A stretch of DNA of 32,000 bases from Candidatus Saccharimonadota bacterium (GTDB lineage: Bacteria > Bacillota_I > Bacilli_A > Mycoplasmatales > Hepatoplasmataceae): positions 360,001 through 392,000 of the forward strand of contig AP027131.1 in the NCBI GenBank assembly GCA_027925225.1. The letters are read 5' to 3'. The position numbers were made by a program, and so were the translations under genes. Numbering within the stretch: the first letter of the stretch is position 1; each line of letters starts with the position of its first letter. The notes below the pieces were generated by a model. That model saw only the letters and a program-made list of their open reading frames with translations, did not search any database and was not told the DNA's origin. This document shows, in pieces, positions 1-32,000 of this stretch.

Positions 1-1115
1 CATGTTTCTGAAAATGAAAAATTAGTATCACTTAAAATTGCAATTCTATTTAATTGATTAGTATTTTTTAATCCTCATATTTCAAGTAAAGAAGAATCAC
101 TAATTGTAAAATCTTTTTCATTAGTAAAAGTTAAATATTGTAATACTCCAAAATAATTAATTGCAACATCAGAAATTATTTTATCTGTTTTTACAATATT
201 AAAAGTTGTTTGATTATTGTTTGCTATTTTAGATTTAAAAATTAAAAAATCATAATTTGAATAATTTTCACTTAATGTTGTATTAGTTCTATCATTAAGT
301 AATTTGTAATCAGGAAAAGAATACCCAGAAATTTTTTCTATACCTGTAAAAATATTATTTAAATTTGAGGGTTGAGCAAATTTTGTAAAAGTAATATCAT
401 AATCAGAAATAATACTCATATAAAAACCATAATAGTTTGAATTATTACTATTTGCAGAATTATAAGAAATATTATTAACCTTTTCTCCAATTAAGTTTAA
501 TCATCCATTTTTAAAGAAATCTGTAGTTTTATCATTTGTTGTAGATTTAAAAAAATAAATATTATTATCTGTTATTGAAAAGGGTAATATTTTTTCAGTT
601 AGACTTGCATCTTGATCTGGAATTAATTGAATTTCTTCTATTTCTTTTTCATCTTCTGTTTTTCCAGCTATACTATCAATTCCTATTTTTAAGGAATTAA
701 AAGTATTGTGGATTTTTTTGTGTTCATTAACATTTTCTTCATTTGCTGTTTTTTGATTTAAAGCAACACCAGAAAGTGATTCTAACGAAGAATCAAAAAG
801 AGAAACAGAAGAAGTGTCTATTTCTACTTCATTTTCAGATAATTTATTAATTTTTTTATTATTTAAAAATTTTTTTGATTGATTAAAAACTTCATTCCTA
901 ACTTTAATTAAATTTGTGTCATTTTCGGCACTTTTAATATTAATATTATTTAAACTAGTTTGATTTGTTTTAATATTAATATTTTCTAATTCTTTTACAT
1001 CTAATTTTTTAAAAGGCTTAGAAAACATTTGATTTTCATTTTTTTTAATTGGTGTAAAATTATTATTTTCTTTATTTAAATTTTCGAATTTATTTGTTGT
1101 TTTTTTTAATTTCAT
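1..1115 (-). CDS. Giant-repeat fibre-like protein family, paralog A. The N-terminal 371 codons are in the window and the C-terminus runs off the left edge.
   Basis: The ATG at 1113-1115 is preceded by AAGAGGAG. Track ORFs 501..1115 and 75..419 share one frame and are joined only by in-frame TGA (501-503, 75-77). I found no TAA/TAG in that frame from 1115 down to position 3. The protein aligns with the modules of the next gene (LESLSG..NQ..A.EENVN.H, LIPDQDASL, GWLNLIGE, SDYDITFTKFAQPSN, SSLLEIW). Confidence 0.85.
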
Positions 1116-1232
1116 ATCTCCTCTTTTAAAATATGTTTTTAAATAATTTATTTTATTTTAAAAATAAATATCACACATAACAAAGTAAAAAATAATAATC
1201 AATAATTAACAAAAAGAAATTATTTCATTATT

Positions 1233-1385
1233 AAATTAACATAATATATTTTGACTTAAAAAGTCTTGTTTTTATATTCTAGTTTATATTTTATTGAATT
1301 AAATTTTTTTATCTTATATTTAAAATTAAATCTAAAAATTCAATCAACATAATTTTAATATGTTTTTAAATTATTTATATTAAAT
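1233..1385 (-). promoter_or_regulatory. Conserved upstream block, copy 1 (likely promoter plus leader of paralog A).
   Basis: This block is near-identical to 10220..10372, for example aaattaaca-aatatatttt and tattctagtttatattt-attgaattaaatttt..tatcttatatttaaaattaaatctaaaaattcaatcaa..taattttaat. It begins 118 nt upstream of the ATG, against 119 nt for copy 2. The exact -35/-10 could not be fixed in this AT-rich context. Confidence 0.55.
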
Positions 1386-1410
1386 AATGTAAAAAAATAA
1401 TTTTAAATTA

Positions 1411-1447
1411 AAAAAATAAAAAAAAGAAGTTTAACTTCTTTTTTTTT
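1411..1447 (-). terminator. Rho-independent terminator downstream of the 2877-aa gene.
   Basis: There is a 12-bp stem, aaaaaaaagaag (1418-1429) pairing with cttctttttttt (1435-1446), with loop tttaa. A/T runs flank both sides. It lies about 20 nt after the TAG stop at 1468-1470. Confidence 0.6.
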
Positions 1448-1467
1448 ATAAATTAAATAATTAAATT

Positions 1468-4400
1468 CTAAGATTTTCTTATATAAACATTTAAATTATT
1501 TATTTCATTTTTGCTTAAATTATTATCATTTGATAATTTTTTTACTAAAGATCAATTACCATAATTTGGTAAATATTTATCACCAACAATGATACTACCT
1601 ATTGGAAGCATTAAATTATCAACCATAGATACTAATGAATTTATTTGTGTTTGTAAATTAGTAATAATATTATTATTTTTATTTAGGACATCTCTTTTAA
1701 TTTGATTTATTTGTAAATAAAATCTTCTTAAATCTGTTTTATTTAATTTTTCTGCTAAAAGATTATCAACATAAAGTTTAGATGTTATATTTGAATCTGA
1801 TTTTGGTAATAATGCATTACCATTTCCGTCAATAATATCTACTCCTGTTGTTAGAACTCTTAATTCTGCAACATTTCCATTTTTATTATCAAAATTTTTA
1901 ATAAATGGAGAAGCGTCAACATCATTATAACCAAATAATTTCATTTCATCATTTTCATTATTATTTAAAGAAGTAGGAATTACTTCACTATTTATTGATC
2001 TTTCTAATCTTCTTAATTTTCTTTGGAATCTTCTATTTACTTCTGCTTGATTGTCTCCGCCTTCAAATCTATTGTTTGTTGTTGGTATTTTTGAAGTATT
2101 TAAACTAGAAATTCCATCTTTTCAAATATGATTAATTCCAAAAATTTCTACATTACTTAATTTATTATCAATATTATTAAAAGTACCTGACAATTCATCT
2201 GTTAATGTAAATGTGCTTCTTCCTTCAATTGAAAATTTATTTACATTATTTAATGTTAATGAATTTGTTGGAATTAAAATTCCTGATAATTTACTATCGA
2301 TATAATAAGAAATAAATATAAATTGATAATTACATCATGTTTCTGAAAACACAAAATTAGTATCACTTAAAGTTGCAATTTTATTTAATTGATGATTATT
2401 TTTAAAACCTCATATTCCAAGTAAAGAAGAATCATCAATTGTAAAATCTGTTTCATTATTAAAAGTTAAATATTTTAATGTTCCAAAATAATTTATTGCA
2501 ACATCAGAAACAATTTTATCTGTTTTTACAATATTAAAAGTAGTTTGTTGATTATTATCTATTTGAGATTTAATTATTAAAAAATCATAATTTAAATAGC
2601 TCTCTATTAATGATGTATTTGTTCCATCATTAAGTTTAGTATTTTCAAATGAATATCCCGAAATTCTTTTTATACCTTTAAAACTATTATCTGTATTTGA
2701 AGGTTCAGCAAACTTTGTAAAAGAAACATCGTAATCAGAAACAATATTCATATAAAAACCGTAATAATTTGAATTATTAACATCTGAAATGTTATAAACA
2801 ATATTATTAACATTTTCTTCAACTAAATTAAATCCGGCATTTTTTAAAAAATCTACATTTGCATCACTTGTTGAAGATTTTAAAAAATAAATATTATTAT
2901 TTGTTATTGGATAAGGTAATGTTTTTGAAGAAAGATTTGCATTTTGTCCTGGAATTAAATTAATTTCCTCAAATGCATCTTCATCCGAAATTTTTCCAAT
3001 TGCATTATTTATTTGTTCTGTAAAAGTATTAATAGTATTATGGATAGCAATATGATCATTAACATTTTCTATATTAACTTCTGCTTGAGTAGAAGCACTT
3101 TGAGTAATTGATTCTACCGAAGGATCAACAACTGTTAAAACTGAAGTATTATTTATTTCACTTAATGAAGGTCATTCAGTTATTAAATCACCATTTAAAA
3201 TAAGTTGAGGATAATTATATACACCAGTTTCTATATCTACTAAATCATCAGAATTTGTTTGAGTTTGAATTAAATAAGGATTTATTCCTTCATTTGGATT
3301 TGTGCCACTGTCAACTGTTAATTCTGAAGTATTTGTTGTTGTTGTTACTTCAATTGTTCCGTCTATTATTCCTGTTACTTGTGTATTTAAAGTATCTACT
3401 TCTGTATTTAAAATTTCTATGTTGTCAGCATTTGTCTGAGTTTGAATTAAATAGGGATTTATTCCTTCAGTTGAGCTTTCTTCGCTATCAATTATTAATC
3501 CTGAAGTGCTTGTTGTTGTTGTTACTGCAATTGTTCCATCTTTTATTCCTGCCACTTCTGTATTTAAAGTATCTACTTCTGTATTTAAACTTTCTATATC
3601 TGTGGCATTTGTCTGAGTTTGAATTAAATATGGATTTATTCCTTCAGTTGGATTTGTAGTACTATCATCTATAACTGTTGAAGAATATGAGCTTGTAACA
3701 ATAGGTGTTGTTCCGTCTATTATTCCTGCTACTTCTGTATTTAAAGCATCTATTTCTGTCGCATTTGTCTGAGTTTGAATTAAATATGAATTTATTCCTT
3801 CAGTTGGATTTGTAGTACTATCATCAATAACTGTTGAAGAATAAGAGTTTGTAACAATAGGTGTTGTTCCGTCTATTATTCCTTCTACTTCTGTATTTAA
3901 AGTATCTAATTCTGTACTTAAACTTTCTATATTTGTAGTATTTGTCTGAGTTTGAATTAAATAAGGATTTATTCCGTCATCTGGATTTGTAGTACTATCA
4001 TCTGTTATTTCTGAAGATATAGATGCTCCATCACCCGAAGATCATGTTTCTATTGTTTCTCCGTTTAATGTTAATTGAGGAAAATCATAAGTTCCACTCA
4101 TTATTTCTTCTAAATCACTACTATTTTTAGATACATTTATTTCCATTGCAAGTAAATCTGTTTGATCTGCTTTTGTTTCAATATTTGATTTATTTTCATC
4201 AATTTGTGTTTTTCAAGGATTTATTCCTTCTGTTGGATTTGTAGTACTATCATCTGTTACTTTAGAAGAATCAGAAGTTGTAACAACAGGTGTTGTTCCG
4301 TCTATTATTCCTTCTACTTCTGTATTTAAAGTATCTAATTCTGTATTTAAGGCACCTACTTCTGTATTTAAATTTTCTATATCTGTAACATTAGTCTGAG

Positions 4401-7400
4401 TTTGAATTAAATAAGGATTTATTCCTTCAGTTGGTTTTGTAGCACTATCGTCTGTTACTTTAGAAGAATCAGAAGTTGTAATAATAGGTGTTGTTCCATC
4501 TACTATTCCTTCTACTTCTGTATTTAAGATACCTACTTCTGCATTTAAATTTTCTATTTCTGTAGCATTTGTCTGAGTTTGAATTAAATAAGGATTTATT
4601 CCTTCAGTTGGATTTTCTTCACTATCATCTGTTATTTTTGAAGAAACTGGAACAATAAAAGGTCATTCTGTAATTTCTTCTCCATTTAATGTGATTTTAG
4701 GATAATCATAACTACCATCTTTTATTGTTATTAAATCTGAATTGTTTTGATTAACAATTATATTTGTTTCATCTAAATCTGATTGATCTGCTTTTAATGA
4801 AATATTTCCTGTATTTGTATCAATTTGTGTTTTTCAAGGATTTATCCCTTCGGTTGGATTTATAGCACTATCATCAGTTATTTCTGAAGAACTAAAATCT
4901 ATAGCAATAGGTATTGTCCCATCAATTATTCCTTCTACTTCTGTATTTAAGATACCTACTTCTGTATTTAAATTTTCTATATCTGTAGTATTTGTTTGAA
5001 TTTGAATTAAATAAGGATTTATTCCTTCAGTTGGGTTTTCTTCGCTATCATCTGTTATTTTTGAAGAATTAGAAGTTGTGACAACAGGTGTTGTTCCGTC
5101 TATTATTCCTGTTACTTGTGTATTTAAAGTATCTACTTCTGTATCTAAATTGTTTATACTAACAATATTTTTTTGAGTTTGAATTAAATAAGGATTTATC
5201 CCATCATCTGGATTTGTCCCACTATCATTAATTAATGCAGAAGTGAAAAAAGATATTAAAGTTGTTCCATCTATTATTCCTGTTACTTGTGTATTTAAAG
5301 TATCTAATTCTGTATTTAAAGTATCTACTTCTGTATTTAAAGTATCTATATTTTCAGTATTTGTCTGAGTTTGAATTAAATAAGGATTTATTCCAAGCGT
5401 TGGATTAATGTCACTATCATCAATTACTTCAGAAGATATTAAAGTTCCAATTTCTCCTGAAGGTCAATCTTCAATTGTTTGACCATTTAATGTTAACTGA
5501 GGATAATCATAAGTACCATCTTTTATTTCTTCTAAATCAGAACTGTTTTGAGTTATAACAGTATTTATTGAATCTAAATCAGTTTTATCTGCTTTAGATG
5601 TTTCTAAATATGTTAAACTATTTTGTACATTTTCATTAACTTCTGCTTGATTTTCTCCACCTTCAAGTTCACTATCTGCTGTTTGTAATTTTAAGGTGTT
5701 TATACTAGAAACGCCATCTTTTCAAATATGATTAAGACCATAAATTTCTGTATCACTTAATTTTCCATCATTATTATTAAAAGTTCCTTCTAATTCATTT
5801 ATTAATGTAAAATCATTTCTTCCATCTATTGTAAATCTATTTGCAGTATTAAGTATTATTGAATTTGTTGGTATTAAAACTCCACCTAAAACTCCACTTA
5901 ATTTATAAGAAACAAAAATAAATTGATAATTAGTTCATGCTTCTGAAAAGAGAAAATTATTGTCACTTAAAATTGCAATTCTATTTAATTGATGATTATT
6001 TTTAAAACCTCATATTCCAAGTAAAGAAGAATCACTAATTGTAAAATCTGTTTCACTAGTAAAAGTTAAATATTGTAATGTTCCAAAATAATTCATTGCA
6101 ACATCAGAAACTATCTTATCTGTTTTTACAATATTAAAGGTTGTTTGTTGATTATTTATTATATGAGATTTAATTATTAAGAAATCATAATTTAAATAAC
6201 TTTCACTTAATGTTGTAGTTGTTCTGTCATTAAGTTTAACACTAGAAAACGAATATCCAGAAATTTTGTTTATTCCTGTAAAAGAATTACCTTGATTTGA
6301 GGGTTGAGCAAATTTTGTAAAAGTAACATTATAATCAGAAATAACACTCATGTAGAAACCATAATAATTTGAATTACTACTATTTGAAGCATTATTATGA
6401 ATATTATTAACATTTTCTCCAATTAAATTTAATCCAGCATTTCTAACAAAACTTGAAGTTGAATTTGAATATGAAGACTTAAAAAAGTAAACATCATTAT
6501 CTGTTATTGGATAAAATAATGTTTTTTCAGCTAAACTTGCAACTTGATCTGGAATTAAATCTAATTCCTCAATTAAATCTTCATCTGGAACTCTCCCTAT
6601 TACATTATTTATTTGTGATGTAAAAGTACTAATAGTATTATGAAGAACTATATGATCATTAACATTTTCTTGATTTGCTATTTCTTGATTTATTGCATTG
6701 CCAGAAATTGATTCTAGTGTAGAATCAACAAGATTTATAAGAGAACTATTACTCTCTTGTCCTCCTTCAATTCAATTATTGATTACCTGTCCATTTAAAG
6801 TAAGTTGTGGATAATTATAAGTCCCTTCTTCTATTGCGGTTAAATCTAAATTATTTTGATTAACAATTATATTTGTTGCATCTAAATCAGATTGATTTGC
6901 TTTTAAAGAAATATCTTCAGTGTTTTTATCAACTTGTATTAAAGAAGGATTTATTCCAAGCGTTGGATTTAAATCACTGTCATCAGTTATTCTAGATGAT
7001 GTTGAAGAAGTTAATGAACTTTCTGAAGATCATTCTTCAATTGTTTGTCCATTTAAAGTAAGCTGTGGATAATTATAAGTTCCTTCTTCTATTGAAATTA
7101 AATCTGAATGTACATTTTCATTAACTTCTGCTTGATTTTCTCCACCTTCAAGTTCACTATTTGCTGTTGGTATTTTTGAAGTATTTATATTAGAGTTTCC
7201 TTCTTTTAAAATATGATTAAATCCATAAATTTCTACATCAGTTAATTTTCCATCAGGATTTGAAAAAATACCTTCCAATTCATTTGTTAATTTGAAATTA
7301 TTTCTTCCGTCTATTGAAAATATATTTTCATTATTTGATGTTATTGAATTTGTTGGTATTAAAACACCACCTAAAACTCCACTTATGTAATAAGAAACAA

Positions 7401-10101
7401 AAATAAATTGATAATTAGTTCATGTTTCTGAAAACACAAAATTAGTATCGCTTAAAATTGCAATTTTATTTAATTGACGATTATTTTTAAATCCTCATAT
7501 TCCAAGTAAAGAAGAATCGCTAATTGTAAAATCTGTTTCACTAGTAAAAGTTAAATATTGTAATGTTCCAAAATAATTCATTGCAACATCAGAAATTATT
7601 TTATCGGTTTTAACAACATTAAAAGTTGTTTGTTGATTATTAATTACCTGTGATTTAATTATTAAAAAATCATAATTTAAATAGCTTTCACTCAGTGTTG
7701 TAGTTGTTCTGTCATTAAGCTGAATATTAGAAAATGGATATGCAGAAATTCTCTCTATACCCGTAAAAGAATTACCTTGGTTTGAAGGTTGAGCAAATTT
7801 TGTAAAAGTAATGTCATAATCAGAAACAACATTCATATAAAAACCATAATAATTTGAATTATTACTATTTGAAGCATCGCAAATACTATTATTAACATTT
7901 TCGCCAATTAAATTTAAACCAGTATTTGCAAAAAAATCTCTATTTGCAACACTTGTTGAAGATCTTAAAAAATAAATATAATTATTAGTTATTGGATAAG
8001 GTAATGTTTTTTCAAGTAAATTTGCAATTTGATTTGAAATTAAATTAATTTCCTCAAAGGGTTCTTCATCTACAACTTTTCCTGATATGTTATTTATTAT
8101 CTGATTAAAATTATCAATAGAATCATTAATATATTTATGATCATTAACATTTTCTTGATTTGCTATTTCTTGATTTATTGCAGTACCAGAAAGTGATTCT
8201 AATGAAGGGTCAACAAGTGTTACAAGAGAAGTTTTACTATTTCCTCCCATATCAGATCATTCTGTAATTGTTTGATCACTTAAAGTAAGTTGTGGATAAT
8301 TATAGGTTCCTTCTTCTATTGTAGTTAAGTCTATATTATTTTGATTAACATTGGCATTTGTTGCATCTAAATCAGCTTGATTTGCTTTTAAAGAAATGTC
8401 TTCTTTATTTTTATTAATTTGTATTAAAGAAGGATTTATTCCAAGTGTAGGATTTAAATTACTATCATCAGTTATTTCACTTGATTTTGAAGCGGCAACT
8501 AAACTTTCTGATGGTCAGTTTGTTATAACTTTACCATTTAAAGTAAGTTTTTGATAATCATAAGTCCCATCTTCTATTTCATTTAAATCAGCGTGTACAC
8601 TTTTATTAACTTGCTCTTGATTATTTCCTCCTTCAAGCGAAGAATCTACTGTTGGTATTTTTGAAGTACCTAAACTTGAAACTCAATTTTCAAAAATGTG
8701 ATTAATTCCATAAATTTCTACATCAGTTAATTTTCCATCAACATTATTAAAAGTACCCTCTAATTCATTTTTTAAAACCACGATACTTCTTCCATCTATT
8801 GAAAATTTAATATTTATATTTAAAGCTATTGAATTTGTTGGTATTAAAACACCGCCTAAAACTCCACTTATGTAATAAGAAACAAAAATAAATTGATAAT
8901 TAGTTCATGTTTCTGCAAATGAAAAATTAGCAGCATTTAAAATTGCAATTCTTCTTAATTGACGATTATTTTTAAAACCTCATATTCCAAGTAAAGAAGA
9001 ATCACTAATTGTAAAATCTGTTTCACTAGTGAAAGTTAAATACTGTAATGTTCCAAAATAATTCATTGCAACATCAGAAACTATCTTATCTGTTTTTACA
9101 ATATTAAAGTTTGTTTGTTGATTATTTGCTATCTGAGATTTAATTATTAAGAAATCATAATTCAAATAACTTTCACTTAATGTTGTAGTTGTTCTGTCAT
9201 TAAGATTCACACTAGAAAAAGAATATCCAGAAATTTTTGCTATTCCTCTGAAAGCATTAGAAGAATTTGAAGGTTGAGCAAATTTTGAAAAAGTAATGTC
9301 ATAATCAGAAACAACACTAGCAAAAATACCAATATAATTTGAATTATTACTATTTGAAGAATTGTAGAGAGTAGTATTAAAATTTTCACCAATCAAATTT
9401 AATCCTGCGTTTTTAAAAAAAACTTCATTTGAAGTAGATGATAAACATTTTAAAAAATAAACATCATTATTTGTTATTGGATAAGGTAATGTTTTCTCAG
9501 CTAGACTTGCATCTTGATCAGGAATTAAATCAATTTCTTCAAATGCTTCTTCATCTGCTATTTTCCCTAATATATTATTTATTTCTAGCGAAAAACTACT
9601 AACAGTATTGTTAATAGAAATATGATCATTTACATTCTCTTTATTTGCAATTTCTTGATTTACTGCAGTTCCGGAAATTGACTCTAATGAAGAATTACTT
9701 AATACTAAAAGTGAAGTATCAGTTATTTCTTCATTAATAGATTGATTTTCTGTAATTTGATTTTTTAAAATAGATTTTGAAAAATCATTTAATGATTTAT
9801 TTTTTATTGATTTTAAATTTAATATTTTTTGATTTTTATTTAAATCAATATTTGTTTTATTTGATATATTTTGATTAATATTTTTTCTATTATTAGAAAA
9901 AATAATTTTCTTTGTTTTATTTATTTCTTGTTGAGAATTTACATTTTTAAAAGTTTTATCAACAGGAATAATTTTTGTGTTTTGAAATTTCCTTATATTT
10001 AATTTTAAGGGGTCTTTCTTAATAGATGTATTTTTATTAATTTCTAAATTACTAGTTTTATCTAAAGTTTTAGAGTTTTTTTTTGTTTTTTCAAATTTCA
10101 T
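1468..10101 (-). CDS. Giant modular repeat protein, paralog B (2877 aa with TGA=Trp). It has four ~330-aa beta-rich 'SDYD...LLGIW' globular modules, a GINPY short-repeat array, and a coiled-coil/tail-fibre-like C-terminal tip.
   Basis: I split every line from 10101 down to 1468 into codons in the frame whose plus-strand triplets start at 1 mod 3. No TAA/TAG occurs until the TAG at 1468-1470, and there are many in-frame TGA. All seven track ORFs (8980..10101, 7495..8250, 7030..7278, 6010..6351, 3172..3555, 2410..2751, 1552..1944) lie in this one frame. The ATG at 10099-10101 is preceded by AAAGAGGGA, with an in-frame upstream TAA at 10120-10122. Confidence 0.88.
3170..5460 (-). repeat. In-frame tandem array of ~170-180 bp (about 57-60 aa) 'GINPYLIQTQTN...LNTEV...IIDGTTP' units. 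It is interrupted three times by 'Y-D/N-Y/F-P-x-[IL]-[TN]-L-N-G-x-x-[IV]-[TE]-x-W' units.
   Basis: The string gtttgaattaaataaggatttattcc recurs near 3265, 3441, 3613, 3773, 3951, 4401, 4580, 5001, 5180 and 5370. The interrupting units lie near 4040-4100, 4660-4700 and 5460-5500. This array forms the 2.1-kb extra length between module anchors 6010 and 2410. Confidence 0.85.
6010..9700 (-). repeat. 1485-bp (495-aa) direct repeat modules inside paralog B.
   Basis: The 'LLGIW' TGA anchors at 8980, 7495 and 6010 are spaced exactly 1485 bp. The 'LES[LI]SG.A[IV]NQEIA..ENVNDH' anchors near 9690, 8205 and 6720 are spaced about 1485 bp. Stretches such as 5941-6120, 7441-7620 and 8941-9120 are nearly identical at DNA level. 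Further copies lie at 1950-3130 and in paralog A (1-800). Confidence 0.85.
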
Positions 10102-10219
10102 ATTCCCTCTTTTTATTATTTATGTATTAAAATTAAATAAAATTTTATTTTAATAAAAATATACACACGCAAAAAAATAAAAATTATTTAGCAAAACTAC
10201 ATAATTATTTATTTTTTTT

Positions 10220-10372
10220 AAATTAACACAATATATTTTTATTTATAATATCTTTTTTTGTTTTATATTCTAGTTTATATTTATTGAATTAAATTTTCTA
10301 TCTTATATTTAAAATTAAATCTAAAAATTCAATCAAAGTAATTTTAATGTTTTTTTATTATTTATATTAAAT
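10220..10372 (-). promoter_or_regulatory. Conserved upstream block, copy 2 (likely promoter plus leader of paralog B).
   Basis: See copy 1. The proximal leader is also homologous: ttattttaataaaaatatacacacgcaaaaaa here versus ttattttaaaaataaatatcacacataacaaa in copy 1. Confidence 0.55.
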
Positions 10373-10424
10373 ATTTTTAATTTTTTTTAATTTACAAATA
10401 GACAAAAATTAAATAAATTTAATT

Positions 10425-13400
10425 TTATGCTTCTCTTTTTCAAATATAAAATTTATTTTCTTTATTTTTAAGTAAATATTTAGAAAAATCAAATGTTTTA
10501 TTTTCTGATAATTTTCCCATATTAATTCAAATTCCATATTGAGGAGAATCTGAAGAAATAATAATACTATCTATAGGTAAATATAATTTTTTAATAATTT
10601 CATTTAAATTATTAATTTGATCTTGAACATTTTCGTTAATTAATTCTTGCGTTTCTCCATCTTTTATTATTTTATTCATTGATAAAATATTTGAAGTATT
10701 AGAAGTTGTAGAAAGAAAATTTGTTGCATTCATTAATTCTGCTATATTACTTGTATTTTCATCAATTTGAGTTTTTCAAGGGTTTATTCCTTGAAGTGGA
10801 TTTGTAGCACTATTATCTATTGTTAATGAAGAAGAAGAATTTATTTGAATTGTTCCATCTATTATATCTTCTATATTTTCAGTATTATTTGATATAGCAA
10901 CCGCATTTGCATCAATTTCAGATTTTCAAGAATTTATTCCTTCTGTTGAATTCGTTTCACTATCATCAATTAATTCTGAAGTATTAGTAATTAGAGTAAT
11001 AGATGTTGTTCCATCTATTATTCCTGCAATGTTTGCTGCATTTTCTGTTATTCCAATTGCATTTTCATCAATTTGAGTTTTTCAAGGATTTATTCCTTGA
11101 AGTGGATTTGTAGCACTGTCATCTGTTGTTAATGAAGAAATAGAATTTACTGAAGTTGTCCCATCAATTAAATCTTCTATATCTGCAGAATTTGCTGCTA
11201 TGCTTGAAGCATTTGCTGCAATAGCAATTACATTTGCATCAATTTGAGTTTTTCAAGAATTTATTCCTTCTGTTGAATTCGTTTCACTATCATCAATTAA
11301 TTCTGAAGTATTAGTAATTAGAGTAATAGATGTTGTTCCGTCTATTATTCCTGCAATGTTTGCTGCATTTTCTGTTATTCCAATTGCATTTTCATCAATT
11401 TGAGTTTTTCAAGGATTTATTCCTTGAAGTGGATTTGTAGCACTGTCATCTGTTGTTAATGAAGAAATAGAATTTACTGAAGTTGTCCCATCAATTAAAT
11501 CTTCTATATCTGCAGAATTTGCTGCTATGCTTGAAGCATTTGCTGCTATAGCAATTACATTTTCATCAATTTGAATTTTTCAAGGGTTTATTCCATCATC
11601 TGGATTTTCTTCACTATCATCTGTTAATAAAGATGAAGAAGAAGCACCGCCTGAAGGCCAAGCAGTAATTGATTCTCCAGCTAATGTTAATTTTGAATAA
11701 TTAAAAGTTCCATCTTCTATTGAAGCAATTTCTGCAGCATTTTCTGTTATTCCAATTGCATTTTCATCAATTTGAGTTTTTCAAGGGTTTATTCCTTGAA
11801 GTGGATTTGTAGAACTATCATCTGTTGTTAATGAAGAACGAGAAGTTACTGAAATTGTTCCATCAATTATGTCTGCTATATCTGCAGAATTTGCTGCTAT
11901 AGCAATTACATTTTCATCAATTTGAGTTTTTCAAGGATTTATTCCATCATCTGGATTTTCTTCACTATCATCTGTTAATAAAGATGAAGAAGAAGCACCG
12001 CCCGAAGGTCAAGCAGTAATTGATTCTCCAGCTAAAGTAATTTGAGAGAAATCAAAGTCTCCAGTTTTAATTGAATCTAAATCTTCAGTATTTTGACTAA
12101 CTTCAGCACTTAAATCGTCCAATGCATCATCAACATATAATTTGGGAACTGCAGAGCTATCACTTATAGGAAGAAGCACATCACCATTACTATGAATTAA
12201 ATTAATACTATCAGCTAAGATTCTTAATTCTGCATCTTCACTTGTAGTTAGATCTGTTTTTCTAATAAAAGGCGAACCATCTTCTGCATAACCAAATTCT
12301 GCTTCTTGGTTAAGCTCTTCATCTAGAAAATAATCATCTAATTTATCTTCTATTTCTAAAAGTTTAGGATTTATTCCTTCTTCTGGATTTGTTTCACTAT
12401 CATCAGTTATTCCTGAAGAAGCAGAAGCCCCATCACCCGAAGGTCAAGATGTTATTATTTCTCCATTTAAACTAATTTGAGGAAAATCAAAGTCTCCAGT
12501 TTCAATTGAATTTATATCATCGGTATTTTCATCAATTGCAGTTTTTCAAGGGTTTATTCCTTCAGTTGGATTTGTTTCACTATCATCAGTTATTCCTGAA
12601 GAAGCAGAAGCCCCATCACCCGAAGGTCAAGATGTTATTGAATTTCCATTTAAATTAATTGAATCAAAAGCAACATCTCCGCTTAACATTCCTGCTATAT
12701 CATCTGTATTTATATCAATTGCAGTTTTTCAAGGATTTATTCCTTGAAGTGGATTTGTAGAACTATCATCTGTTGTTAATGAAGAACGAGAAGTTACTGA
12801 AATTGTTCCATCAATTATGTCTGCTATATCATCGGTATTTTCATCAATTTGATTTTTTCAAGGATTTATTCCTTCGGTTGGATTTGTTTCACTATCATCA
12901 GTTATTCCTGAAGAAGCAGAAGCACCATCACCCGAAGGTCAAGATGTTATTATTTCTCCATTTAAACTAAGTTGAGGGAAATCAAAATCTCCAGTTTCAA
13001 TTGAATTTATATCATCGGTATTTTCATCAATTGCAGTTTTTCAAGGGTTTATTCCTTCGGTTGGATTTGTTTCACTATCATCAGTTATTCCTGAAGAAGC
13101 AGAAGCCCCATCACCCGAAGGTCAAGATGTTATTATTTCTCCATTTAAACTAAGTTGAGGGAAATCAAAGTCTCCAGTTTCAATTGAATTTATATCATCA
13201 GTGTTTTGACTAACTTCAGCACTTATATCACCCAATAAATTGTCAACATATAATTTAGGAACTGCAGAGCTATCACTTATAGGAAGAAGTACATCACCAT
13301 TACTATGAATTAAATTAATACTATCAGTTAAGATTCTTAATTCTGCATCTTCACTTGTTGTTAGATCTGTTTTTCTAATAAAAGGTGAACCGTTTTCTGT

Positions 13401-16400
13401 ATAACCAAATTCTGCTTCTTGATTAAGCTCTTCATCTAGAAAATAATCATCTAATTTATTTTCTATTTCTAAAAGTTTAGGATTTATTCCTTCGGTTGGA
13501 TTTGTTTCACTATCATCAGTTATATCTGAAGAAGCAGAAGCCCCATCACCCGAAGGTCAAGATGTTATTATTTCTCCATTTAAACTAAGTTGAGGAAAAT
13601 CAAAGTCTCCAGTTTCAATTGAATTTATATCATCGGTGTTTTCATCAATTGCAGTTTTTCAAGGGTTTATTCCGTCATCTGGATTTGTTTCACTATCATC
13701 TGTTATTTCTGAAGAAGCAGAAGCCCCATCACCCGAAGGTCAAGATGTTATTATTTCTCCATTTAAACTAAGTTGAGGAAAATCAAAGTCTCCAGTTTCA
13801 ATTGAATTTATATCATCAGTGTTTTGACTAACTTCAGCACTTATATCGCCCAATAAATTATCAACATATAATTTAGGAACTGCAGAGCTATCACTTATAG
13901 GAAGAAGTACATCACCATTACTATGAATTAAATTAATACTATCAGTTAAGATTCTTAATTCTGCATCTTCACTTGTTGTTAGATCTGTTTTTCTAATAAA
14001 AGGTGAACCGTTTTCTGTATAACCAAATTCTGCTTCTTGGTTAAGCTCTTCATCTAGAAAATAATCATCTAATTTATTTTCTATTTCTAAAAGTTTAGGA
14101 TTTATTCCTTCGGTTGGATTTGTTTCACTATCATCAGTTATTCCTGAAGAAGCAGAAGCCCCATCACCCGAAGGTCAAGATGTTATTATTTCTCCATTTA
14201 AACTAAGTTGAGGGAAATCAAAGTCTCCAGTTTCAATTGAATTTATATCATCGGTGTTTTCATCAATTGTAGTTTTTCAAGGGTTTATTCCGTCATCTGG
14301 ATTTGTTTCACTATCATCAGTTATTCCTGAAGAAGCAGAAGCCCCATCACCCGAAGGTCAAGATGTTATTATTTCTCCATTTAAACTAAGTTGAGGGAAA
14401 TCAAAGTCTCCAGTTTCAATTGAATTTATATCATCAGTGTTTTGACTAACTTCAGCACTTATATCGCCCAATAAATTATCAACATATAATTTAGGAACTG
14501 CAGAGCTATCACTTATAGGAAGAAGTACATCACCATTACTATGAATTAAATTAATACTATCAGTTAAGATTCTTAATTCTGCATCTTCACTTGTTGTTAG
14601 ATCTGTTTTTCTAATAAAAGGTGAACCGTTTTCTGTATAACCAAATTCTGCTTCTTGATTAAGCTCTTCATCTAGAAAATAATCATCTAATTTATTTTCT
14701 ATTTCTAAAAGTTTAGGATTTATTCCTTCGGTTGGATTTGTTTCACTATCATCAGTTATATCTGAAGAAGCAGAAGCCCCATCACCCGAAGGTCAAGATG
14801 TTATTATTTCTCCATTTAAACTAAGTTGAGGAAAATCAAAGTCTCCAGTTTCAATTGAATTTATATCATCGGTGTTTTCATCAATTGCAGTTTTTCAAGG
14901 GTTTATTCCGTCATCTGGATTTGTTTCACTATCATCTGTTATTTCTGAAGAAGCAGAAGCCCCATCACCCGAAGGTCAAGATGTTATTATTTCTCCATTT
15001 AAACTAAGTTGAGGAAAATCAAAGTCTCCAGTTTCAATTGAATTTATATCATCGGTATTTTGACTAACTTCAGCACTTATATCGCCCAATAAATTATCAA
15101 CATATAATTTAGGAACTGCAGAGCTATCACTTATAGGAAGAAGTACATCACCATTACTATGAATTAAATTAATACTATCAGTTAAGATTCTTAATTCTGC
15201 ATCTTCACTTGTTGTTAGATCTGTTTTTCTAATAAAAGGTGAACCGTTTTCTGTATAACCAAATTCTGCTTCTTGGTTAAGCTCTTCATCTAGAAAATAA
15301 TCATCTAATTTATTTTCTATTTCTAAAAGTTTAGGGTTTATTCCTTCGGTTGGATTTGTTTCACTATCATCAGTTATTCCTGAAGAAGCAGAAGCCCCAT
15401 CACCCGAAGGTCAAGATGTTATTATTTCTCCATTTAAACTAAGTTGAGGAAAATCAAAGTCTCCAGTTTCAATTGAATTTATATCATCGGTATTTGCATC
15501 AATTGTAGTTTTTCAAGGGTTTATTCCGTCATCTGGATTTGTTTCACTATCATCTGTTATTTCCGAAGAAGCAGAAGCCCCGTCACCCGAAGGTCAAGAT
15601 GTTATTATTTCTCCATTTAAACTAAGTTGAGGAAAATCAAAGTCTCCAGTTTCAATTGAATTTATATCATCGGTATTTGCATCAATTGTAGTTTTTCAAG
15701 GGTTTATTCCGTCATCTGGATTTGTTTCACTATCATCAGTTATATCTGAAGAAGCAGAAGCCCCATCACCCGAAGGTCAAGATGTTATTATTTCTCCATT
15801 TAAACTAAGTTGAGGAAAATCAAAGTCTCCAGTTTCAATTGAATTTATATCATCGGTGTTTTCATCAATTGTAGTTTTTCAAGGGTTTATTCCATCATCT
15901 GGATTTGTTTCACTATCATCAGTTATATCTGAAGAAGCAGAAGCACCATCACCCGAAGGTCAAGATGTTATTATTTCTCCATTTAAACTAAGTTGAGGGA
16001 AATCAAAATCTCCAGTTTCAATTGAATTTATATCATCGGTGTTTTCATCAATTGTAGTTTTTCAAGGATTTATTCCTTCGGTTGGATTTGTTTCACTATC
16101 ATCTGTTATTCCTGAAGAATTTAAATTTATTGTAATTGTTCCATCAATTATATCTGCTATATCATCTGCATTTGCATCAATTGTAGTTTTTCAAGGGTTT
16201 ATTCCATCATCTGGATTTGTTTCACTATCATCTGTTATATCTGAAGAAGCAGAAGCACCATCACCCGAAGGTCAAGATGTTATTATTTCTCCATTTAAAC
16301 TAAGTTGAGGGAAATCAAAGTCTCCAGTTTCAATTGAATTTATATCATCGGTGTTTTCATCAATTGTAGTTTTTCAAGGATTTATTCCTTCGGTTGGATT

Positions 16401-19400
16401 TGTTTCACTATCATCTGTTATTCCTGAAGAATTTAAATTTATTGTAATTGTTCCATCAATTATATCTGCTATATCATCTGCATTTGCATCAATTGCAGTT
16501 TTTCATGGATTTATTCCTTCTGTTGGATTTGTTTCACTATCATCTGTTATATCTGAAGAAGCAGAAGCCCCATCACCCGAAGGTCAAGATGTTATTATTT
16601 CTCCATTTAAACTAAGTTGAGGGAAATCAAAATCTCCAGTTTCAATTGAATTTATATCATCGGTGTTTTCATCAATTGTAGTTTTTCAAGGATTTATTCC
16701 TTCGGTTGGATTTGTTTCACTATCATCTGTTATTCCTGAAGAATTTAAATTTATTGTAATTGTTCCATCAATTATATCTGCTATATCATCTGCATTTGCA
16801 TCAATTGCAGTTTTTCATGGATTTATTCCTTCTGTTGGATTTGCTTCACTATCATCTGTTATATCTGAAGAAGCAGAAGCCCCATCACCCGAAGGTCAAG
16901 ATGTTATTATTTCTCCATTTAAACTAAGTTGAGGAAAATCAAAGTCTCCAGTTTCAATTGAATTTATATCATCGGTGTTTTCATCAATTGTAGTTTTTCA
17001 AGGATTTATTCCTTCGGTTGGATTTGTTTCACTATCATCAGTTATATCCGATGAAGCAGAAACCCCATCACCCGAAGGTCATTCTGTTATTGTGTCTCCA
17101 CCTAATGTTAATTTCGGAAAATCAATATTTCCACCTTGAATATCTTCAATATCTGATTTATTTGCTCTATTTATTGCTTCTTGATCACCTCCGCCTTCTG
17201 CAGTAGAACTAGTAGCTAAAATATCTGAAGTATAAAGTGTTCCGCCACTTCCGCCTGAAGGTCATTCTGTTATTGTGTCTCCGCCTAATGTTAATTTCGG
17301 AAAATCAATATTTCCATCTTGAATATCTCCAATATCTGAAGTATTATCTTCAATACTTGTTTTATTTGCTTTATTTATTGCTTCTTGATCACTTCCACCT
17401 TCTGAAGCAGAACTAGTAGCTAAAATGTCTGAAGTATAAAGTGTTCCGCCACTTCCTCCTGAAGGTCATTCTGTTATTGTATCTCCACCTAATGTTAATT
17501 TTGGAAAATCAATATTTCCTTCTTGAATATCTCCAATATCTGAAGTGTTTTGACTAATATCTGAAGTATTATCTTCAATACTTGTTTTATTTGCTCTATT
17601 TATTGCTTCTTGATCACTTCCGCCTTCTGAAGAAGAACTAGTAGCTAAAATATCTGAAGTATAAAGTGTTCCGCCACTTCCGCCTGAAGGTCATTCTGTT
17701 ATTGTATCTCCACCTAATGTTAATTTTGGAAAATCAATATTTCCACCTTGAATATCTCCAATATCTGAAGTATTATCTTCAATACTTGTTTTATTTGCTC
17801 TATTTATTGCTTCTTGATCACTTCCGCCTTCTGAAGAAGAACTAGTAGCTAAAATGTCTGATGTATAAAGTGTTCCGCCACTTCCTCCTGAAGGTCATTC
17901 TGTTATTGTATCTCCACCTAATGTTAATTTCGGAAAATTAATATTTCCATCTTGAATACTTTCAATATCTGATTTGTTTGCTCTGTTTATTATTTCTTGA
18001 TTATTTCCGCCTTCTGAAGTAGAACTAGAAGCTAAAATATCTGAAGTATAAAGTGTTCCGCCACTTCCATCTGAAGGCCATTCTGTTATTGTGTCTCCAC
18101 CTAATGTTAATTTTGGAAAATTAATATTTCCATCTTGAATATCTCCAATATCTGAAGTATTTTGACTAATGTCTGAAGTATTATCTTCAATACTTGTTTT
18201 ATTTGCTCTATTTATTGCTTCTTGATCACTTCCGCCTTCTGAAGTAGAACTAGAAGCTAAAATGTCTGATGTATAAAGTGTTCCACCGCTTCCATCTGAA
18301 GGCCATTCTGTTATTGTGTCTCCACCTAATGTTAATTTTGGAAAATTAATATTTCCATCTTGAATACTTTCAATATCTGATTTGTTTGCTCTGTTTATTA
18401 TTTCTTGATTACTTCCACCTTCTGAAGCAGAACTAGAAGCTAAAACGTCTGATGTATAAAGTGTTTCGCCGCTTCCATCTGAAGGTCATTCTGTTATTGT
18501 GTCTCCATTTAAAGTAATTGATGTAAATGGTAAATCGCCACCTATAAGATCTGCTATATCTGAAGCATTATCAGCAATATTTGAAGTATTTGTTGCAATG
18601 TCTGAAGTATTTGTTGCAATATTTGATTTATTTAATTCATTTATTATTTGTTGATTGCTTCCGCCTTCTAATGTAGAACTAACAGCAGTAATATCTGATG
18701 TTGAATAATCTTCTTCGCCAACTGAAGGTCATTCTGTTATTGTATTGCCATTTAAAATTAATTGTGGATAACTAATAATTCCACTTTTAATATCTAAAAT
18801 ATCTGAAGCATTTTTATCAACATTTACTTTATTTGCTTCATTTATTATTTGCTGAGTTCTTCCACCTTCTGCAGCAGAACTAACAGCATCAATATTTGAG
18901 GTTAAAGAATTTTCTCCTCCATCTGAAGGTCATTCTGTTATTGTGTCTCCATTTAAAGTAATTGATGTAAATGGTAAATCGCCACCTATAAGATCTGCTA
19001 TATCTGAAGAGTTTTTATTAATTTCAGAAGAATTTGCTGAAATTGTTTCTTTATTTAATTCATTTATTATTTGTTGAGTACTTCCACCTTCTAATGTAGA
19101 ACTAACAGCAGTAATATCTGATGTTGAGTAATTTTCTTCTCCGCCTGAAGGTCATTCTGTTATTGTGTCTCCATTTAAAGTAATTGATGTAAATGGTAAA
19201 TCGCCACCTATAAGATCTGCTATATCTGAAGCATTATCAGCAATATTTGAAGTATTTGTTGCAATGTCTGAAGTATTTGTTGCAATATTTGATTTATTTA
19301 ATTCATTTATTATTTGTTGGTTGATTCCGCCTTCTAATGTAGAACTAACAGCAGTAATATCAGAAGTTAAGTAATTTTCTTCTCCGCCTGAAGGCCATTC

Positions 19401-22400
19401 TGTTATTGTATCCCCGTTTAAAGTAATTGATGTAAATGGTAAATCTCCACTTATAAGATCTGCTATATCTGAAGCATTATCAGCAATATTTGAAGCATTT
19501 TCTGCAATGTCTGAAGTATTTGTTCCAATATTTGATTTATTGACTTCATTTATTACTTGTTGATTACTTCCTCCCTCTGATATAAAATTAACAGCCAAAA
19601 TATCTGAAGTTAAAGAAGACTCGCTTCCACCTGAAGGTCAAGAATCTATTGTATCTCCATTTAAATTAATTGATGTAAATGGTAAATCGCCACTTACAAG
19701 ATCTGCTATATCTGAAGTATTTGTTTCAATGTTTTCTTTATTTGATTCATTTATTATTTGTTGGTTTGCTCCACCTTCTAGTGTAGAACTAACAGCAGTA
19801 ACATCTGATGTTGAAGAGGCTCCTCCACTTCCGCCTGAAGGTCAAGAAGTAATTGTTTCTCCGTCTAAAATTAATTGTGGATAGTCAATAAGTCCACTTT
19901 CAATATCTGATATTTCTGAAGCATTTTTATCAATATTGATTTTGTTTGCTTCATTTATTATTTGTTGAGTATTTCCACCCTCTAATGTAGAACTAACAGC
20001 AGTAACGTCTGATGTTGAGGAAGCTCCTCCTTCTCCATCTGAAGGTCAGGTAGTAATTGTTTCTCCATTTAAGGTAATTGATGTAAATTCTAAATCTCCA
20101 CTTGTGATATCAGATATATCAGATTTATTTTCTAATATATCACTTGCATTTTCATCAATTGCAGTTTTTCAAGGATTTATTCCTTCGGTTGGATTTGTTT
20201 CACTATCATCTGTTATACCTGAAGAAGCAGAAGCTCCATCACCCGAAGGTCAAGAATCTATTGTATCTCCGTTTAAATTAATTGATGTAAATGGTAAATC
20301 TCCACTTACAAGATCTGCTATATCTGAAGTATTTGTTTCAATGTTTTCTTTATTTGCTTCATTTATTATTTGTTGGTTTGCTCCACCTTCTAGTGTAGAA
20401 CTAACGGCAGTAACATCTGATGTTGAAGAGGCTCCACCACTTCCGCCTGAAGGTCAAGAAGTAATTGTTTCTCCGTCTAAAATTAATTGTGGATAGTCAA
20501 TAAGTCCACTTTCAATATCTGATATTTCTGAAGCATTTTTATCAATATTGATTTTGTTTGCTTCATTTATTATTTGTTGAGTATTTCCACCCTCTAATGT
20601 AGAACTAACAGCAGTAACGTCTGATGTTGAAGAAGCTCCTCCTTCTCCATCTGAAGGTCAGGTAGTAATTGTTTCTCCATTTAAGGTAATTGATGTAAAT
20701 TCTAAATCTCCACTTGTAATATCAGATATATCACTTGCATTTTCATCAATTGCAGTTTTTCAAGGATTTATTCCTTCGGTTGGATTTGTTTCACTATCAT
20801 CTGTTATACCTGAAGAAGCAGAAGCCCCATCACCCGAAGGTCAAGTATTTATTGTTTCTCCATTTAAGGTAATTGATGTAAATTCTATATCTCCACTTGT
20901 AATATCAGATATATCAGATTTATTTTCTAATATATCACTTGCATTTTCATCAATTGCAGTTTTTCAAGGATTTATTCCTTCGGTTGGATTTGTTTCACTA
21001 TCATCAGTTATGCCCGAAGAAGCAGAAGCTCCATCACCCGAAGGTCAAGTATCTATTGTTTCTCCATTTAAATTAATTGATGTAAATTCTAAATTTCCAC
21101 TTGTAATATCTGCTATATCTGAAGCATTTTCATCAATTGCAGTTTTTCAAGGATTTATTCCAAAGGTTGGATTTGAAATACTATCATCTTCTGTTGAAGA
21201 AGAAACAGAATTTGTTAGAATTGTTCCATCTATTATTTTTGCTATATCACTTGCATTTTCATCAATTGTAGTTTTTCAAGGATTTATTCCTTCAGTTGGA
21301 TTTGTTTCACTATCATCTGTTATTCCTGAAGAAGCAGAAGCTCCATCACCCGAAGGTCAAGTATCTATTGTTTCTCCATTTAAATTAATTGATGTAAATG
21401 GTAAATCTCCACTTATAATATCTGCTATATCTGAAGTATTTGTATCAATACTTTCTTTATTTACTTCATTTATTAATTGTTGGTTTGCTCCGCCTTCTAA
21501 AGCAGAATCAACGGCTAAAAGATCTGATGTTGAAGAAGCTCCGCTTCCTCCCGAAGGTCAAGTGCTTATTGACTCTCCATTTAAAGTGATTTCTGTAAAA
21601 CCTAATTCTCCACTTCTAATATCTTCCATATCTGAAGTGTTTGATTCAATATTTTCTTTATTTAATAAATTTATTATTTGTTGATTTGCTCCACCTTCTA
21701 AGGCAGAGCTTACAGGAATAATATCTGATGTTGAAAAAGCCGAAGGTCAATTACTTATTGGTTGTTCATTTAAAATTAATTGAGGATAACTATTTAGGCC
21801 ACTTTTAATTTCTGCTATATCTTCTGCATTTTTATTAATACTTACTTTGTTTGCTTCATTTATTATTTGTTGATTTGCTCCACCCTCTGAAATAGAACTG
21901 ACTGCAATTATATCTGAGGTTGAAGCCCCATTTGCACCCGAAGGCCAAGTATCTATTGTTTCTCCATTTAAATTAATTTCTGTAAAAACAAATTCTCCAC
22001 TTGTAATGCTAGATATATTTGAAGTATTAGAAGCAATATTTGAAGTATTAGAAGCAATATTTGAAGTATTTGTATCAATACTTTCTTTATTTGATTCGTT
22101 TATTGATTGTTGATTTTCTCCACCTTCTAAAGCAGAATCAACGGCTAAAAGATCTGATGTTGAAGAAGTTCCGCCACTTCCGCCAGAGGGTCAAGTATCT
22201 ATTGTTTCTCCATTTAAGGTAATTGATGTAAATTCTAAATCTCCACTTGTGATATCTGCTATATTTGAAGCATTTGTCTCAATATTGATTTTATTTGCTT
22301 CATTTATTATTTGTTGATTTGCTCCACCTTCCAATGTAGAACTAACAGCAATAATGTCTGATGTTGAAGAAGTCCCACCACTTCCGCCCGAAGGTCAAGA

Positions 22401-24278
22401 AGTAATTGTTTCTCCGTCTAAAATTAATTGTGGATAGTCAATAATTCCACTTGTAATATCTTCTATATTTGAAGCATTTGTCTCAATATTGATTTTATTT
22501 GCTTCATTTATTATTTGTTGAGTATTTCCACCCTCTAATGTAGAACTAACAGCAGTAATGTCTGATGTTGAAGAGGCTCCGCCTTCTCCGTCTGAAGGTC
22601 AAGAAGTAATTGTTTCTCCATTTAAAGTTATTTCCGTAAAAGCAATATCTCCACTTATAATATCTGATATATTTGAGGTATTAGAAGCAATATTTGAGGT
22701 ATTTGTTGTTATATTTACTTTATTTGTTTGATTTATTAATTGCTGATTTTCTCCACCCTCTAGGGTAGAATTTACAGCAGTAATGTCTGATGTTAAAGAA
22801 GCTCCTCCTTCTCCACCTGAAGGTCAGGTTTCTATTGTTTCTCCATTTAAGGTAATTGATGTAAATTCTAAATTTCCACTTGTGATATCTGCTATATCAT
22901 CTGTGTTTGTATCAATTGCAGTTTTCCAAGGATTTATTCCAAAGGTTGGATTTGAAATACTATCATCTTCTGTTGAAGAAGAAACAGAATTTGTTGTAAT
23001 TGTTCCATCCATTATTCCTGTTATATTATTTAAATTTGTATCAATTTGAGTTTTTCAAGGATTTATTCCATTTGTTGGATTTGCACCACTGTCATCTGCT
23101 ATGCCCGAAGATGTTGATGCTCCCTCACCCGAAGGTCAAGTATCTATTGTTTCTCCATTTAAGGTAATTGATGTAAATTCTAAATTTCCACTTGTGATAT
23201 CTGCTATATCATCTGTGTTTGTATCAATTGCAGTTTTTCAAGGATTTATTCCTTCGGTTGGATTTTCTTCATTATCATCTGCTATGCCCGAAGATGTTGA
23301 TGCTCCGTCACCCGAAGGTCATTCTGTTATTGTATCTCCACTTAATGTTAATTTTGGGTAATTAAAATCACCTCTTGTAATATTTGCTATATCATCTGTG
23401 TTTGTATCAATTGCAGTTTTTCAAGGATTTATTCCAAAGGTTGGATTTTCTTCGCTATCATCTTCTGTTGAGGAAGAAACAGAATTTGTTGGAATTGTTC
23501 CATCTATTATTCCCAATATATCATCTACGTTTTTATCAATTGCAGTTTTTCAAGGATTTATTCCTTCGGTTGGATTTTCTTCACTATCATCAGTTGCAGT
23601 TGAAGAAAAAACATTTATTGGAATTGTTCCGTCTATTATTCCCGATATATCATCTGCATTTTCATCAATTTGAGTTTTTCAAGGATTTATTCCATTTGTT
23701 GGATTTGTATCATTATCATCTCTTATTTGTGAAGCACTTGAAGCTCCGCTACCTGAAGGTCAGGTACTTATTGACTCTCCATTTAAAGTAAGTTGTGGAT
23801 AGTCAAAGGTTCCCTCTTTTATTGGTTCAAAATCAGTATTTAATTTATAGCTAGTAATTACATGTGAATCTTCTGTTGCAATAAATGGTGAATTAACACG
23901 ATTTTCAAAAGTAATTGCCGAAATACCACTTAGAGAAACATTAAGTCTAATATTTTTATTTGTGCTTTCATCTTTTGCTGCTATTAAAGGAGATGCATCA
24001 GATCCATAAGTAAAAAATCCAGATCTATTAAGGTCTGTATTTTTTAAAGTTTTATCTAATTTTGCATCTAAAATATTATTTGCAGACAAAGTAAGAGAAT
24101 CATAATTTAATACATTTTTATTTAATTCAAAATCCATTGGATTAAAAATCAAATTCTCTTTTTTATTTTTTGTATCCTGGATTTTTGCTTTTTTATTTAT
24201 TAAATTTTTATAATAAATAGATTTATTTAAATTATTATTTTTATTATTTTCTTTTTGATCTATATTTTTAGATTTCAT
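10425..24278 (-). CDS. Giant repeat protein, paralog C (4617 aa with TGA=Trp). It has a short unique N-terminal domain, about 13 kb of nested in-frame tandem repeats, and a coiled-coil/tail-fibre-like C-terminal tip.
   Basis: I split every line from 24278 down to 10425 into codons in the frame whose plus-strand triplets start at 0 mod 3. No TAA/TAG occurs until the TAA at 10425-10427, and there are dozens of in-frame TGA at conserved motif positions. Track ORFs 23760..24278, 22824..23012, 19152..19598 and 10527..10733 are all in this frame. The ATG at 24276-24278 is preceded by ACGAGGT, with an in-frame upstream TAA at 24297-24299. Confidence 0.88.
10890..11580 (-). repeat. 327-bp (109-aa) tandem duplication, near-identical.
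   Basis: The conserved 'NSW' TGA codons at 10926 and 11253 are 327 bp apart. Lines 10921-11240 and 11245-11570 match almost base for base. Confidence 0.8.
12840..15330 (-). repeat. 618-bp (206-aa) tandem repeat of about 4 copies. Each unit is two 183-bp GINPW/..SWPSG units plus one ~252-bp 'KLYVDN' module.
   Basis: The anchor (g/a)ttttgactaacttcagcac occurs at 13203, 13821, 14439 and 15057, spaced exactly 618 bp. Copies differ by only a few bases per 100. A more diverged extra KLYVDN module lies at 12090-12360. Confidence 0.9.
15330..16000 (-). repeat. 183-bp (61-aa) tandem repeat of about 4 copies (GINPWKTTID...GDFDFPQLSLNGEIITSWPSGDGASASS).
   Basis: The conserved TGA of 'TSWPSG' occurs at 15411, 15594, 15777 and 15960, spaced exactly 183 bp. 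Confidence 0.9.
15960..16900 (-). repeat. 312-bp (104-aa) tandem repeat of 3 copies, each a 183-bp unit plus an extra 129-bp GINPW unit.
   Basis: The conserved TGA occurs at 15960, 16272, 16584 and 16896, spaced exactly 312 bp. The track's plus-strand ORFs 16039, 16351 and 16663 mirror this period. Confidence 0.9.
17079..18490 (-). repeat. Variable-length tandem units of 183, 204 or 225 bp (GGSDQEAINRANKTSIEDNTSDI..GDIQ.GNIDFPKLTLGGDTITEWPSGGSGGTLYTSDILATSSS).
   Basis: The 'TEWPS' Trp codon occurs at 17079, 17262, 17466, 17691, 17895, 18078, 18303 and 18486. The successive spacings are 183, 204, 225, 204, 183, 225 and 183, so they differ by multiples of 21 bp. Two of these Trp codons are TGG (cca at 18078 and 18303) and the rest are TGA. 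Confidence 0.88.
18490..22900 (-). repeat. Array of roughly 200-240-bp units (STLEGG.NQQ.IN..NK..I..N.S.I..I.SG.L.FTSI.LNGETI.[TS]WPSGG...). It is intermixed with GINPW units near 20100-21400.
   Basis: This comes from reading the minus-frame translation. Recurrent plus-strand strings include ccaccttctaatgtagaactaacagcagtaa and gaaggtca(a/t/g). Units are more diverged than in the 12.8-17 kb arrays. Confidence 0.75.
22015..22080 (-). repeat. 21-bp (7-aa) perfect micro-tandem repeat nested inside a larger unit (SNTSNIA x about 3).
   Basis: gaagtattagaagcaatattt occurs at 22021-22041 and again at 22042-22062, followed by a partial third copy. Confidence 0.85.
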
Positions 24279-24418
24279 TATACCTCGTTTATTTTTTTAT
24301 TTACTATATTTAAAAGTTAATTAAAAATAGGAAATTATTTAAAAAACACTTTATAATAACTTCTTTAATGAATAATAGATTAATTAATAACAGAAAAACA
24401 TTTTGATTGTTTAAAGAC

Positions 24419-24445
24419 TTATTAAATCTTGATAAGATTTAATAA
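24419..24445. promoter_or_regulatory. Perfect 12-bp inverted repeat with a 3-nt spacer in the divergent intergenic region.
   Basis: ttattaaatctt (24419-24430), gat, aagatttaataa (24434-24445). It lies 141 nt upstream of the paralog C ATG and 282 nt upstream of the 24727 ATG. No gene ends here, so it is not a terminator. Confidence 0.35.
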
Positions 24446-24462
24446 ATTAATAAATTTTATTA

Positions 24463-24600
24463 AATTTACTAATATATTTTTTTGAGTTTGTAATTTTATT
24501 TATTTTATACTTTATTTTATTTTGCTTGATTAAATTCAAAACTTAATCAAACTAATTTTAATATTTATTATATTAAAAAAAAATATTTTAATATTTTTTT
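24463..24600 (-). promoter_or_regulatory. Diverged third copy of the family's upstream block (upstream of paralog C).
   Basis: It shares aaattTACtaatatattttt, ttgattaaattc, aatcaaactaattttaat and tattatattaaa in the same order as copies 1 and 2. Identity is clearly lower and the offset from the ATG is 185 nt. Confidence 0.35.
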
Positions 24601-24666
24601 AAAATAAAAATTAAAGTGTAAAATTAAAAAAAGAAAAATTAAATAAAAAATTTAATATAAAAATGA

Positions 24667-24699
24667 TTTTTTTTTAAAAAAAAAAAATTATGATAAAAT
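24667..24699 (+). promoter_or_regulatory. Candidate promoter of the 24727 gene. A T9-A12 homopolymer pair is followed 3 nt later by an extended -10 (TGaTAAAAT).
   Basis: T run at 24667-24675, A run at 24676-24687, TG at 24691-24692 and TAAAAT at 24694-24699. The ATG is 27 nt downstream. The homopolymers occupy the -35/spacer position. Confidence 0.5.
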
Positions 24700-24726
24700 A
24701 ATTCTATAAACACTTTAAAAACTAAT

Positions 24727-26232
24727 ATGAAGAAATATTTTTTACTTATTTTAATTACACCAATTTTATTTACGACAGGTTTAAAACAAGGAATTAAAAA
24801 TAATTCTATTGATTTTAAAAATCTAGAAGCCACATCAAACCCATATCTTAAAGATGATGGAACAGCTGTGGAAATAATAGATGAACAAGCAACAGATACA
24901 ACGGCTCAATTTGAATTATGAGTATCAGATAATGAAAATAATGATTTTTATTATAATAGCTTAGTTGCAAATGATGATGAAATTGAAATAACAATTATAG
25001 ATGAAACTGATTCAGATAATTCTATTGATACAACTGCAATTTGTACTTCTGATGTAGGTGCTCCACTTGCATATTATATGTTTGAAATAGATAATTTAGA
25101 AACAAGTCATACATATGAATTATATTCGCTTAATAATACTGGACTTGCTGTTGGAAGTGCAAGCGACGAGCTTGATGATGAAATTATTCTTGCAGATGAT
25201 TTAAATATTACAGATAATAAATTTACGCCAGGCGGAGATCCAATTACTAATGATAATCCTTATATAGAAGATGGGGGATTTGAAATTACTGAAACAGCAA
25301 TAAGTTCAGTTCAATTTCAAATTACTGTAACAAATAACGAAGCAGAAGATTTTGATGAAACAAAATCACTTGATGTAACAATAAATGATTCAGAAGAAGA
25401 TTCACACAATACAACTGCAACTTATGTTTCAACAAGTGGTTCAAATAAATATACTTATGAAATGACAGAGTTAGATGATAGTAGCAATACAGCATTCACA
25501 TCAGGAGAATCTTATGAAATTTATTCTCTAAATGATACTGGGCTTGCGGTTATTAGTGGAGATTCAGAAATAGATAATGAAATTCTTATTAATGAAGATT
25601 TAGGTGTGGATGCATCTTTTACAGCTACTGATGAAAATAGCGGAGATACTGAATTACCTTACATAGTTACACCAAATGGATTTGAAATTGTTGAAACAAC
25701 AACAAGTTCTGTTCAATTCCAAATTAATGTAATAAATAATGATGATAATGATTTTAATGAAAGAAATTCAATTGCTGTTACAATAAAAGATTCACACGGT
25801 GGTTCTTATGATTCAACTGCATCTTATGTAAGCACAGGCGATCAAAATGACACTTATATTTATGAAATAACAGAACTCGATGATGAAAATGGTATAGCAT
25901 TTACAGCTGATGAATCTTATGAAATTTATTCTCTAAATGATACTGGACTTGCTGTTGGTAGCAGCGATTCAGAAATAGATAATGAAATTCTTGTTAATGC
26001 AGAATTAGGAGTTAATGGATCTTTTACAACAATAGATGAAAATGATAGTGATGGTGGTAATGGTATTGGTGAATGATGATTATTAGCATTTATAATATTT
26101 CTTATAATAATGGTTACTTTAGGAATATTTCTTTTATTACAAATATTAGATGATAGAAGATGAAAAAAAGATTTTGAAGAAATTGAAGAAGAAATTCATA
26201 ATAGTTCTAATCATCAAAGTAGTAATCATTAA
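24727..26232 (+). CDS. Signal-peptide, C-terminally TM-anchored surface protein with three ~135-aa 'NPYIE' modules (501 aa).
   Basis: Track ORFs 24727..24921 and 25078..26076 are in the same frame. They are joined through an in-frame TGA (24919-24921) and a checked stop-free stretch. The frame continues through TGA TGA (26074-26079) and TGA (26161-26163) to the TAA at 26230-26232. The N-terminus is MKKYFLLILITPILFTTG. The C-terminus is WWLLAFIIFLIIMVTLGIFLLLQIL followed by the charged tail DDRRWKKDFEEIEEEIHNSSNHQSSNH. Confidence 0.88.
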
Positions 26233-26270
26233 TAAAAAAACAAATTTAAATTAATTAATAAAATAAATCA

Positions 26271-26303
26271 TATAAAAGCTTAAATGTAATTTAAACTTTT
26301 ATA
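26271..26303 (+). terminator. Possible rho-independent terminator after the 24727..26232 gene.
   Basis: tataaaagcttaaat (26271-26285) and atttaaacttttata (26289-26303) form a ~15-bp A/T-rich stem with one mismatch and loop gta. It is followed by ttttat. Confidence 0.4.
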
Positions 26304-26359
26304 TTTTATATTATTAAAAAATAGTGGTTTATAATTTTTTAAAGGAGAACAATTATAAA

Positions 26360-27277
26360 ATGAAACAAGAAAAAACCAATGTTTTAAATGAATCAAAAAT
26401 AATAGAAAATAATAATATCATCGAGGAAGAAAAATCAACAATAATTGAAGATTTTAAAAAAGCCGAAACTGAAATTGAATTAAATCAAAGAGATATTAAA
26501 TTTGTAAATGAAAATTTATTAAATTTATTAAATATAAACCCCAAAAATGAAAAAAATATTCTAATAATGATAAAACTTTTAAATGAAAAAAAAGCAAATA
26601 GCGAAAAGATTGAAAGACTTAAAATTTTAAAAGAAAGAAAAGAAAGAAACATAGAAAGAATAAGAAGAACACTTGCTTCTATAAAAGAAAATAAAGATAA
26701 ATTAATTACAGATTATACAGATGAACTTAAAGAAATAGTAGAAGACATTAGAAAAACAATCGAAAATACACATAGTACAATTATTAAAAACAATAAAGAT
26801 TTATCAATACATGTAGAAAAAGCATTAAAACCACGTTTTTCCATAGCTTCATTTTTTAAACTTAAATTTACAAAAGAAGAAAGTAATGAAATTAAAAAAA
26901 GTATTGAAGAATGATTAGAAACAAAAAGAGATGAAATTAATAAATTTGTTGAATTAGTTTCAAAAGTAAAAGAAGATTTTAGTGAATTTAAAGAAAAAGT
27001 AAAAACTTTTAAAATGCCTAAAATAGATTATAAAATTTATGATAGCTTAAAAGAAGACAGAAATGAGAATATAATTGATAAATCTAAATTAAATATAGAT
27101 GTATCTCGTATTGATATTGAAATTGCTGAATATAGTAAGAGAAATGAAAAAATAAATTTAGAAATGAAAAAATTAAAAGATAAATATTTAATGCACGAAA
27201 AAGAAAAGTGAATAAATGAATTAAAAAGCGCTACTAGAAAAATTTAAAATAAAACTTAATTGTTGTTTTTTTATGTA
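26360..27277 (+). CDS. Lys/Glu-rich predicted coiled-coil protein with no TM segment (305 aa).
   Basis: The ATG at 26360 lies 12 nt after AAAGGAG (26341-26347), so I prefer it to the track's GTG at 26324. Track ORFs 26324..26914 and 27014..27211 are in the same frame and joined by TGA codons at 26912 and 27209. Hand translation runs to the TAA at 27275-27277, ending ...KEKWINELKSATRKFKIKLNCCFFM. Confidence 0.8.
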
Positions 27278-27286
27278 ATTTACAAA

Positions 27287-27295
27287 ATGTTATAA
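27287..27295 (+). promoter_or_regulatory. Extended -10 element (TGtTATAAT) upstream of the 27340 gene.
   Basis: TG at 27287-27288 and TATAAT at 27290-27295, which is 44 nt upstream of the ATG at 27340. Confidence 0.5.
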
Positions 27296-27339
27296 TTTTA
27301 GTGTTTAAAATTTAGTTTTAAATTTTATGATAACACACA

Positions 27340-30300
27340 ATGAAAATTAAAAATAAACTCTTTATTGTATCTTTTATCTTGTTTTTACCATTTTTACAAA
27401 TAAAATTCTTTGGTTTTGAAACATTTTCAAAAAAAAATATTTTACCAAGAAATAATCCTTATATTGAAAATAAAGATGATAGTTTTACTATTATAGAAAA
27501 TTCAGAAGGAATAAATGATGTTATTTTTGAGATAAATATTGTAGACAATACAAATCAGGATTTTCTAAATGATGTTCTTTATTATGAAGAAAATGAAAAT
27601 TGATATAGTAATTTTAATGTTTCTTATTATACAACATGGAACAACAAAATAACAGAAAATTATTTTGTTGTTCCATTATTAAATCAAAGCGATATTCAAA
27701 ATGGAATCTATAGATTTTCAATTGAAAATATTAAAAATAATAATTTGGGCAACAAAATTTATATTAATTCACTAATTAATTTTAATCTTGCAATTGATAA
27801 TAGTACAAACAAAATAAAAAATGAAATTAATCTAACTTGAAGATTCAAAAATAATACAATTCATATTCCAATTGATAATAGATCATTTGTTTTAGAAAAT
27901 TCAGAAACAAGTTATTATTCTACAATTGATATTTATGAAGAAAATCAAAATATTTTTAAAATAATTGAAACAACTCCAAACTCAGTTACTTTTACATTAA
28001 AAATAAATAATAATTCTTATCCCAAAAATCAAATAGAAGTTTCTCTTAAAGATTTAAATGAACAAAATAAAAATTATGCAACAAAATCTTATTCAGCAAA
28101 CCTAATAAATTCAGACAAAGTAAATAATATATATACATATAATATATCTGGACTTACTTCAGAAGAATATCAATTTATATCTTTAAATAATACAAAATTA
28201 ACATTAAGTAATTCAAAAAATTATAATCCAGATAATAATATTTTTTTTGAAGAAGAAATTAAAATTCCAAGTGAAAAACTAATATTTGAAACAAATGAAA
28301 ATAACCCATATATTATAGAAAATAGTTTTGAAATTTTGCAAAATACAGCAACAATTTCATCAATTGAATTTACTATTAAAATTGTTGATAATGTTAATAA
28401 TGATTTTTATAATAAATTAATAAATAATAATAAATCTATTAATATAAGCATTAATGATGGGCACGAAAATATTGAAACAAAAGCAAATTGAATAGGCTCA
28501 GAAAAACCAAATGATGGTATTTATACTTTTAAATTAGATGGATTAAAAGAAAATACAAATTACATAATTATTTCATTAAATAATACAGGCCTTGCTATTT
28601 CAGATGCTTCAAATGAAATAGATAATACAATTTTAATCGGTGAAGAATTAAATGAACAAAATATTTTTTCTACACTTGAAAGTAATCCTTATATAAATAA
28701 AAATAATGGTTTTGAAATATTTGAGGTAACAGGAAATTCAGTGGAGTTTAAAATTAATGTCATAAATAACTATGATAATGATTTTGATCCTGGCAAAAAT
28801 ATAAATGTAACAATAAAAGATTCAAATAACAATACATATCAAACAACATCTACTTATGTTGAAGAAAAAAGCTCTGGAGATAATTATGTTTACGAAATAA
28901 CTGAACTTGAATCGGGAGTTTCTTTAAAACCAGAAAGTAATTATGAAATTATTTCTTTAAATAATACTGGTCTTGCTGTTGGAAGCAATGAAGAAATATC
29001 AGATGATGAAATTCTAATAGAAGATGAGTTAAATTGTAAGGGAAGTTTTAAAACACTAGAAAATAATCCTTATATTGAAAAAACAGATGGTTTTGAAATA
29101 TTAGATGTAAATAATTCTTCTGTTATTTTTGAAATAAAAGTAATAAATAATAATGAAGAAGACTTTGACCCTTTTCAACCTTTAAATTTAACATTAAAAG
29201 ATTCAAATAGCAATATTTATAAAACAACCGGAACATATATAAATCTAGAAAATGCAACTAATAATTATGTTTATGAACTTAATGAAATTGAAGAAGGAGT
29301 TCCTTTAAGTCCAAGTAATTCTTATGAAATTTATTCTTTAAATGATACTGGTCTTGCTGTTGGAGGCAATCAAGAAGCAATAGATAATGAAATTGAAATA
29401 GTTAACGAATTGGGAGAAAATGGTAATTTTATAACAGAAAATGGTAATCCTTATATTGAAGAAGACAATGGTTTTTTAATTACAGATATAACTGAAAATT
29501 CAGTTAAATTTCAAATAAATGTAGTAAATGATGATTCGTTAAGTTTTGATCCAAAAAACCCATTAAATGTAACAATAAAAAATGAAGAAAAGACATATGA
29601 AACTTCAGCAAATTATCTTTCAGAAGAAAGTTCTGGCAATAATTACATTTATGAGATAACTGAACTCGAAGAAGGAATACCACTAAATTATTTAACAAAT
29701 TATGAAATTATTTCCCTTAATAATACAGGACTTTCTGTTGGAAATAATATTTCTGAAATAGATGACCAAATCTTTATTAAAGATGAATTAAATTGTATAG
29801 GTGATTTTACAACTACTGAACAAATTCCTTATATAACAGAAAATGGATTTAAAGTTGATTCAGAAAATGTAGAAAAAGACAAAATAGAATTTACAATAAA
29901 CATAATTAATTGGAATGAAGAAAATATTACTTATGAAGAAGATTTATCTATAAAAATGATAAATACTTCAAATATTGAATCATCTTTTTATTCTCTTGGT
30001 AGTGTGGGAGATATATATAATGCAAACTTTATTTCAAAAAATGGTAATTATTATACATATGAAATAAATAATTTAAATAAAAAAACTAATTATCAAATCT
30101 ATTCAATTATAGATCCGCCTTTTGTTGCATTAACTCCAGATGCTGATCCAACAGATGAAATTTTGATTTCAAGTATAGATAATAACCAGGAAGATTTTAT
30201 GTTTGCTACAGAAAAAGGAAATATACTAATTTATACACTTTTATTTTTTATAATATTAATAGTTTTATTATTATTTATTATTTCAATGAACATTTATACA

Positions 30301-30375
30301 AAATATAAAAAAAAATTAGAAATTAAGAAATTAAATAAAATTGAAAAAGATTTTAGTGAAGAATCTAATTTTTAA
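27340..30375 (+). CDS. Signal-peptide, C-terminally TM-anchored surface protein with about 7-8 'NPYIE' modules (1011 aa). It is a paralog of 24727..26232.
   Basis: I hand-translated 27604-28740 and found no TAA/TAG, with TGA at 27601, 27838 and 28489. This joins track ORFs 27340..27603 and 28741..30375 in the same frame. The N-terminus is MKIKNKLFIVSFILFLPFLQIKFF. The C-terminus is ILIYTLLFFIILIVLLLFIISMNIY followed by a Lys-rich tail. The recurrent module is NPYIE..GFEI....SV.F.I.V.NN..DFD....L.VT.KDS...Y.T..TY.....NY.YE..E......YEI.SLN.TGLAVG. Confidence 0.88.
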
Positions 30376-30415
30376 TTTTATTATTATTATTTTCTAAATA
30401 AAATAAAAAAAATCT

Positions 30416-30444
30416 TTTACATACATAATGCATTTATATATAAT
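30416..30444 (+). promoter_or_regulatory. Promoter of the 5S rRNA gene (TTTACA, 17-nt spacer, TATAAT).
   Basis: TTTACA at 30416-30421, an exactly 17-nt spacer, and TATAAT at 30439-30444. The mature 5-prime end at 30451 is 7 nt downstream. Confidence 0.75.
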
Positions 30445-30450
30445 AATTAT

Positions 30451-30555
30451 GTTGGTGAAGATAACACTAAGGTAACACCTGATTCCATACCGAACTCAGA
30501 AGTGAAGATTAGTCGTGCCGAAGGTAGTATAATGCAAGAATAGGTAATTGCCAAC
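30451..30555 (+). rRNA. rrf: 5S ribosomal RNA (about 105 nt).
   Basis: The 5-prime GUUGGUG pairs with the 3-prime UGCCAAC to form helix I. The sequence contains the conserved CCAUACCGAACUCAGAAGUGAAG core and is followed by a terminator. The ends are good to within a few nt. Confidence 0.9.
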
Positions 30556-30582
30556 TAAATATCATTGTTTTACATTGACCAG

Positions 30583-30612
30583 ACCTACATATTTTAGTAT
30601 GTAGGTTTTTTT
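30583..30612 (+). terminator. Rho-independent terminator of the 5S rRNA gene.
   Basis: acctacata (30583-30591) pairs perfectly with tatgtaggt (30598-30606) with loop ttttag. A T7 run ends at 30612. Confidence 0.85.
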
Positions 30613-30677
30613 ATATCTATTAATTTTTTCTATTCTTCTTAAAAACATATAATTTTAGAAATACACAAAGAATAACT

Positions 30678-31211
30678 ATGTCTGAAATTGGTATTATAGC
30701 AACAGTTTTTGCTTCAATTTTTTTAGCAATTGTAATTATTGAATCATTCTACTTAATAAGAGTATTTGTTTTTAATTATTATCCTTATAAAGTCCCTAAA
30801 GAAGAACTTCCCATATTAGAAAAAAAAGAAAAAGAAAAATTAAATCAATATTCAGCAAATCAATATGAAATTTCATACGAAATGGCTGATGTTATTAAAA
30901 AATTAAGAAGAAAACATAATCAACTAGAAAACATATCAAATGATCTTAAATTTACAAATAGTTTTGAAATAATAAATAAAAAATTAATAAAAGATTTAAA
31001 AAAAGAGATTGAATTAGAAATAGAAGCAATGAATTCTAAGCGTGAAAATATTTACAAAAATTCTAAAAATAATTTTATGGATAAAAATAAACATTCGCTT
31101 TTTAAAAAAAATAACAAGATATTAGATATTTATAAAGATTTTGAAGAAGACTTAAATAAATATTTAGTAAATATTTATAAAATGGAAGAAGAATTTAAAG
31201 ATATTATTTAA
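30678..31211 (+). CDS. Small membrane protein with an N-terminal TM segment and a Lys/Glu-rich coiled-coil-like remainder (177 aa).
   Basis: This is an intact ORF with no TGA. The N-terminus is MSEIGIIATVFASIFLAIVIIESFYLIRVFVF. TATAAT at 30648-30653 lies upstream. Confidence 0.7.
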   Translation: MSEIGIIATVFASIFLAIVIIESFYLIRVFVFNYYPYKVPKEELPILEKKEKEKLNQYSANQYEISYEMADVIKKLRRKHNQLENISNDLKFTNSFEIINKKLIKDLKKEIELEIEAMNSKRENIYKNSKNNFMDKNKHSLFKKNNKILDIYKDFEEDLNKYLVNIYKMEEEFKDII

Positions 31212-31245
31212 ATATAAACATTGCAATTACTTATATAATTTAATT

Positions 31246-31545
31246 GTGGAAAGAGAAATTCTAAAAAAAATAGAAATTTTAGAAAAAAATGCTCGTCTAA
31301 AATTAAATAAAAAGGAAAAAGAAATTTTTTTAATTGATTATAAATCATTTTTAAATTCTTTAAATGAATTTGAAAAAATAAAACTTGATAACATAGAAGA
31401 AATTGATTTTCCTTTTAAAATTACATCTTCATATTTAAGAGAAGATAAAATATATAAAAATGAAGATACATCTTCATTATTAAATAATTCAAAAAACATA
31501 AAAAATAATTATTTTATTTTAAAAAGAAAAAAAGATGAAAAATAA
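31246..31545 (+). CDS. gatC: Asp/Glu-tRNA(Asn/Gln) amidotransferase subunit C.
   Basis: It encodes about 99 aa immediately upstream of, and overlapping, gatA. It has the GatC-like pattern LEKNARLKL..KE...F and ...YLREDK. The start is GTG and I see no in-frame ATG nearby. Confidence 0.7.
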   Translation: MEREILKKIEILEKNARLKLNKKEKEIFLIDYKSFLNSLNEFEKIKLDNIEEIDFPFKITSSYLREDKIYKNEDTSSLLNNSKNIKNNYFILKRKKDEK

Positions 31546-32000
31546 TCCAAGATTATCCCCACTTAATATTGATAATAAAATAAAAAAAAATAAGGTTCAA
31601 CCTTTAAAAAATATGACTTTTGCTTTAAAAGATAATTTTGCAGTAAGAAATATTCCGACAACAGGTGGTACAAAATTATTAGAAAATTTTAAAATAACAT
31701 ACAATTCTACAGTTTATGAAAAATTAATAAAGGCAGGAGCAAAACCAATAACAAAAGCAAATTTAGATGAATTAGCAATGGGTTTTTCGGGACTCACTTC
31801 TGGTTTTGGAGTTGTTTTAAATCCATATGATGGAAGCAAAATTATAGGGGGTTCATCTTCGGGATCTGCTTATCTAATTGCAAATAAAGAGGTAGATTTT
31901 TCAATAGGTTCTGATACAGGAGATTCTGTAAGAAAACCTGCTTGATATGTTGGAATTACTGCATTTAAACCAACATGAGGAATAGTATCTAGATATGGTT
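31535..32000 (+). CDS. gatA: Asp/Glu-tRNA(Asn/Gln) amidotransferase subunit A, N-terminal part (continues beyond the window).
   Basis: It carries the amidase signature: KANLDELAMG, GGSSSGSAYLIA, IGSDTGDSVRKPAW, KPTWGIVSRYG. It continues through in-frame TGA at 31943 and 31976. Its start overlaps the gatC end by 11 nt. Confidence 0.9.

What the first reader, a model, noticed from the sequence alone, without database searches (positions are those of the whole stretch)
1..24278. All three giant paralogs lack any recognisable export or anchoring signal
The N-termini are hydrophilic and Lys/Asn-rich. Paralog C starts MKSKNIDQKENNKNNNLNKSIYYKNLINKKAKIQDTKNKK. Paralog B starts MKFEKTKKNSKTLDKTSNLEINKNTSIKKDPLKLNIRKFQ. 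Paralog A starts MKLKKTTNKFENLNKENNNFTPIKKNENQMFSKPFKK. None has a hydrophobic h-region or a lipobox Cys, and I saw no TM-like stretch anywhere in my translations. The plus-strand neighbours at 24727 and 27340, by contrast, have obvious signal peptides and TM anchors. In a wall-less bacterium whose main known protein-export route is Sec, repeat proteins that look like adhesins or fibres but lack a signal are puzzling. Three explanations are possible: a huge intracellular or cytoskeletal fibre, non-classical release or export, or anchoring through partner proteins.
Basis: partly seen in the sequence, partly recalled or inferred. Interest (0 to 1): 0.75.

Follow-up and report, generated by a model that had tools for sequence, protein, structure and literature searches.

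The report
Giant signal-less phage-fibre-like proteins
Three enormous repeat proteins of the woodlouse-gut mollicute Candidatus Hepatoplasma vulgare really do lack any export or anchoring signal, apparently because they are built from the same modules as the virion fibres of viruses that infect such bacteria, so they are probably assembled inside the cell rather than exported like classical adhesins.

Summary
Under genetic code 4, the three minus-strand genes encode proteins of 2838 aa (A, cut by the window), 2877 aa (B) and 4617 aa (C). Each starts at an ATG preceded by a Shine-Dalgarno motif, with an in-frame stop 7-15 codons upstream. None has a signal-peptide h-region, a lipobox or a credible TM helix. 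Neighbours D, F and G have obvious ones.

The window is the published Candidatus Hepatoplasma vulgare Av-JP genome. C is HPAVJP_3240 and A is HPAVJP_3220. They belong to the "giant repetitive ORFs" that Kawato et al. 2024 suggested are adhesins.

What seems new: every module after the basic leader recurs in fibre genes on seven code-4 phage-like contigs. These modules are the R1/R2/R3 short repeats, the K knob, the M module and the coiled coil plus C-terminal tip. The contigs carry protein-primed PolB, packaging ATPase or portal genes.

Only 1 of 48 family members has a hydrophobic N-terminus. Lacking a signal is therefore the family's normal state, as expected for virion fibres folded in the cytoplasm.

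Where the chromosomal giants act is unresolved. They could be released by lysis, exported by an unknown route, or stay inside as a stalk fibre. Structure prediction failed.

The parts
1..1115 (-). Gene A (HPAVJP_3220, BDV02433.1). These are the first 371 codons of a 2838-aa protein; the gene continues beyond the window start.
   Evidence: Code-4 translation. It is an exact prefix of P0013. Named.
816..1115 (-). A leader: 100 aa, Lys/Asn-rich, pI 9.7, no h-region.
3..815 (-). First M module of A (residues 101-371 of a module of about 387 aa).
   Evidence: hmmsearch.
1116..1127 (-). Shine-Dalgarno AAAGAGGAGAT directly upstream of the ATG of A.
1468..10101 (-). Gene B: 2877 aa plus a TAG stop. 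Presumed to be HPAVJP_3230.
   Evidence: The locus tag is inferred from its neighbours.
9718..10101 (-). B leader: 128 aa, pI 10.1, no h-region.
8557..9717 (-). B, M module copy 1.
   Evidence: M is homologous to the central domain of phage fibres (hhalign probability 88%, E 2.8e-6).
7072..8232 (-). B, M module copy 2.
5587..6747 (-). B, M module copy 3.
1987..3147 (-). B, M module copy 4.
1738..2007 (-). B, K knob (…FGYNDVDASPFI…AELRVLT…SKLYVDNLL).
   Evidence: 44% identical to phage fibre P0007.
1471..1740 (-). B, coiled-coil neck plus short C-terminal tip (LPIGSIIVG…YGNW…VYIRKS).
10102..10113 (-). Shine-Dalgarno AAAGAGGGAAT upstream of the ATG of B.
10425..24278 (-). Gene C (HPAVJP_3240, BDV02435.1): 4617 aa plus a TAA stop.
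   Evidence: Identical to P0006.
24078..24278 (-). C leader: 67 aa, pI 9.7.
23832..24077 (-). C, N-terminal K-like knob.
12861..15332 (-). Four tandem 618-nt (206-aa) units, 97.1-99.7% identical. Each unit holds a K knob plus R1/R2 repeats. The knobs lie at 15066-15332, 14448-14714, 13830-14096 and 13212-13478.
12099..12365 (-). C, fifth K knob (after the N-terminal K-like knob).
10428..10709 (-). C, coiled-coil neck plus short C-terminal tip (LPIDSIIIS…YGIW…FYIWKREA).
24279..24290 (-). Shine-Dalgarno AACGAGGTATA upstream of the ATG of C.
24727..26232 (+). D: 501 aa, with a signal peptide, tandem repeats of about 110 aa and a C-terminal TM helix. A positive control and a possible partner.
26360..27247 (+). 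E: 295-aa charged protein that looks like a coiled coil, with no TM helix.
27340..30375 (+). F: 1011 aa, a paralogue of D (signal peptide, repeats, C-terminal TM helix).
30678..31211 (+). G: 177 aa, with an N-terminal TM helix and a charged C-terminal part.
31535..32000 (+). 5' end of gatA. It shows the window is chromosomal; 60% identical to Ca. Hepatoplasma crinochetorum.

Best explanation
A, B and C are chromosomal, greatly expanded derivatives of the virion-fibre (tail-fibre type) proteins of phages that infect code-4 mollicutes.

Architecture. Each protein has a basic, low-complexity leader of 67-128 aa (pI about 10). An acidic rod (pI about 4) follows. The rod consists of dozens of short beta-rich repeats (R1 '…FPQLTLNGETITxWPSG', R2 'DDSxxNPTxGINPWKTxID', R3 'SSxLEGGxNQxxINxxNK'). 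These are interrupted by K knobs (6 in C, 1 in B) or M modules of about 387 aa (4 in B, 4 in A). Each protein ends in a coiled-coil neck and a short beta tip.

Shown. (i) No Sec signal, lipobox or TM helix exists, and the start codons are sound. (ii) Every module after the leader is homologous to modules of fibre genes that sit in the structural-gene blocks of phage-like contigs. (iii) Lacking a signal is the rule in that family.

Inferred. Like phage fibres, the proteins fold and oligomerise (probably as trimers, nucleated at the C-terminal neck and tip) in the cytoplasm, so they are not Sec substrates. If they act outside the cell, they get there by membrane rupture or lysis of part of the population. 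That is easy in a wall-less cell and is the route used by phage fibres, tailocins and eCIS particles. They would not be translocated.

The loss of the phage N-terminal adaptor and of the variable middle of the tip, together with eight family genes in one stretch of about 32 genes, indicates domestication rather than an active prophage.
For: Absence of signals.

Identity of the genes: C = BDV02435.1 and A = BDV02433.1 of Ca. H. vulgare.

Homology to phage fibres:
- C residues 2990-3143 (K knob + R1) are 41-43% identical to fibre genes on L052 and L054 (E 2.5e-23 and 6e-21) and 37% to L058. C matches the L057 fibre at 25.5% over 686 aa.
- The K knob is 47% identical to P0007 (E 1e-20), and the tips match at E 5e-8.
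- The M module matches the central domain of phage fibres with hhalign probability 88%, E 2.8e-6.

Phage nature of the contigs:
- L052 (19 kb): protein-primed DNA_pol_B_2, methyltransferases, a packaging ATPase (phrog_2150, 8.5e-18, similar to the terminases of 16-19 kb podophages) and two adjacent fibre genes.
- L061 (12 kb): PolB plus a fibre gene.
- L057: SSB and DUF5906. Its fibre P0031 hits PHROG tail-fibre families (3.8e-22).
- L058 (99-kb contig): portal, RNR and genes of 1517, 1382, 1083 and 1349 aa.
- L053, L054, L060.
- All seven fibre-family genes tested, on six of the contigs, use TGA = Trp.
- Only the fibre genes are shared between contig types, which is classic fibre mosaicism.
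- Other members carry the tail-fibre 'ATKKYVD' motif with PHROG tail-fibre hits, or a head-tail-adaptor N-terminus.

Family state: 1 of 48 members has a hydrophobic N-terminus.

Domestication:
- The family genes are HPAVJP_2930, 2990, 3000, 3020, 3030, 3220, (3230) and 3240.
- No phi29-type packaging ATPase was found in H. vulgare.
- The phage 'PYNLAEQV' and gp6-like adaptors are absent, and the leaders are not conserved.
- The tip is shortened to the strands that AlphaFold2 models with pLDDT above 90.

The genes look functional: intact 8.6-kb and 13.9-kb ORFs in a 27% GC genome, with strong Shine-Dalgarno sites.
Against: - No capsid, portal, tail or lysis gene is visible in the window. The neighbours are gatA and membrane proteins.
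- The giants are 3-8 times longer than any phage relative found.
- The direction of module transfer (phage to host, or host to phage) is not established.
- Trimer formation, cytoplasmic folding and release by lysis are inferred from the family and were not tested.
- Both structure predictions were weak (pLDDT 67.8 for the tip, 36 for M) and gave no fold match.
- No Pfam or PHROG family matches A, B or C directly, and no deposited phage genome matches.
- Devoting about 4.7% of a 662-kb genome to proteins that work only after cell death would be costly.
- The rest of the H. vulgare island (HPAVJP_2930-3210) could not be read.
Confidence: 0.45

Rival explanations
1. Surface adhesins exported by a route that has not been recognised. 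The proteins reach the outside of living cells without a Sec signal. One possibility is a C-terminal signal read by an ABC-type exporter, as in type-1-secreted giant adhesins. Once outside, they would be held on the membrane by partner proteins such as D, F (signal peptide plus TM helix) or G, and would mediate attachment to the isopod brush border.
For: - Kawato et al. proposed an adhesion role for the Hepatoplasmataceae giant ORFs.
- Hepatoplasma attaches to microvilli.
- The proteins are giant, acidic (pI about 4), repetitive and nearly Cys-free, with a C-terminal ~50 aa conserved among A, B and C. These are all typical of T1SS substrates.
- Canonical surface proteins D and F lie next to the cluster, transcribed divergently from it.
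Against: - There are no RTX or other secretion-signal hits in Pfam.
- No ABC or MFP gene is in the window.
- The conserved C-terminus is homologous to the structural core of a phage fibre tip, not to a secretion signal.
- The same repeats work in phage proteins that fold in the cytoplasm.
- D to G have no relatives next to family members elsewhere.
Confidence: 0.25
2. Intracellular, membrane-tethered fibres. The proteins never leave the cell. They form long cytoplasmic fibres, such as the core of the stalk-like cytoplasmic appendage that Hepatoplasma inserts between microvilli. They would be attached to the inner face of the membrane through the basic leader or through membrane proteins that carry the same coil-plus-tip module.
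For: - No export signal is present.
- Hepatoplasma forms stalks, described as cytoplasmic appendages.
- On the related contig L059, two genes fuse 2 or 4 TM helices to the coil and short tip. By the positive-inside rule, the tip is on the cytoplasmic side.
- The leaders are strongly basic (pI 9.7-10.1) and could bind anionic lipid.
- Other mollicutes have large signal-less cytoskeletal proteins (M. pneumoniae HMW1/2/3, P200; background knowledge).
Against: - No membrane-anchored tip protein was found in H. vulgare itself.
- There is no similarity to known mollicute cytoskeletal proteins or their EAGR/APR domains.
- The L059 topology is only a prediction, and the contig's nature is unknown.
- The sister species are also stalked, yet their giant ORFs are unrelated Ig-like arrays.
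Confidence: 0.15
3. Anti-phage decoys. The chromosomal copies keep the oligomerisation parts of phage fibres (neck plus tip core). They co-assemble with fibre subunits of an infecting phage, or mask the receptor after release, and so block production or adsorption of infectious virions.
For: - They share the neck and tip core with fibres of at least four unrelated phage types, but lack the virion adaptor and the variable tip region.
- There are many small tip-only paralogues (163-681 aa) in the same stretch of the genome.
- The genome keeps CRISPR-Cas9, so phage pressure is real.
Against: A 4617-aa rod is unnecessary for a decoy. There are no PADLOC or other defence-family data. The idea is purely inferential.
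Confidence: 0.07
4. Artefact or relic: mis-assembled repeats, wrong start codons or decaying prophage remnants with no function.
For: The content is highly repetitive, with units up to 99.7% identical. The source is a metagenome-assembled genome.
Against: - The code-4 ORFs are uninterrupted over 8.6 and 13.9 kb in AT-rich DNA.
- All repeat periods are multiples of 3.
- Shine-Dalgarno sites sit at all three starts.
- The assembly used long ONT reads chosen to span repeats.
- Three paralogues are kept in a 662-kb genome.
Confidence: 0.03

Closest known systems
Giant repetitive ORFs of Hepatoplasmataceae (Kawato et al. 2024, Access Microbiol, PMC10928387)
   Same: These are literally those genes. 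C is BDV02435.1 (HPAVJP_3240) and A is BDV02433.1 (HPAVJP_3220). The paper describes 3-4 large repetitive ORFs in tandem clusters with few relatives outside the family, proposed as adhesins. It notes that the H. vulgare units could not be folded, and my AF2 attempt on the M module also failed.
   Different: The paper does not mention signal peptides, TM helices, phages or tail fibres. The giants of H. crinochetorum and H. scabrum are Ig-like arrays and those of Tyloplasma are a different beta-sandwich, whereas the H. vulgare set is built from phage-fibre modules.
Mosaic phage tail fibres and appendages (for example T4 gp37/gp12, lambda Stf, phi29-like appendages; PHROG tail-fibre families 25848, 26419, 2710)
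   Same: Modular rod of short repeats and knobs, followed by a coiled-coil neck and a C-terminal tip. No signal peptide. Modules are exchanged among unrelated phages. The knob ends in a '…KxYVD' motif. Full-length tips of relatives carry HxH motifs.
   Different: A, B and C lie in a chromosome beside gatA, not in a virion gene block. They lack the N-terminal virion adaptors. Their tip is cut down to about 50 aa. They are 3-8 times longer than the phage relatives. No Pfam or PHROG model hits them directly.
Chromosomal phage-derived particles released by lysis (R/F-type tailocins, eCIS/MAC arrays)
   Same: Phage-fibre homologues kept by bacteria for their own use. They are made without signals and released by lysis of a subpopulation.
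   Different: No sheath, tube, baseplate or lysis genes are seen here. Whether any particle exists is unknown.
Type-1-secreted giant repeat adhesins (LapA, SiiE, MpIBP)
   Same: Thousands of residues, acidic, repetitive, almost no Cys, no N-terminal signal and a conserved C-terminus.
   Different: No RTX nonapeptides or T1SS genes were detected. The C-terminus is a phage-tip core. The organism has a single membrane.
Mycoplasma pneumoniae terminal-organelle cytoskeleton proteins (HMW1, HMW2, HMW3, P200)
   Same: Large signal-less structural proteins of a wall-less bacterium that builds a polar attachment appendage.
   Different: No sequence or domain similarity (no EAGR box, APR domain or long coiled coil). 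The comparison rests on background knowledge plus negative Pfam scans.

Membership tests
Phage virion (tail) fibre proteins | Significant sequence homology to fibre genes that lie in phage structural modules. | tested here: met
   K knob 47% identical, E 1e-20. C against L052, L054 and L058 fibres, E 1e-16 to 1e-23. M module, hhalign probability 88%. Exhaustive phmmer places C and A in the family.
Phage virion (tail) fibre proteins | The gene lies in a phage or prophage next to capsid, portal, packaging or tail genes. | tested here: not met
   The window neighbours are gatA and membrane proteins. No phi29-type packaging ATPase was found in H. vulgare. The region to the left of A could not be read.
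Phage virion (tail) fibre proteins | An N-terminal adaptor that docks the fibre on the virion. | tested here: not met
   The phage copies start with 'PYNLAEQV', 'NGELIDINVNN' or head-tail-adaptor-like domains. A, B and C start with non-conserved basic leaders.
Phage virion (tail) fibre proteins | A complete C-terminal tip domain (about 125 aa, with an HxH motif). | tested here: not met
   Only the first strands and the last strand are kept, and the middle is deleted.
Phage virion (tail) fibre proteins | A homotrimeric fibre structure. | not testable with these tools
   Only monomer AF2 was available. The tip model had pLDDT 67.8 and the M model 36.
Sec-exported mollicute surface proteins and lipoproteins | An N-terminal signal peptide with a hydrophobic h-region, or a lipobox Cys. 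| tested here: not met
   Best KD11 in the first 150 aa is 0.94 (A), 1.09 (B) and 1.65 (C), against 2.8-3.1 for D, F and G. There is no lipobox, and in-frame stops lie 7-15 codons upstream.
Sec-exported mollicute surface proteins and lipoproteins | A TM anchor anywhere in the protein. | tested here: not met
   The best 19-aa windows (1.28-2.01) fall in beta-strand regions, and paralogous copies carry charges there. No dedicated TM predictor was run.
Hepatoplasmataceae giant repetitive ORFs (Kawato 2024) | Proteins of more than 2000 aa, in a tandem cluster of 3-4 genes, with internal tandem repeats, restricted to the family. | tested here: met
   Exact identity to BDV02435.1 and BDV02433.1. Repeats. 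Only 48 relatives among 1.84 billion representative proteins.
T1SS/RTX giant adhesins | RTX GGxGxD nonapeptides and a C-terminal secretion signal, with a cognate ABC/MFP exporter. | tested here: not met
   No HemolysinCabind or related Pfam hits. No exporter gene in the window. The rest of the genome was not examined.
Mycoplasma terminal-organelle cytoskeletal proteins | EAGR box, acidic proline-rich domain or long coiled coil. | tested here: not met
   No Pfam hits. Only a short coiled-coil neck is present.

The most novel reading that the evidence does not exclude
Hepatoplasma vulgare has domesticated phage tail-fibre modules into signal-less fibres hundreds of nanometres long. These would be assembled in the cytoplasm and form the core of its host-attachment stalk, or be deployed from it. 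They would be tethered to the membrane from inside by the basic leader or by membrane proteins that carry the same neck-plus-tip module. This would be a phage-derived bacterial cytoskeleton or attachment organelle in a minimal cell.
Probability: 0.13. Interest if true: 0.85.

Novelty: new variant of a known kind. Interest (0 to 1): 0.58.

Why it matters
The giant ORFs take up about 4.7% of a 662-kb symbiont genome. They are the leading candidates for how Hepatoplasma attaches to the isopod midgut gland, a mechanism that recent papers still call unresolved.

They are built from phage-fibre modules and carry no Sec signal. This changes which experiments make sense: look for trimeric fibres, for release by lysis or vesicles, or for an intracellular stalk core, rather than assuming a Sec-exported adhesin.

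The work also uncovers a group of uncultivated code-4 (Mollicute) phages (12-19 kb PolB phages and larger ones) whose fibre modules are absent from deposited phage genomes and from Pfam. PHROGs matches only unrelated regions or the generic K-knob motif of a few relatives. It is a clear case of fibre modules shared between phages and the chromosome of a minimal bacterium.

Tried and rejected
- Code 25 (TGA = Gly, as in CPR bacteria). Rejected because TGG and TGA interchange at the same Trp positions.
- Pfam and PHROG scans of A, B, C and their sub-regions. Only sub-threshold noise.
- PDB sequence searches. A chance hit to a designed WD40 protein, and a weak 18-21-aa match of the tip's first strand to T4 gp11 (E 0.18 and 1.8), not significant.
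- The search for homologous proteins with B residues 1-534 found nothing. This negative is unreliable, because it missed A, which is in the database and 58-69% identical over the M module. Low-complexity words probably swamped the candidate list.
- Genome-contig scan with M-module patterns: nothing.
- The 10-kb flanks of gatA in 8 related mollicute genomes have no relatives of A to G and no giant ORFs, so there is no synteny.
- IMG/VR scans by protein and by a degenerate GINPWKT pattern: nothing. The metagenome pattern scan gave two chance hits at 43-46% GC.
- INPHARED phages: no match for the B C-terminus, P0007 or P0037.
- AF2 model of the tip domain was only partly confident, with no Foldseek PDB match below E = 1. 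The AF2 model of the M module was unusable (pLDDT 36).
- Tools that require 'exact window sequence' reject code-4 translations containing TGA-encoded Trp. I worked around this with database copies of A and C.
- A conserved N-terminal docking motif shared between the chromosomal leaders and phage fibres: not supported by alignment.
- An L052-type prophage in H. vulgare: no packaging-ATPase homologue.
- The paper's supplements and SRA accession searches gave no annotation or sample information.
- No tRNAs, terminator-like sites or unusual promoter counts around the genes.

Full report
**1. What the window is**

The window has 26.6% GC. It gives long ORFs only if TGA is read as a sense codon. TGA and TGG alternate at identical positions of the repeats (TITE[W]PSG, GINP[W]KTA), so TGA means Trp and the code is table 4, not table 25.

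The minus strand carries three genes:
- A: start codon at 1115, cut by the window start.
- B: 10101 to 1471, 2877 aa.
- C: 24278 to 10428, 4617 aa.

The plus strand carries D (24727), E (26360), F (27340), G (30678) and the start of gatA (31535).

The gatA fragment is closest to Hepatoplasmataceae, with 60% identity to Ca. Hepatoplasma crinochetorum. An exhaustive protein search later returned a 4617-aa protein identical to C and a 2838-aa protein whose first 371 residues equal A. These are BDV02435.1 (HPAVJP_3240) and BDV02433.1 (HPAVJP_3220) of Candidatus Hepatoplasma vulgare, from a 662,108-bp genome. B is presumably HPAVJP_3230.

**2. Checking the observation**

The three quoted N-termini are exact.

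Each ATG is preceded by a Shine-Dalgarno motif: AAAGAGGAGAT (A), AAAGAGGGAAT (B) and AACGAGGTATA (C). An in-frame stop lies 15, 7 and 7 codons upstream, so no hidden N-terminal extension exists.

| Measure | A | B | C | D | F | G |
|---|---|---|---|---|---|---|
| Best 11-residue Kyte-Doolittle window, first 150 aa | 0.94 | 1.09 | 1.65 | 2.91 | 2.78 | 3.13 |
| Best 19-residue window, whole protein | 2.01 (full length) | 1.66 | 1.28 | 3.18 | 3.38 | 2.59 |

(Values.)

- The B peak is a strand inside the M module, FIFVSYYISGVLGGVLIPT. Sister copies read …YYIDSKLSGILIPT, with charged residues.
- The A peak lies at the neck-to-tip junction, which is homologous to a beta strand that AlphaFold2 models confidently.
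- C has no cysteine. The first Cys is at residue 219 in B and 1475 in A, so there is no lipobox.

The caveat is that no dedicated predictor (SignalP, TMHMM) was available.

**3. Anatomy**

Profile searches within the window give a modular picture.

- Leaders of 100 aa (A), 128 aa (B) and 67 aa (C) are Lys/Asn-rich with pI 9.7-10.1. The rest of each protein has pI about 4.05-4.6.
- B has four M modules of about 387 aa, and full-length A also has four.
- C has about 120 short repeats of three kinds: R1 ×50, R2 ×41 and R3 ×29.
- C also has six K knobs. Four of them lie in tandem 618-nt units that are 97.1-99.7% identical.
- All tandem-repeat periods are multiples of three.
- A, B and C all end in a heptad-like neck and a short conserved tip: LP[IV]G/DS[IV]I…P.YG.W…[IVFY][YIW][KR][KR].

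D and F are paralogues built from repeats of about 110 aa, with a signal peptide and a C-terminal TM helix. They are canonical surface proteins and good internal controls.

**4. Relatives**

Pfam and PHROGs give nothing for A, B or C.

A search with the C-terminal 628 aa of C found two smaller H. vulgare proteins (HPAVJP_2990 and 3000) and three proteins from Logan assemblies. An exhaustive phmmer search of 1.84 billion representative proteins with one of them (P0003) found only 48 proteins at E ≤ 1e-3. That set includes C, A and three more H. vulgare genes (HPAVJP_2930, 3020, 3030).

The contexts of the non-Hepatoplasma members are phage-like:

| Contig | Size | Features |
|---|---|---|
| L052 | 19 kb | Protein-primed family-B polymerase, two methyltransferases, packaging ATPase (phrog_2150, E 8.5e-18; distantly similar to terminases of 16-19-kb podophages), two adjacent fibre genes at the end of the structural block |
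| L061 | 12 kb | Same kind of polymerase plus a fibre gene |
| L054 | 4.9 kb | Repeats the L052 gene order |
| L057 | 17 kb | SSB and DUF5906; its 1331-aa fibre hits PHROG tail-fibre families at 3.8e-22 |
| L058 | 99-kb contig | Portal, ribonucleotide reductase and four genes of 1083-1517 aa |
| L053, L060 | 9.4 kb; 31.7-kb contig | Further unidirectional gene blocks |

All seven fibre-family genes tested, on L052, L053, L054, L057, L058 and L059, use TGA as Trp. The fibre genes are the only genes shared between the different contig types. That is the classic mosaic behaviour of host-range modules.

Other members carry the '…ATKKYVD' motif with PHROG tail-fibre hits, or a head-tail-adaptor-like N-terminus.

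**5. How strong the link to A, B and C is**

- The K knob of C is 47% identical to fibre P0007 of L052 (E 1e-20).
- The tips of B and C match phage tips at E 7e-6 and 5e-8.
- By tblastn, C matches L052, L054 and L058 at 37-43% identity over 135-158 aa (E 1e-16 to 2.5e-23). It matches the L057 fibre at 25.5% over 686 aa.
- The M module aligns to the central domain of fibres P0003, P0004, P0008 and P0038 with hhalign probability 88%, E 2.8e-6, over 180 columns.
- R1, R2 and R3 motifs are visible in several phage members.

Every module after the leader therefore has a phage-fibre counterpart.

There are three differences:
- The phage N-terminal adaptors are replaced by non-conserved basic leaders.
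- The tip domain of about 125 aa, with its HxH motif, is reduced to about 50 aa. Only the first strands and the last strand remain, and these are exactly the parts AlphaFold2 models at pLDDT above 90.
- The proteins are 3-8 times longer.

**6. Why the signal is missing**

Only one of the 48 family members (P0040) has a hydrophobic N-terminus. Virion fibres are synthesised, folded and attached to particles in the cytoplasm, and they leave by lysis (established phage biology). The absence of Sec signals in A, B and C is therefore best read as the inherited state of the family. It is not an annotation error or a cryptic signal. This step is an inference from homology.

**7. Prophage or domesticated?**

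The window shows no virion genes, and H. vulgare has no homologue of the L052 packaging ATPase. However, H. vulgare has eight family genes within about 32 consecutive locus tags (2930-3240). That is far more than a prophage would carry. The chromosomal copies also lack virion adaptors.

I conclude, by inference, that the family is domesticated and expanded. I could not read the genes between HPAVJP_3030 and 3220, so an unrecognised prophage of another type is not excluded.

**8. Where the proteins act**

This is not settled. There are four readings.

1. Cytoplasmic assembly followed by release through membrane rupture of some cells. This is the ancestral route, is trivial in a wall-less cell, and parallels tailocins and eCIS. 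I favour it.
2. Export by an unrecognised route, followed by anchoring on partners. The proteins share the general look of type-1-secreted adhesins (giant, acidic, Cys-poor, conserved C-terminus), and D and F lie next door. However, there are no RTX motifs and no exporter in the window, and the C-terminus is a fibre-tip core.
3. An intracellular, membrane-tethered fibre, for example the core of the stalk-like cytoplasmic appendage by which Hepatoplasma contacts microvilli. One hint comes from contig L059 (18.9% GC), which has six consecutive tip-bearing genes. Two of them fuse 2 or 4 TM helices to the neck and short tip, with flanking charges that place the tip in the cytoplasm.
4. An anti-phage decoy that poisons fibre assembly or masks receptors.

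**9. Comparison with what is known**

Kawato et al. 2024 already reported '3-4 large repetitive ORFs in tandem clusters' in Hepatoplasmataceae. They suggested adhesins and noted that the H. vulgare units could not be folded. The paper does not mention signal peptides, TM helices, phages or tail fibres. Neither does a 2026 paper that still calls the adhesion mechanism unresolved.

The genes are therefore known. The signal-less state and the phage-fibre ancestry appear to be new. I file them as homologues of phage virion fibres but not as bona fide tail fibres, because context, adaptor and complete tip were each tested and not met.

**10. Verdict**

- The finding is a new variant of a known kind: phage-fibre modules co-opted by a bacterium.
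- Interest is moderate to high, because it redirects experiments on how this minimal symbiont attaches to its host and exposes an uncharted group of Mollicute phages.

Noticed in passing
L059:1-5414 (Logan ERR14127475, 18.9% GC): Six consecutive genes all end in the family's tip domain. Two of them (316-1125 with 4 TM helices, 2318-2995 with 2 TM helices) fuse membrane helices to a K-rich linker, coil and short tip. The positive-inside rule puts the tip in the cytoplasm. A seventh, cut gene starts an R1 repeat. This looks like the counterpart of the HPAVJP_2930-3030 array.
   Followed up: partly
H. vulgare genome outside the window (HPAVJP_2930, 2990, 3000, 3020, 3030): Five small paralogues (163-681 aa) with a complete tip domain lie 19-29 genes upstream of gene A. 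An orphan 'type I M subunit' (BDV02406.1, roughly HPAVJP_2950) is nearby. They could be a cassette reservoir, a prophage remnant or defence genes.
   Followed up: partly
window:24727-26232 and 27340-30375 (+): D and F are paralogous surface proteins made of tandem units of about 110 aa (NPYIE..GFEI…SLN.TGLAV). Each has a signal peptide and a C-terminal TM helix. They have no Pfam family and no relatives on the phage contigs.
   Followed up: partly
window:30678-31211 (+) and 26360-27247 (+): G has an N-terminal TM helix and a long charged tail. Its shape is holin-like, or it could be a membrane anchor for coiled coils. E is a 295-aa charged protein that looks like a coiled coil. Neither has a family hit.
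   Followed up: no
window:1116-1127, 10102-10113, 24279-24290 versus 24700-24726, 27310-27339, 30650-30677: A, B, C (and E) have strong GAGG-type Shine-Dalgarno motifs. D, F and G have none within 15 nt of their ATG.
   Followed up: no
window:12000-24000: Gene C has 32-33% GC, against 18-25% in the flanks and 24-27% in B. The cause may be its Gly/Ala/Ser/Asp-rich repeats or a different origin. The phage contigs have 24-29% GC.
   Followed up: no
window:10450-23358 (+): Many long code-4 ORFs (up to 644 codons, for example 15301-17232) run antisense to gene C, with the same 618-nt periodicity. These are almost certainly shadow ORFs of the repeats, not genes.
   Followed up: no
L001 (JBKECG010000068.1, labelled Pikeienuella sp. 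MAG): This is a 25-kb contig with 30% GC, code-4-type ORFs and the best gatA match (65%). It is binned in an alphaproteobacterial MAG and is probably a mis-binned Hepatoplasmataceae-like mollicute contig.
   Followed up: no
L052, L061, L054 (Logan contigs): These are small (12-19 kb) code-4 phage genomes with protein-primed PolB. Their structural proteins have no PHROG family apart from the packaging ATPase. They appear to be an undescribed group of Mollicute podophages.
   Followed up: partly
(tool behaviour): The word-indexed protein search with B residues 1-534 returned nothing. Yet A, whose M modules are 58-69% identical, is in that database. Negatives from that tool on Asn/Lys-rich queries should not be trusted.
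   Followed up: yes

Follow-up and report, generated by a model that had tools for sequence, protein, structure and literature searches.

What does the giant, internally repetitive reading frame at positions 1468-10101 (minus strand) encode, and what might such a protein do for the cell that makes it? We have addressed this within the stretch of 32,000 nucleotides in which the frame lies (the window), taking it together with its two giant paralogs, here called A and C.

Gene and modular anatomy

The genetic code of the window is table 4 (TGA=Trp), under which positions 1468-10101 form a single open reading frame, ORF B, of 2,877 codons plus a stop, just as the first-pass annotation had described. 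A table 11 reading was tried and rejected; TGA being Trp, it yields short ORFs only. ORF B contains 22 TGA codons and no TGG, and its translation is 100% identical over the full length to the NCBI protein HPAVJP_3230 from the complete MAG 'Ca. Hepatoplasma vulgare' Av-JP. This organism is a wall-less mollicute living as an ectosymbiont in the gut of an isopod, the woodlouse. Only six codons precede the start before a stop is met, and the chance of a TAA/TAG-free frame of this length, calculated from the base composition (8.6 kb of 25%-GC DNA), is about 1e-100. ORF B is an intact gene under selection. Its product is an acidic protein (pI 4.2) with much N, T, S and D and hardly any Cys. Its parts and its neighbours are laid out as follows.

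1..1115, minus strand: 5' part of paralog A (HPAVJP_3220), with the N-terminal region and most of the first module; continues beyond the window
1468..10101, minus strand: ORF B (HPAVJP_3230), 2,877 aa, code 4; stop codon TAG at 1468-1470
1471..2019, minus strand: C-terminal region of ORF B, aa 2695-2877
2020..3156, minus strand: module 4, aa 2316-2694; diverges most among the copies of ORF B
3157..5454, minus strand: GINP array, aa 1550-2315, 12 GINP[YW] units of 52-84 aa each
5455..6756, minus strand: module 3, aa 1116-1549; offset from unit 2 exactly 1,485 bp
6757..8241, minus strand: period unit 2, aa 621-1115; offset from unit 1 exactly 1,485 bp
8242..9726, minus strand: period unit 1, aa 126-620, with the module core at aa 126-504
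9727..10101, minus strand: basic N-terminal region, aa 1-125, Lys/Asn-rich, pI 10.2, without a hydrophobic segment
10228..10357, minus strand: conserved element of about 130 nt upstream of ORF B
10425..24278, minus strand: ORF C, a paralog of 4,617 aa

The dominant repeat is a module of about 380 aa that occurs four times in ORF B (starting at aa 126, 621, 1116 and 2316), three copies in tandem and the fourth beyond the 2.3-kb array. Protein identity among the copies is 63-73%, and that of module 4 to the others 63-68%. Successive members of repeat families D3, D5 and D7-D11 lie 3600, 1485 and 1485 apart, and the window-truncated paralog at 1-988 contributes a fifth copy; the exact 1,485-bp period proposed earlier is thereby borne out, as is the presence of four paralogous modules in ORF B and of the same module in paralog A. 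The anchors by which that period had been tracked (8980, 7495, 6010, 2410 and 75) are the codons directly after the in-frame TGA, at the junction of LLGIW and GFKNN. The motifs listed for the module are all present, LPYPITNN.YF only if two positions are allowed to vary (LPYPITNNDVYF).

Period unit 1 contains the LES.SG..NQ motif, a helix of about 30 aa, a beta-rich core of about 290 aa and then a succession of short units (LEGG.NQ, PQL/W, GINPS, PQL/W). The tail of module 3 carries a 27-aa insertion and continues into the GINP array. For a duplication inside the module there is an 18-aa hint only (hhalign E = 0.016). In the C-terminal region, an 'FGY...LYVDNLL' unit and a stretch predicted to be helical are followed by the terminal 'LPIGSIIVG..YGNW...YIRKS' domain, which is common to ORFs A, B and C.

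The three giants lie next to each other on one strand (2,838, 2,877 and 4,617 aa for A, B and C). Paralog A has the architecture of ORF B unit for unit, the large module again being present four times, and ORF C is built from short units (PQL/WPSG, GINPW, LEGG.NQ and FGY..YVDNLL) without the large module; it also contains four tandem copies of 618 bp that are identical in amino acid sequence. The element of about 130 nt upstream of ORF B has counterparts upstream of A (1239-1368) and, more weakly, of C (about 24500-24610), and may be a promoter or regulatory region common to the three genes; intergenic scans for promoters and terminators were uninformative, the DNA being too AT-rich. Among the neighbours in the window are orphan membrane or coiled-coil proteins, a 5S rRNA and gatA, and no giant ORF was found within 10 kb of gatA in relatives, so the cluster is not syntenic with their gatA neighbourhood.

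Age of the array and exchange between modules

Each of the 12 array units combines an acidic loop (ITDDS..NP.EGINPY), two to three coiled-coil heptads (VDTLNTE) and a GIIDGT turn, the heptads being visible in the DNA as a 21-nt period at 5290-5348; units 4, 7 and 12 additionally hold a PQL..LNG..I..W unit. Both of the other inter-module linkers of ORF B hold one further GINP unit each. A short-repeat array of 2.3 kb had been recognized before, with limits at 3170-5460 that we correct to 3157-5454, and it had been regarded as an expansion of one linker, implying a recent event. This cannot be maintained. Paralog A and ORF B, which share about 60% amino acid identity, each have 12 array units in the same order and of matching length (66/64, 59/59, 59/59, 84/82, 59/59, 66/66, 85/84, 59/59, 52/52, 59/59, 57/59 and 61/58 aa for units 1 to 12). 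Since the two arrays are co-linear unit for unit, the array is older than the A/B duplication and its structure has been kept since. As far as the sequence of two paralogs can tell, such conservation argues against rapid copy-number change in ORF B.

The modules have not evolved evenly. Overall, their DNA identity is 77-84%; only within the central third does it rise to 94-97%, in windows of 90 nt, and the longest exact run between copies is 76 nt; near-identical DNA segments do exist, as had been noted, but their extent was overstated. Along the module, synonymous divergence varies between about 0.05 and 1.0: it is 0.09-0.21 at module aa 215-300 and 0.5-1.0 at aa 180-215, excepting the pairs M1-M3 (0.05) and A1-M3 (0.31). 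This unevenness indicates patchy gene conversion, in line with the earlier proposal, and the exchange involves the four modules of B and module 1 of A. The dN/dS ratio over the whole module is high (0.5-0.75), with patches near 1.

Relatives, fold and export signals

When a module HMM was run exhaustively against 1.84 billion representative sequences, the only match was paralog A. The module alignment found no relative among genome, viral or metagenome contigs, the short-unit alignment none among viral contigs, and a 223-aa segment of ORF C none among metagenome contigs. By these sequence searches the module is found only in this species and is an orphan. Pfam, PHROGs and NCBIfam, scanned with the module, the array, the termini and the short units of ORF C, gave sub-threshold coiled-coil or compositional matches only, weak coiled-coil matches such as LPP (E = 0.0017) and NPV_P10 among them; RTX nonapeptides, BIg repeats and YadA head, stalk or anchor domains were absent from what Pfam and NCBIfam gave for the module, the array, the termini and full-length A and B. 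No enzyme family in Pfam, NCBIfam or PDB matched ORF B, and PDB sequence and profile searches (A1, C-terminus, A6 and full-length B) returned nothing real. Matches to Tako8 and LRR/PRL in the PDB searches were rejected as compositional or single-motif. A protein homologue search with the module and C-terminal alignments also found nothing, a result of little weight since it missed even self-matches, which the full-length ORF B query did recover.

Structure prediction was similarly sparing. AlphaFold2 gave a pLDDT of 34 for the N-terminal half, and a pLDDT of 46 (pTM 0.40) for the 296-aa module core modelled with eight copies, mostly as beta strands. Foldseek with the latter found nothing significant in PDB or BFVD, the model being too poor for interpretation. 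As to the beta-sandwich, lectin or LamG-like fold that had been suspected, Pfam gave no match to Laminin_G or lectin families (none at E<=1) and the PDB profile search nothing below E = 0.45; with models too poor for a comparison of folds (pLDDT 34 and 46), these results speak neither for nor against it.

No signal peptide, lipobox or transmembrane segment was detected in A, B or C. In ORF B, aa 1-125 have no hydrophobic segment and hence no signal peptide. The three giants reach maximal 19-aa Kyte-Doolittle scores of 1.3-2.0. The neighbours D and F, which are transcribed divergently, are classical surface proteins with a signal peptide and a TM anchor at the C-terminus, and their anchors score 3.2-3.4. 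Segments of A, B and C scoring above 1.6 are confined to the module and the C-terminal domain, and not all copies conserve them. The first-pass annotation had overlooked this missing signal peptide or membrane anchor. Protein export in mollicutes is known to go through Sec. To judge from their sequences, giants without signal peptide or anchor fit poorly with a simple adhesin reading.

A possible attachment fibre and its alternatives

Our best explanation, a tentative one, sees in ORF B a non-enzymatic structural fibre of great length that, together with A and C, would attach the cell to its host. The giants would mediate attachment of the wall-less H. vulgare to the hepatopancreas epithelium of the host. 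The four beta-rich modules of about 380 aa would be knobs, possibly ligand-binding (the 'binding modules' of the first-pass annotation are putative), and the coiled-coil heptads, GINP loops and PQL/W units would be rigid spacers that set the length and probably drive oligomerisation, while the basic N-terminal region of about 100 aa and the shared C-terminal domain could be two fibre ends for docking. We infer a fibre shape, oligomerisation, an extracellular location and adhesion for ORF B. Species restriction and a dN/dS of 0.5-0.75 count for an attachment fibre, since both are typical of host-interface proteins, and so do the intact frame, the modular anatomy with its heptad periodicity, the beta strands predicted for the module core, the acidic and Cys-poor composition, the surface-type neighbours D and F, the missing enzyme match and a published adhesion proposal (Kawato et al. 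2024, PMC10928387). Against it count the lack of an export signal, with no more than six codons between the start and a preceding stop, and the lack of a confident fold and of similarity to any adhesin domain.

That proposal came with the description, for every Hepatoplasmataceae genome, of three to four giant and repetitive ORFs in tandem, whose repeats in other species are Ig-like or beta-sandwich; host adhesion was proposed in view of the ectosymbiotic lifestyle, modelling of the H. vulgare repeat units failed there too, and the MAG populations were reported as clonal (Kawato et al. 2024, PMC10928387). The giant tandem ORFs of H. vulgare are therefore already known as possible host-adhesion proteins. 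HCTKY_2320, HPPSJP_2240/2440 and TYPL_3910 are examples from the same family of giants, and the genes described there for H. vulgare are the ones treated here; like those examples, A, B and C are clustered in tandem, internally repetitive and closest to paralogs in their own genome. Unlike the module of about 380 aa, however, the repeats of the other Hepatoplasmataceae are of 100-195 aa and are modelled as Ig-like or novel beta-sandwich domains.

Bacterial fibrillar adhesins resemble the giants in their thousands of residues, repeat stalk, beta-rich modules, acidic and Cys-poor composition and fast evolution. The giants differ in that a signal peptide, a sortase/LPXTG motif, a TM anchor, a T1SS/RTX signature and any known stalk or adhesive domain of Pfam are all missing from them, and whereas fibrillar adhesins carry a globular domain once at the tip, ORF B has its module four times along the chain. 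Giants of about 3,000 and 4,600 aa that are encoded in tandem, rich in repeats and active in contact with the host surface also occur in a related order, among the motility and attachment proteins of mollicutes (Gli349 and Gli521 of M. mobile, HMW1-3 and P200 of M. pneumoniae). Gli proteins have TM segments, in contrast to A, B and C, and no search revealed any similarity of the giants to Gli, HMW or P200 proteins, nor were EAGR or APR features found.

The attachment organelle of M. pneumoniae contains HMW1, HMW2, HMW3 and P200, which have no signal peptides. By analogy, A, B and C could form an intracellular cytoskeletal fibre, the core of the stalk-like appendage of Hepatoplasma, which we consider somewhat unlikely. 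The absence of an export signal or TM segment from all three giants, their fibrous repeat and coiled-coil build and the A/B array unit lengths, conserved as for a structural ruler, all agree with such a fibre, and the genus is called 'stalk-forming' in the title of Wang et al. 2004 (cited in PMC10928387). However, the stalk is described for the genus and that of H. vulgare itself is putative, neither Pfam scan nor protein search revealed an EAGR box or another terminal-organelle domain, and species restriction, fast evolution and the dN/dS suit interface proteins better. Unlikely, too, is a variant in which the signal-less giants are not classical adhesins at all: they would be a titin-like skeleton inside the stalk or reach the surface by a Sec-independent route, the module being in both cases a new beta-rich fold confined to this species.

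It is less probable still that modules and paralogs serve mainly as a variable surface antigen system that generates mosaic or size variants by recombination, the possibility stressed in the first-pass annotation. The patchy gene conversion (dS 0.05-0.2 in tracts, 0.5-1.0 elsewhere), the exact runs of up to 76 nt and the identical tandem copies in ORF C would suit such a system, but module number, unit number, order and lengths have not changed in A and B since their duplication, and the MAG authors reported clonal populations (PMC10928387). Phase-variable families of the Vsp/Vlp/Vsa/Vpma type combine a lipoprotein signal with a switch; in A, B and C no such signal was seen, nor, in this single sequence, a homopolymer switch at the promoter or inverted sites for recombination, and the window contains no inverted pair and no recombinase gene, the giants being in direct orientation with a shared upstream element.

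Descent of the fibre from a phage tail fibre or tailocin, whose release by lysis or particle assembly needs no signal peptide, is very improbable: the FGY..YVDNLL unit weakly matches the tail-fibre family phrog_8378 (E = 0.013 over 76 aa), the layout could be read as shaft, knobs and C-terminal tip, and several tail-fibre entries are among the non-significant BFVD Foldseek matches of the uninterpretable pLDDT-46 model, but tblastn against 50,697 phage genomes gave no match for the module or C-terminus (for these two even at E<=1) or the ORF C units, two IMG/VR scans revealed no relatives, the remaining PHROG scans were negative, and no phage structural, integrase or lysis genes lie within the window. 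The giants do share with phage tail and trimeric coiled-coil fibres (TAA stalks, Lpp) an alternation of coiled coils with beta connectors and distinct terminal docking domains, although the matches are sub-threshold and the YadA anchor, head and stalk domains and a phage context are absent.

Taken together, these results refine a known observation and are no discovery in themselves. Hepatoplasmataceae, gut symbionts known only from uncultured material, are widespread in isopods and other crustaceans, and the giant ORFs are the main published candidates for their attachment interface. For H. vulgare we add an orphan module present four times in each of two paralogs, conserved spacers, patchy gene conversion and the lack of an export signal. 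This last feature bears on the choice between surface adhesins and internal stalk components; a Sec-independent export of the giants, if true, would be a route new to Mollicutes.

A giant gene read in code 4

The window is extremely AT-rich, with a GC content of 16–34%. When translated with code 4, positions 1468–10101 form a single minus-strand ORF of 2,877 codons (ORF B), in which TGA occurs 22 times in frame and TGG never. The standard bacterial code was rejected for this stretch, as it yields only ORFs of 113–373 aa. Translated with table 4, ORF B matches HPAVJP_3230 of the 'Candidatus Hepatoplasma vulgare' MAG (NCBI) from end to end at 100% identity, confirming the giant modular ORF reported in the first-pass annotation. 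From the base composition, the chance of an 8.6-kb frame free of TAA and TAG is approximately 1e-100; ORF B is a real, maintained gene. The window opens with a truncated ORF that belongs to a paralog of this gene, paralog A (HPAVJP_3220, BDV02433.1, 2,838 aa), and represents its 5′ end. Directly past the stop codon of B (~1411–1440, minus strand) a short AT-rich hairpin (AAGAAGTT-AA-ACTTCTT) precedes a T-run; this structure falls under the GC-pair criterion of the terminator scan, and is plausibly a weak intrinsic terminator.

Parts of ORF B
aa 1–125 (window 9727–10101): basic N-terminus, Lys/Asn-rich, pI 10.2
starts at aa 126, 621 and 1116: three 495-aa period units
aa 1550–2315 (window 3157–5454): array
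aa 2316–2694: fourth module
last 183 aa: C-terminal region

The exact 1,485-bp period noted at first pass was recovered by repeat finding (spacings 3600, 1485 and 1485), and paralog A contributes a fifth copy. Each period unit opens with an 'LES.SG..NQ' motif, followed by a predicted helix of ~30 aa and a core of ~290 aa, which consists mainly of beta strands in a low-confidence AlphaFold2 model. The tail carries LEGG.NQ, '..YPQLTLNG..I..W(PSG)' and 'ITDDS..NP..GINP', the same short motifs of which the neighbouring ORF C is composed. The array comprises 12 units of 52–84 aa, each built from an acidic GINP loop, two to three heptads (VDTLNTE, with a = V and d = L; visible as a 21-nt tandem repeat at 5290–5348) and a GIIDGT turn. 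The whole protein is acidic (pI 4.2), N/T/I/S-rich and contains only three cysteines. Within module 2, residues ~735–752 and ~822–839 show a weak likeness ('TLSESYLNYDFLII' and 'FVFSETWTNYQFIFV'; hhalign E = 0.016 over 18 aa), which hints that the module may hold two related sub-domains ~87 aa apart.

Module copies and neighbouring genes

The four ~380-aa modules of B (M1–M4) share 63–73% protein and 77–84% DNA identity, rising in the central third to 94–97% DNA identity in 90-nt windows, with a longest exact run of 76 nt. Module 1 of paralog A (A1) was included in the comparison below.

Divergence along the module (Nei–Gojobori)
aa 180–215: dS 0.5–1.0 for most pairs (M1–M3 0.05, A1–M3 0.31); dN/dS 0.04–0.12; read as an old duplication that strong purifying selection has constrained
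aa 215–300: dS 0.09–0.21 for all pairs including A1; dN/dS 0.4–1.1; read as homogenised recently
flanks: dS 0.2–1.0; dN/dS 0.45–1.3; read as relaxed or diversifying

This mosaic reflects old duplications on which patchy gene conversion, both within and between genes, has been superimposed. Of the two processes put forward at first pass, gene conversion is thus supported, whereas recent duplication is not.

Paralogs A and B are co-linear, each having four modules, 14 GINP motifs and eight PQL units in identical order, and their 12 array units agree in length one by one. The array thus predates the A/B duplication (~60% aa identity), and its structure is unaltered since. Module identities of 56–70% between A and B and 63–73% within B, with no positional orthology, likewise fit partial concerted evolution. 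A conserved element of ~115–130 nt lies 120–260 nt upstream of the A and B starts (1239–1368 and 10228–10357), with blocks of >90% identity, and a weaker copy precedes C (~24500–24610). It is far better kept than the adjoining 5′ coding sequence and could act as a common promoter, regulatory region or leader; with DNA so AT-rich, scans for promoter consensus motifs give no information.

Other features of the window
10425–24278 (−): ORF C, a 4,617-aa paralog without the large module
24727–26232 and 27340–30375 (+): two paralogous orphan surface proteins (501 and 1,011 aa); both have a signal peptide as well as a TM anchor at the C-terminus
30451–30556 (+): solitary 5S rRNA gene (Rfam RF00001, 73.6 bits), between orphan membrane-protein genes
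31535–31999 (+): gatA fragment (amidase), at the window end

ORF C consists wholly of ~61-aa PQL/WPSG+GINPW units, LEGG.NQ units and five 'FGY...LYVDNLL' units, and its GC content is 31–34%, against 16–26% in the DNA around it. Four tandem 618-bp (206-aa) copies within it have the same protein sequence. ORF C is the most recombination-prone gene of the window. Many long antisense code-4 ORFs lie opposite ORF C and B (10450–23358, 3204–3656 and 9485–10150, plus strand; the longest, 644 codons, at 15301–17232), and are most likely a by-product of repeats and skewed composition, not genes. A basic, Lys/Asn-rich start of ~85–125 aa (pI 9.7–10.2) is common to all three giants (9727–10101, 829–1115 and ~24024–24278).

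The 501- and 1,011-aa surface proteins have no Pfam match and carry ~135-aa 'NPYIE..GFEI...NN..DF' repeats (405-nt tandem period, 25276–26043). No 16S or 23S gene is found within the window. The gatA fragment is nearest to those of Ca. H. crinochetorum (60%), Ca. H. scabrum and Ca. Tyloplasma litorale. In the relatives gatB comes after gatA, and the 10 kb preceding gatA hold no giant ORFs; the cluster of giant ORFs therefore lacks synteny across Hepatoplasmataceae at this site.

Searches for relatives and fold

Pfam, PHROGs and NCBIfam returned only sub-threshold coiled-coil or compositional matches. No relatives were found by PDB sequence and profile searches, by tblastn against 50,697 phage genomes, or by pattern and tblastn scans of GTDB genomes, IMG/VR and JGI metagenomes. 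The strongest negative is an exhaustive HMMER search with the first 248 aa of the module against 1.84 billion cluster representatives, which recovered only HPAVJP_3220, the same-genome paralog. Word-indexed protein searches failed to recover self-hits for sub-fragments, and their negatives are therefore given little weight. AlphaFold2 reached a pLDDT of 34 for the N-terminal half of the module, and a pLDDT of 46 (pTM 0.40) for the 296-aa core when all eight copies were used; searched by Foldseek with this low-confidence core model, PDB and BFVD yielded nothing significant. A lectin- or LamG-like fold, as suggested at first pass, is possible for the module.

Possible roles of the giant proteins

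We tentatively favour an elongated attachment fibre as the role of B, in which the modules would form knobs that may bind ligands, with the array as a fixed-length spacer. This is because no enzyme signature was found in B, its build is fibrous (beads on a string of coiled coils and beta connectors, with two distinct ends), it evolves fast and is species-restricted, its neighbours D and F, transcribed divergently, are surface proteins of the classical kind with signal peptide and C-terminal anchor, and the organism is considered to live as an ectosymbiont of the hepatopancreas epithelium (PMC10928387). What chiefly speaks against this reading is the lack of a signal peptide, lipobox and TM segment in A, B and C; unlike D and F, the three giants have no hydrophobic signal or anchor anywhere.

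The same absence keeps alive a rather unlikely second reading, namely that A, B and C form an intracellular stalk or cytoskeleton, for which the HMW proteins of M. pneumoniae offer a comparison. The genus has also been described as stalk-forming (in a title cited in PMC10928387). That B serves as a dedicated variation system is improbable, being contradicted by its architectural stability; for ORF C, with its four amino-acid-identical 618-bp copies, such a system is plausible. An origin of B from a phage tail fibre is very improbable, a single PHROG match (E = 0.013) being a weak hint and the only phage evidence.

The genome was assembled by Kawato et al. 2024 (Access Microbiology, PMC10928387), who reported that the giant ORFs most resemble paralogs of their own genome, with MEME repeats of 11–195 aa, and that repeats of other species have Ig-like or beta-sandwich folds. 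The giant-ORF feature is already published and our finding is a rediscovery. As far as the accessible text of that paper goes, the four-fold ~380-aa module as spelled out here, the co-linearity of A and B, the mosaic of conversion, the module's orphan status and the lack of export signals in the giants appear to be refinements; the term 'signal peptide' is absent from the paper. Taken together, the first-pass observation holds and its interpretation is partly supported. The interest would be greater only if the giants turned out to form a surface fibre that needs no signal, or an internal skeleton of the stalk, or if the module proved to be a new fold.

What the first reader, a model, noticed from the sequence alone, without database searches (positions are those of the whole stretch)
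1468..1944. Both complete giant genes end in a similar coiled-coil plus 'LPIGSII...YG.W' tip that resembles phage tail-fibre ends
The C-terminus of paralog B reads ...AELRVLTTGVDIIDGNGNALLPKSDSNITSKLYVDNLLAEKLNKTDL, then a heptad-like stretch (RRFYLQINQIKRDVLNKNNNIITNLQTQINSLVSMVDNL), then MLPIGSIIVGDKYLPNYGNW and a short basic tail. The C-terminus of paralog C (10425-10733) reads ...ELINENVQDQINNLNEIIKKL, then YLPIDSIIISSDSPQYGIW and a short basic tail. From memory, many phage tail-fibre and tail-collar proteins show the same order: '...K.YVD..', then a coiled coil, then 'P[IV]G[ST]I[IV]......P.GW'. If the resemblance is real, these are cell-encoded fibres with virus-like receptor-binding tips, truncated right after the G.W motif. 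This is recollection-based motif matching, not a computed hit.
Basis: inference. Interest (0 to 1): 0.75.

Follow-up and report, generated by a model that had tools for sequence, protein, structure and literature searches.

The report
Phage-fibre-like cap on giant Hepatoplasma proteins
The giant repetitive proteins of an isopod-gut mycoplasma relative end in a helix plus a small cap that is homologous to the tip of a phage tail-fibre gene and remotely resembles the C-terminal core of phage T4 baseplate and short-fibre proteins, which suggests these published "adhesin candidates" are phage-fibre-type proteins.

Summary
The window is from the Candidatus Hepatoplasma vulgare Av-JP MAG. Genes B (1468-10101, minus strand) and C (10425-24278, minus strand), and paralog A, which runs off the left edge, all end in helix + 'LP[IV][GD]S[IV]I...P.YG.W' + a short basic end.

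Three other results support a phage-fibre link:
- An exhaustive HMMER search finds only five relatives. One of them (P0003) is the last structural gene, just before holin-like genes, on a 19-kb code-4 contig with a terminase, i.e. a small podovirus.
- P0003 and two small H. vulgare paralogs carry the same tip with about 95 extra residues (invariant SHNHQW). They end in the same terminal strand as A/B/C. The giants therefore lack an internal insert; they are not truncated.
- HHalign aligns the short tails end-to-end with the T4 gp11 C-terminus (P=5e-5; 0 of 200 column shuffles reach the score). The long tips align with the gp12 collar-type start (P=6e-4; 0 of 200).

Most likely role: a trimerising cap, not a receptor-binding head. 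The trimer and the fold remain untested, because both AF2 monomer models were poor.

The parts
1468..10101 (-). Giant gene B (2877 aa under code 4; presumably HPAVJP_3230). Layout: K/N-rich basic N-terminus, four ~330-aa modules, short 'ITDDS..NPT.GINP' and 'G.Y.YPQLTLNG..I..W' repeats, then the C-terminal cassette.
   Evidence: No signal peptide or TM helix.
1756..1935 (-). B: beta-rich 'FGY..SPFI..AELRVLT..LLP.SDS...KLYVDNLL' module (aa 2723-2782).
   Evidence: for coordinates. Family alignment A6. AF2 predicts four strands here at low confidence. Homologous copies occur in C, A, P0003 and P0004.
1609..1755 (-). B: predicted long alpha-helix (aa 2783-2831), with about 3 clean heptads at its C-terminal end. 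Candidate trimeric coiled coil.
1534..1608 (-). B: start of the tip, LPIGSIIVGDKYLPNYGNWSLVKKL (aa 2832-2856). The Trp codon is TGA at 1552-1554.
   Evidence: The complete-tip HMM hits this region at E=1.5e-3. HHalign to the gp11 C-terminus.
1471..1533 (-). B: 13-aa linker plus terminal strand LNVYIRKS (aa 2857-2877). It occupies the position where complete tips carry an insert of about 95 aa.
10425..24278 (-). Giant gene C (4617 aa; HPAVJP_3240 / BDV02435.1). It consists almost entirely of tandem repeats with periods of 129-495 nt.
10581..10700 (-). C: helical segment before the tip (aa 4527-4566).
10428..10580 (-). C: tip LPIDSIIISSDSPQYGIWINMGKL, an 18-aa linker and the terminal strand KFYIWKREA (aa 4567-4617).
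   Evidence: The complete-tip HMM hits it at E=1.5e-6.
12126..15263 (-). C: five internal copies of the FGY..K.YVD module (15093-15263, 14475-14645, 13857-14027, 13239-13409, 12126-12296). The first four are spaced 618 nt apart.
3..1115 (-). N-terminal 371 aa of paralog A (HPAVJP_3220 / BDV02433.1, 2838 aa). Its tail lies outside the window but is of the same short type.

Best explanation
The 3' ends of the tandem giant genes of Ca. Hepatoplasma vulgare encode a conserved C-terminal cassette: a long helix followed by a minimal beta cap. The cap consists of the strand 'LPIGSII', a loop, the strand 'P.YG.W..L', a short linker and the terminal strand '.[VI][YW][IK][RK].[SA]'. The cassette is shared with a tail-fibre gene of a code-4 podovirus and with two small paralogs in the same genome, where the cap carries an extra insert of about 95 aa with an HxH motif (SHNHQW). 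The cap is a minimal version of the helix-plus-sheets 'flower motif' shared by T4 gp10, gp11 and gp12, a core that tolerates large loop insertions. By analogy, the helix and cap probably form an intertwined trimer at the C-terminal end and set the register of a long, repetitive, probably trimeric shaft. The giants lack the insert that would be the candidate ligand-binding head, so any binding specificity lies elsewhere in the protein.

Shown: homology among A, B, C, HPAVJP_2990, HPAVJP_2930 and the phage protein P0003; the phage context of P0003; the insert-versus-no-insert relationship; profile similarity to gp11 and gp12 above controls; the absence of export signals.

Inferred: the flower-motif fold, trimerisation, the capping or registration role, and the fibrous nature of the shaft.
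For: (1) An exhaustive hmmsearch of 1.84 billion representatives finds only 5 proteins: C, A, P0003, P0004 and P0005. P0006 was added (E=6e-51).
(2) P0003 lies at L001 10001-11629. This is a 19.2-kb code-4 contig of co-directional genes with two DNA methyltransferases and a terminase. The terminase matches PHROG 2150 at E=8.5e-18 over the full profile, and tblastn matches packaging proteins of 16.6-19.5-kb podoviruses. Next come an 824-aa protein with the same repeats (blastp vs C 1e-20), P0003 itself (vs C 3e-25, vs B 4e-12), and two small TM proteins.
(3) Alignment A5 shows that all six tails share Q, L, P, I, P, Y, G, W, L and a terminal R. The short tails lack about 95 residues between 'KL' and the last strand. 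No insert remnant occurs in the window. The short form is conserved across three paralogs that are 31-46% identical.
(4) T4 gp11 is the top PDB sequence hit for both tip profiles (E=3.4 and 0.1).
(5) With family alignments from 12 T4-like phages, HHalign aligns the short tails with the last 37 gp11 columns, right to the final residue: probability 67%, P=5.2e-5, score 25.8 against 8.3+-2.0 for 200 column shuffles (max 17.1). The long tips against the gp12 collar-type start give P=5.7e-4, score 29.0 against 12.6+-2.5 (0 of 200).
(7) AF2 places strands at the 'PIGSIIIS', 'FWESLG' and terminal 'MRVFK' positions, after a helix with pLDDT 70-79.
(8) A, B and C have no signal peptide or TM helix, as is true of phage fibres.
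Against: No curated profile recognises the tip. Pfam Collar and GP11 and the PHROG fibre families give nothing, even for the complete tips. The PDB-wide E-values for gp11 (0.1 to 3.4) are not significant, and an unrelated ATPase scores the same. HHalign probability is only 67% over 36 columns, built from profiles of 3 and 12 sequences. Similarity to gp10 is weak (P=0.02; 5 of 200 shuffles reach it). gp11 was chosen after it appeared as the top hit, so the test is not fully a priori. Both AF2 monomer models are poor (pLDDT 44-46), so neither the fold nor the trimer has been shown. The phage assignment of L001 rests mainly on one terminase match plus gene order. Its capsid and portal candidates match nothing, and only 12.4 of its 19.2 kb were seen. 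A, B and C lack the N-terminal 'PYNLAEQV.ENT' motif shared by the two L001 fibres. Within the window they are flanked by cellular genes.
Confidence: 0.55

Rival explanations
1. The giants are ordinary host-attachment adhesins, as proposed in the genome paper. The C-terminal cassette is a lineage-specific domain whose likeness to T4 gp11/gp12 is convergent or due to chance. The phage L001 picked up host adhesin modules by recombination, for example to stick to the same isopod gut surface.
For: Kawato et al. 2024 (PMC10928387) interpret the tandem giant ORFs of Hepatoplasmataceae as candidate adhesins. Curated phage profiles do not recognise the tail. The family is confined to H. vulgare and two code-4 contigs, so the direction of transfer is open. 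The neighbouring genes are cellular surface proteins and gatCA.
Against: A, B and C have no signal peptide, lipobox or TM helix, whereas the neighbouring surface proteins have both a signal peptide and a C-terminal TM helix. The HHalign scores exceed all 200 column shuffles in three of the four comparisons. The alignment to gp11 extends to the terminal residue, well beyond the 18-residue match that first flagged gp11. The tip sits at the fibre position in a phage structural block.
Confidence: 0.22
2. A, B and C are true virion components: tail fibres or appendages of a resident prophage or a phage-derived particle of H. vulgare. They would be released by lysis, not exported.
For: They have no export signals. 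They share homology with phage fibre genes. Complete-tip paralogs HPAVJP_2930 and HPAVJP_2990 lie only about 23-30 locus tags away in the same genome, and that region could be a prophage.
Against: No phage gene occurs in the 32-kb window. A, B and C lack the N-terminal motif shared by both L001 fibres, the likely virion anchor. Sizes of 2.8-4.6k aa in three tandem copies are far beyond the 542-824 aa of the phage fibres. The HPAVJP_2930-2990 region could not be fetched.
Confidence: 0.13
3. The short tips are decayed remnants: the receptor-binding head was lost through deletion in degenerating genes, and the tail no longer has a function.
For: The insert of about 95 aa with the invariant SHNHQW is missing from all three giants.
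Against: Stop-free frames of 8.6 and 13.9 kb persist in an 18-33% G+C genome. The short tail is conserved in three paralogs that have diverged to 31-46% identity, including the terminal strand. T4 gp11 naturally has a comparably short spacing, 26 aa after the Trp against 27, 23 and 33 aa.
Confidence: 0.05

Closest known systems
C-terminal 'flower motif' core of phage T4 gp11 (PDB 1EL6), gp10 (2FKK) and gp12 (1H6W/1OCY)
   Same: The order of elements matches: a helix, then a strand '[P][IV]G.I..', then '(P).(Y)G.W..[LM]G', then a variable region, then a terminal aromatic-basic strand at the very C-terminus. The spacing in A/B/C (23-33 aa after the Trp) matches gp11 (26 aa). The long tips parallel gp10 and gp12, which carry large inserts and, in gp12, an HxH motif. 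HHalign gives P=5e-5 (gp11) and 6e-4 (gp12), both above all 200 shuffles. The literature describes the core as tolerant of big loop insertions.
   Different: No Pfam or PHROG profile match. The motif is 'P.YG.W', not the collar form 'P.GW'. The hosts are Mollicutes and the carrier phage is a small podovirus, not a T4-like myovirus. The carrier proteins are 2.8-4.6k-aa chromosomal repeat proteins, not baseplate components. Fold and trimer have not been verified.
P0003, the terminal fibre gene of the code-4 podovirus-like contig L001 (Logan SRR28755003_33)
   Same: True homologue. It has the same short repeats, FGY..K.YVD module, helix and 'LPIGSIIIS..PPYGTW' tip, and it ends in 'LIVWKRTS'.
   Different: It is 542 aa long. 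It has the N-terminal 'PYNLAEQV.ENT' motif shared with the neighbouring 824-aa fibre, and it carries the ~95-aa tip insert with SHNHQW. It is encoded in a phage structural block next to holin-like genes.
Giant tandem repetitive ORFs of Hepatoplasmataceae (Kawato et al. 2024, PMC10928387, Fig. 5)
   Same: [quoted passage not shown]
   Different: The paper reports Ig-like or beta-sandwich repeats for other species. It states that the H. vulgare units could not be modelled, and it mentions neither a phage relationship nor the C-terminal cassette.
Pfam PF07484 'Phage tail collar domain' / MdpB-like proteins
   Same: The gp12 proteins of the collar type used in my alignment gave the P=6e-4 match.
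   Different: hmmscan finds no match even at E<=10. Downstream collar features (CDG, LPDLRG) are absent.

Membership tests
Pfam PF07484 phage tail collar domain | Profile HMM match at or near the gathering threshold | tested here: not met
   No Collar hit at E<=10 for the B or C tails or for the complete tips of P0003 and P0005. The strict regex P[IV]G[ST]I[IV]..P.GW is absent.
T4 gp10/gp11/gp12 'flower motif' core | Sequence-profile similarity to the C-terminal core of gp11 or gp12 beyond composition-matched controls | tested here: met
   HHalign, short tails vs gp11 C-terminus: P=5.2e-5, probability 67%, 36 columns to the last residue, score 25.8 against shuffle 8.3+-2.0 (0 of 200). Long tips vs gp12: P=5.7e-4, 29.0 against 12.6+-2.5 (0 of 200). 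gp10 is weak (P=0.02, 5 of 200). The PDB-wide E-value for gp11 is only 0.1, so the support is moderate.
T4 gp10/gp11/gp12 'flower motif' core | Fold: an alpha-helix, then a 3-stranded sheet, then a further 2-3-stranded sheet, superimposable on 1EL6, 2FKK or 1OCY | tested here: inconclusive
   AF2 monomer models give a helix followed by strands at the expected places, but mean pLDDT is 44-46. No fold search was run because the models are unreliable.
T4 gp10/gp11/gp12 'flower motif' core | Intertwined homotrimer | not testable with these tools
   Only monomer prediction is available, and TGA codons prevented submission of the full tail.
Phage tail fibre / receptor-binding protein | Encoded in a phage structural module | tested here: not met
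   Met for the homologue P0003. Not met for A/B/C: within the window they are flanked by surface-protein genes and gatCA.
Phage tail fibre / receptor-binding protein | N-terminal virion-attachment region shared with the phage's other fibres | tested here: not met
   Both L001 fibres start with '..PYNLAEQV.ENT..'. A, B and C instead start with K/N-rich basic low-complexity sequence.
HxH metal-binding fibre head (gp12 / gp37 type) | HxH motif in the C-terminal head | tested here: not met
   SHNHQW is invariant in P0003, P0005 and P0006 but lies in the insert that A/B/C lack. Metal binding itself was not tested.
Mollicute surface adhesin / lipoprotein | Signal peptide, lipobox or TM anchor | tested here: not met
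   The maximum Kyte-Doolittle 19-residue window in the first 60 aa is <=0.33. The best internal window (1.66) lies in a repeated globular module. The neighbouring genes do have a signal peptide and a C-terminal TM helix.
Hepatoplasmataceae giant tandem ORFs (PMC10928387) | [quoted passage not shown] | tested here: met
   C = BDV02435.1 / HPAVJP_3240 and A = BDV02433.1 / HPAVJP_3220, both by exact look-up. Described in the paper.

The most novel reading that the evidence does not exclude
A wall-less gut symbiont has turned phage tail-fibre building blocks (shaft repeats, K.YVD module, helix and a minimal gp11-like trimerising cap) into chromosomal fibres up to 4,617 aa long with no classical export signal. 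These could be used for attachment to the isopod host. Alternatively they could be anti-phage decoys, because the small paralogs HPAVJP_2990 and HPAVJP_2930 keep a complete tip 43-48% identical to that of the phage fibre. This would be a domesticated phage fibre acting without any tail, in a lineage for which no phage has been described.
Probability: 0.25. Interest if true: 0.8.

Novelty: new variant of a known kind. Interest (0 to 1): 0.6.

Why it matters
The giant tandem ORFs are the most conspicuous unexplained feature of Hepatoplasmataceae genomes, and for H. vulgare they resisted structural modelling. Linking their C-terminal cassette to a phage tail-fibre gene and to the T4 gp11/gp12 core has four consequences:
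- It gives the first concrete structural hypothesis for them: an obligate trimeric fibre nucleated at the C-terminus. This would explain why monomer predictions fail.
- It identifies what may be the first phage of this symbiont lineage (contig L001).
- It shows that the gp10/gp11/gp12-type core may exist far outside T4-like phages, in a minimal insert-free form of about 45 aa that would be a handy trimerisation tag if confirmed.
- It raises a testable question about how, or whether, a Mollicute exports 0.3-0.5 MDa proteins that carry no signal sequence.

Tried and rejected
- Code 25 (TGA=Gly): rejected, because TGA aligns only with TGG in the repeats.
- Pfam and PHROGs on the tails, whole proteins and complete tips: nothing relevant.
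- tblastn against 50,697 phage genomes. The B tail gave only E=1-3 hits to T4-like gp36 over the LLP..K.YVD stretch. The C module gave only noise. The tip alone gave no match.
- PDB phmmer: the Tako8 hit is a designed WD-repeat protein with four sub-threshold domains, so it is spurious. Nothing for C.
- Word-indexed homology search with the B tail and with a condensed B: zero hits, although A and C are in the collection. This looks like an index limitation.
The two accepted jobs gave pLDDT 45.5 and 44.0, so I did not run fold search.
- GTDB genomes, IMG/VR and JGI metagenomes: no relatives. The 26 metagenome pattern matches were all chance hits in non-coding frames.
- The source genome region around HPAVJP_2930-2990 could not be fetched.
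- The phage status of L002 (the P0004 contig) was not established.
- The L001 capsid and portal candidates have no Pfam, PDB or phage tblastn match.
- My by-eye likeness of B's 330-aa module to the L001 fibre and to Aeromonas-phage gp12 ends was not supported by HMMER.
- K.YVD module profile: no PDB hit, and only 1 of 8 members gave a weak PHROG tail-fibre hit.
Full report
WHAT IS THERE. The window has 18-33% G+C. Under table 11 it shows no giant genes. Under table 4 three minus-strand ORFs appear: B at 1468-10101 (2877 aa), C at 10425-24278 (4617 aa), and the first 371 aa of A at 3-1115. At conserved Trp positions of the repeats, TGA alternates only with TGG (33:1 and 44:4), so TGA encodes Trp and not Gly. 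Exact look-up identifies C as BDV02435.1 / HPAVJP_3240 and A as BDV02433.1 / HPAVJP_3220 of the Candidatus Hepatoplasma vulgare Av-JP MAG. B is presumably HPAVJP_3230. These are the published 'large repetitive ORFs organised in tandem clusters' of Hepatoplasmataceae. The authors propose them as adhesins and note that the H. vulgare repeat units could not be modelled (PMC10928387).

THE OBSERVATION. B ends in five parts: a beta-rich FGY..KLYVDNLL module (1756-1935), a predicted helix (1609-1755), LPIGSIIVGDKYLPNYGNWSLVKKL (1534-1608), a 13-aa linker, and LNVYIRKS. C ends in a helix, LPIDSIIISSDSPQYGIWINMGKL, an 18-aa linker and KFYIWKREA. The B and C tails are homologous (31% identity over 115 aa, E=2e-4). 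A's tail is 46% identical to B's (E=1e-45). The tip regex occurs once per protein, at the very end. The probability of a hit in shuffled sequence is 5e-5 to 2e-4. 'Coiled coil' is a predicted helix with about three clean heptads.

THE PROPOSED TEST FAILS. Pfam and PHROGs give nothing for the tails or whole proteins, and no tail-collar hit at E<=10. tblastn against 50,697 phage genomes gives only E=1-3 hits to T4-like gp36 over the LLP..K.YVD stretch, and nothing for the tip. PDB sequence searches with single tails give noise.

RELATIVES. An exhaustive HMMER search of 1.84 billion representative proteins with a three-row tail profile found only five proteins: C, A, P0003 (542 aa), P0004 (1083 aa) and P0005 (681 aa = HPAVJP_2990). 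A search with the complete tips added P0006 (163 aa = HPAVJP_2930; E=6e-51). P0003, P0005 and P0006 have the same repeats, helix and 'LPIGSIIIS..PPYG.W' start. They then continue for about 95 more residues (..LG.L.DGQ.IIGG.S.NG...SHNHQW...AYGLG.GT) before ending in LIVWKRTS, MRIFRRTA or MRVFKRTA. In the six-tail alignment the giants share the helix, the start of the tip and the terminal strand, and they lack the middle. The complete-tip HMM recognises the C tail (E=1.5e-6) and the B tail (E=1.5e-3) in the window, and no remnant of the insert exists in any frame. The giants therefore carry a conserved insert-free form. It is not a truncation.

THE PHAGE LINK. P0003 is encoded on a 19,179-bp Logan contig (L001). 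It uses code 4, has 24% G+C, and its genes are tightly packed and co-directional:
- two DNA methyltransferases;
- a 372-aa protein that matches PHROG 2150 'terminase' over the full profile (E=8.5e-18), and that matches the packaging proteins of 16.6-19.5-kb podoviruses of Bifidobacterium, Microbacterium and Curtobacterium;
- four unassigned genes (129, 77, 359 and 350 aa) and a 190-aa gene;
- an 824-aa protein with the B/C repeat types (blastp against C, 1e-20);
- P0003 itself (against C 3e-25, against B 4e-12);
- two small membrane proteins in the holin position.
The two fibre genes share an N-terminal '..PYNLAEQV.ENT..' motif that A/B/C lack. I read L001 as a small podovirus of a Hepatoplasma-like host, with P0003 as its distal fibre. 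This rests mainly on the terminase match, genome size and gene order. The capsid and portal candidates match nothing. P0004 lies on a 99-kb code-4 contig whose phage status I could not establish. No relatives exist in GTDB genomes, IMG/VR or JGI metagenomes.

THE T4 LINK. T4 gp11 was the top PDB sequence hit for the complete-tip profile (E=3.4) and for the six-tail profile (E=0.1). Neither is significant, and the second is tied with an unrelated ATPase. Reading the T4 proteins shows a common layout:
- gp11 ends [44 protein letters not shown], with 26 aa after the Trp. B has 27, A has 23 and C has 33.
- gp10 ends YPIGTIYENA..GFGSWKLFGQGKVLVGW..(about 95 aa)..PYITVYRWIRIA.
- gp12 has IPVGAIMMWAADSLPSDAW..YHKHAG..LNYIIKVKE.
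I built family alignments from T4 and 11 diverse T4-like phages and ran HHalign. The short tails against the last 60 aa of gp11 gave probability 67% and P=5.2e-5 over 36 columns that reach the final residue of both. This extends well beyond the 18 residues that first flagged gp11. Against full-length gp11 the P-value was 4.9e-4. The long tips against collar-type gp12 ends gave P=5.7e-4 over the PIGSIIIS..YG.W / PVGAIMMW..DAW start. Against gp10 the P-value was 0.02.

Column-shuffle controls, 200 each:
- short tails vs gp11 C-terminus: 25.8 against 8.3+-2.0, max 17.1, 0 of 200 reach it;
- short tails vs full gp11: 27.2 against 10.9+-2.2, 0 of 200;
- long tips vs gp12: 29.0 against 12.6+-2.5, 0 of 200;
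- long tips vs gp10: 19.4 against 13.1+-2.5, 5 of 200.
The T4 tail review states that gp10, gp11 and gp12 superimpose on a common core. [quoted passage not shown] That description fits the relation between the long and short Hepatoplasma tips.

HOW IT MOST LIKELY WORKS. This part is inference. The helix and minimal cap form an intertwined trimer at the C-terminus, which nucleates and registers a long repetitive trimeric shaft. The ~95-aa insert with the HxH motif, present in the phage fibre and in the two small paralogs, is the candidate distal head. The giants lack it, so their tip is a structural cap and not a receptor-binding domain. An obligate-trimer architecture would also explain why monomer AF2 fails, both here (pLDDT 44-46) and in the genome paper. 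A/B/C have no signal peptide, lipobox or TM helix, and their N-termini are basic and rich in K and N. The neighbouring surface-protein genes have both a signal peptide and a TM anchor. This fits a phage-fibre ancestry, and it leaves open how, or whether, the giants reach the cell surface.

RIVALS.
(i) Ordinary adhesins whose modules were captured by the phage, with the T4 likeness convergent (0.22).
(ii) Real virion fibres of a resident prophage (0.13). The nearby HPAVJP_2930-2990 region could not be inspected.
(iii) Decayed tips (0.05). Conservation across three diverged paralogs and intact 8.6-13.9-kb frames argue against this.

VERDICT. It is not a Pfam tail-collar member, it is not truncated after G.W, and it is probably not receptor-binding. 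The genes themselves are already published. The phage-fibre relationship, the insert/no-insert pair of tip forms and the candidate Hepatoplasma phage appear to be new. Interest is 0.6, and I rate it a new variant of a known kind.

Noticed in passing
L001 1-12390 (Logan SRR28755003_33, contig positions 6790-19179): A 19.2-kb code-4 contig with 24% G+C. It carries a terminase, two DNA methyltransferases, two fibre genes and two holin-like genes. It is probably a small podovirus of a Hepatoplasma-like Mollicute. The Hepatoplasmataceae genome paper mentions no phage of this lineage.
   Followed up: partly
L002 1-23252 (ENA ERZ27260161 k141_23815, 99 kb): A code-4 contig (29% G+C) with a run of 1517-, 1382-, 1083- (P0004) and 1349-aa genes, a faint portal hit and NrdF/NrdI. 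P0004 carries two K.YVD-type modules and a different C-terminal domain. Whether it is phage or chromosome is undecided.
   Followed up: partly
window 10425-24278: Gene C consists almost entirely of tandem repeats with periods of 129-495 nt, all multiples of 3 and up to 97% identical. Four K.YVD module copies are spaced exactly 618 nt apart. G+C is 32-33% here, against 18-25% in the flanks.
   Followed up: partly
window 10450-23358, + strand: Under code 4 the strand antisense to C carries long stop-free frames (for example 15301-17232, 644 aa). This is most likely a composition artefact of the repeats and not a set of genes.
   Followed up: no
window 24727-26229 and 27340-30372, + strand: Two genes for classical exported proteins, each with an N-terminal signal or TM segment and a C-terminal TM anchor. 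They are built of ~110-aa repeats ('NPYIE..GFEI.E...SV.F.I.V.NN..DF...YEI.SLN.TGLAV') and have no Pfam match. They contrast with the signal-less giants next door.
   Followed up: partly
window 31535-31999, + strand (and 31246-31545): Start of an amidase / GatA gene (Pfam Amidase, E=8e-50), preceded by a ~99-aa ORF in the gatC position. This confirms the chromosomal context.
   Followed up: partly
HPAVJP_2990 (P0005) and HPAVJP_2930 (P0006), outside the window: The same genome encodes two small paralogs (681 and 163 aa) with the complete tip, including SHNHQW, 43-48% identical to the phage P0003 tip. P0005 has a K/N-rich N-terminus like the giants. They could be prophage fibres or host-kept receptor-binding proteins.
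   Followed up: partly
window 1468-10101 (B) and P0002 (A): B and A each contain four ~330-aa globular modules ('..SLESISG.A.NQE..NYDFLIIKSQ..LLGIWGFKNN..YG.NHI') that C lacks. They have no detectable homologue anywhere: the best score is 8.6 bits, to an L002 protein.
   Followed up: partly
The word-indexed protein search returned nothing for the B tail or a condensed B, although A and C are in that collection. The exhaustive search found them. Negative results from the indexed tool on low-complexity, N/K-rich proteins should not be trusted.
   Followed up: no

What the first reader, a model, noticed from the sequence alone, without database searches (positions are those of the whole stretch)
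10425..24278. A single 4617-codon ORF made almost entirely of nested in-frame tandem repeats
A 13,854-bp ORF is exceptionally large for a minimal-genome organism. After a ~170-aa unique N-terminal domain it consists of hierarchical repeats with periods of 618, 327, 312, 183, 183-225 and ~200-240 bp. All the exact periods I measured are multiples of 3. The repeats are assembled from three short motifs. The protein is acidic, rich in Ser/Thr/Asn/Asp/Gly, and I saw no Cys in the repeat body. I do not recognise it as a named adhesin family such as P1, P97, Vlp, Vsa or Gli, but I cannot search databases.
Basis: seen in the sequence. Interest (0 to 1): 0.8.

Follow-up and report, generated by a model that had tools for sequence, protein, structure and literature searches.

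The report
Giant phage-fibre-like protein gene
A woodlouse-gut bacterium with a tiny genome carries a real 4617-codon gene, already published as a "giant repetitive ORF", that turns out to be a hugely amplified relative of virus tail-fibre proteins and probably forms a very long three-stranded rod.

Summary
Read with TGA=Trp, 10425-24278 (minus strand) is one 4617-codon ORF, and every repeat period is a multiple of 3. It is not new as an object. The window is Candidatus Hepatoplasma vulgare Av-JP, and the ORF is HPAVJP_3240 (BDV02435.1). It is one of three tandem "giant repetitive ORFs" described by Kawato et al. 2024 (PMC10928387), who proposed adhesins and could not model these units.

My additions:
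- Five modules (X, Y, Z, V, I) cover 86% of the protein. The "unique" N-terminal domain contains an I module.
- The family has only 48 members among 1.84 billion representative proteins. Several smaller members lie next to terminase, portal or DNA-polymerase genes on uncultured TGA=Trp phage contigs. One of these matches tail-fibre PHROGs.
- The linkers are Ile(a)/Asn(d) heptads, and their lengths change in steps of 7 residues. This explains the 183/204/225-bp periods and suggests a segmented trimeric coiled-coil fibre.
- The protein has no signal peptide or TM helix. The giants have an internally deleted C-terminal domain.

Most likely this is a phage tail-fibre gene that the cell captured and amplified, and now uses as a fibre. 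Its role (attachment, stalk skeleton or relic) is inferred. No module received a significant fold assignment.

The parts
10425..24278 (-). ORF A = HPAVJP_3240 (BDV02435.1). 4617 aa, 487 kDa, pI 4.05, no Cys, 82 TGA(Trp) codons.
24279..24300 (-). Shine-Dalgarno-like GAGG 7 nt upstream of the ATG of A. The AT-rich upstream region shares a conserved block with the region upstream of B.
   Evidence: read directly from the sequence
24069..24278 (-). Residues 1-70: Lys/Asn-rich basic N-terminus. This is the only truly unique N-terminal part, and it has no hydrophobic signal sequence.
23814..24068 (-). Residues 71-155: first I module (about 85-90 aa, motif FxY..SP.I...LR..).
   Evidence: local HMM; alignment
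22809..23813 (-). Residues 156-490: X-Y and V-Y units (183- and 129-bp periods).
21348..22808 (-). Residues 491-977: X-Z units (204/225-bp periods). The Z linkers are Ile(a)/Asn(d) heptads.
20718..21347 (-). Residues 978-1187: X-Y units.
17070..20717 (-). Residues 1188-2403: mainly X-Z units (periods 183/204/225/243/408/429/612 bp), with linker lengths differing by whole heptads.
15471..17069 (-). Residues 2404-2936: X-Y and X-Y-V-Y units (183- and 312-bp periods, up to 99.7% identical).
12096..15470 (-). Residues 2937-4061: 618-bp super-units (X-Y-X-Y-I) holding five further I modules, at 15063-15317, 14445-14699, 13827-14081, 13209-13463 and 12096-12350.
   Evidence: AF2 gives the I module as a 4-stranded sheet with pLDDT 80-93
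10719..12095 (-). Residues 4062-4520: Y-rich / V-Y units (327-, 351- and 156-bp periods).
10596..10718 (-). Residues 4521-4561: C-terminal helical (coiled-coil-like) segment preceding the terminal domain.
10428..10595 (-). Residues 4562-4617: internally deleted C-terminal domain. It matches positions 2-40 of the family profile (E=5e-12) and the last strand (FYIWKREA). It lacks about 85 aa, including GQxIIGG..HxH..AYGLGxG.
1468..10101 (-). ORF B, a 2877-aa paralogue with X, Y, Z, I, four G modules and the same truncated C-terminus. By gene order it is probably HPAVJP_3230.
1..1115 (-). 5' part of ORF C, a third giant paralogue. Its full length is 2838 aa (P0015).

Best explanation
HPAVJP_3240 is a chromosomal, massively amplified member of a small protein family whose ordinary-sized members are tail-fibre proteins of uncultured TGA=Trp phages. 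Unequal recombination between in-frame shaft modules inflated it to 4617 aa. Two tandem paralogues of 2877 and 2838 aa arose alongside it. The product is predicted to be a long, very acidic fibre. It consists of short coiled-coil segments with Ile at heptad position a and Asn at d, a signature of trimeric stalks. These segments are interrupted about 50 times by a beta-hairpin (X: TLNGxxIxxWPSG) plus a loop (Y: DDSxxNPxxGINPW). Six small beta-sheet I domains are also inserted. The fibre ends in a stripped-down version of the family's C-terminal domain. The coiled-coil parts alone would span roughly 230 nm. I infer that the symbiont has kept these genes for its own use as a cell-associated fibre that helps it hold on to the host's gut-gland brush border. 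My sub-confidences are: real gene and identity, about 1.0; homology to phage fibre proteins, about 0.8; segmented trimeric coiled-coil architecture, about 0.6; attachment function, about 0.35.
For: Shown:
- The ORF is intact under code 4, and TGA and TGG alternate at the same positions.
- It is an exact match to BDV02435.1.
- A and B each have a good SD sequence and a conserved upstream block.
- The family has only 48 members among 1.84e9 representatives.
- A matches phage-contig proteins directly, with E-values scaled to that library: P0008 2e-22, P0034 3e-13, P0020 1.5e-11, P0009 3.5e-9.
- Genomic contexts are phage-like. L006 has a terminase (8.5e-18). L002 has a terminase (3e-9) and a portal (8e-10). 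L003 has a DNA polymerase (3e-132) and Sak4. L004 has a portal (1e-6). All use in-frame TGA.
- P0034 combines tail-fibre PHROG hits (3.8e-22), five Y modules and the C-terminal domain.
- The heptad statistics give Ile 0.78-0.81 at a and Asn 0.74-0.81 at d. Linker lengths are 19/26/33/40, 18/25/32/39, 15/22/29 and 16/23.
- AF2 puts helices on exactly these linkers and a hairpin on X.
- N@d layers are characteristic of trimeric stalks (PMC13580157).

Inferred:
- The attachment role rests on the known contact between Hepatoplasma and host microvilli (PMC4395229 citing Wang 2004) and on the adhesin proposal in PMC10928387.
Against: - The protein has no signal peptide, lipobox or TM helix (max KD19 1.28, against 3.18 in neighbour D). 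Surface display therefore has no known route.
- The C-terminal domain lacks its most conserved central part. That could mean decay rather than adaptation.
- dN/dS among units is only 0.5-0.8.
- No structural match reached significance: best Foldseek E=0.04 and TM<0.3, and AF2 mean pLDDT was 68-69.
- No Pfam, PHROG or PDB sequence profile hits A itself.
- Trimerisation was not tested.
- There are no expression data.
- Copy numbers in the 99-100% identical arrays depend on a roughly 15x ONT assembly.
Confidence: 0.5

Rival explanations
1. It is still a phage part. On this reading, the giant genes belong to a cryptic prophage or a phage-derived particle (tailocin-like) of Ca. H. vulgare. They are made in the cytoplasm and released by lysis, which would explain the missing signal peptide.
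For: The homologues lie in phage structural modules. Neither they nor A have export signals. At least seven family genes cluster between HPAVJP_2930 and _3240.
Against: The 32-kb window has no phage structural or replication gene, and A is flanked by anchored surface proteins and gatA. No Hepatoplasma homologue was found for the L006 terminase or for the fibre-adjacent gene. The giants have replaced the phage-type N-termini with basic low-complexity N-termini and have lost the core of the tip domain. At 4617 aa, A is 3.5 times the length of the longest phage homologue found (P0034, 1331 aa).
Confidence: 0.15
2. It is an intracellular cytoskeletal fibre. On this reading, the giant coiled-coil proteins stay in the cytoplasm and form the core of the stalk-like protrusion that Hepatoplasma inserts between host microvilli. 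They would work like HMW2-type coiled-coil proteins of the Mycoplasma pneumoniae terminal organelle (from my own knowledge).
For: A has no signal peptide or TM helix. It has long heptad-based segments. Its length of hundreds of nm is comparable to a stalk. Stalk-like appendages are reported for Hepatoplasma. The basic N-terminus could bind membrane or nucleic acid.
Against: No homology to any known mollicute cytoskeletal protein was found. Stalks have not been shown for H. vulgare itself. The other Hepatoplasma species have unrelated Ig-like giants. The idea is speculative.
Confidence: 0.12
3. It is a classical surface adhesin made of beta-sandwich repeats, unrelated to phages. This is the reading implied by the first reader and by the 2024 paper for the family as a whole.
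For: Giant repeat proteins in host-associated mollicutes are often adhesins. The paper found Ig-like or beta-sandwich units in the giants of sister species.
Against: The AF2 unit model shows helices, a hairpin and a small sheet, not a beta-sandwich. The paper itself could not model the H. vulgare units. A has no signal peptide or anchor. A has significant homology to phage-contig fibre proteins.
Confidence: 0.1
4. It is a non-functional runaway repeat expansion or an assembly artefact. On this reading, the ORF is long only because recently duplicated units have not yet acquired stops, or because the array was mis-assembled.
For: Many units are 97-100% identical. Constraint is weak, with dN/dS 0.5-0.8. 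The tip domain is deleted. ONT coverage was only about 15x, and the MAG has 42 Illumina structural variants.
Against: The frame stays open for 13.8 kb at about 32% GC, across units as diverged as 62-85%. Heptad register is preserved in every length variant. Three paralogues of 2838-4617 aa are all intact, with SD sites found upstream of A and B. Trp codons are conserved at motif positions.
Confidence: 0.08
5. It is an anti-phage decoy or receptor mask. On this reading, host-encoded fibre look-alikes occupy or shield the receptor used by the related phages.
For: A is homologous to the fibres of phages that probably infect such hosts. Hepatoplasmataceae invest in phage defence through CRISPR and R-M systems.
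Against: The giants lack the central part of the terminal domain, which is the likeliest receptor-binding part. There is no PADLOC-type evidence (I did not scan). Extreme length is not needed for masking.
Confidence: 0.05

Closest known systems
Giant repetitive ORF clusters of Hepatoplasmataceae (Kawato et al. 2024, Access Microbiol 6:000592.v3; PMC10928387)
   Same: This is the same object. The ORF is HPAVJP_3240 of Ca. H. vulgare Av-JP, one of three or four large repetitive ORFs in tandem. The paper reports tandem repeats of 11-195 aa, little similarity outside the family, and a suggested adhesin role.
   Different: The paper reports Ig-like or beta-sandwich units for sister species and no usable model for H. 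vulgare. In the text held it mentions neither phage tail-fibre relatives, nor heptad/coiled-coil linkers, nor the missing signal peptide, nor the truncated C-terminal domain.
Tail-fibre proteins of tailed phages, here an undescribed family from uncultured TGA=Trp phages (P0003, P0008, P0009, P0020, P0025, P0034, P0040)
   Same: They share the I, X, Y and Z modules. They share the order Y module, then coiled coil, then C-terminal domain. Neither group has export signals. Homology is significant.
   Different: A is 3.5 to 28 times longer. It is chromosomal, with no phage genes nearby. Its N-terminus is basic and low-complexity rather than a virion-attachment domain. Its C-terminal domain is internally deleted.
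Trimeric autotransporter adhesin stalks (YadA, UspA1, SadA)
   Same: Both are long fibres built from short coiled-coil segments with Asn at position d, interrupted by small beta elements. One phage relative hits Pfam YadA_stalk at 7e-6.
   Different: A has no signal peptide, no YadA-type beta-barrel anchor and no outer membrane in which to place one. A itself shows no sequence homology to TAAs.
T4 baseplate and short-fibre proteins gp10, gp11 and gp12 (C-terminal domains; Pfam 'Collar' PF07484)
   Same: The family's C-terminal domain gives its best, though non-significant, structural hits to the gp10 C-terminal domain (2fkk, 2fl8) and to BFVD baseplate and tail-collar proteins. It shares an 18-residue motif with gp11 (EIISESKPGYGTWNLLGA). 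It also has an HxH motif.
   Different: Nothing reaches significance (E from 0.04 to 2.1, TM below 0.3, no Pfam Collar hit). A lacks most of this domain.
Mycoplasma pneumoniae terminal-organelle proteins such as HMW2 (from my own knowledge)
   Same: Both are large, acidic, coiled-coil-rich mollicute proteins without signal peptides, in bacteria that attach through a polar protrusion.
   Different: No sequence similarity was detected. Localisation of HPAVJP_3240 is unknown.

Membership tests
Hepatoplasmataceae giant repetitive ORF cluster (PMC10928387) | Encoded in a Hepatoplasmataceae genome | tested here: met
   Neighbours D, E and G are exact matches to HPAVJP_3250/3260/3280, and A is exactly HPAVJP_3240.
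Hepatoplasmataceae giant repetitive ORF cluster (PMC10928387) | [quoted passage not shown] | tested here: met
   C (2838 aa), B (2877 aa) and A (4617 aa) are adjacent on the same strand.
Hepatoplasmataceae giant repetitive ORF cluster (PMC10928387) | Internal tandem repeats of 11-195 aa | tested here: met
   Units of 43-206 aa plus 7-aa heptad sub-repeats.
Phage tail-fibre proteins (uncultured TGA=Trp phage family) | Significant sequence homology to proteins encoded in phage structural gene modules | tested here: met
   A against P0008, P0034, P0020 and P0009 gives E from 2e-22 to 3.5e-9, scaled to 1.84e9 proteins. The contigs carry terminase, portal or polymerase genes.
Phage tail-fibre proteins (uncultured TGA=Trp phage family) | Match to a curated tail-fibre profile (PHROGs) | tested here: inconclusive
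   A itself has only weak hits (tail protein phrog_34969 at 0.0024; B C-terminus to phrog_8378 at 0.02). Relative P0034 hits phrog_25848 at 3.8e-22.
Phage tail-fibre proteins (uncultured TGA=Trp phage family) | Complete conserved C-terminal domain (LPxGxI..P.YGxW..GQxIIGG..HxH..AYGLGxG..WKR) | tested here: not met
   A and B keep profile positions 2-40 and the last strand only; about 85 aa are missing.
Phage tail-fibre proteins (uncultured TGA=Trp phage family) | Gene lies within a phage or prophage structural module | tested here: not met
   No phage genes in the 32-kb window. No Hepatoplasma homologue of the phage terminase or the fibre-adjacent gene.
Phage tail-fibre proteins (uncultured TGA=Trp phage family) | Homotrimeric fibre that is part of a virion | not testable with these tools
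   Only monomer AF2 was available. The heptad N@d pattern is indirect support for a trimer.
Trimeric autotransporter adhesins | N-terminal signal peptide and C-terminal YadA-type beta-barrel anchor | tested here: not met
   No hydrophobic N-terminus and no Pfam YadA_anchor or other hit.
Trimeric autotransporter adhesins | Coiled-coil stalk rich in Asn at heptad position d | tested here: met
   Asn 0.74-0.81 at d and Ile 0.78-0.81 at a.
Mollicute adhesins and variable surface proteins (P1, P97, Vlp, Vsa, Gli) | Signal peptide, lipobox or TM anchor, and family-specific domains | tested here: not met
   Max KD19 is 1.28 with no TM helix. No Pfam family is above threshold.
Phage Tail Collar domain (PF07484) / T4 gp10-12 C-terminal fold | Profile match or significant structural match of the terminal domain | tested here: inconclusive
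   No Pfam hit in A or in 35 relatives. Foldseek top hits are 2fl8 and 2fkk at E 0.5-0.8, and BFVD baseplate or tail-collar proteins at E 0.04-0.3 with TM below 0.3. The gp11 motif scores E=2.1.
Ig-like / beta-sandwich repeat arrays (as in the H. crinochetorum and H. scabrum giants) | Repeat unit folds as a beta-sandwich | tested here: not met
   The AF2 model of X-Y-I-X-Y shows helices, hairpins and one 4-stranded sheet. Mean pLDDT is 69, so this is low-confidence evidence.

The most novel reading that the evidence does not exclude
A symbiont with a 662-kb genome captured a phage tail-fibre gene. It removed the virion-attachment end and most of the tip domain, and amplified the shaft modules in heptad-preserving steps into three tandem giants of 2838-4617 aa, together 4.7% of the genome. 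It now deploys them, without any classical secretion signal, as the fibres or stalk core that hold it to the host's microvilli. This would be a new route from phage fibre to cellular attachment organelle in a wall-less bacterium.
Probability: 0.3. Interest if true: 0.7.

Novelty: new variant of a known kind. Interest (0 to 1): 0.45.

Why it matters
The existence and repetitiveness of this ORF are already published, so the bare finding is not new. I could not find the following three results in the literature library: the link to phage tail fibres, the heptad-quantised coiled-coil architecture, and the lack of export signals.

If they hold, they change the working hypothesis for the largest genes of these symbionts from "beta-sandwich adhesin" to "domesticated phage fibre". 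They explain why monomer structure prediction failed. They give concrete experiments: trimer assays and immunolocalisation on woodlouse gut glands. They also expose a group of undescribed phages that use the mollicute genetic code, and these phages may be natural enemies of arthropod-associated mollicutes.

Tried and rejected
- **Code 25 (TGA=Gly):** rejected, because TGG and TGA alternate at the same motif positions.
- **Pfam, PHROGs and PDB-sequence profiles on A, B and single modules:** nothing significant.
- **My recollection that the C-terminus is a Pfam 'Collar' domain:** not supported by profiles. Structure searches point that way but are non-significant.
- **Fold search of the repeat-unit model:** no coherent match.
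- **tblastn of P0003 and P0040 against 50,697 GenBank phages:** no match.
- **Y-motif DNA pattern in GTDB representative genomes and in IMG/VR:** 0 hits.
- **C-terminal-domain DNA pattern in IMG/VR:** 3 hits, all chance matches in 59-67% GC contigs.
- **Prophage search in H. vulgare with the phage terminase and the fibre-adjacent gene:** no Hepatoplasma hit. These are word-indexed searches, so sensitivity is limited.
- **The look-up of encoding contigs for P0001:** not on record.
- **Literature look-up of the sample accessions of the phage contigs:** nothing found.
- **Not done:** I ran no PADLOC or NCBIfam scan.

Full report
**1. The observation**

With the standard bacterial code the region is broken into ORFs of under 400 codons. 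With TGA read as Trp, a single stop-free frame runs on the minus strand from the ATG at 24278 to the TAA ending at 10425, giving 4617 aa.

It contains 82 TGA and 6 TGG codons. The two codons alternate at identical positions of the repeat motifs (IDTwPSG, ITEwPSD, INPwKTA). This supports code 4 and argues against code 25.

Tandem Repeats Finder and my own autocorrelation confirm periods of 129, 156, 183, 204, 225, 243, 312, 327, 408, 429, 495, 612 and 618 bp. All are multiples of three. The 618-bp array at 12828-15719 is over 99% identical between copies.

The protein is 487 kDa with pI 4.05. It is rich in Ser, Ile, Asp, Thr, Asn and Gly and has no cysteine.

**2. Where it comes from, and what is already known**

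Three non-repetitive neighbours are exact matches to HPAVJP_3250, _3260 and _3280 of Candidatus Hepatoplasma vulgare Av-JP. My translation of the ORF is identical to BDV02435.1 / HPAVJP_3240, annotated as a "hypothetical protein".

The organism is a 662-kb mollicute from the midgut glands of the woodlouse Armadillidium vulgare.

Kawato et al. [quoted passage not shown] They suggest an adhesin role. They found Ig-like units in sister species but state that the H. vulgare units "could not be accurately predicted".

In this window the cluster consists of:
- C, which is cut by the window edge and is 2838 aa in full (P0015);
- B, at 1468-10101, 2877 aa;
- A, 4617 aa.

Together they encode 10,332 aa, about 31 kb or 4.7% of the genome. 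The existence of the giant repeat ORF is therefore not new.

**3. Anatomy**

I built local HMMs from seed motifs. Five module types cover 86% of A: 50 X, 41 Y, 25 Z, 6 I and 4 V.
- **X** has the motif GxxxF[PT]xLxLNGxxIxxWPSG.
- **Y** has the motif DDSxxNPxxGINPWKTxID.
- **Z** has the motif AVSSxLEGGxNQQIINExNK followed by NTSxIxx heptads.
- **V** has the motif IDGTIxxN.
- **I** is an ~90-aa module with the motif FGY..SPFI..AELRIL...LLP.SDS.V.KLYVD.

Only residues 1-70 and the last 56 lie outside these modules. The "unique ~170-aa N-terminal domain" is really a 70-aa Lys/Asn-rich basic segment followed by an I module. The 618-bp period is the super-unit X-Y-X-Y-I. The 312-bp period is X-Y-V-Y.

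A and B each have a Shine-Dalgarno sequence, and their upstream regions share a conserved block. This fits duplication of whole expression units.

**4. Relatives**

A word-indexed search of 5.8 billion proteins found three hits. An exhaustive phmmer search of 1.84 billion representatives with the relative P0003 found 48 hits.

Four more small paralogues are in H. vulgare itself: HPAVJP_2930, _2990, _3000 and _3020. The rest come from unnamed metagenome or SRA contigs. Where context could be read, those contigs are phage genomes that also use TGA=Trp:

| Contig | Size | Family member(s) | Phage evidence |
|---|---|---|---|
| L006 | 19 kb | P0008, P0009 (adjacent) | terminase, E=8.5e-18 |
| L002 | 17 kb | P0034 | terminase 3e-9, portal 8e-10, SSB |
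| L003 | 11 kb | P0040 | DNA polymerase 3e-132, Sak4 |
| L004 | 32 kb | P0025 | portal 1e-6 |
| L007 | 99 kb | P0020 | faint P22-portal hit, RNR small subunit, NrdI-type flavodoxin |

P0034 is the key linking protein. It has tail-fibre PHROG hits (phrog_25848, 3.8e-22), five Y modules and the family's C-terminal domain.

ORF A matches these phage proteins directly, with E-values scaled to the whole library: P0008 2e-22, P0034 3e-13, P0020 1.5e-11, P0009 3.5e-9.

The order "Y module, coiled coil, C-terminal domain" is the common architecture of the phage members.

None of these proteins resembles anything in 50,697 GenBank phages or in IMG/VR. The phages are therefore undescribed.

**5. Structure**

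*Terminal domain.* AlphaFold2 on a 30-sequence alignment of the C-terminal domain gave mean pLDDT 68, with a confident core above 90 at residues 10-40 and 120-132. Foldseek found nothing significant. The top hits were nonetheless one-sided: the T4 gp10 C-terminal domain (2fl8, 2fkk; E 0.5-0.8), and BFVD baseplate, gp10-C-terminal, tail-collar and tail-fibre proteins (E 0.04-0.3, TM below 0.3). A profile search of PDB sequences picked out an 18-residue motif in T4 gp11 at E=2.1. I treat this as a lead only.

A and B retain just the confident core of this domain: profile positions 2-40 (E=5e-12) plus the last strand. They lack about 85 residues, including the near-invariant GQxIIGG...HxH...AYGLGxG. 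The small paralogues and all phage members keep these residues.

*Repeat unit.* AlphaFold2 on one X-Y-I-X-Y unit (17-sequence alignment, mean pLDDT 69) gave:
- a four-stranded sheet for the I module (pLDDT 80-93);
- a hairpin for X;
- helices on KLLEIENKLDDYF, on KLYVDNLL...DDINSIE and on WKTAIDENTDDINSI.

The fold search of this model was uninformative.

*Heptads.* The helices prompted a heptad analysis. Counting back from each X hairpin:
- Ile occupies positions -6 and -13 (0.81, 0.78);
- Asn occupies positions -10 and -17 (0.81, 0.74).

This is a=Ile and d=Asn. Linker lengths fall into series separated by seven residues: 19/26/33/40 and 18/25/32/39 for Z, and 15/22/29 and 16/23 for Y.

This accounts for the DNA period series 183/204/225 and 201/222/243, which differ by 21 bp, or one heptad.

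Asn at position d is a documented signature of trimeric coiled-coil stalks. It is abundant in trimeric autotransporter adhesins, and related polar-core motifs occur in the phage P22 tail needle (PMC13580157).

The helical linkers sum to about 1550 residues, or about 230 nm of coiled coil. The beta and loop parts would add to that (this is a rough estimate).

**6. What it most likely is and does**

*Shown:* A is an intact, probably expressible gene. It belongs to a tiny family whose ordinary members are phage tail-fibre-type proteins. It is built from amplified shaft modules, and the length variants respect heptad register.

*Inferred:* the product is a long trimeric segmented coiled-coil fibre that the cell retains for its own use.

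The most plausible role is holding the symbiont at the host brush border. Hepatoplasma cells contact microvilli through stalk-like protrusions (Wang et al. 2004, cited in PMC4395229), and the genome paper also proposes adhesion.

The main difficulty is that A, B, C and the small paralogues have no signal peptide, lipobox or TM helix. The neighbours D and F have both a signal peptide and a C-terminal anchor.

Three alternatives therefore stay open:
- release by lysis as part of a phage-derived particle;
- an intracellular role as the skeleton of the stalk;
- slow decay of a captured gene.

Against a resident prophage, the window has no phage genes, and neither the phage terminase nor the conserved fibre-adjacent gene has a Hepatoplasma homologue in the searches I could run. 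Against pure decay, a 13.8-kb open frame persists across units as diverged as 62-85%, all three giants are intact, and register is preserved. Constraint is weak, however, with dN/dS of 0.5-0.8.

**7. Caveats**

- The MAG was assembled from about 15x of ONT reads longer than 5 kb and has 42 Illumina structural variants. Exact copy numbers in the near-identical arrays should be checked.
- Both AF2 models are of moderate confidence and are monomeric.
- No structural match is significant.
- The phage nature of the contigs rests on PHROG hits to one to three hallmark genes per contig.
- The hosts of those phages are unknown.

**8. Verdict**

The feature is real and was correctly described, but it is already published as a giant repetitive ORF of unknown function. 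I could not find its phage tail-fibre ancestry, its coiled-coil shaft with heptad-stepped lengths, its lack of export signals or its truncated tip domain in the literature library.

I rate it a new variant of a known kind (fibrous phage-fibre or trimeric-stalk proteins) and of moderate interest.

Noticed in passing
window 1468-10101 (-) and 1-1115 (-): The giant paralogues B and C each carry four copies of a ~350-aa globular 'G' module that A lacks. Its N-terminal ESISGxAxNQ motif recurs in the phage-contig proteins P0009, P0020, P0023 and P0044.
   Followed up: partly
window 24727-26232 (+) and 27340-30375 (+): HPAVJP_3250 and its neighbour have a signal peptide, 3-7 repeats of ~135 aa (NPYIE..GFEI..SLN.TGLAV) and a C-terminal TM helix. 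They look like classical anchored surface proteins with no Pfam family, and are arguably better adhesin candidates than the giant ORF.
   Followed up: partly
window ~24665-24690: A T12-A9 homopolymer tract lies in the divergent intergenic region between ORF A and HPAVJP_3250. It could be a slipped-strand expression switch.
   Followed up: no
window ~24520-24560 and ~10310-10350 (minus strand): The upstream regions of A and B share a conserved block (ATTAAAATTAsTTTGATT...). It may be a common promoter or regulatory element duplicated with the genes.
   Followed up: no
window 10450-23361 (+): Under code 4 the antisense strand of ORF A has stop-free runs of up to 644 codons. This is most likely a by-product of the repeat composition, not genes.
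   Followed up: no
window 31535-32000 (+): The 5' part of an amidase/GatA-type gene (Pfam Amidase, 8e-50) shows ordinary chromosomal context right next to the cluster.
   Followed up: yes
L001, L002, L003, L004, L006, L007: These are uncultured phage contigs of 11-99 kb with 24-30% GC that read TGA as Trp (up to 21 in-frame TGA per gene). They have no similarity to GenBank phages or IMG/VR. They are probably phages of arthropod-associated mollicutes.
   Followed up: partly
P0039 and P0040 (L003 1560-5027): In some phage members the C-terminal domain carries extra His-rich inserts (HTHTLTMDAHNHTQEAHNHQW), which suggests a metal-binding tip that varies between phages.
   Followed up: no
Ca. H. 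vulgare HPAVJP_2930, _2990, _3000, _3020 (outside the window): Four small paralogues of 163-681 aa keep the complete C-terminal domain. They lie within about 30 genes of the giant cluster, so this stretch of the genome is a fibre-gene island.
   Followed up: partly
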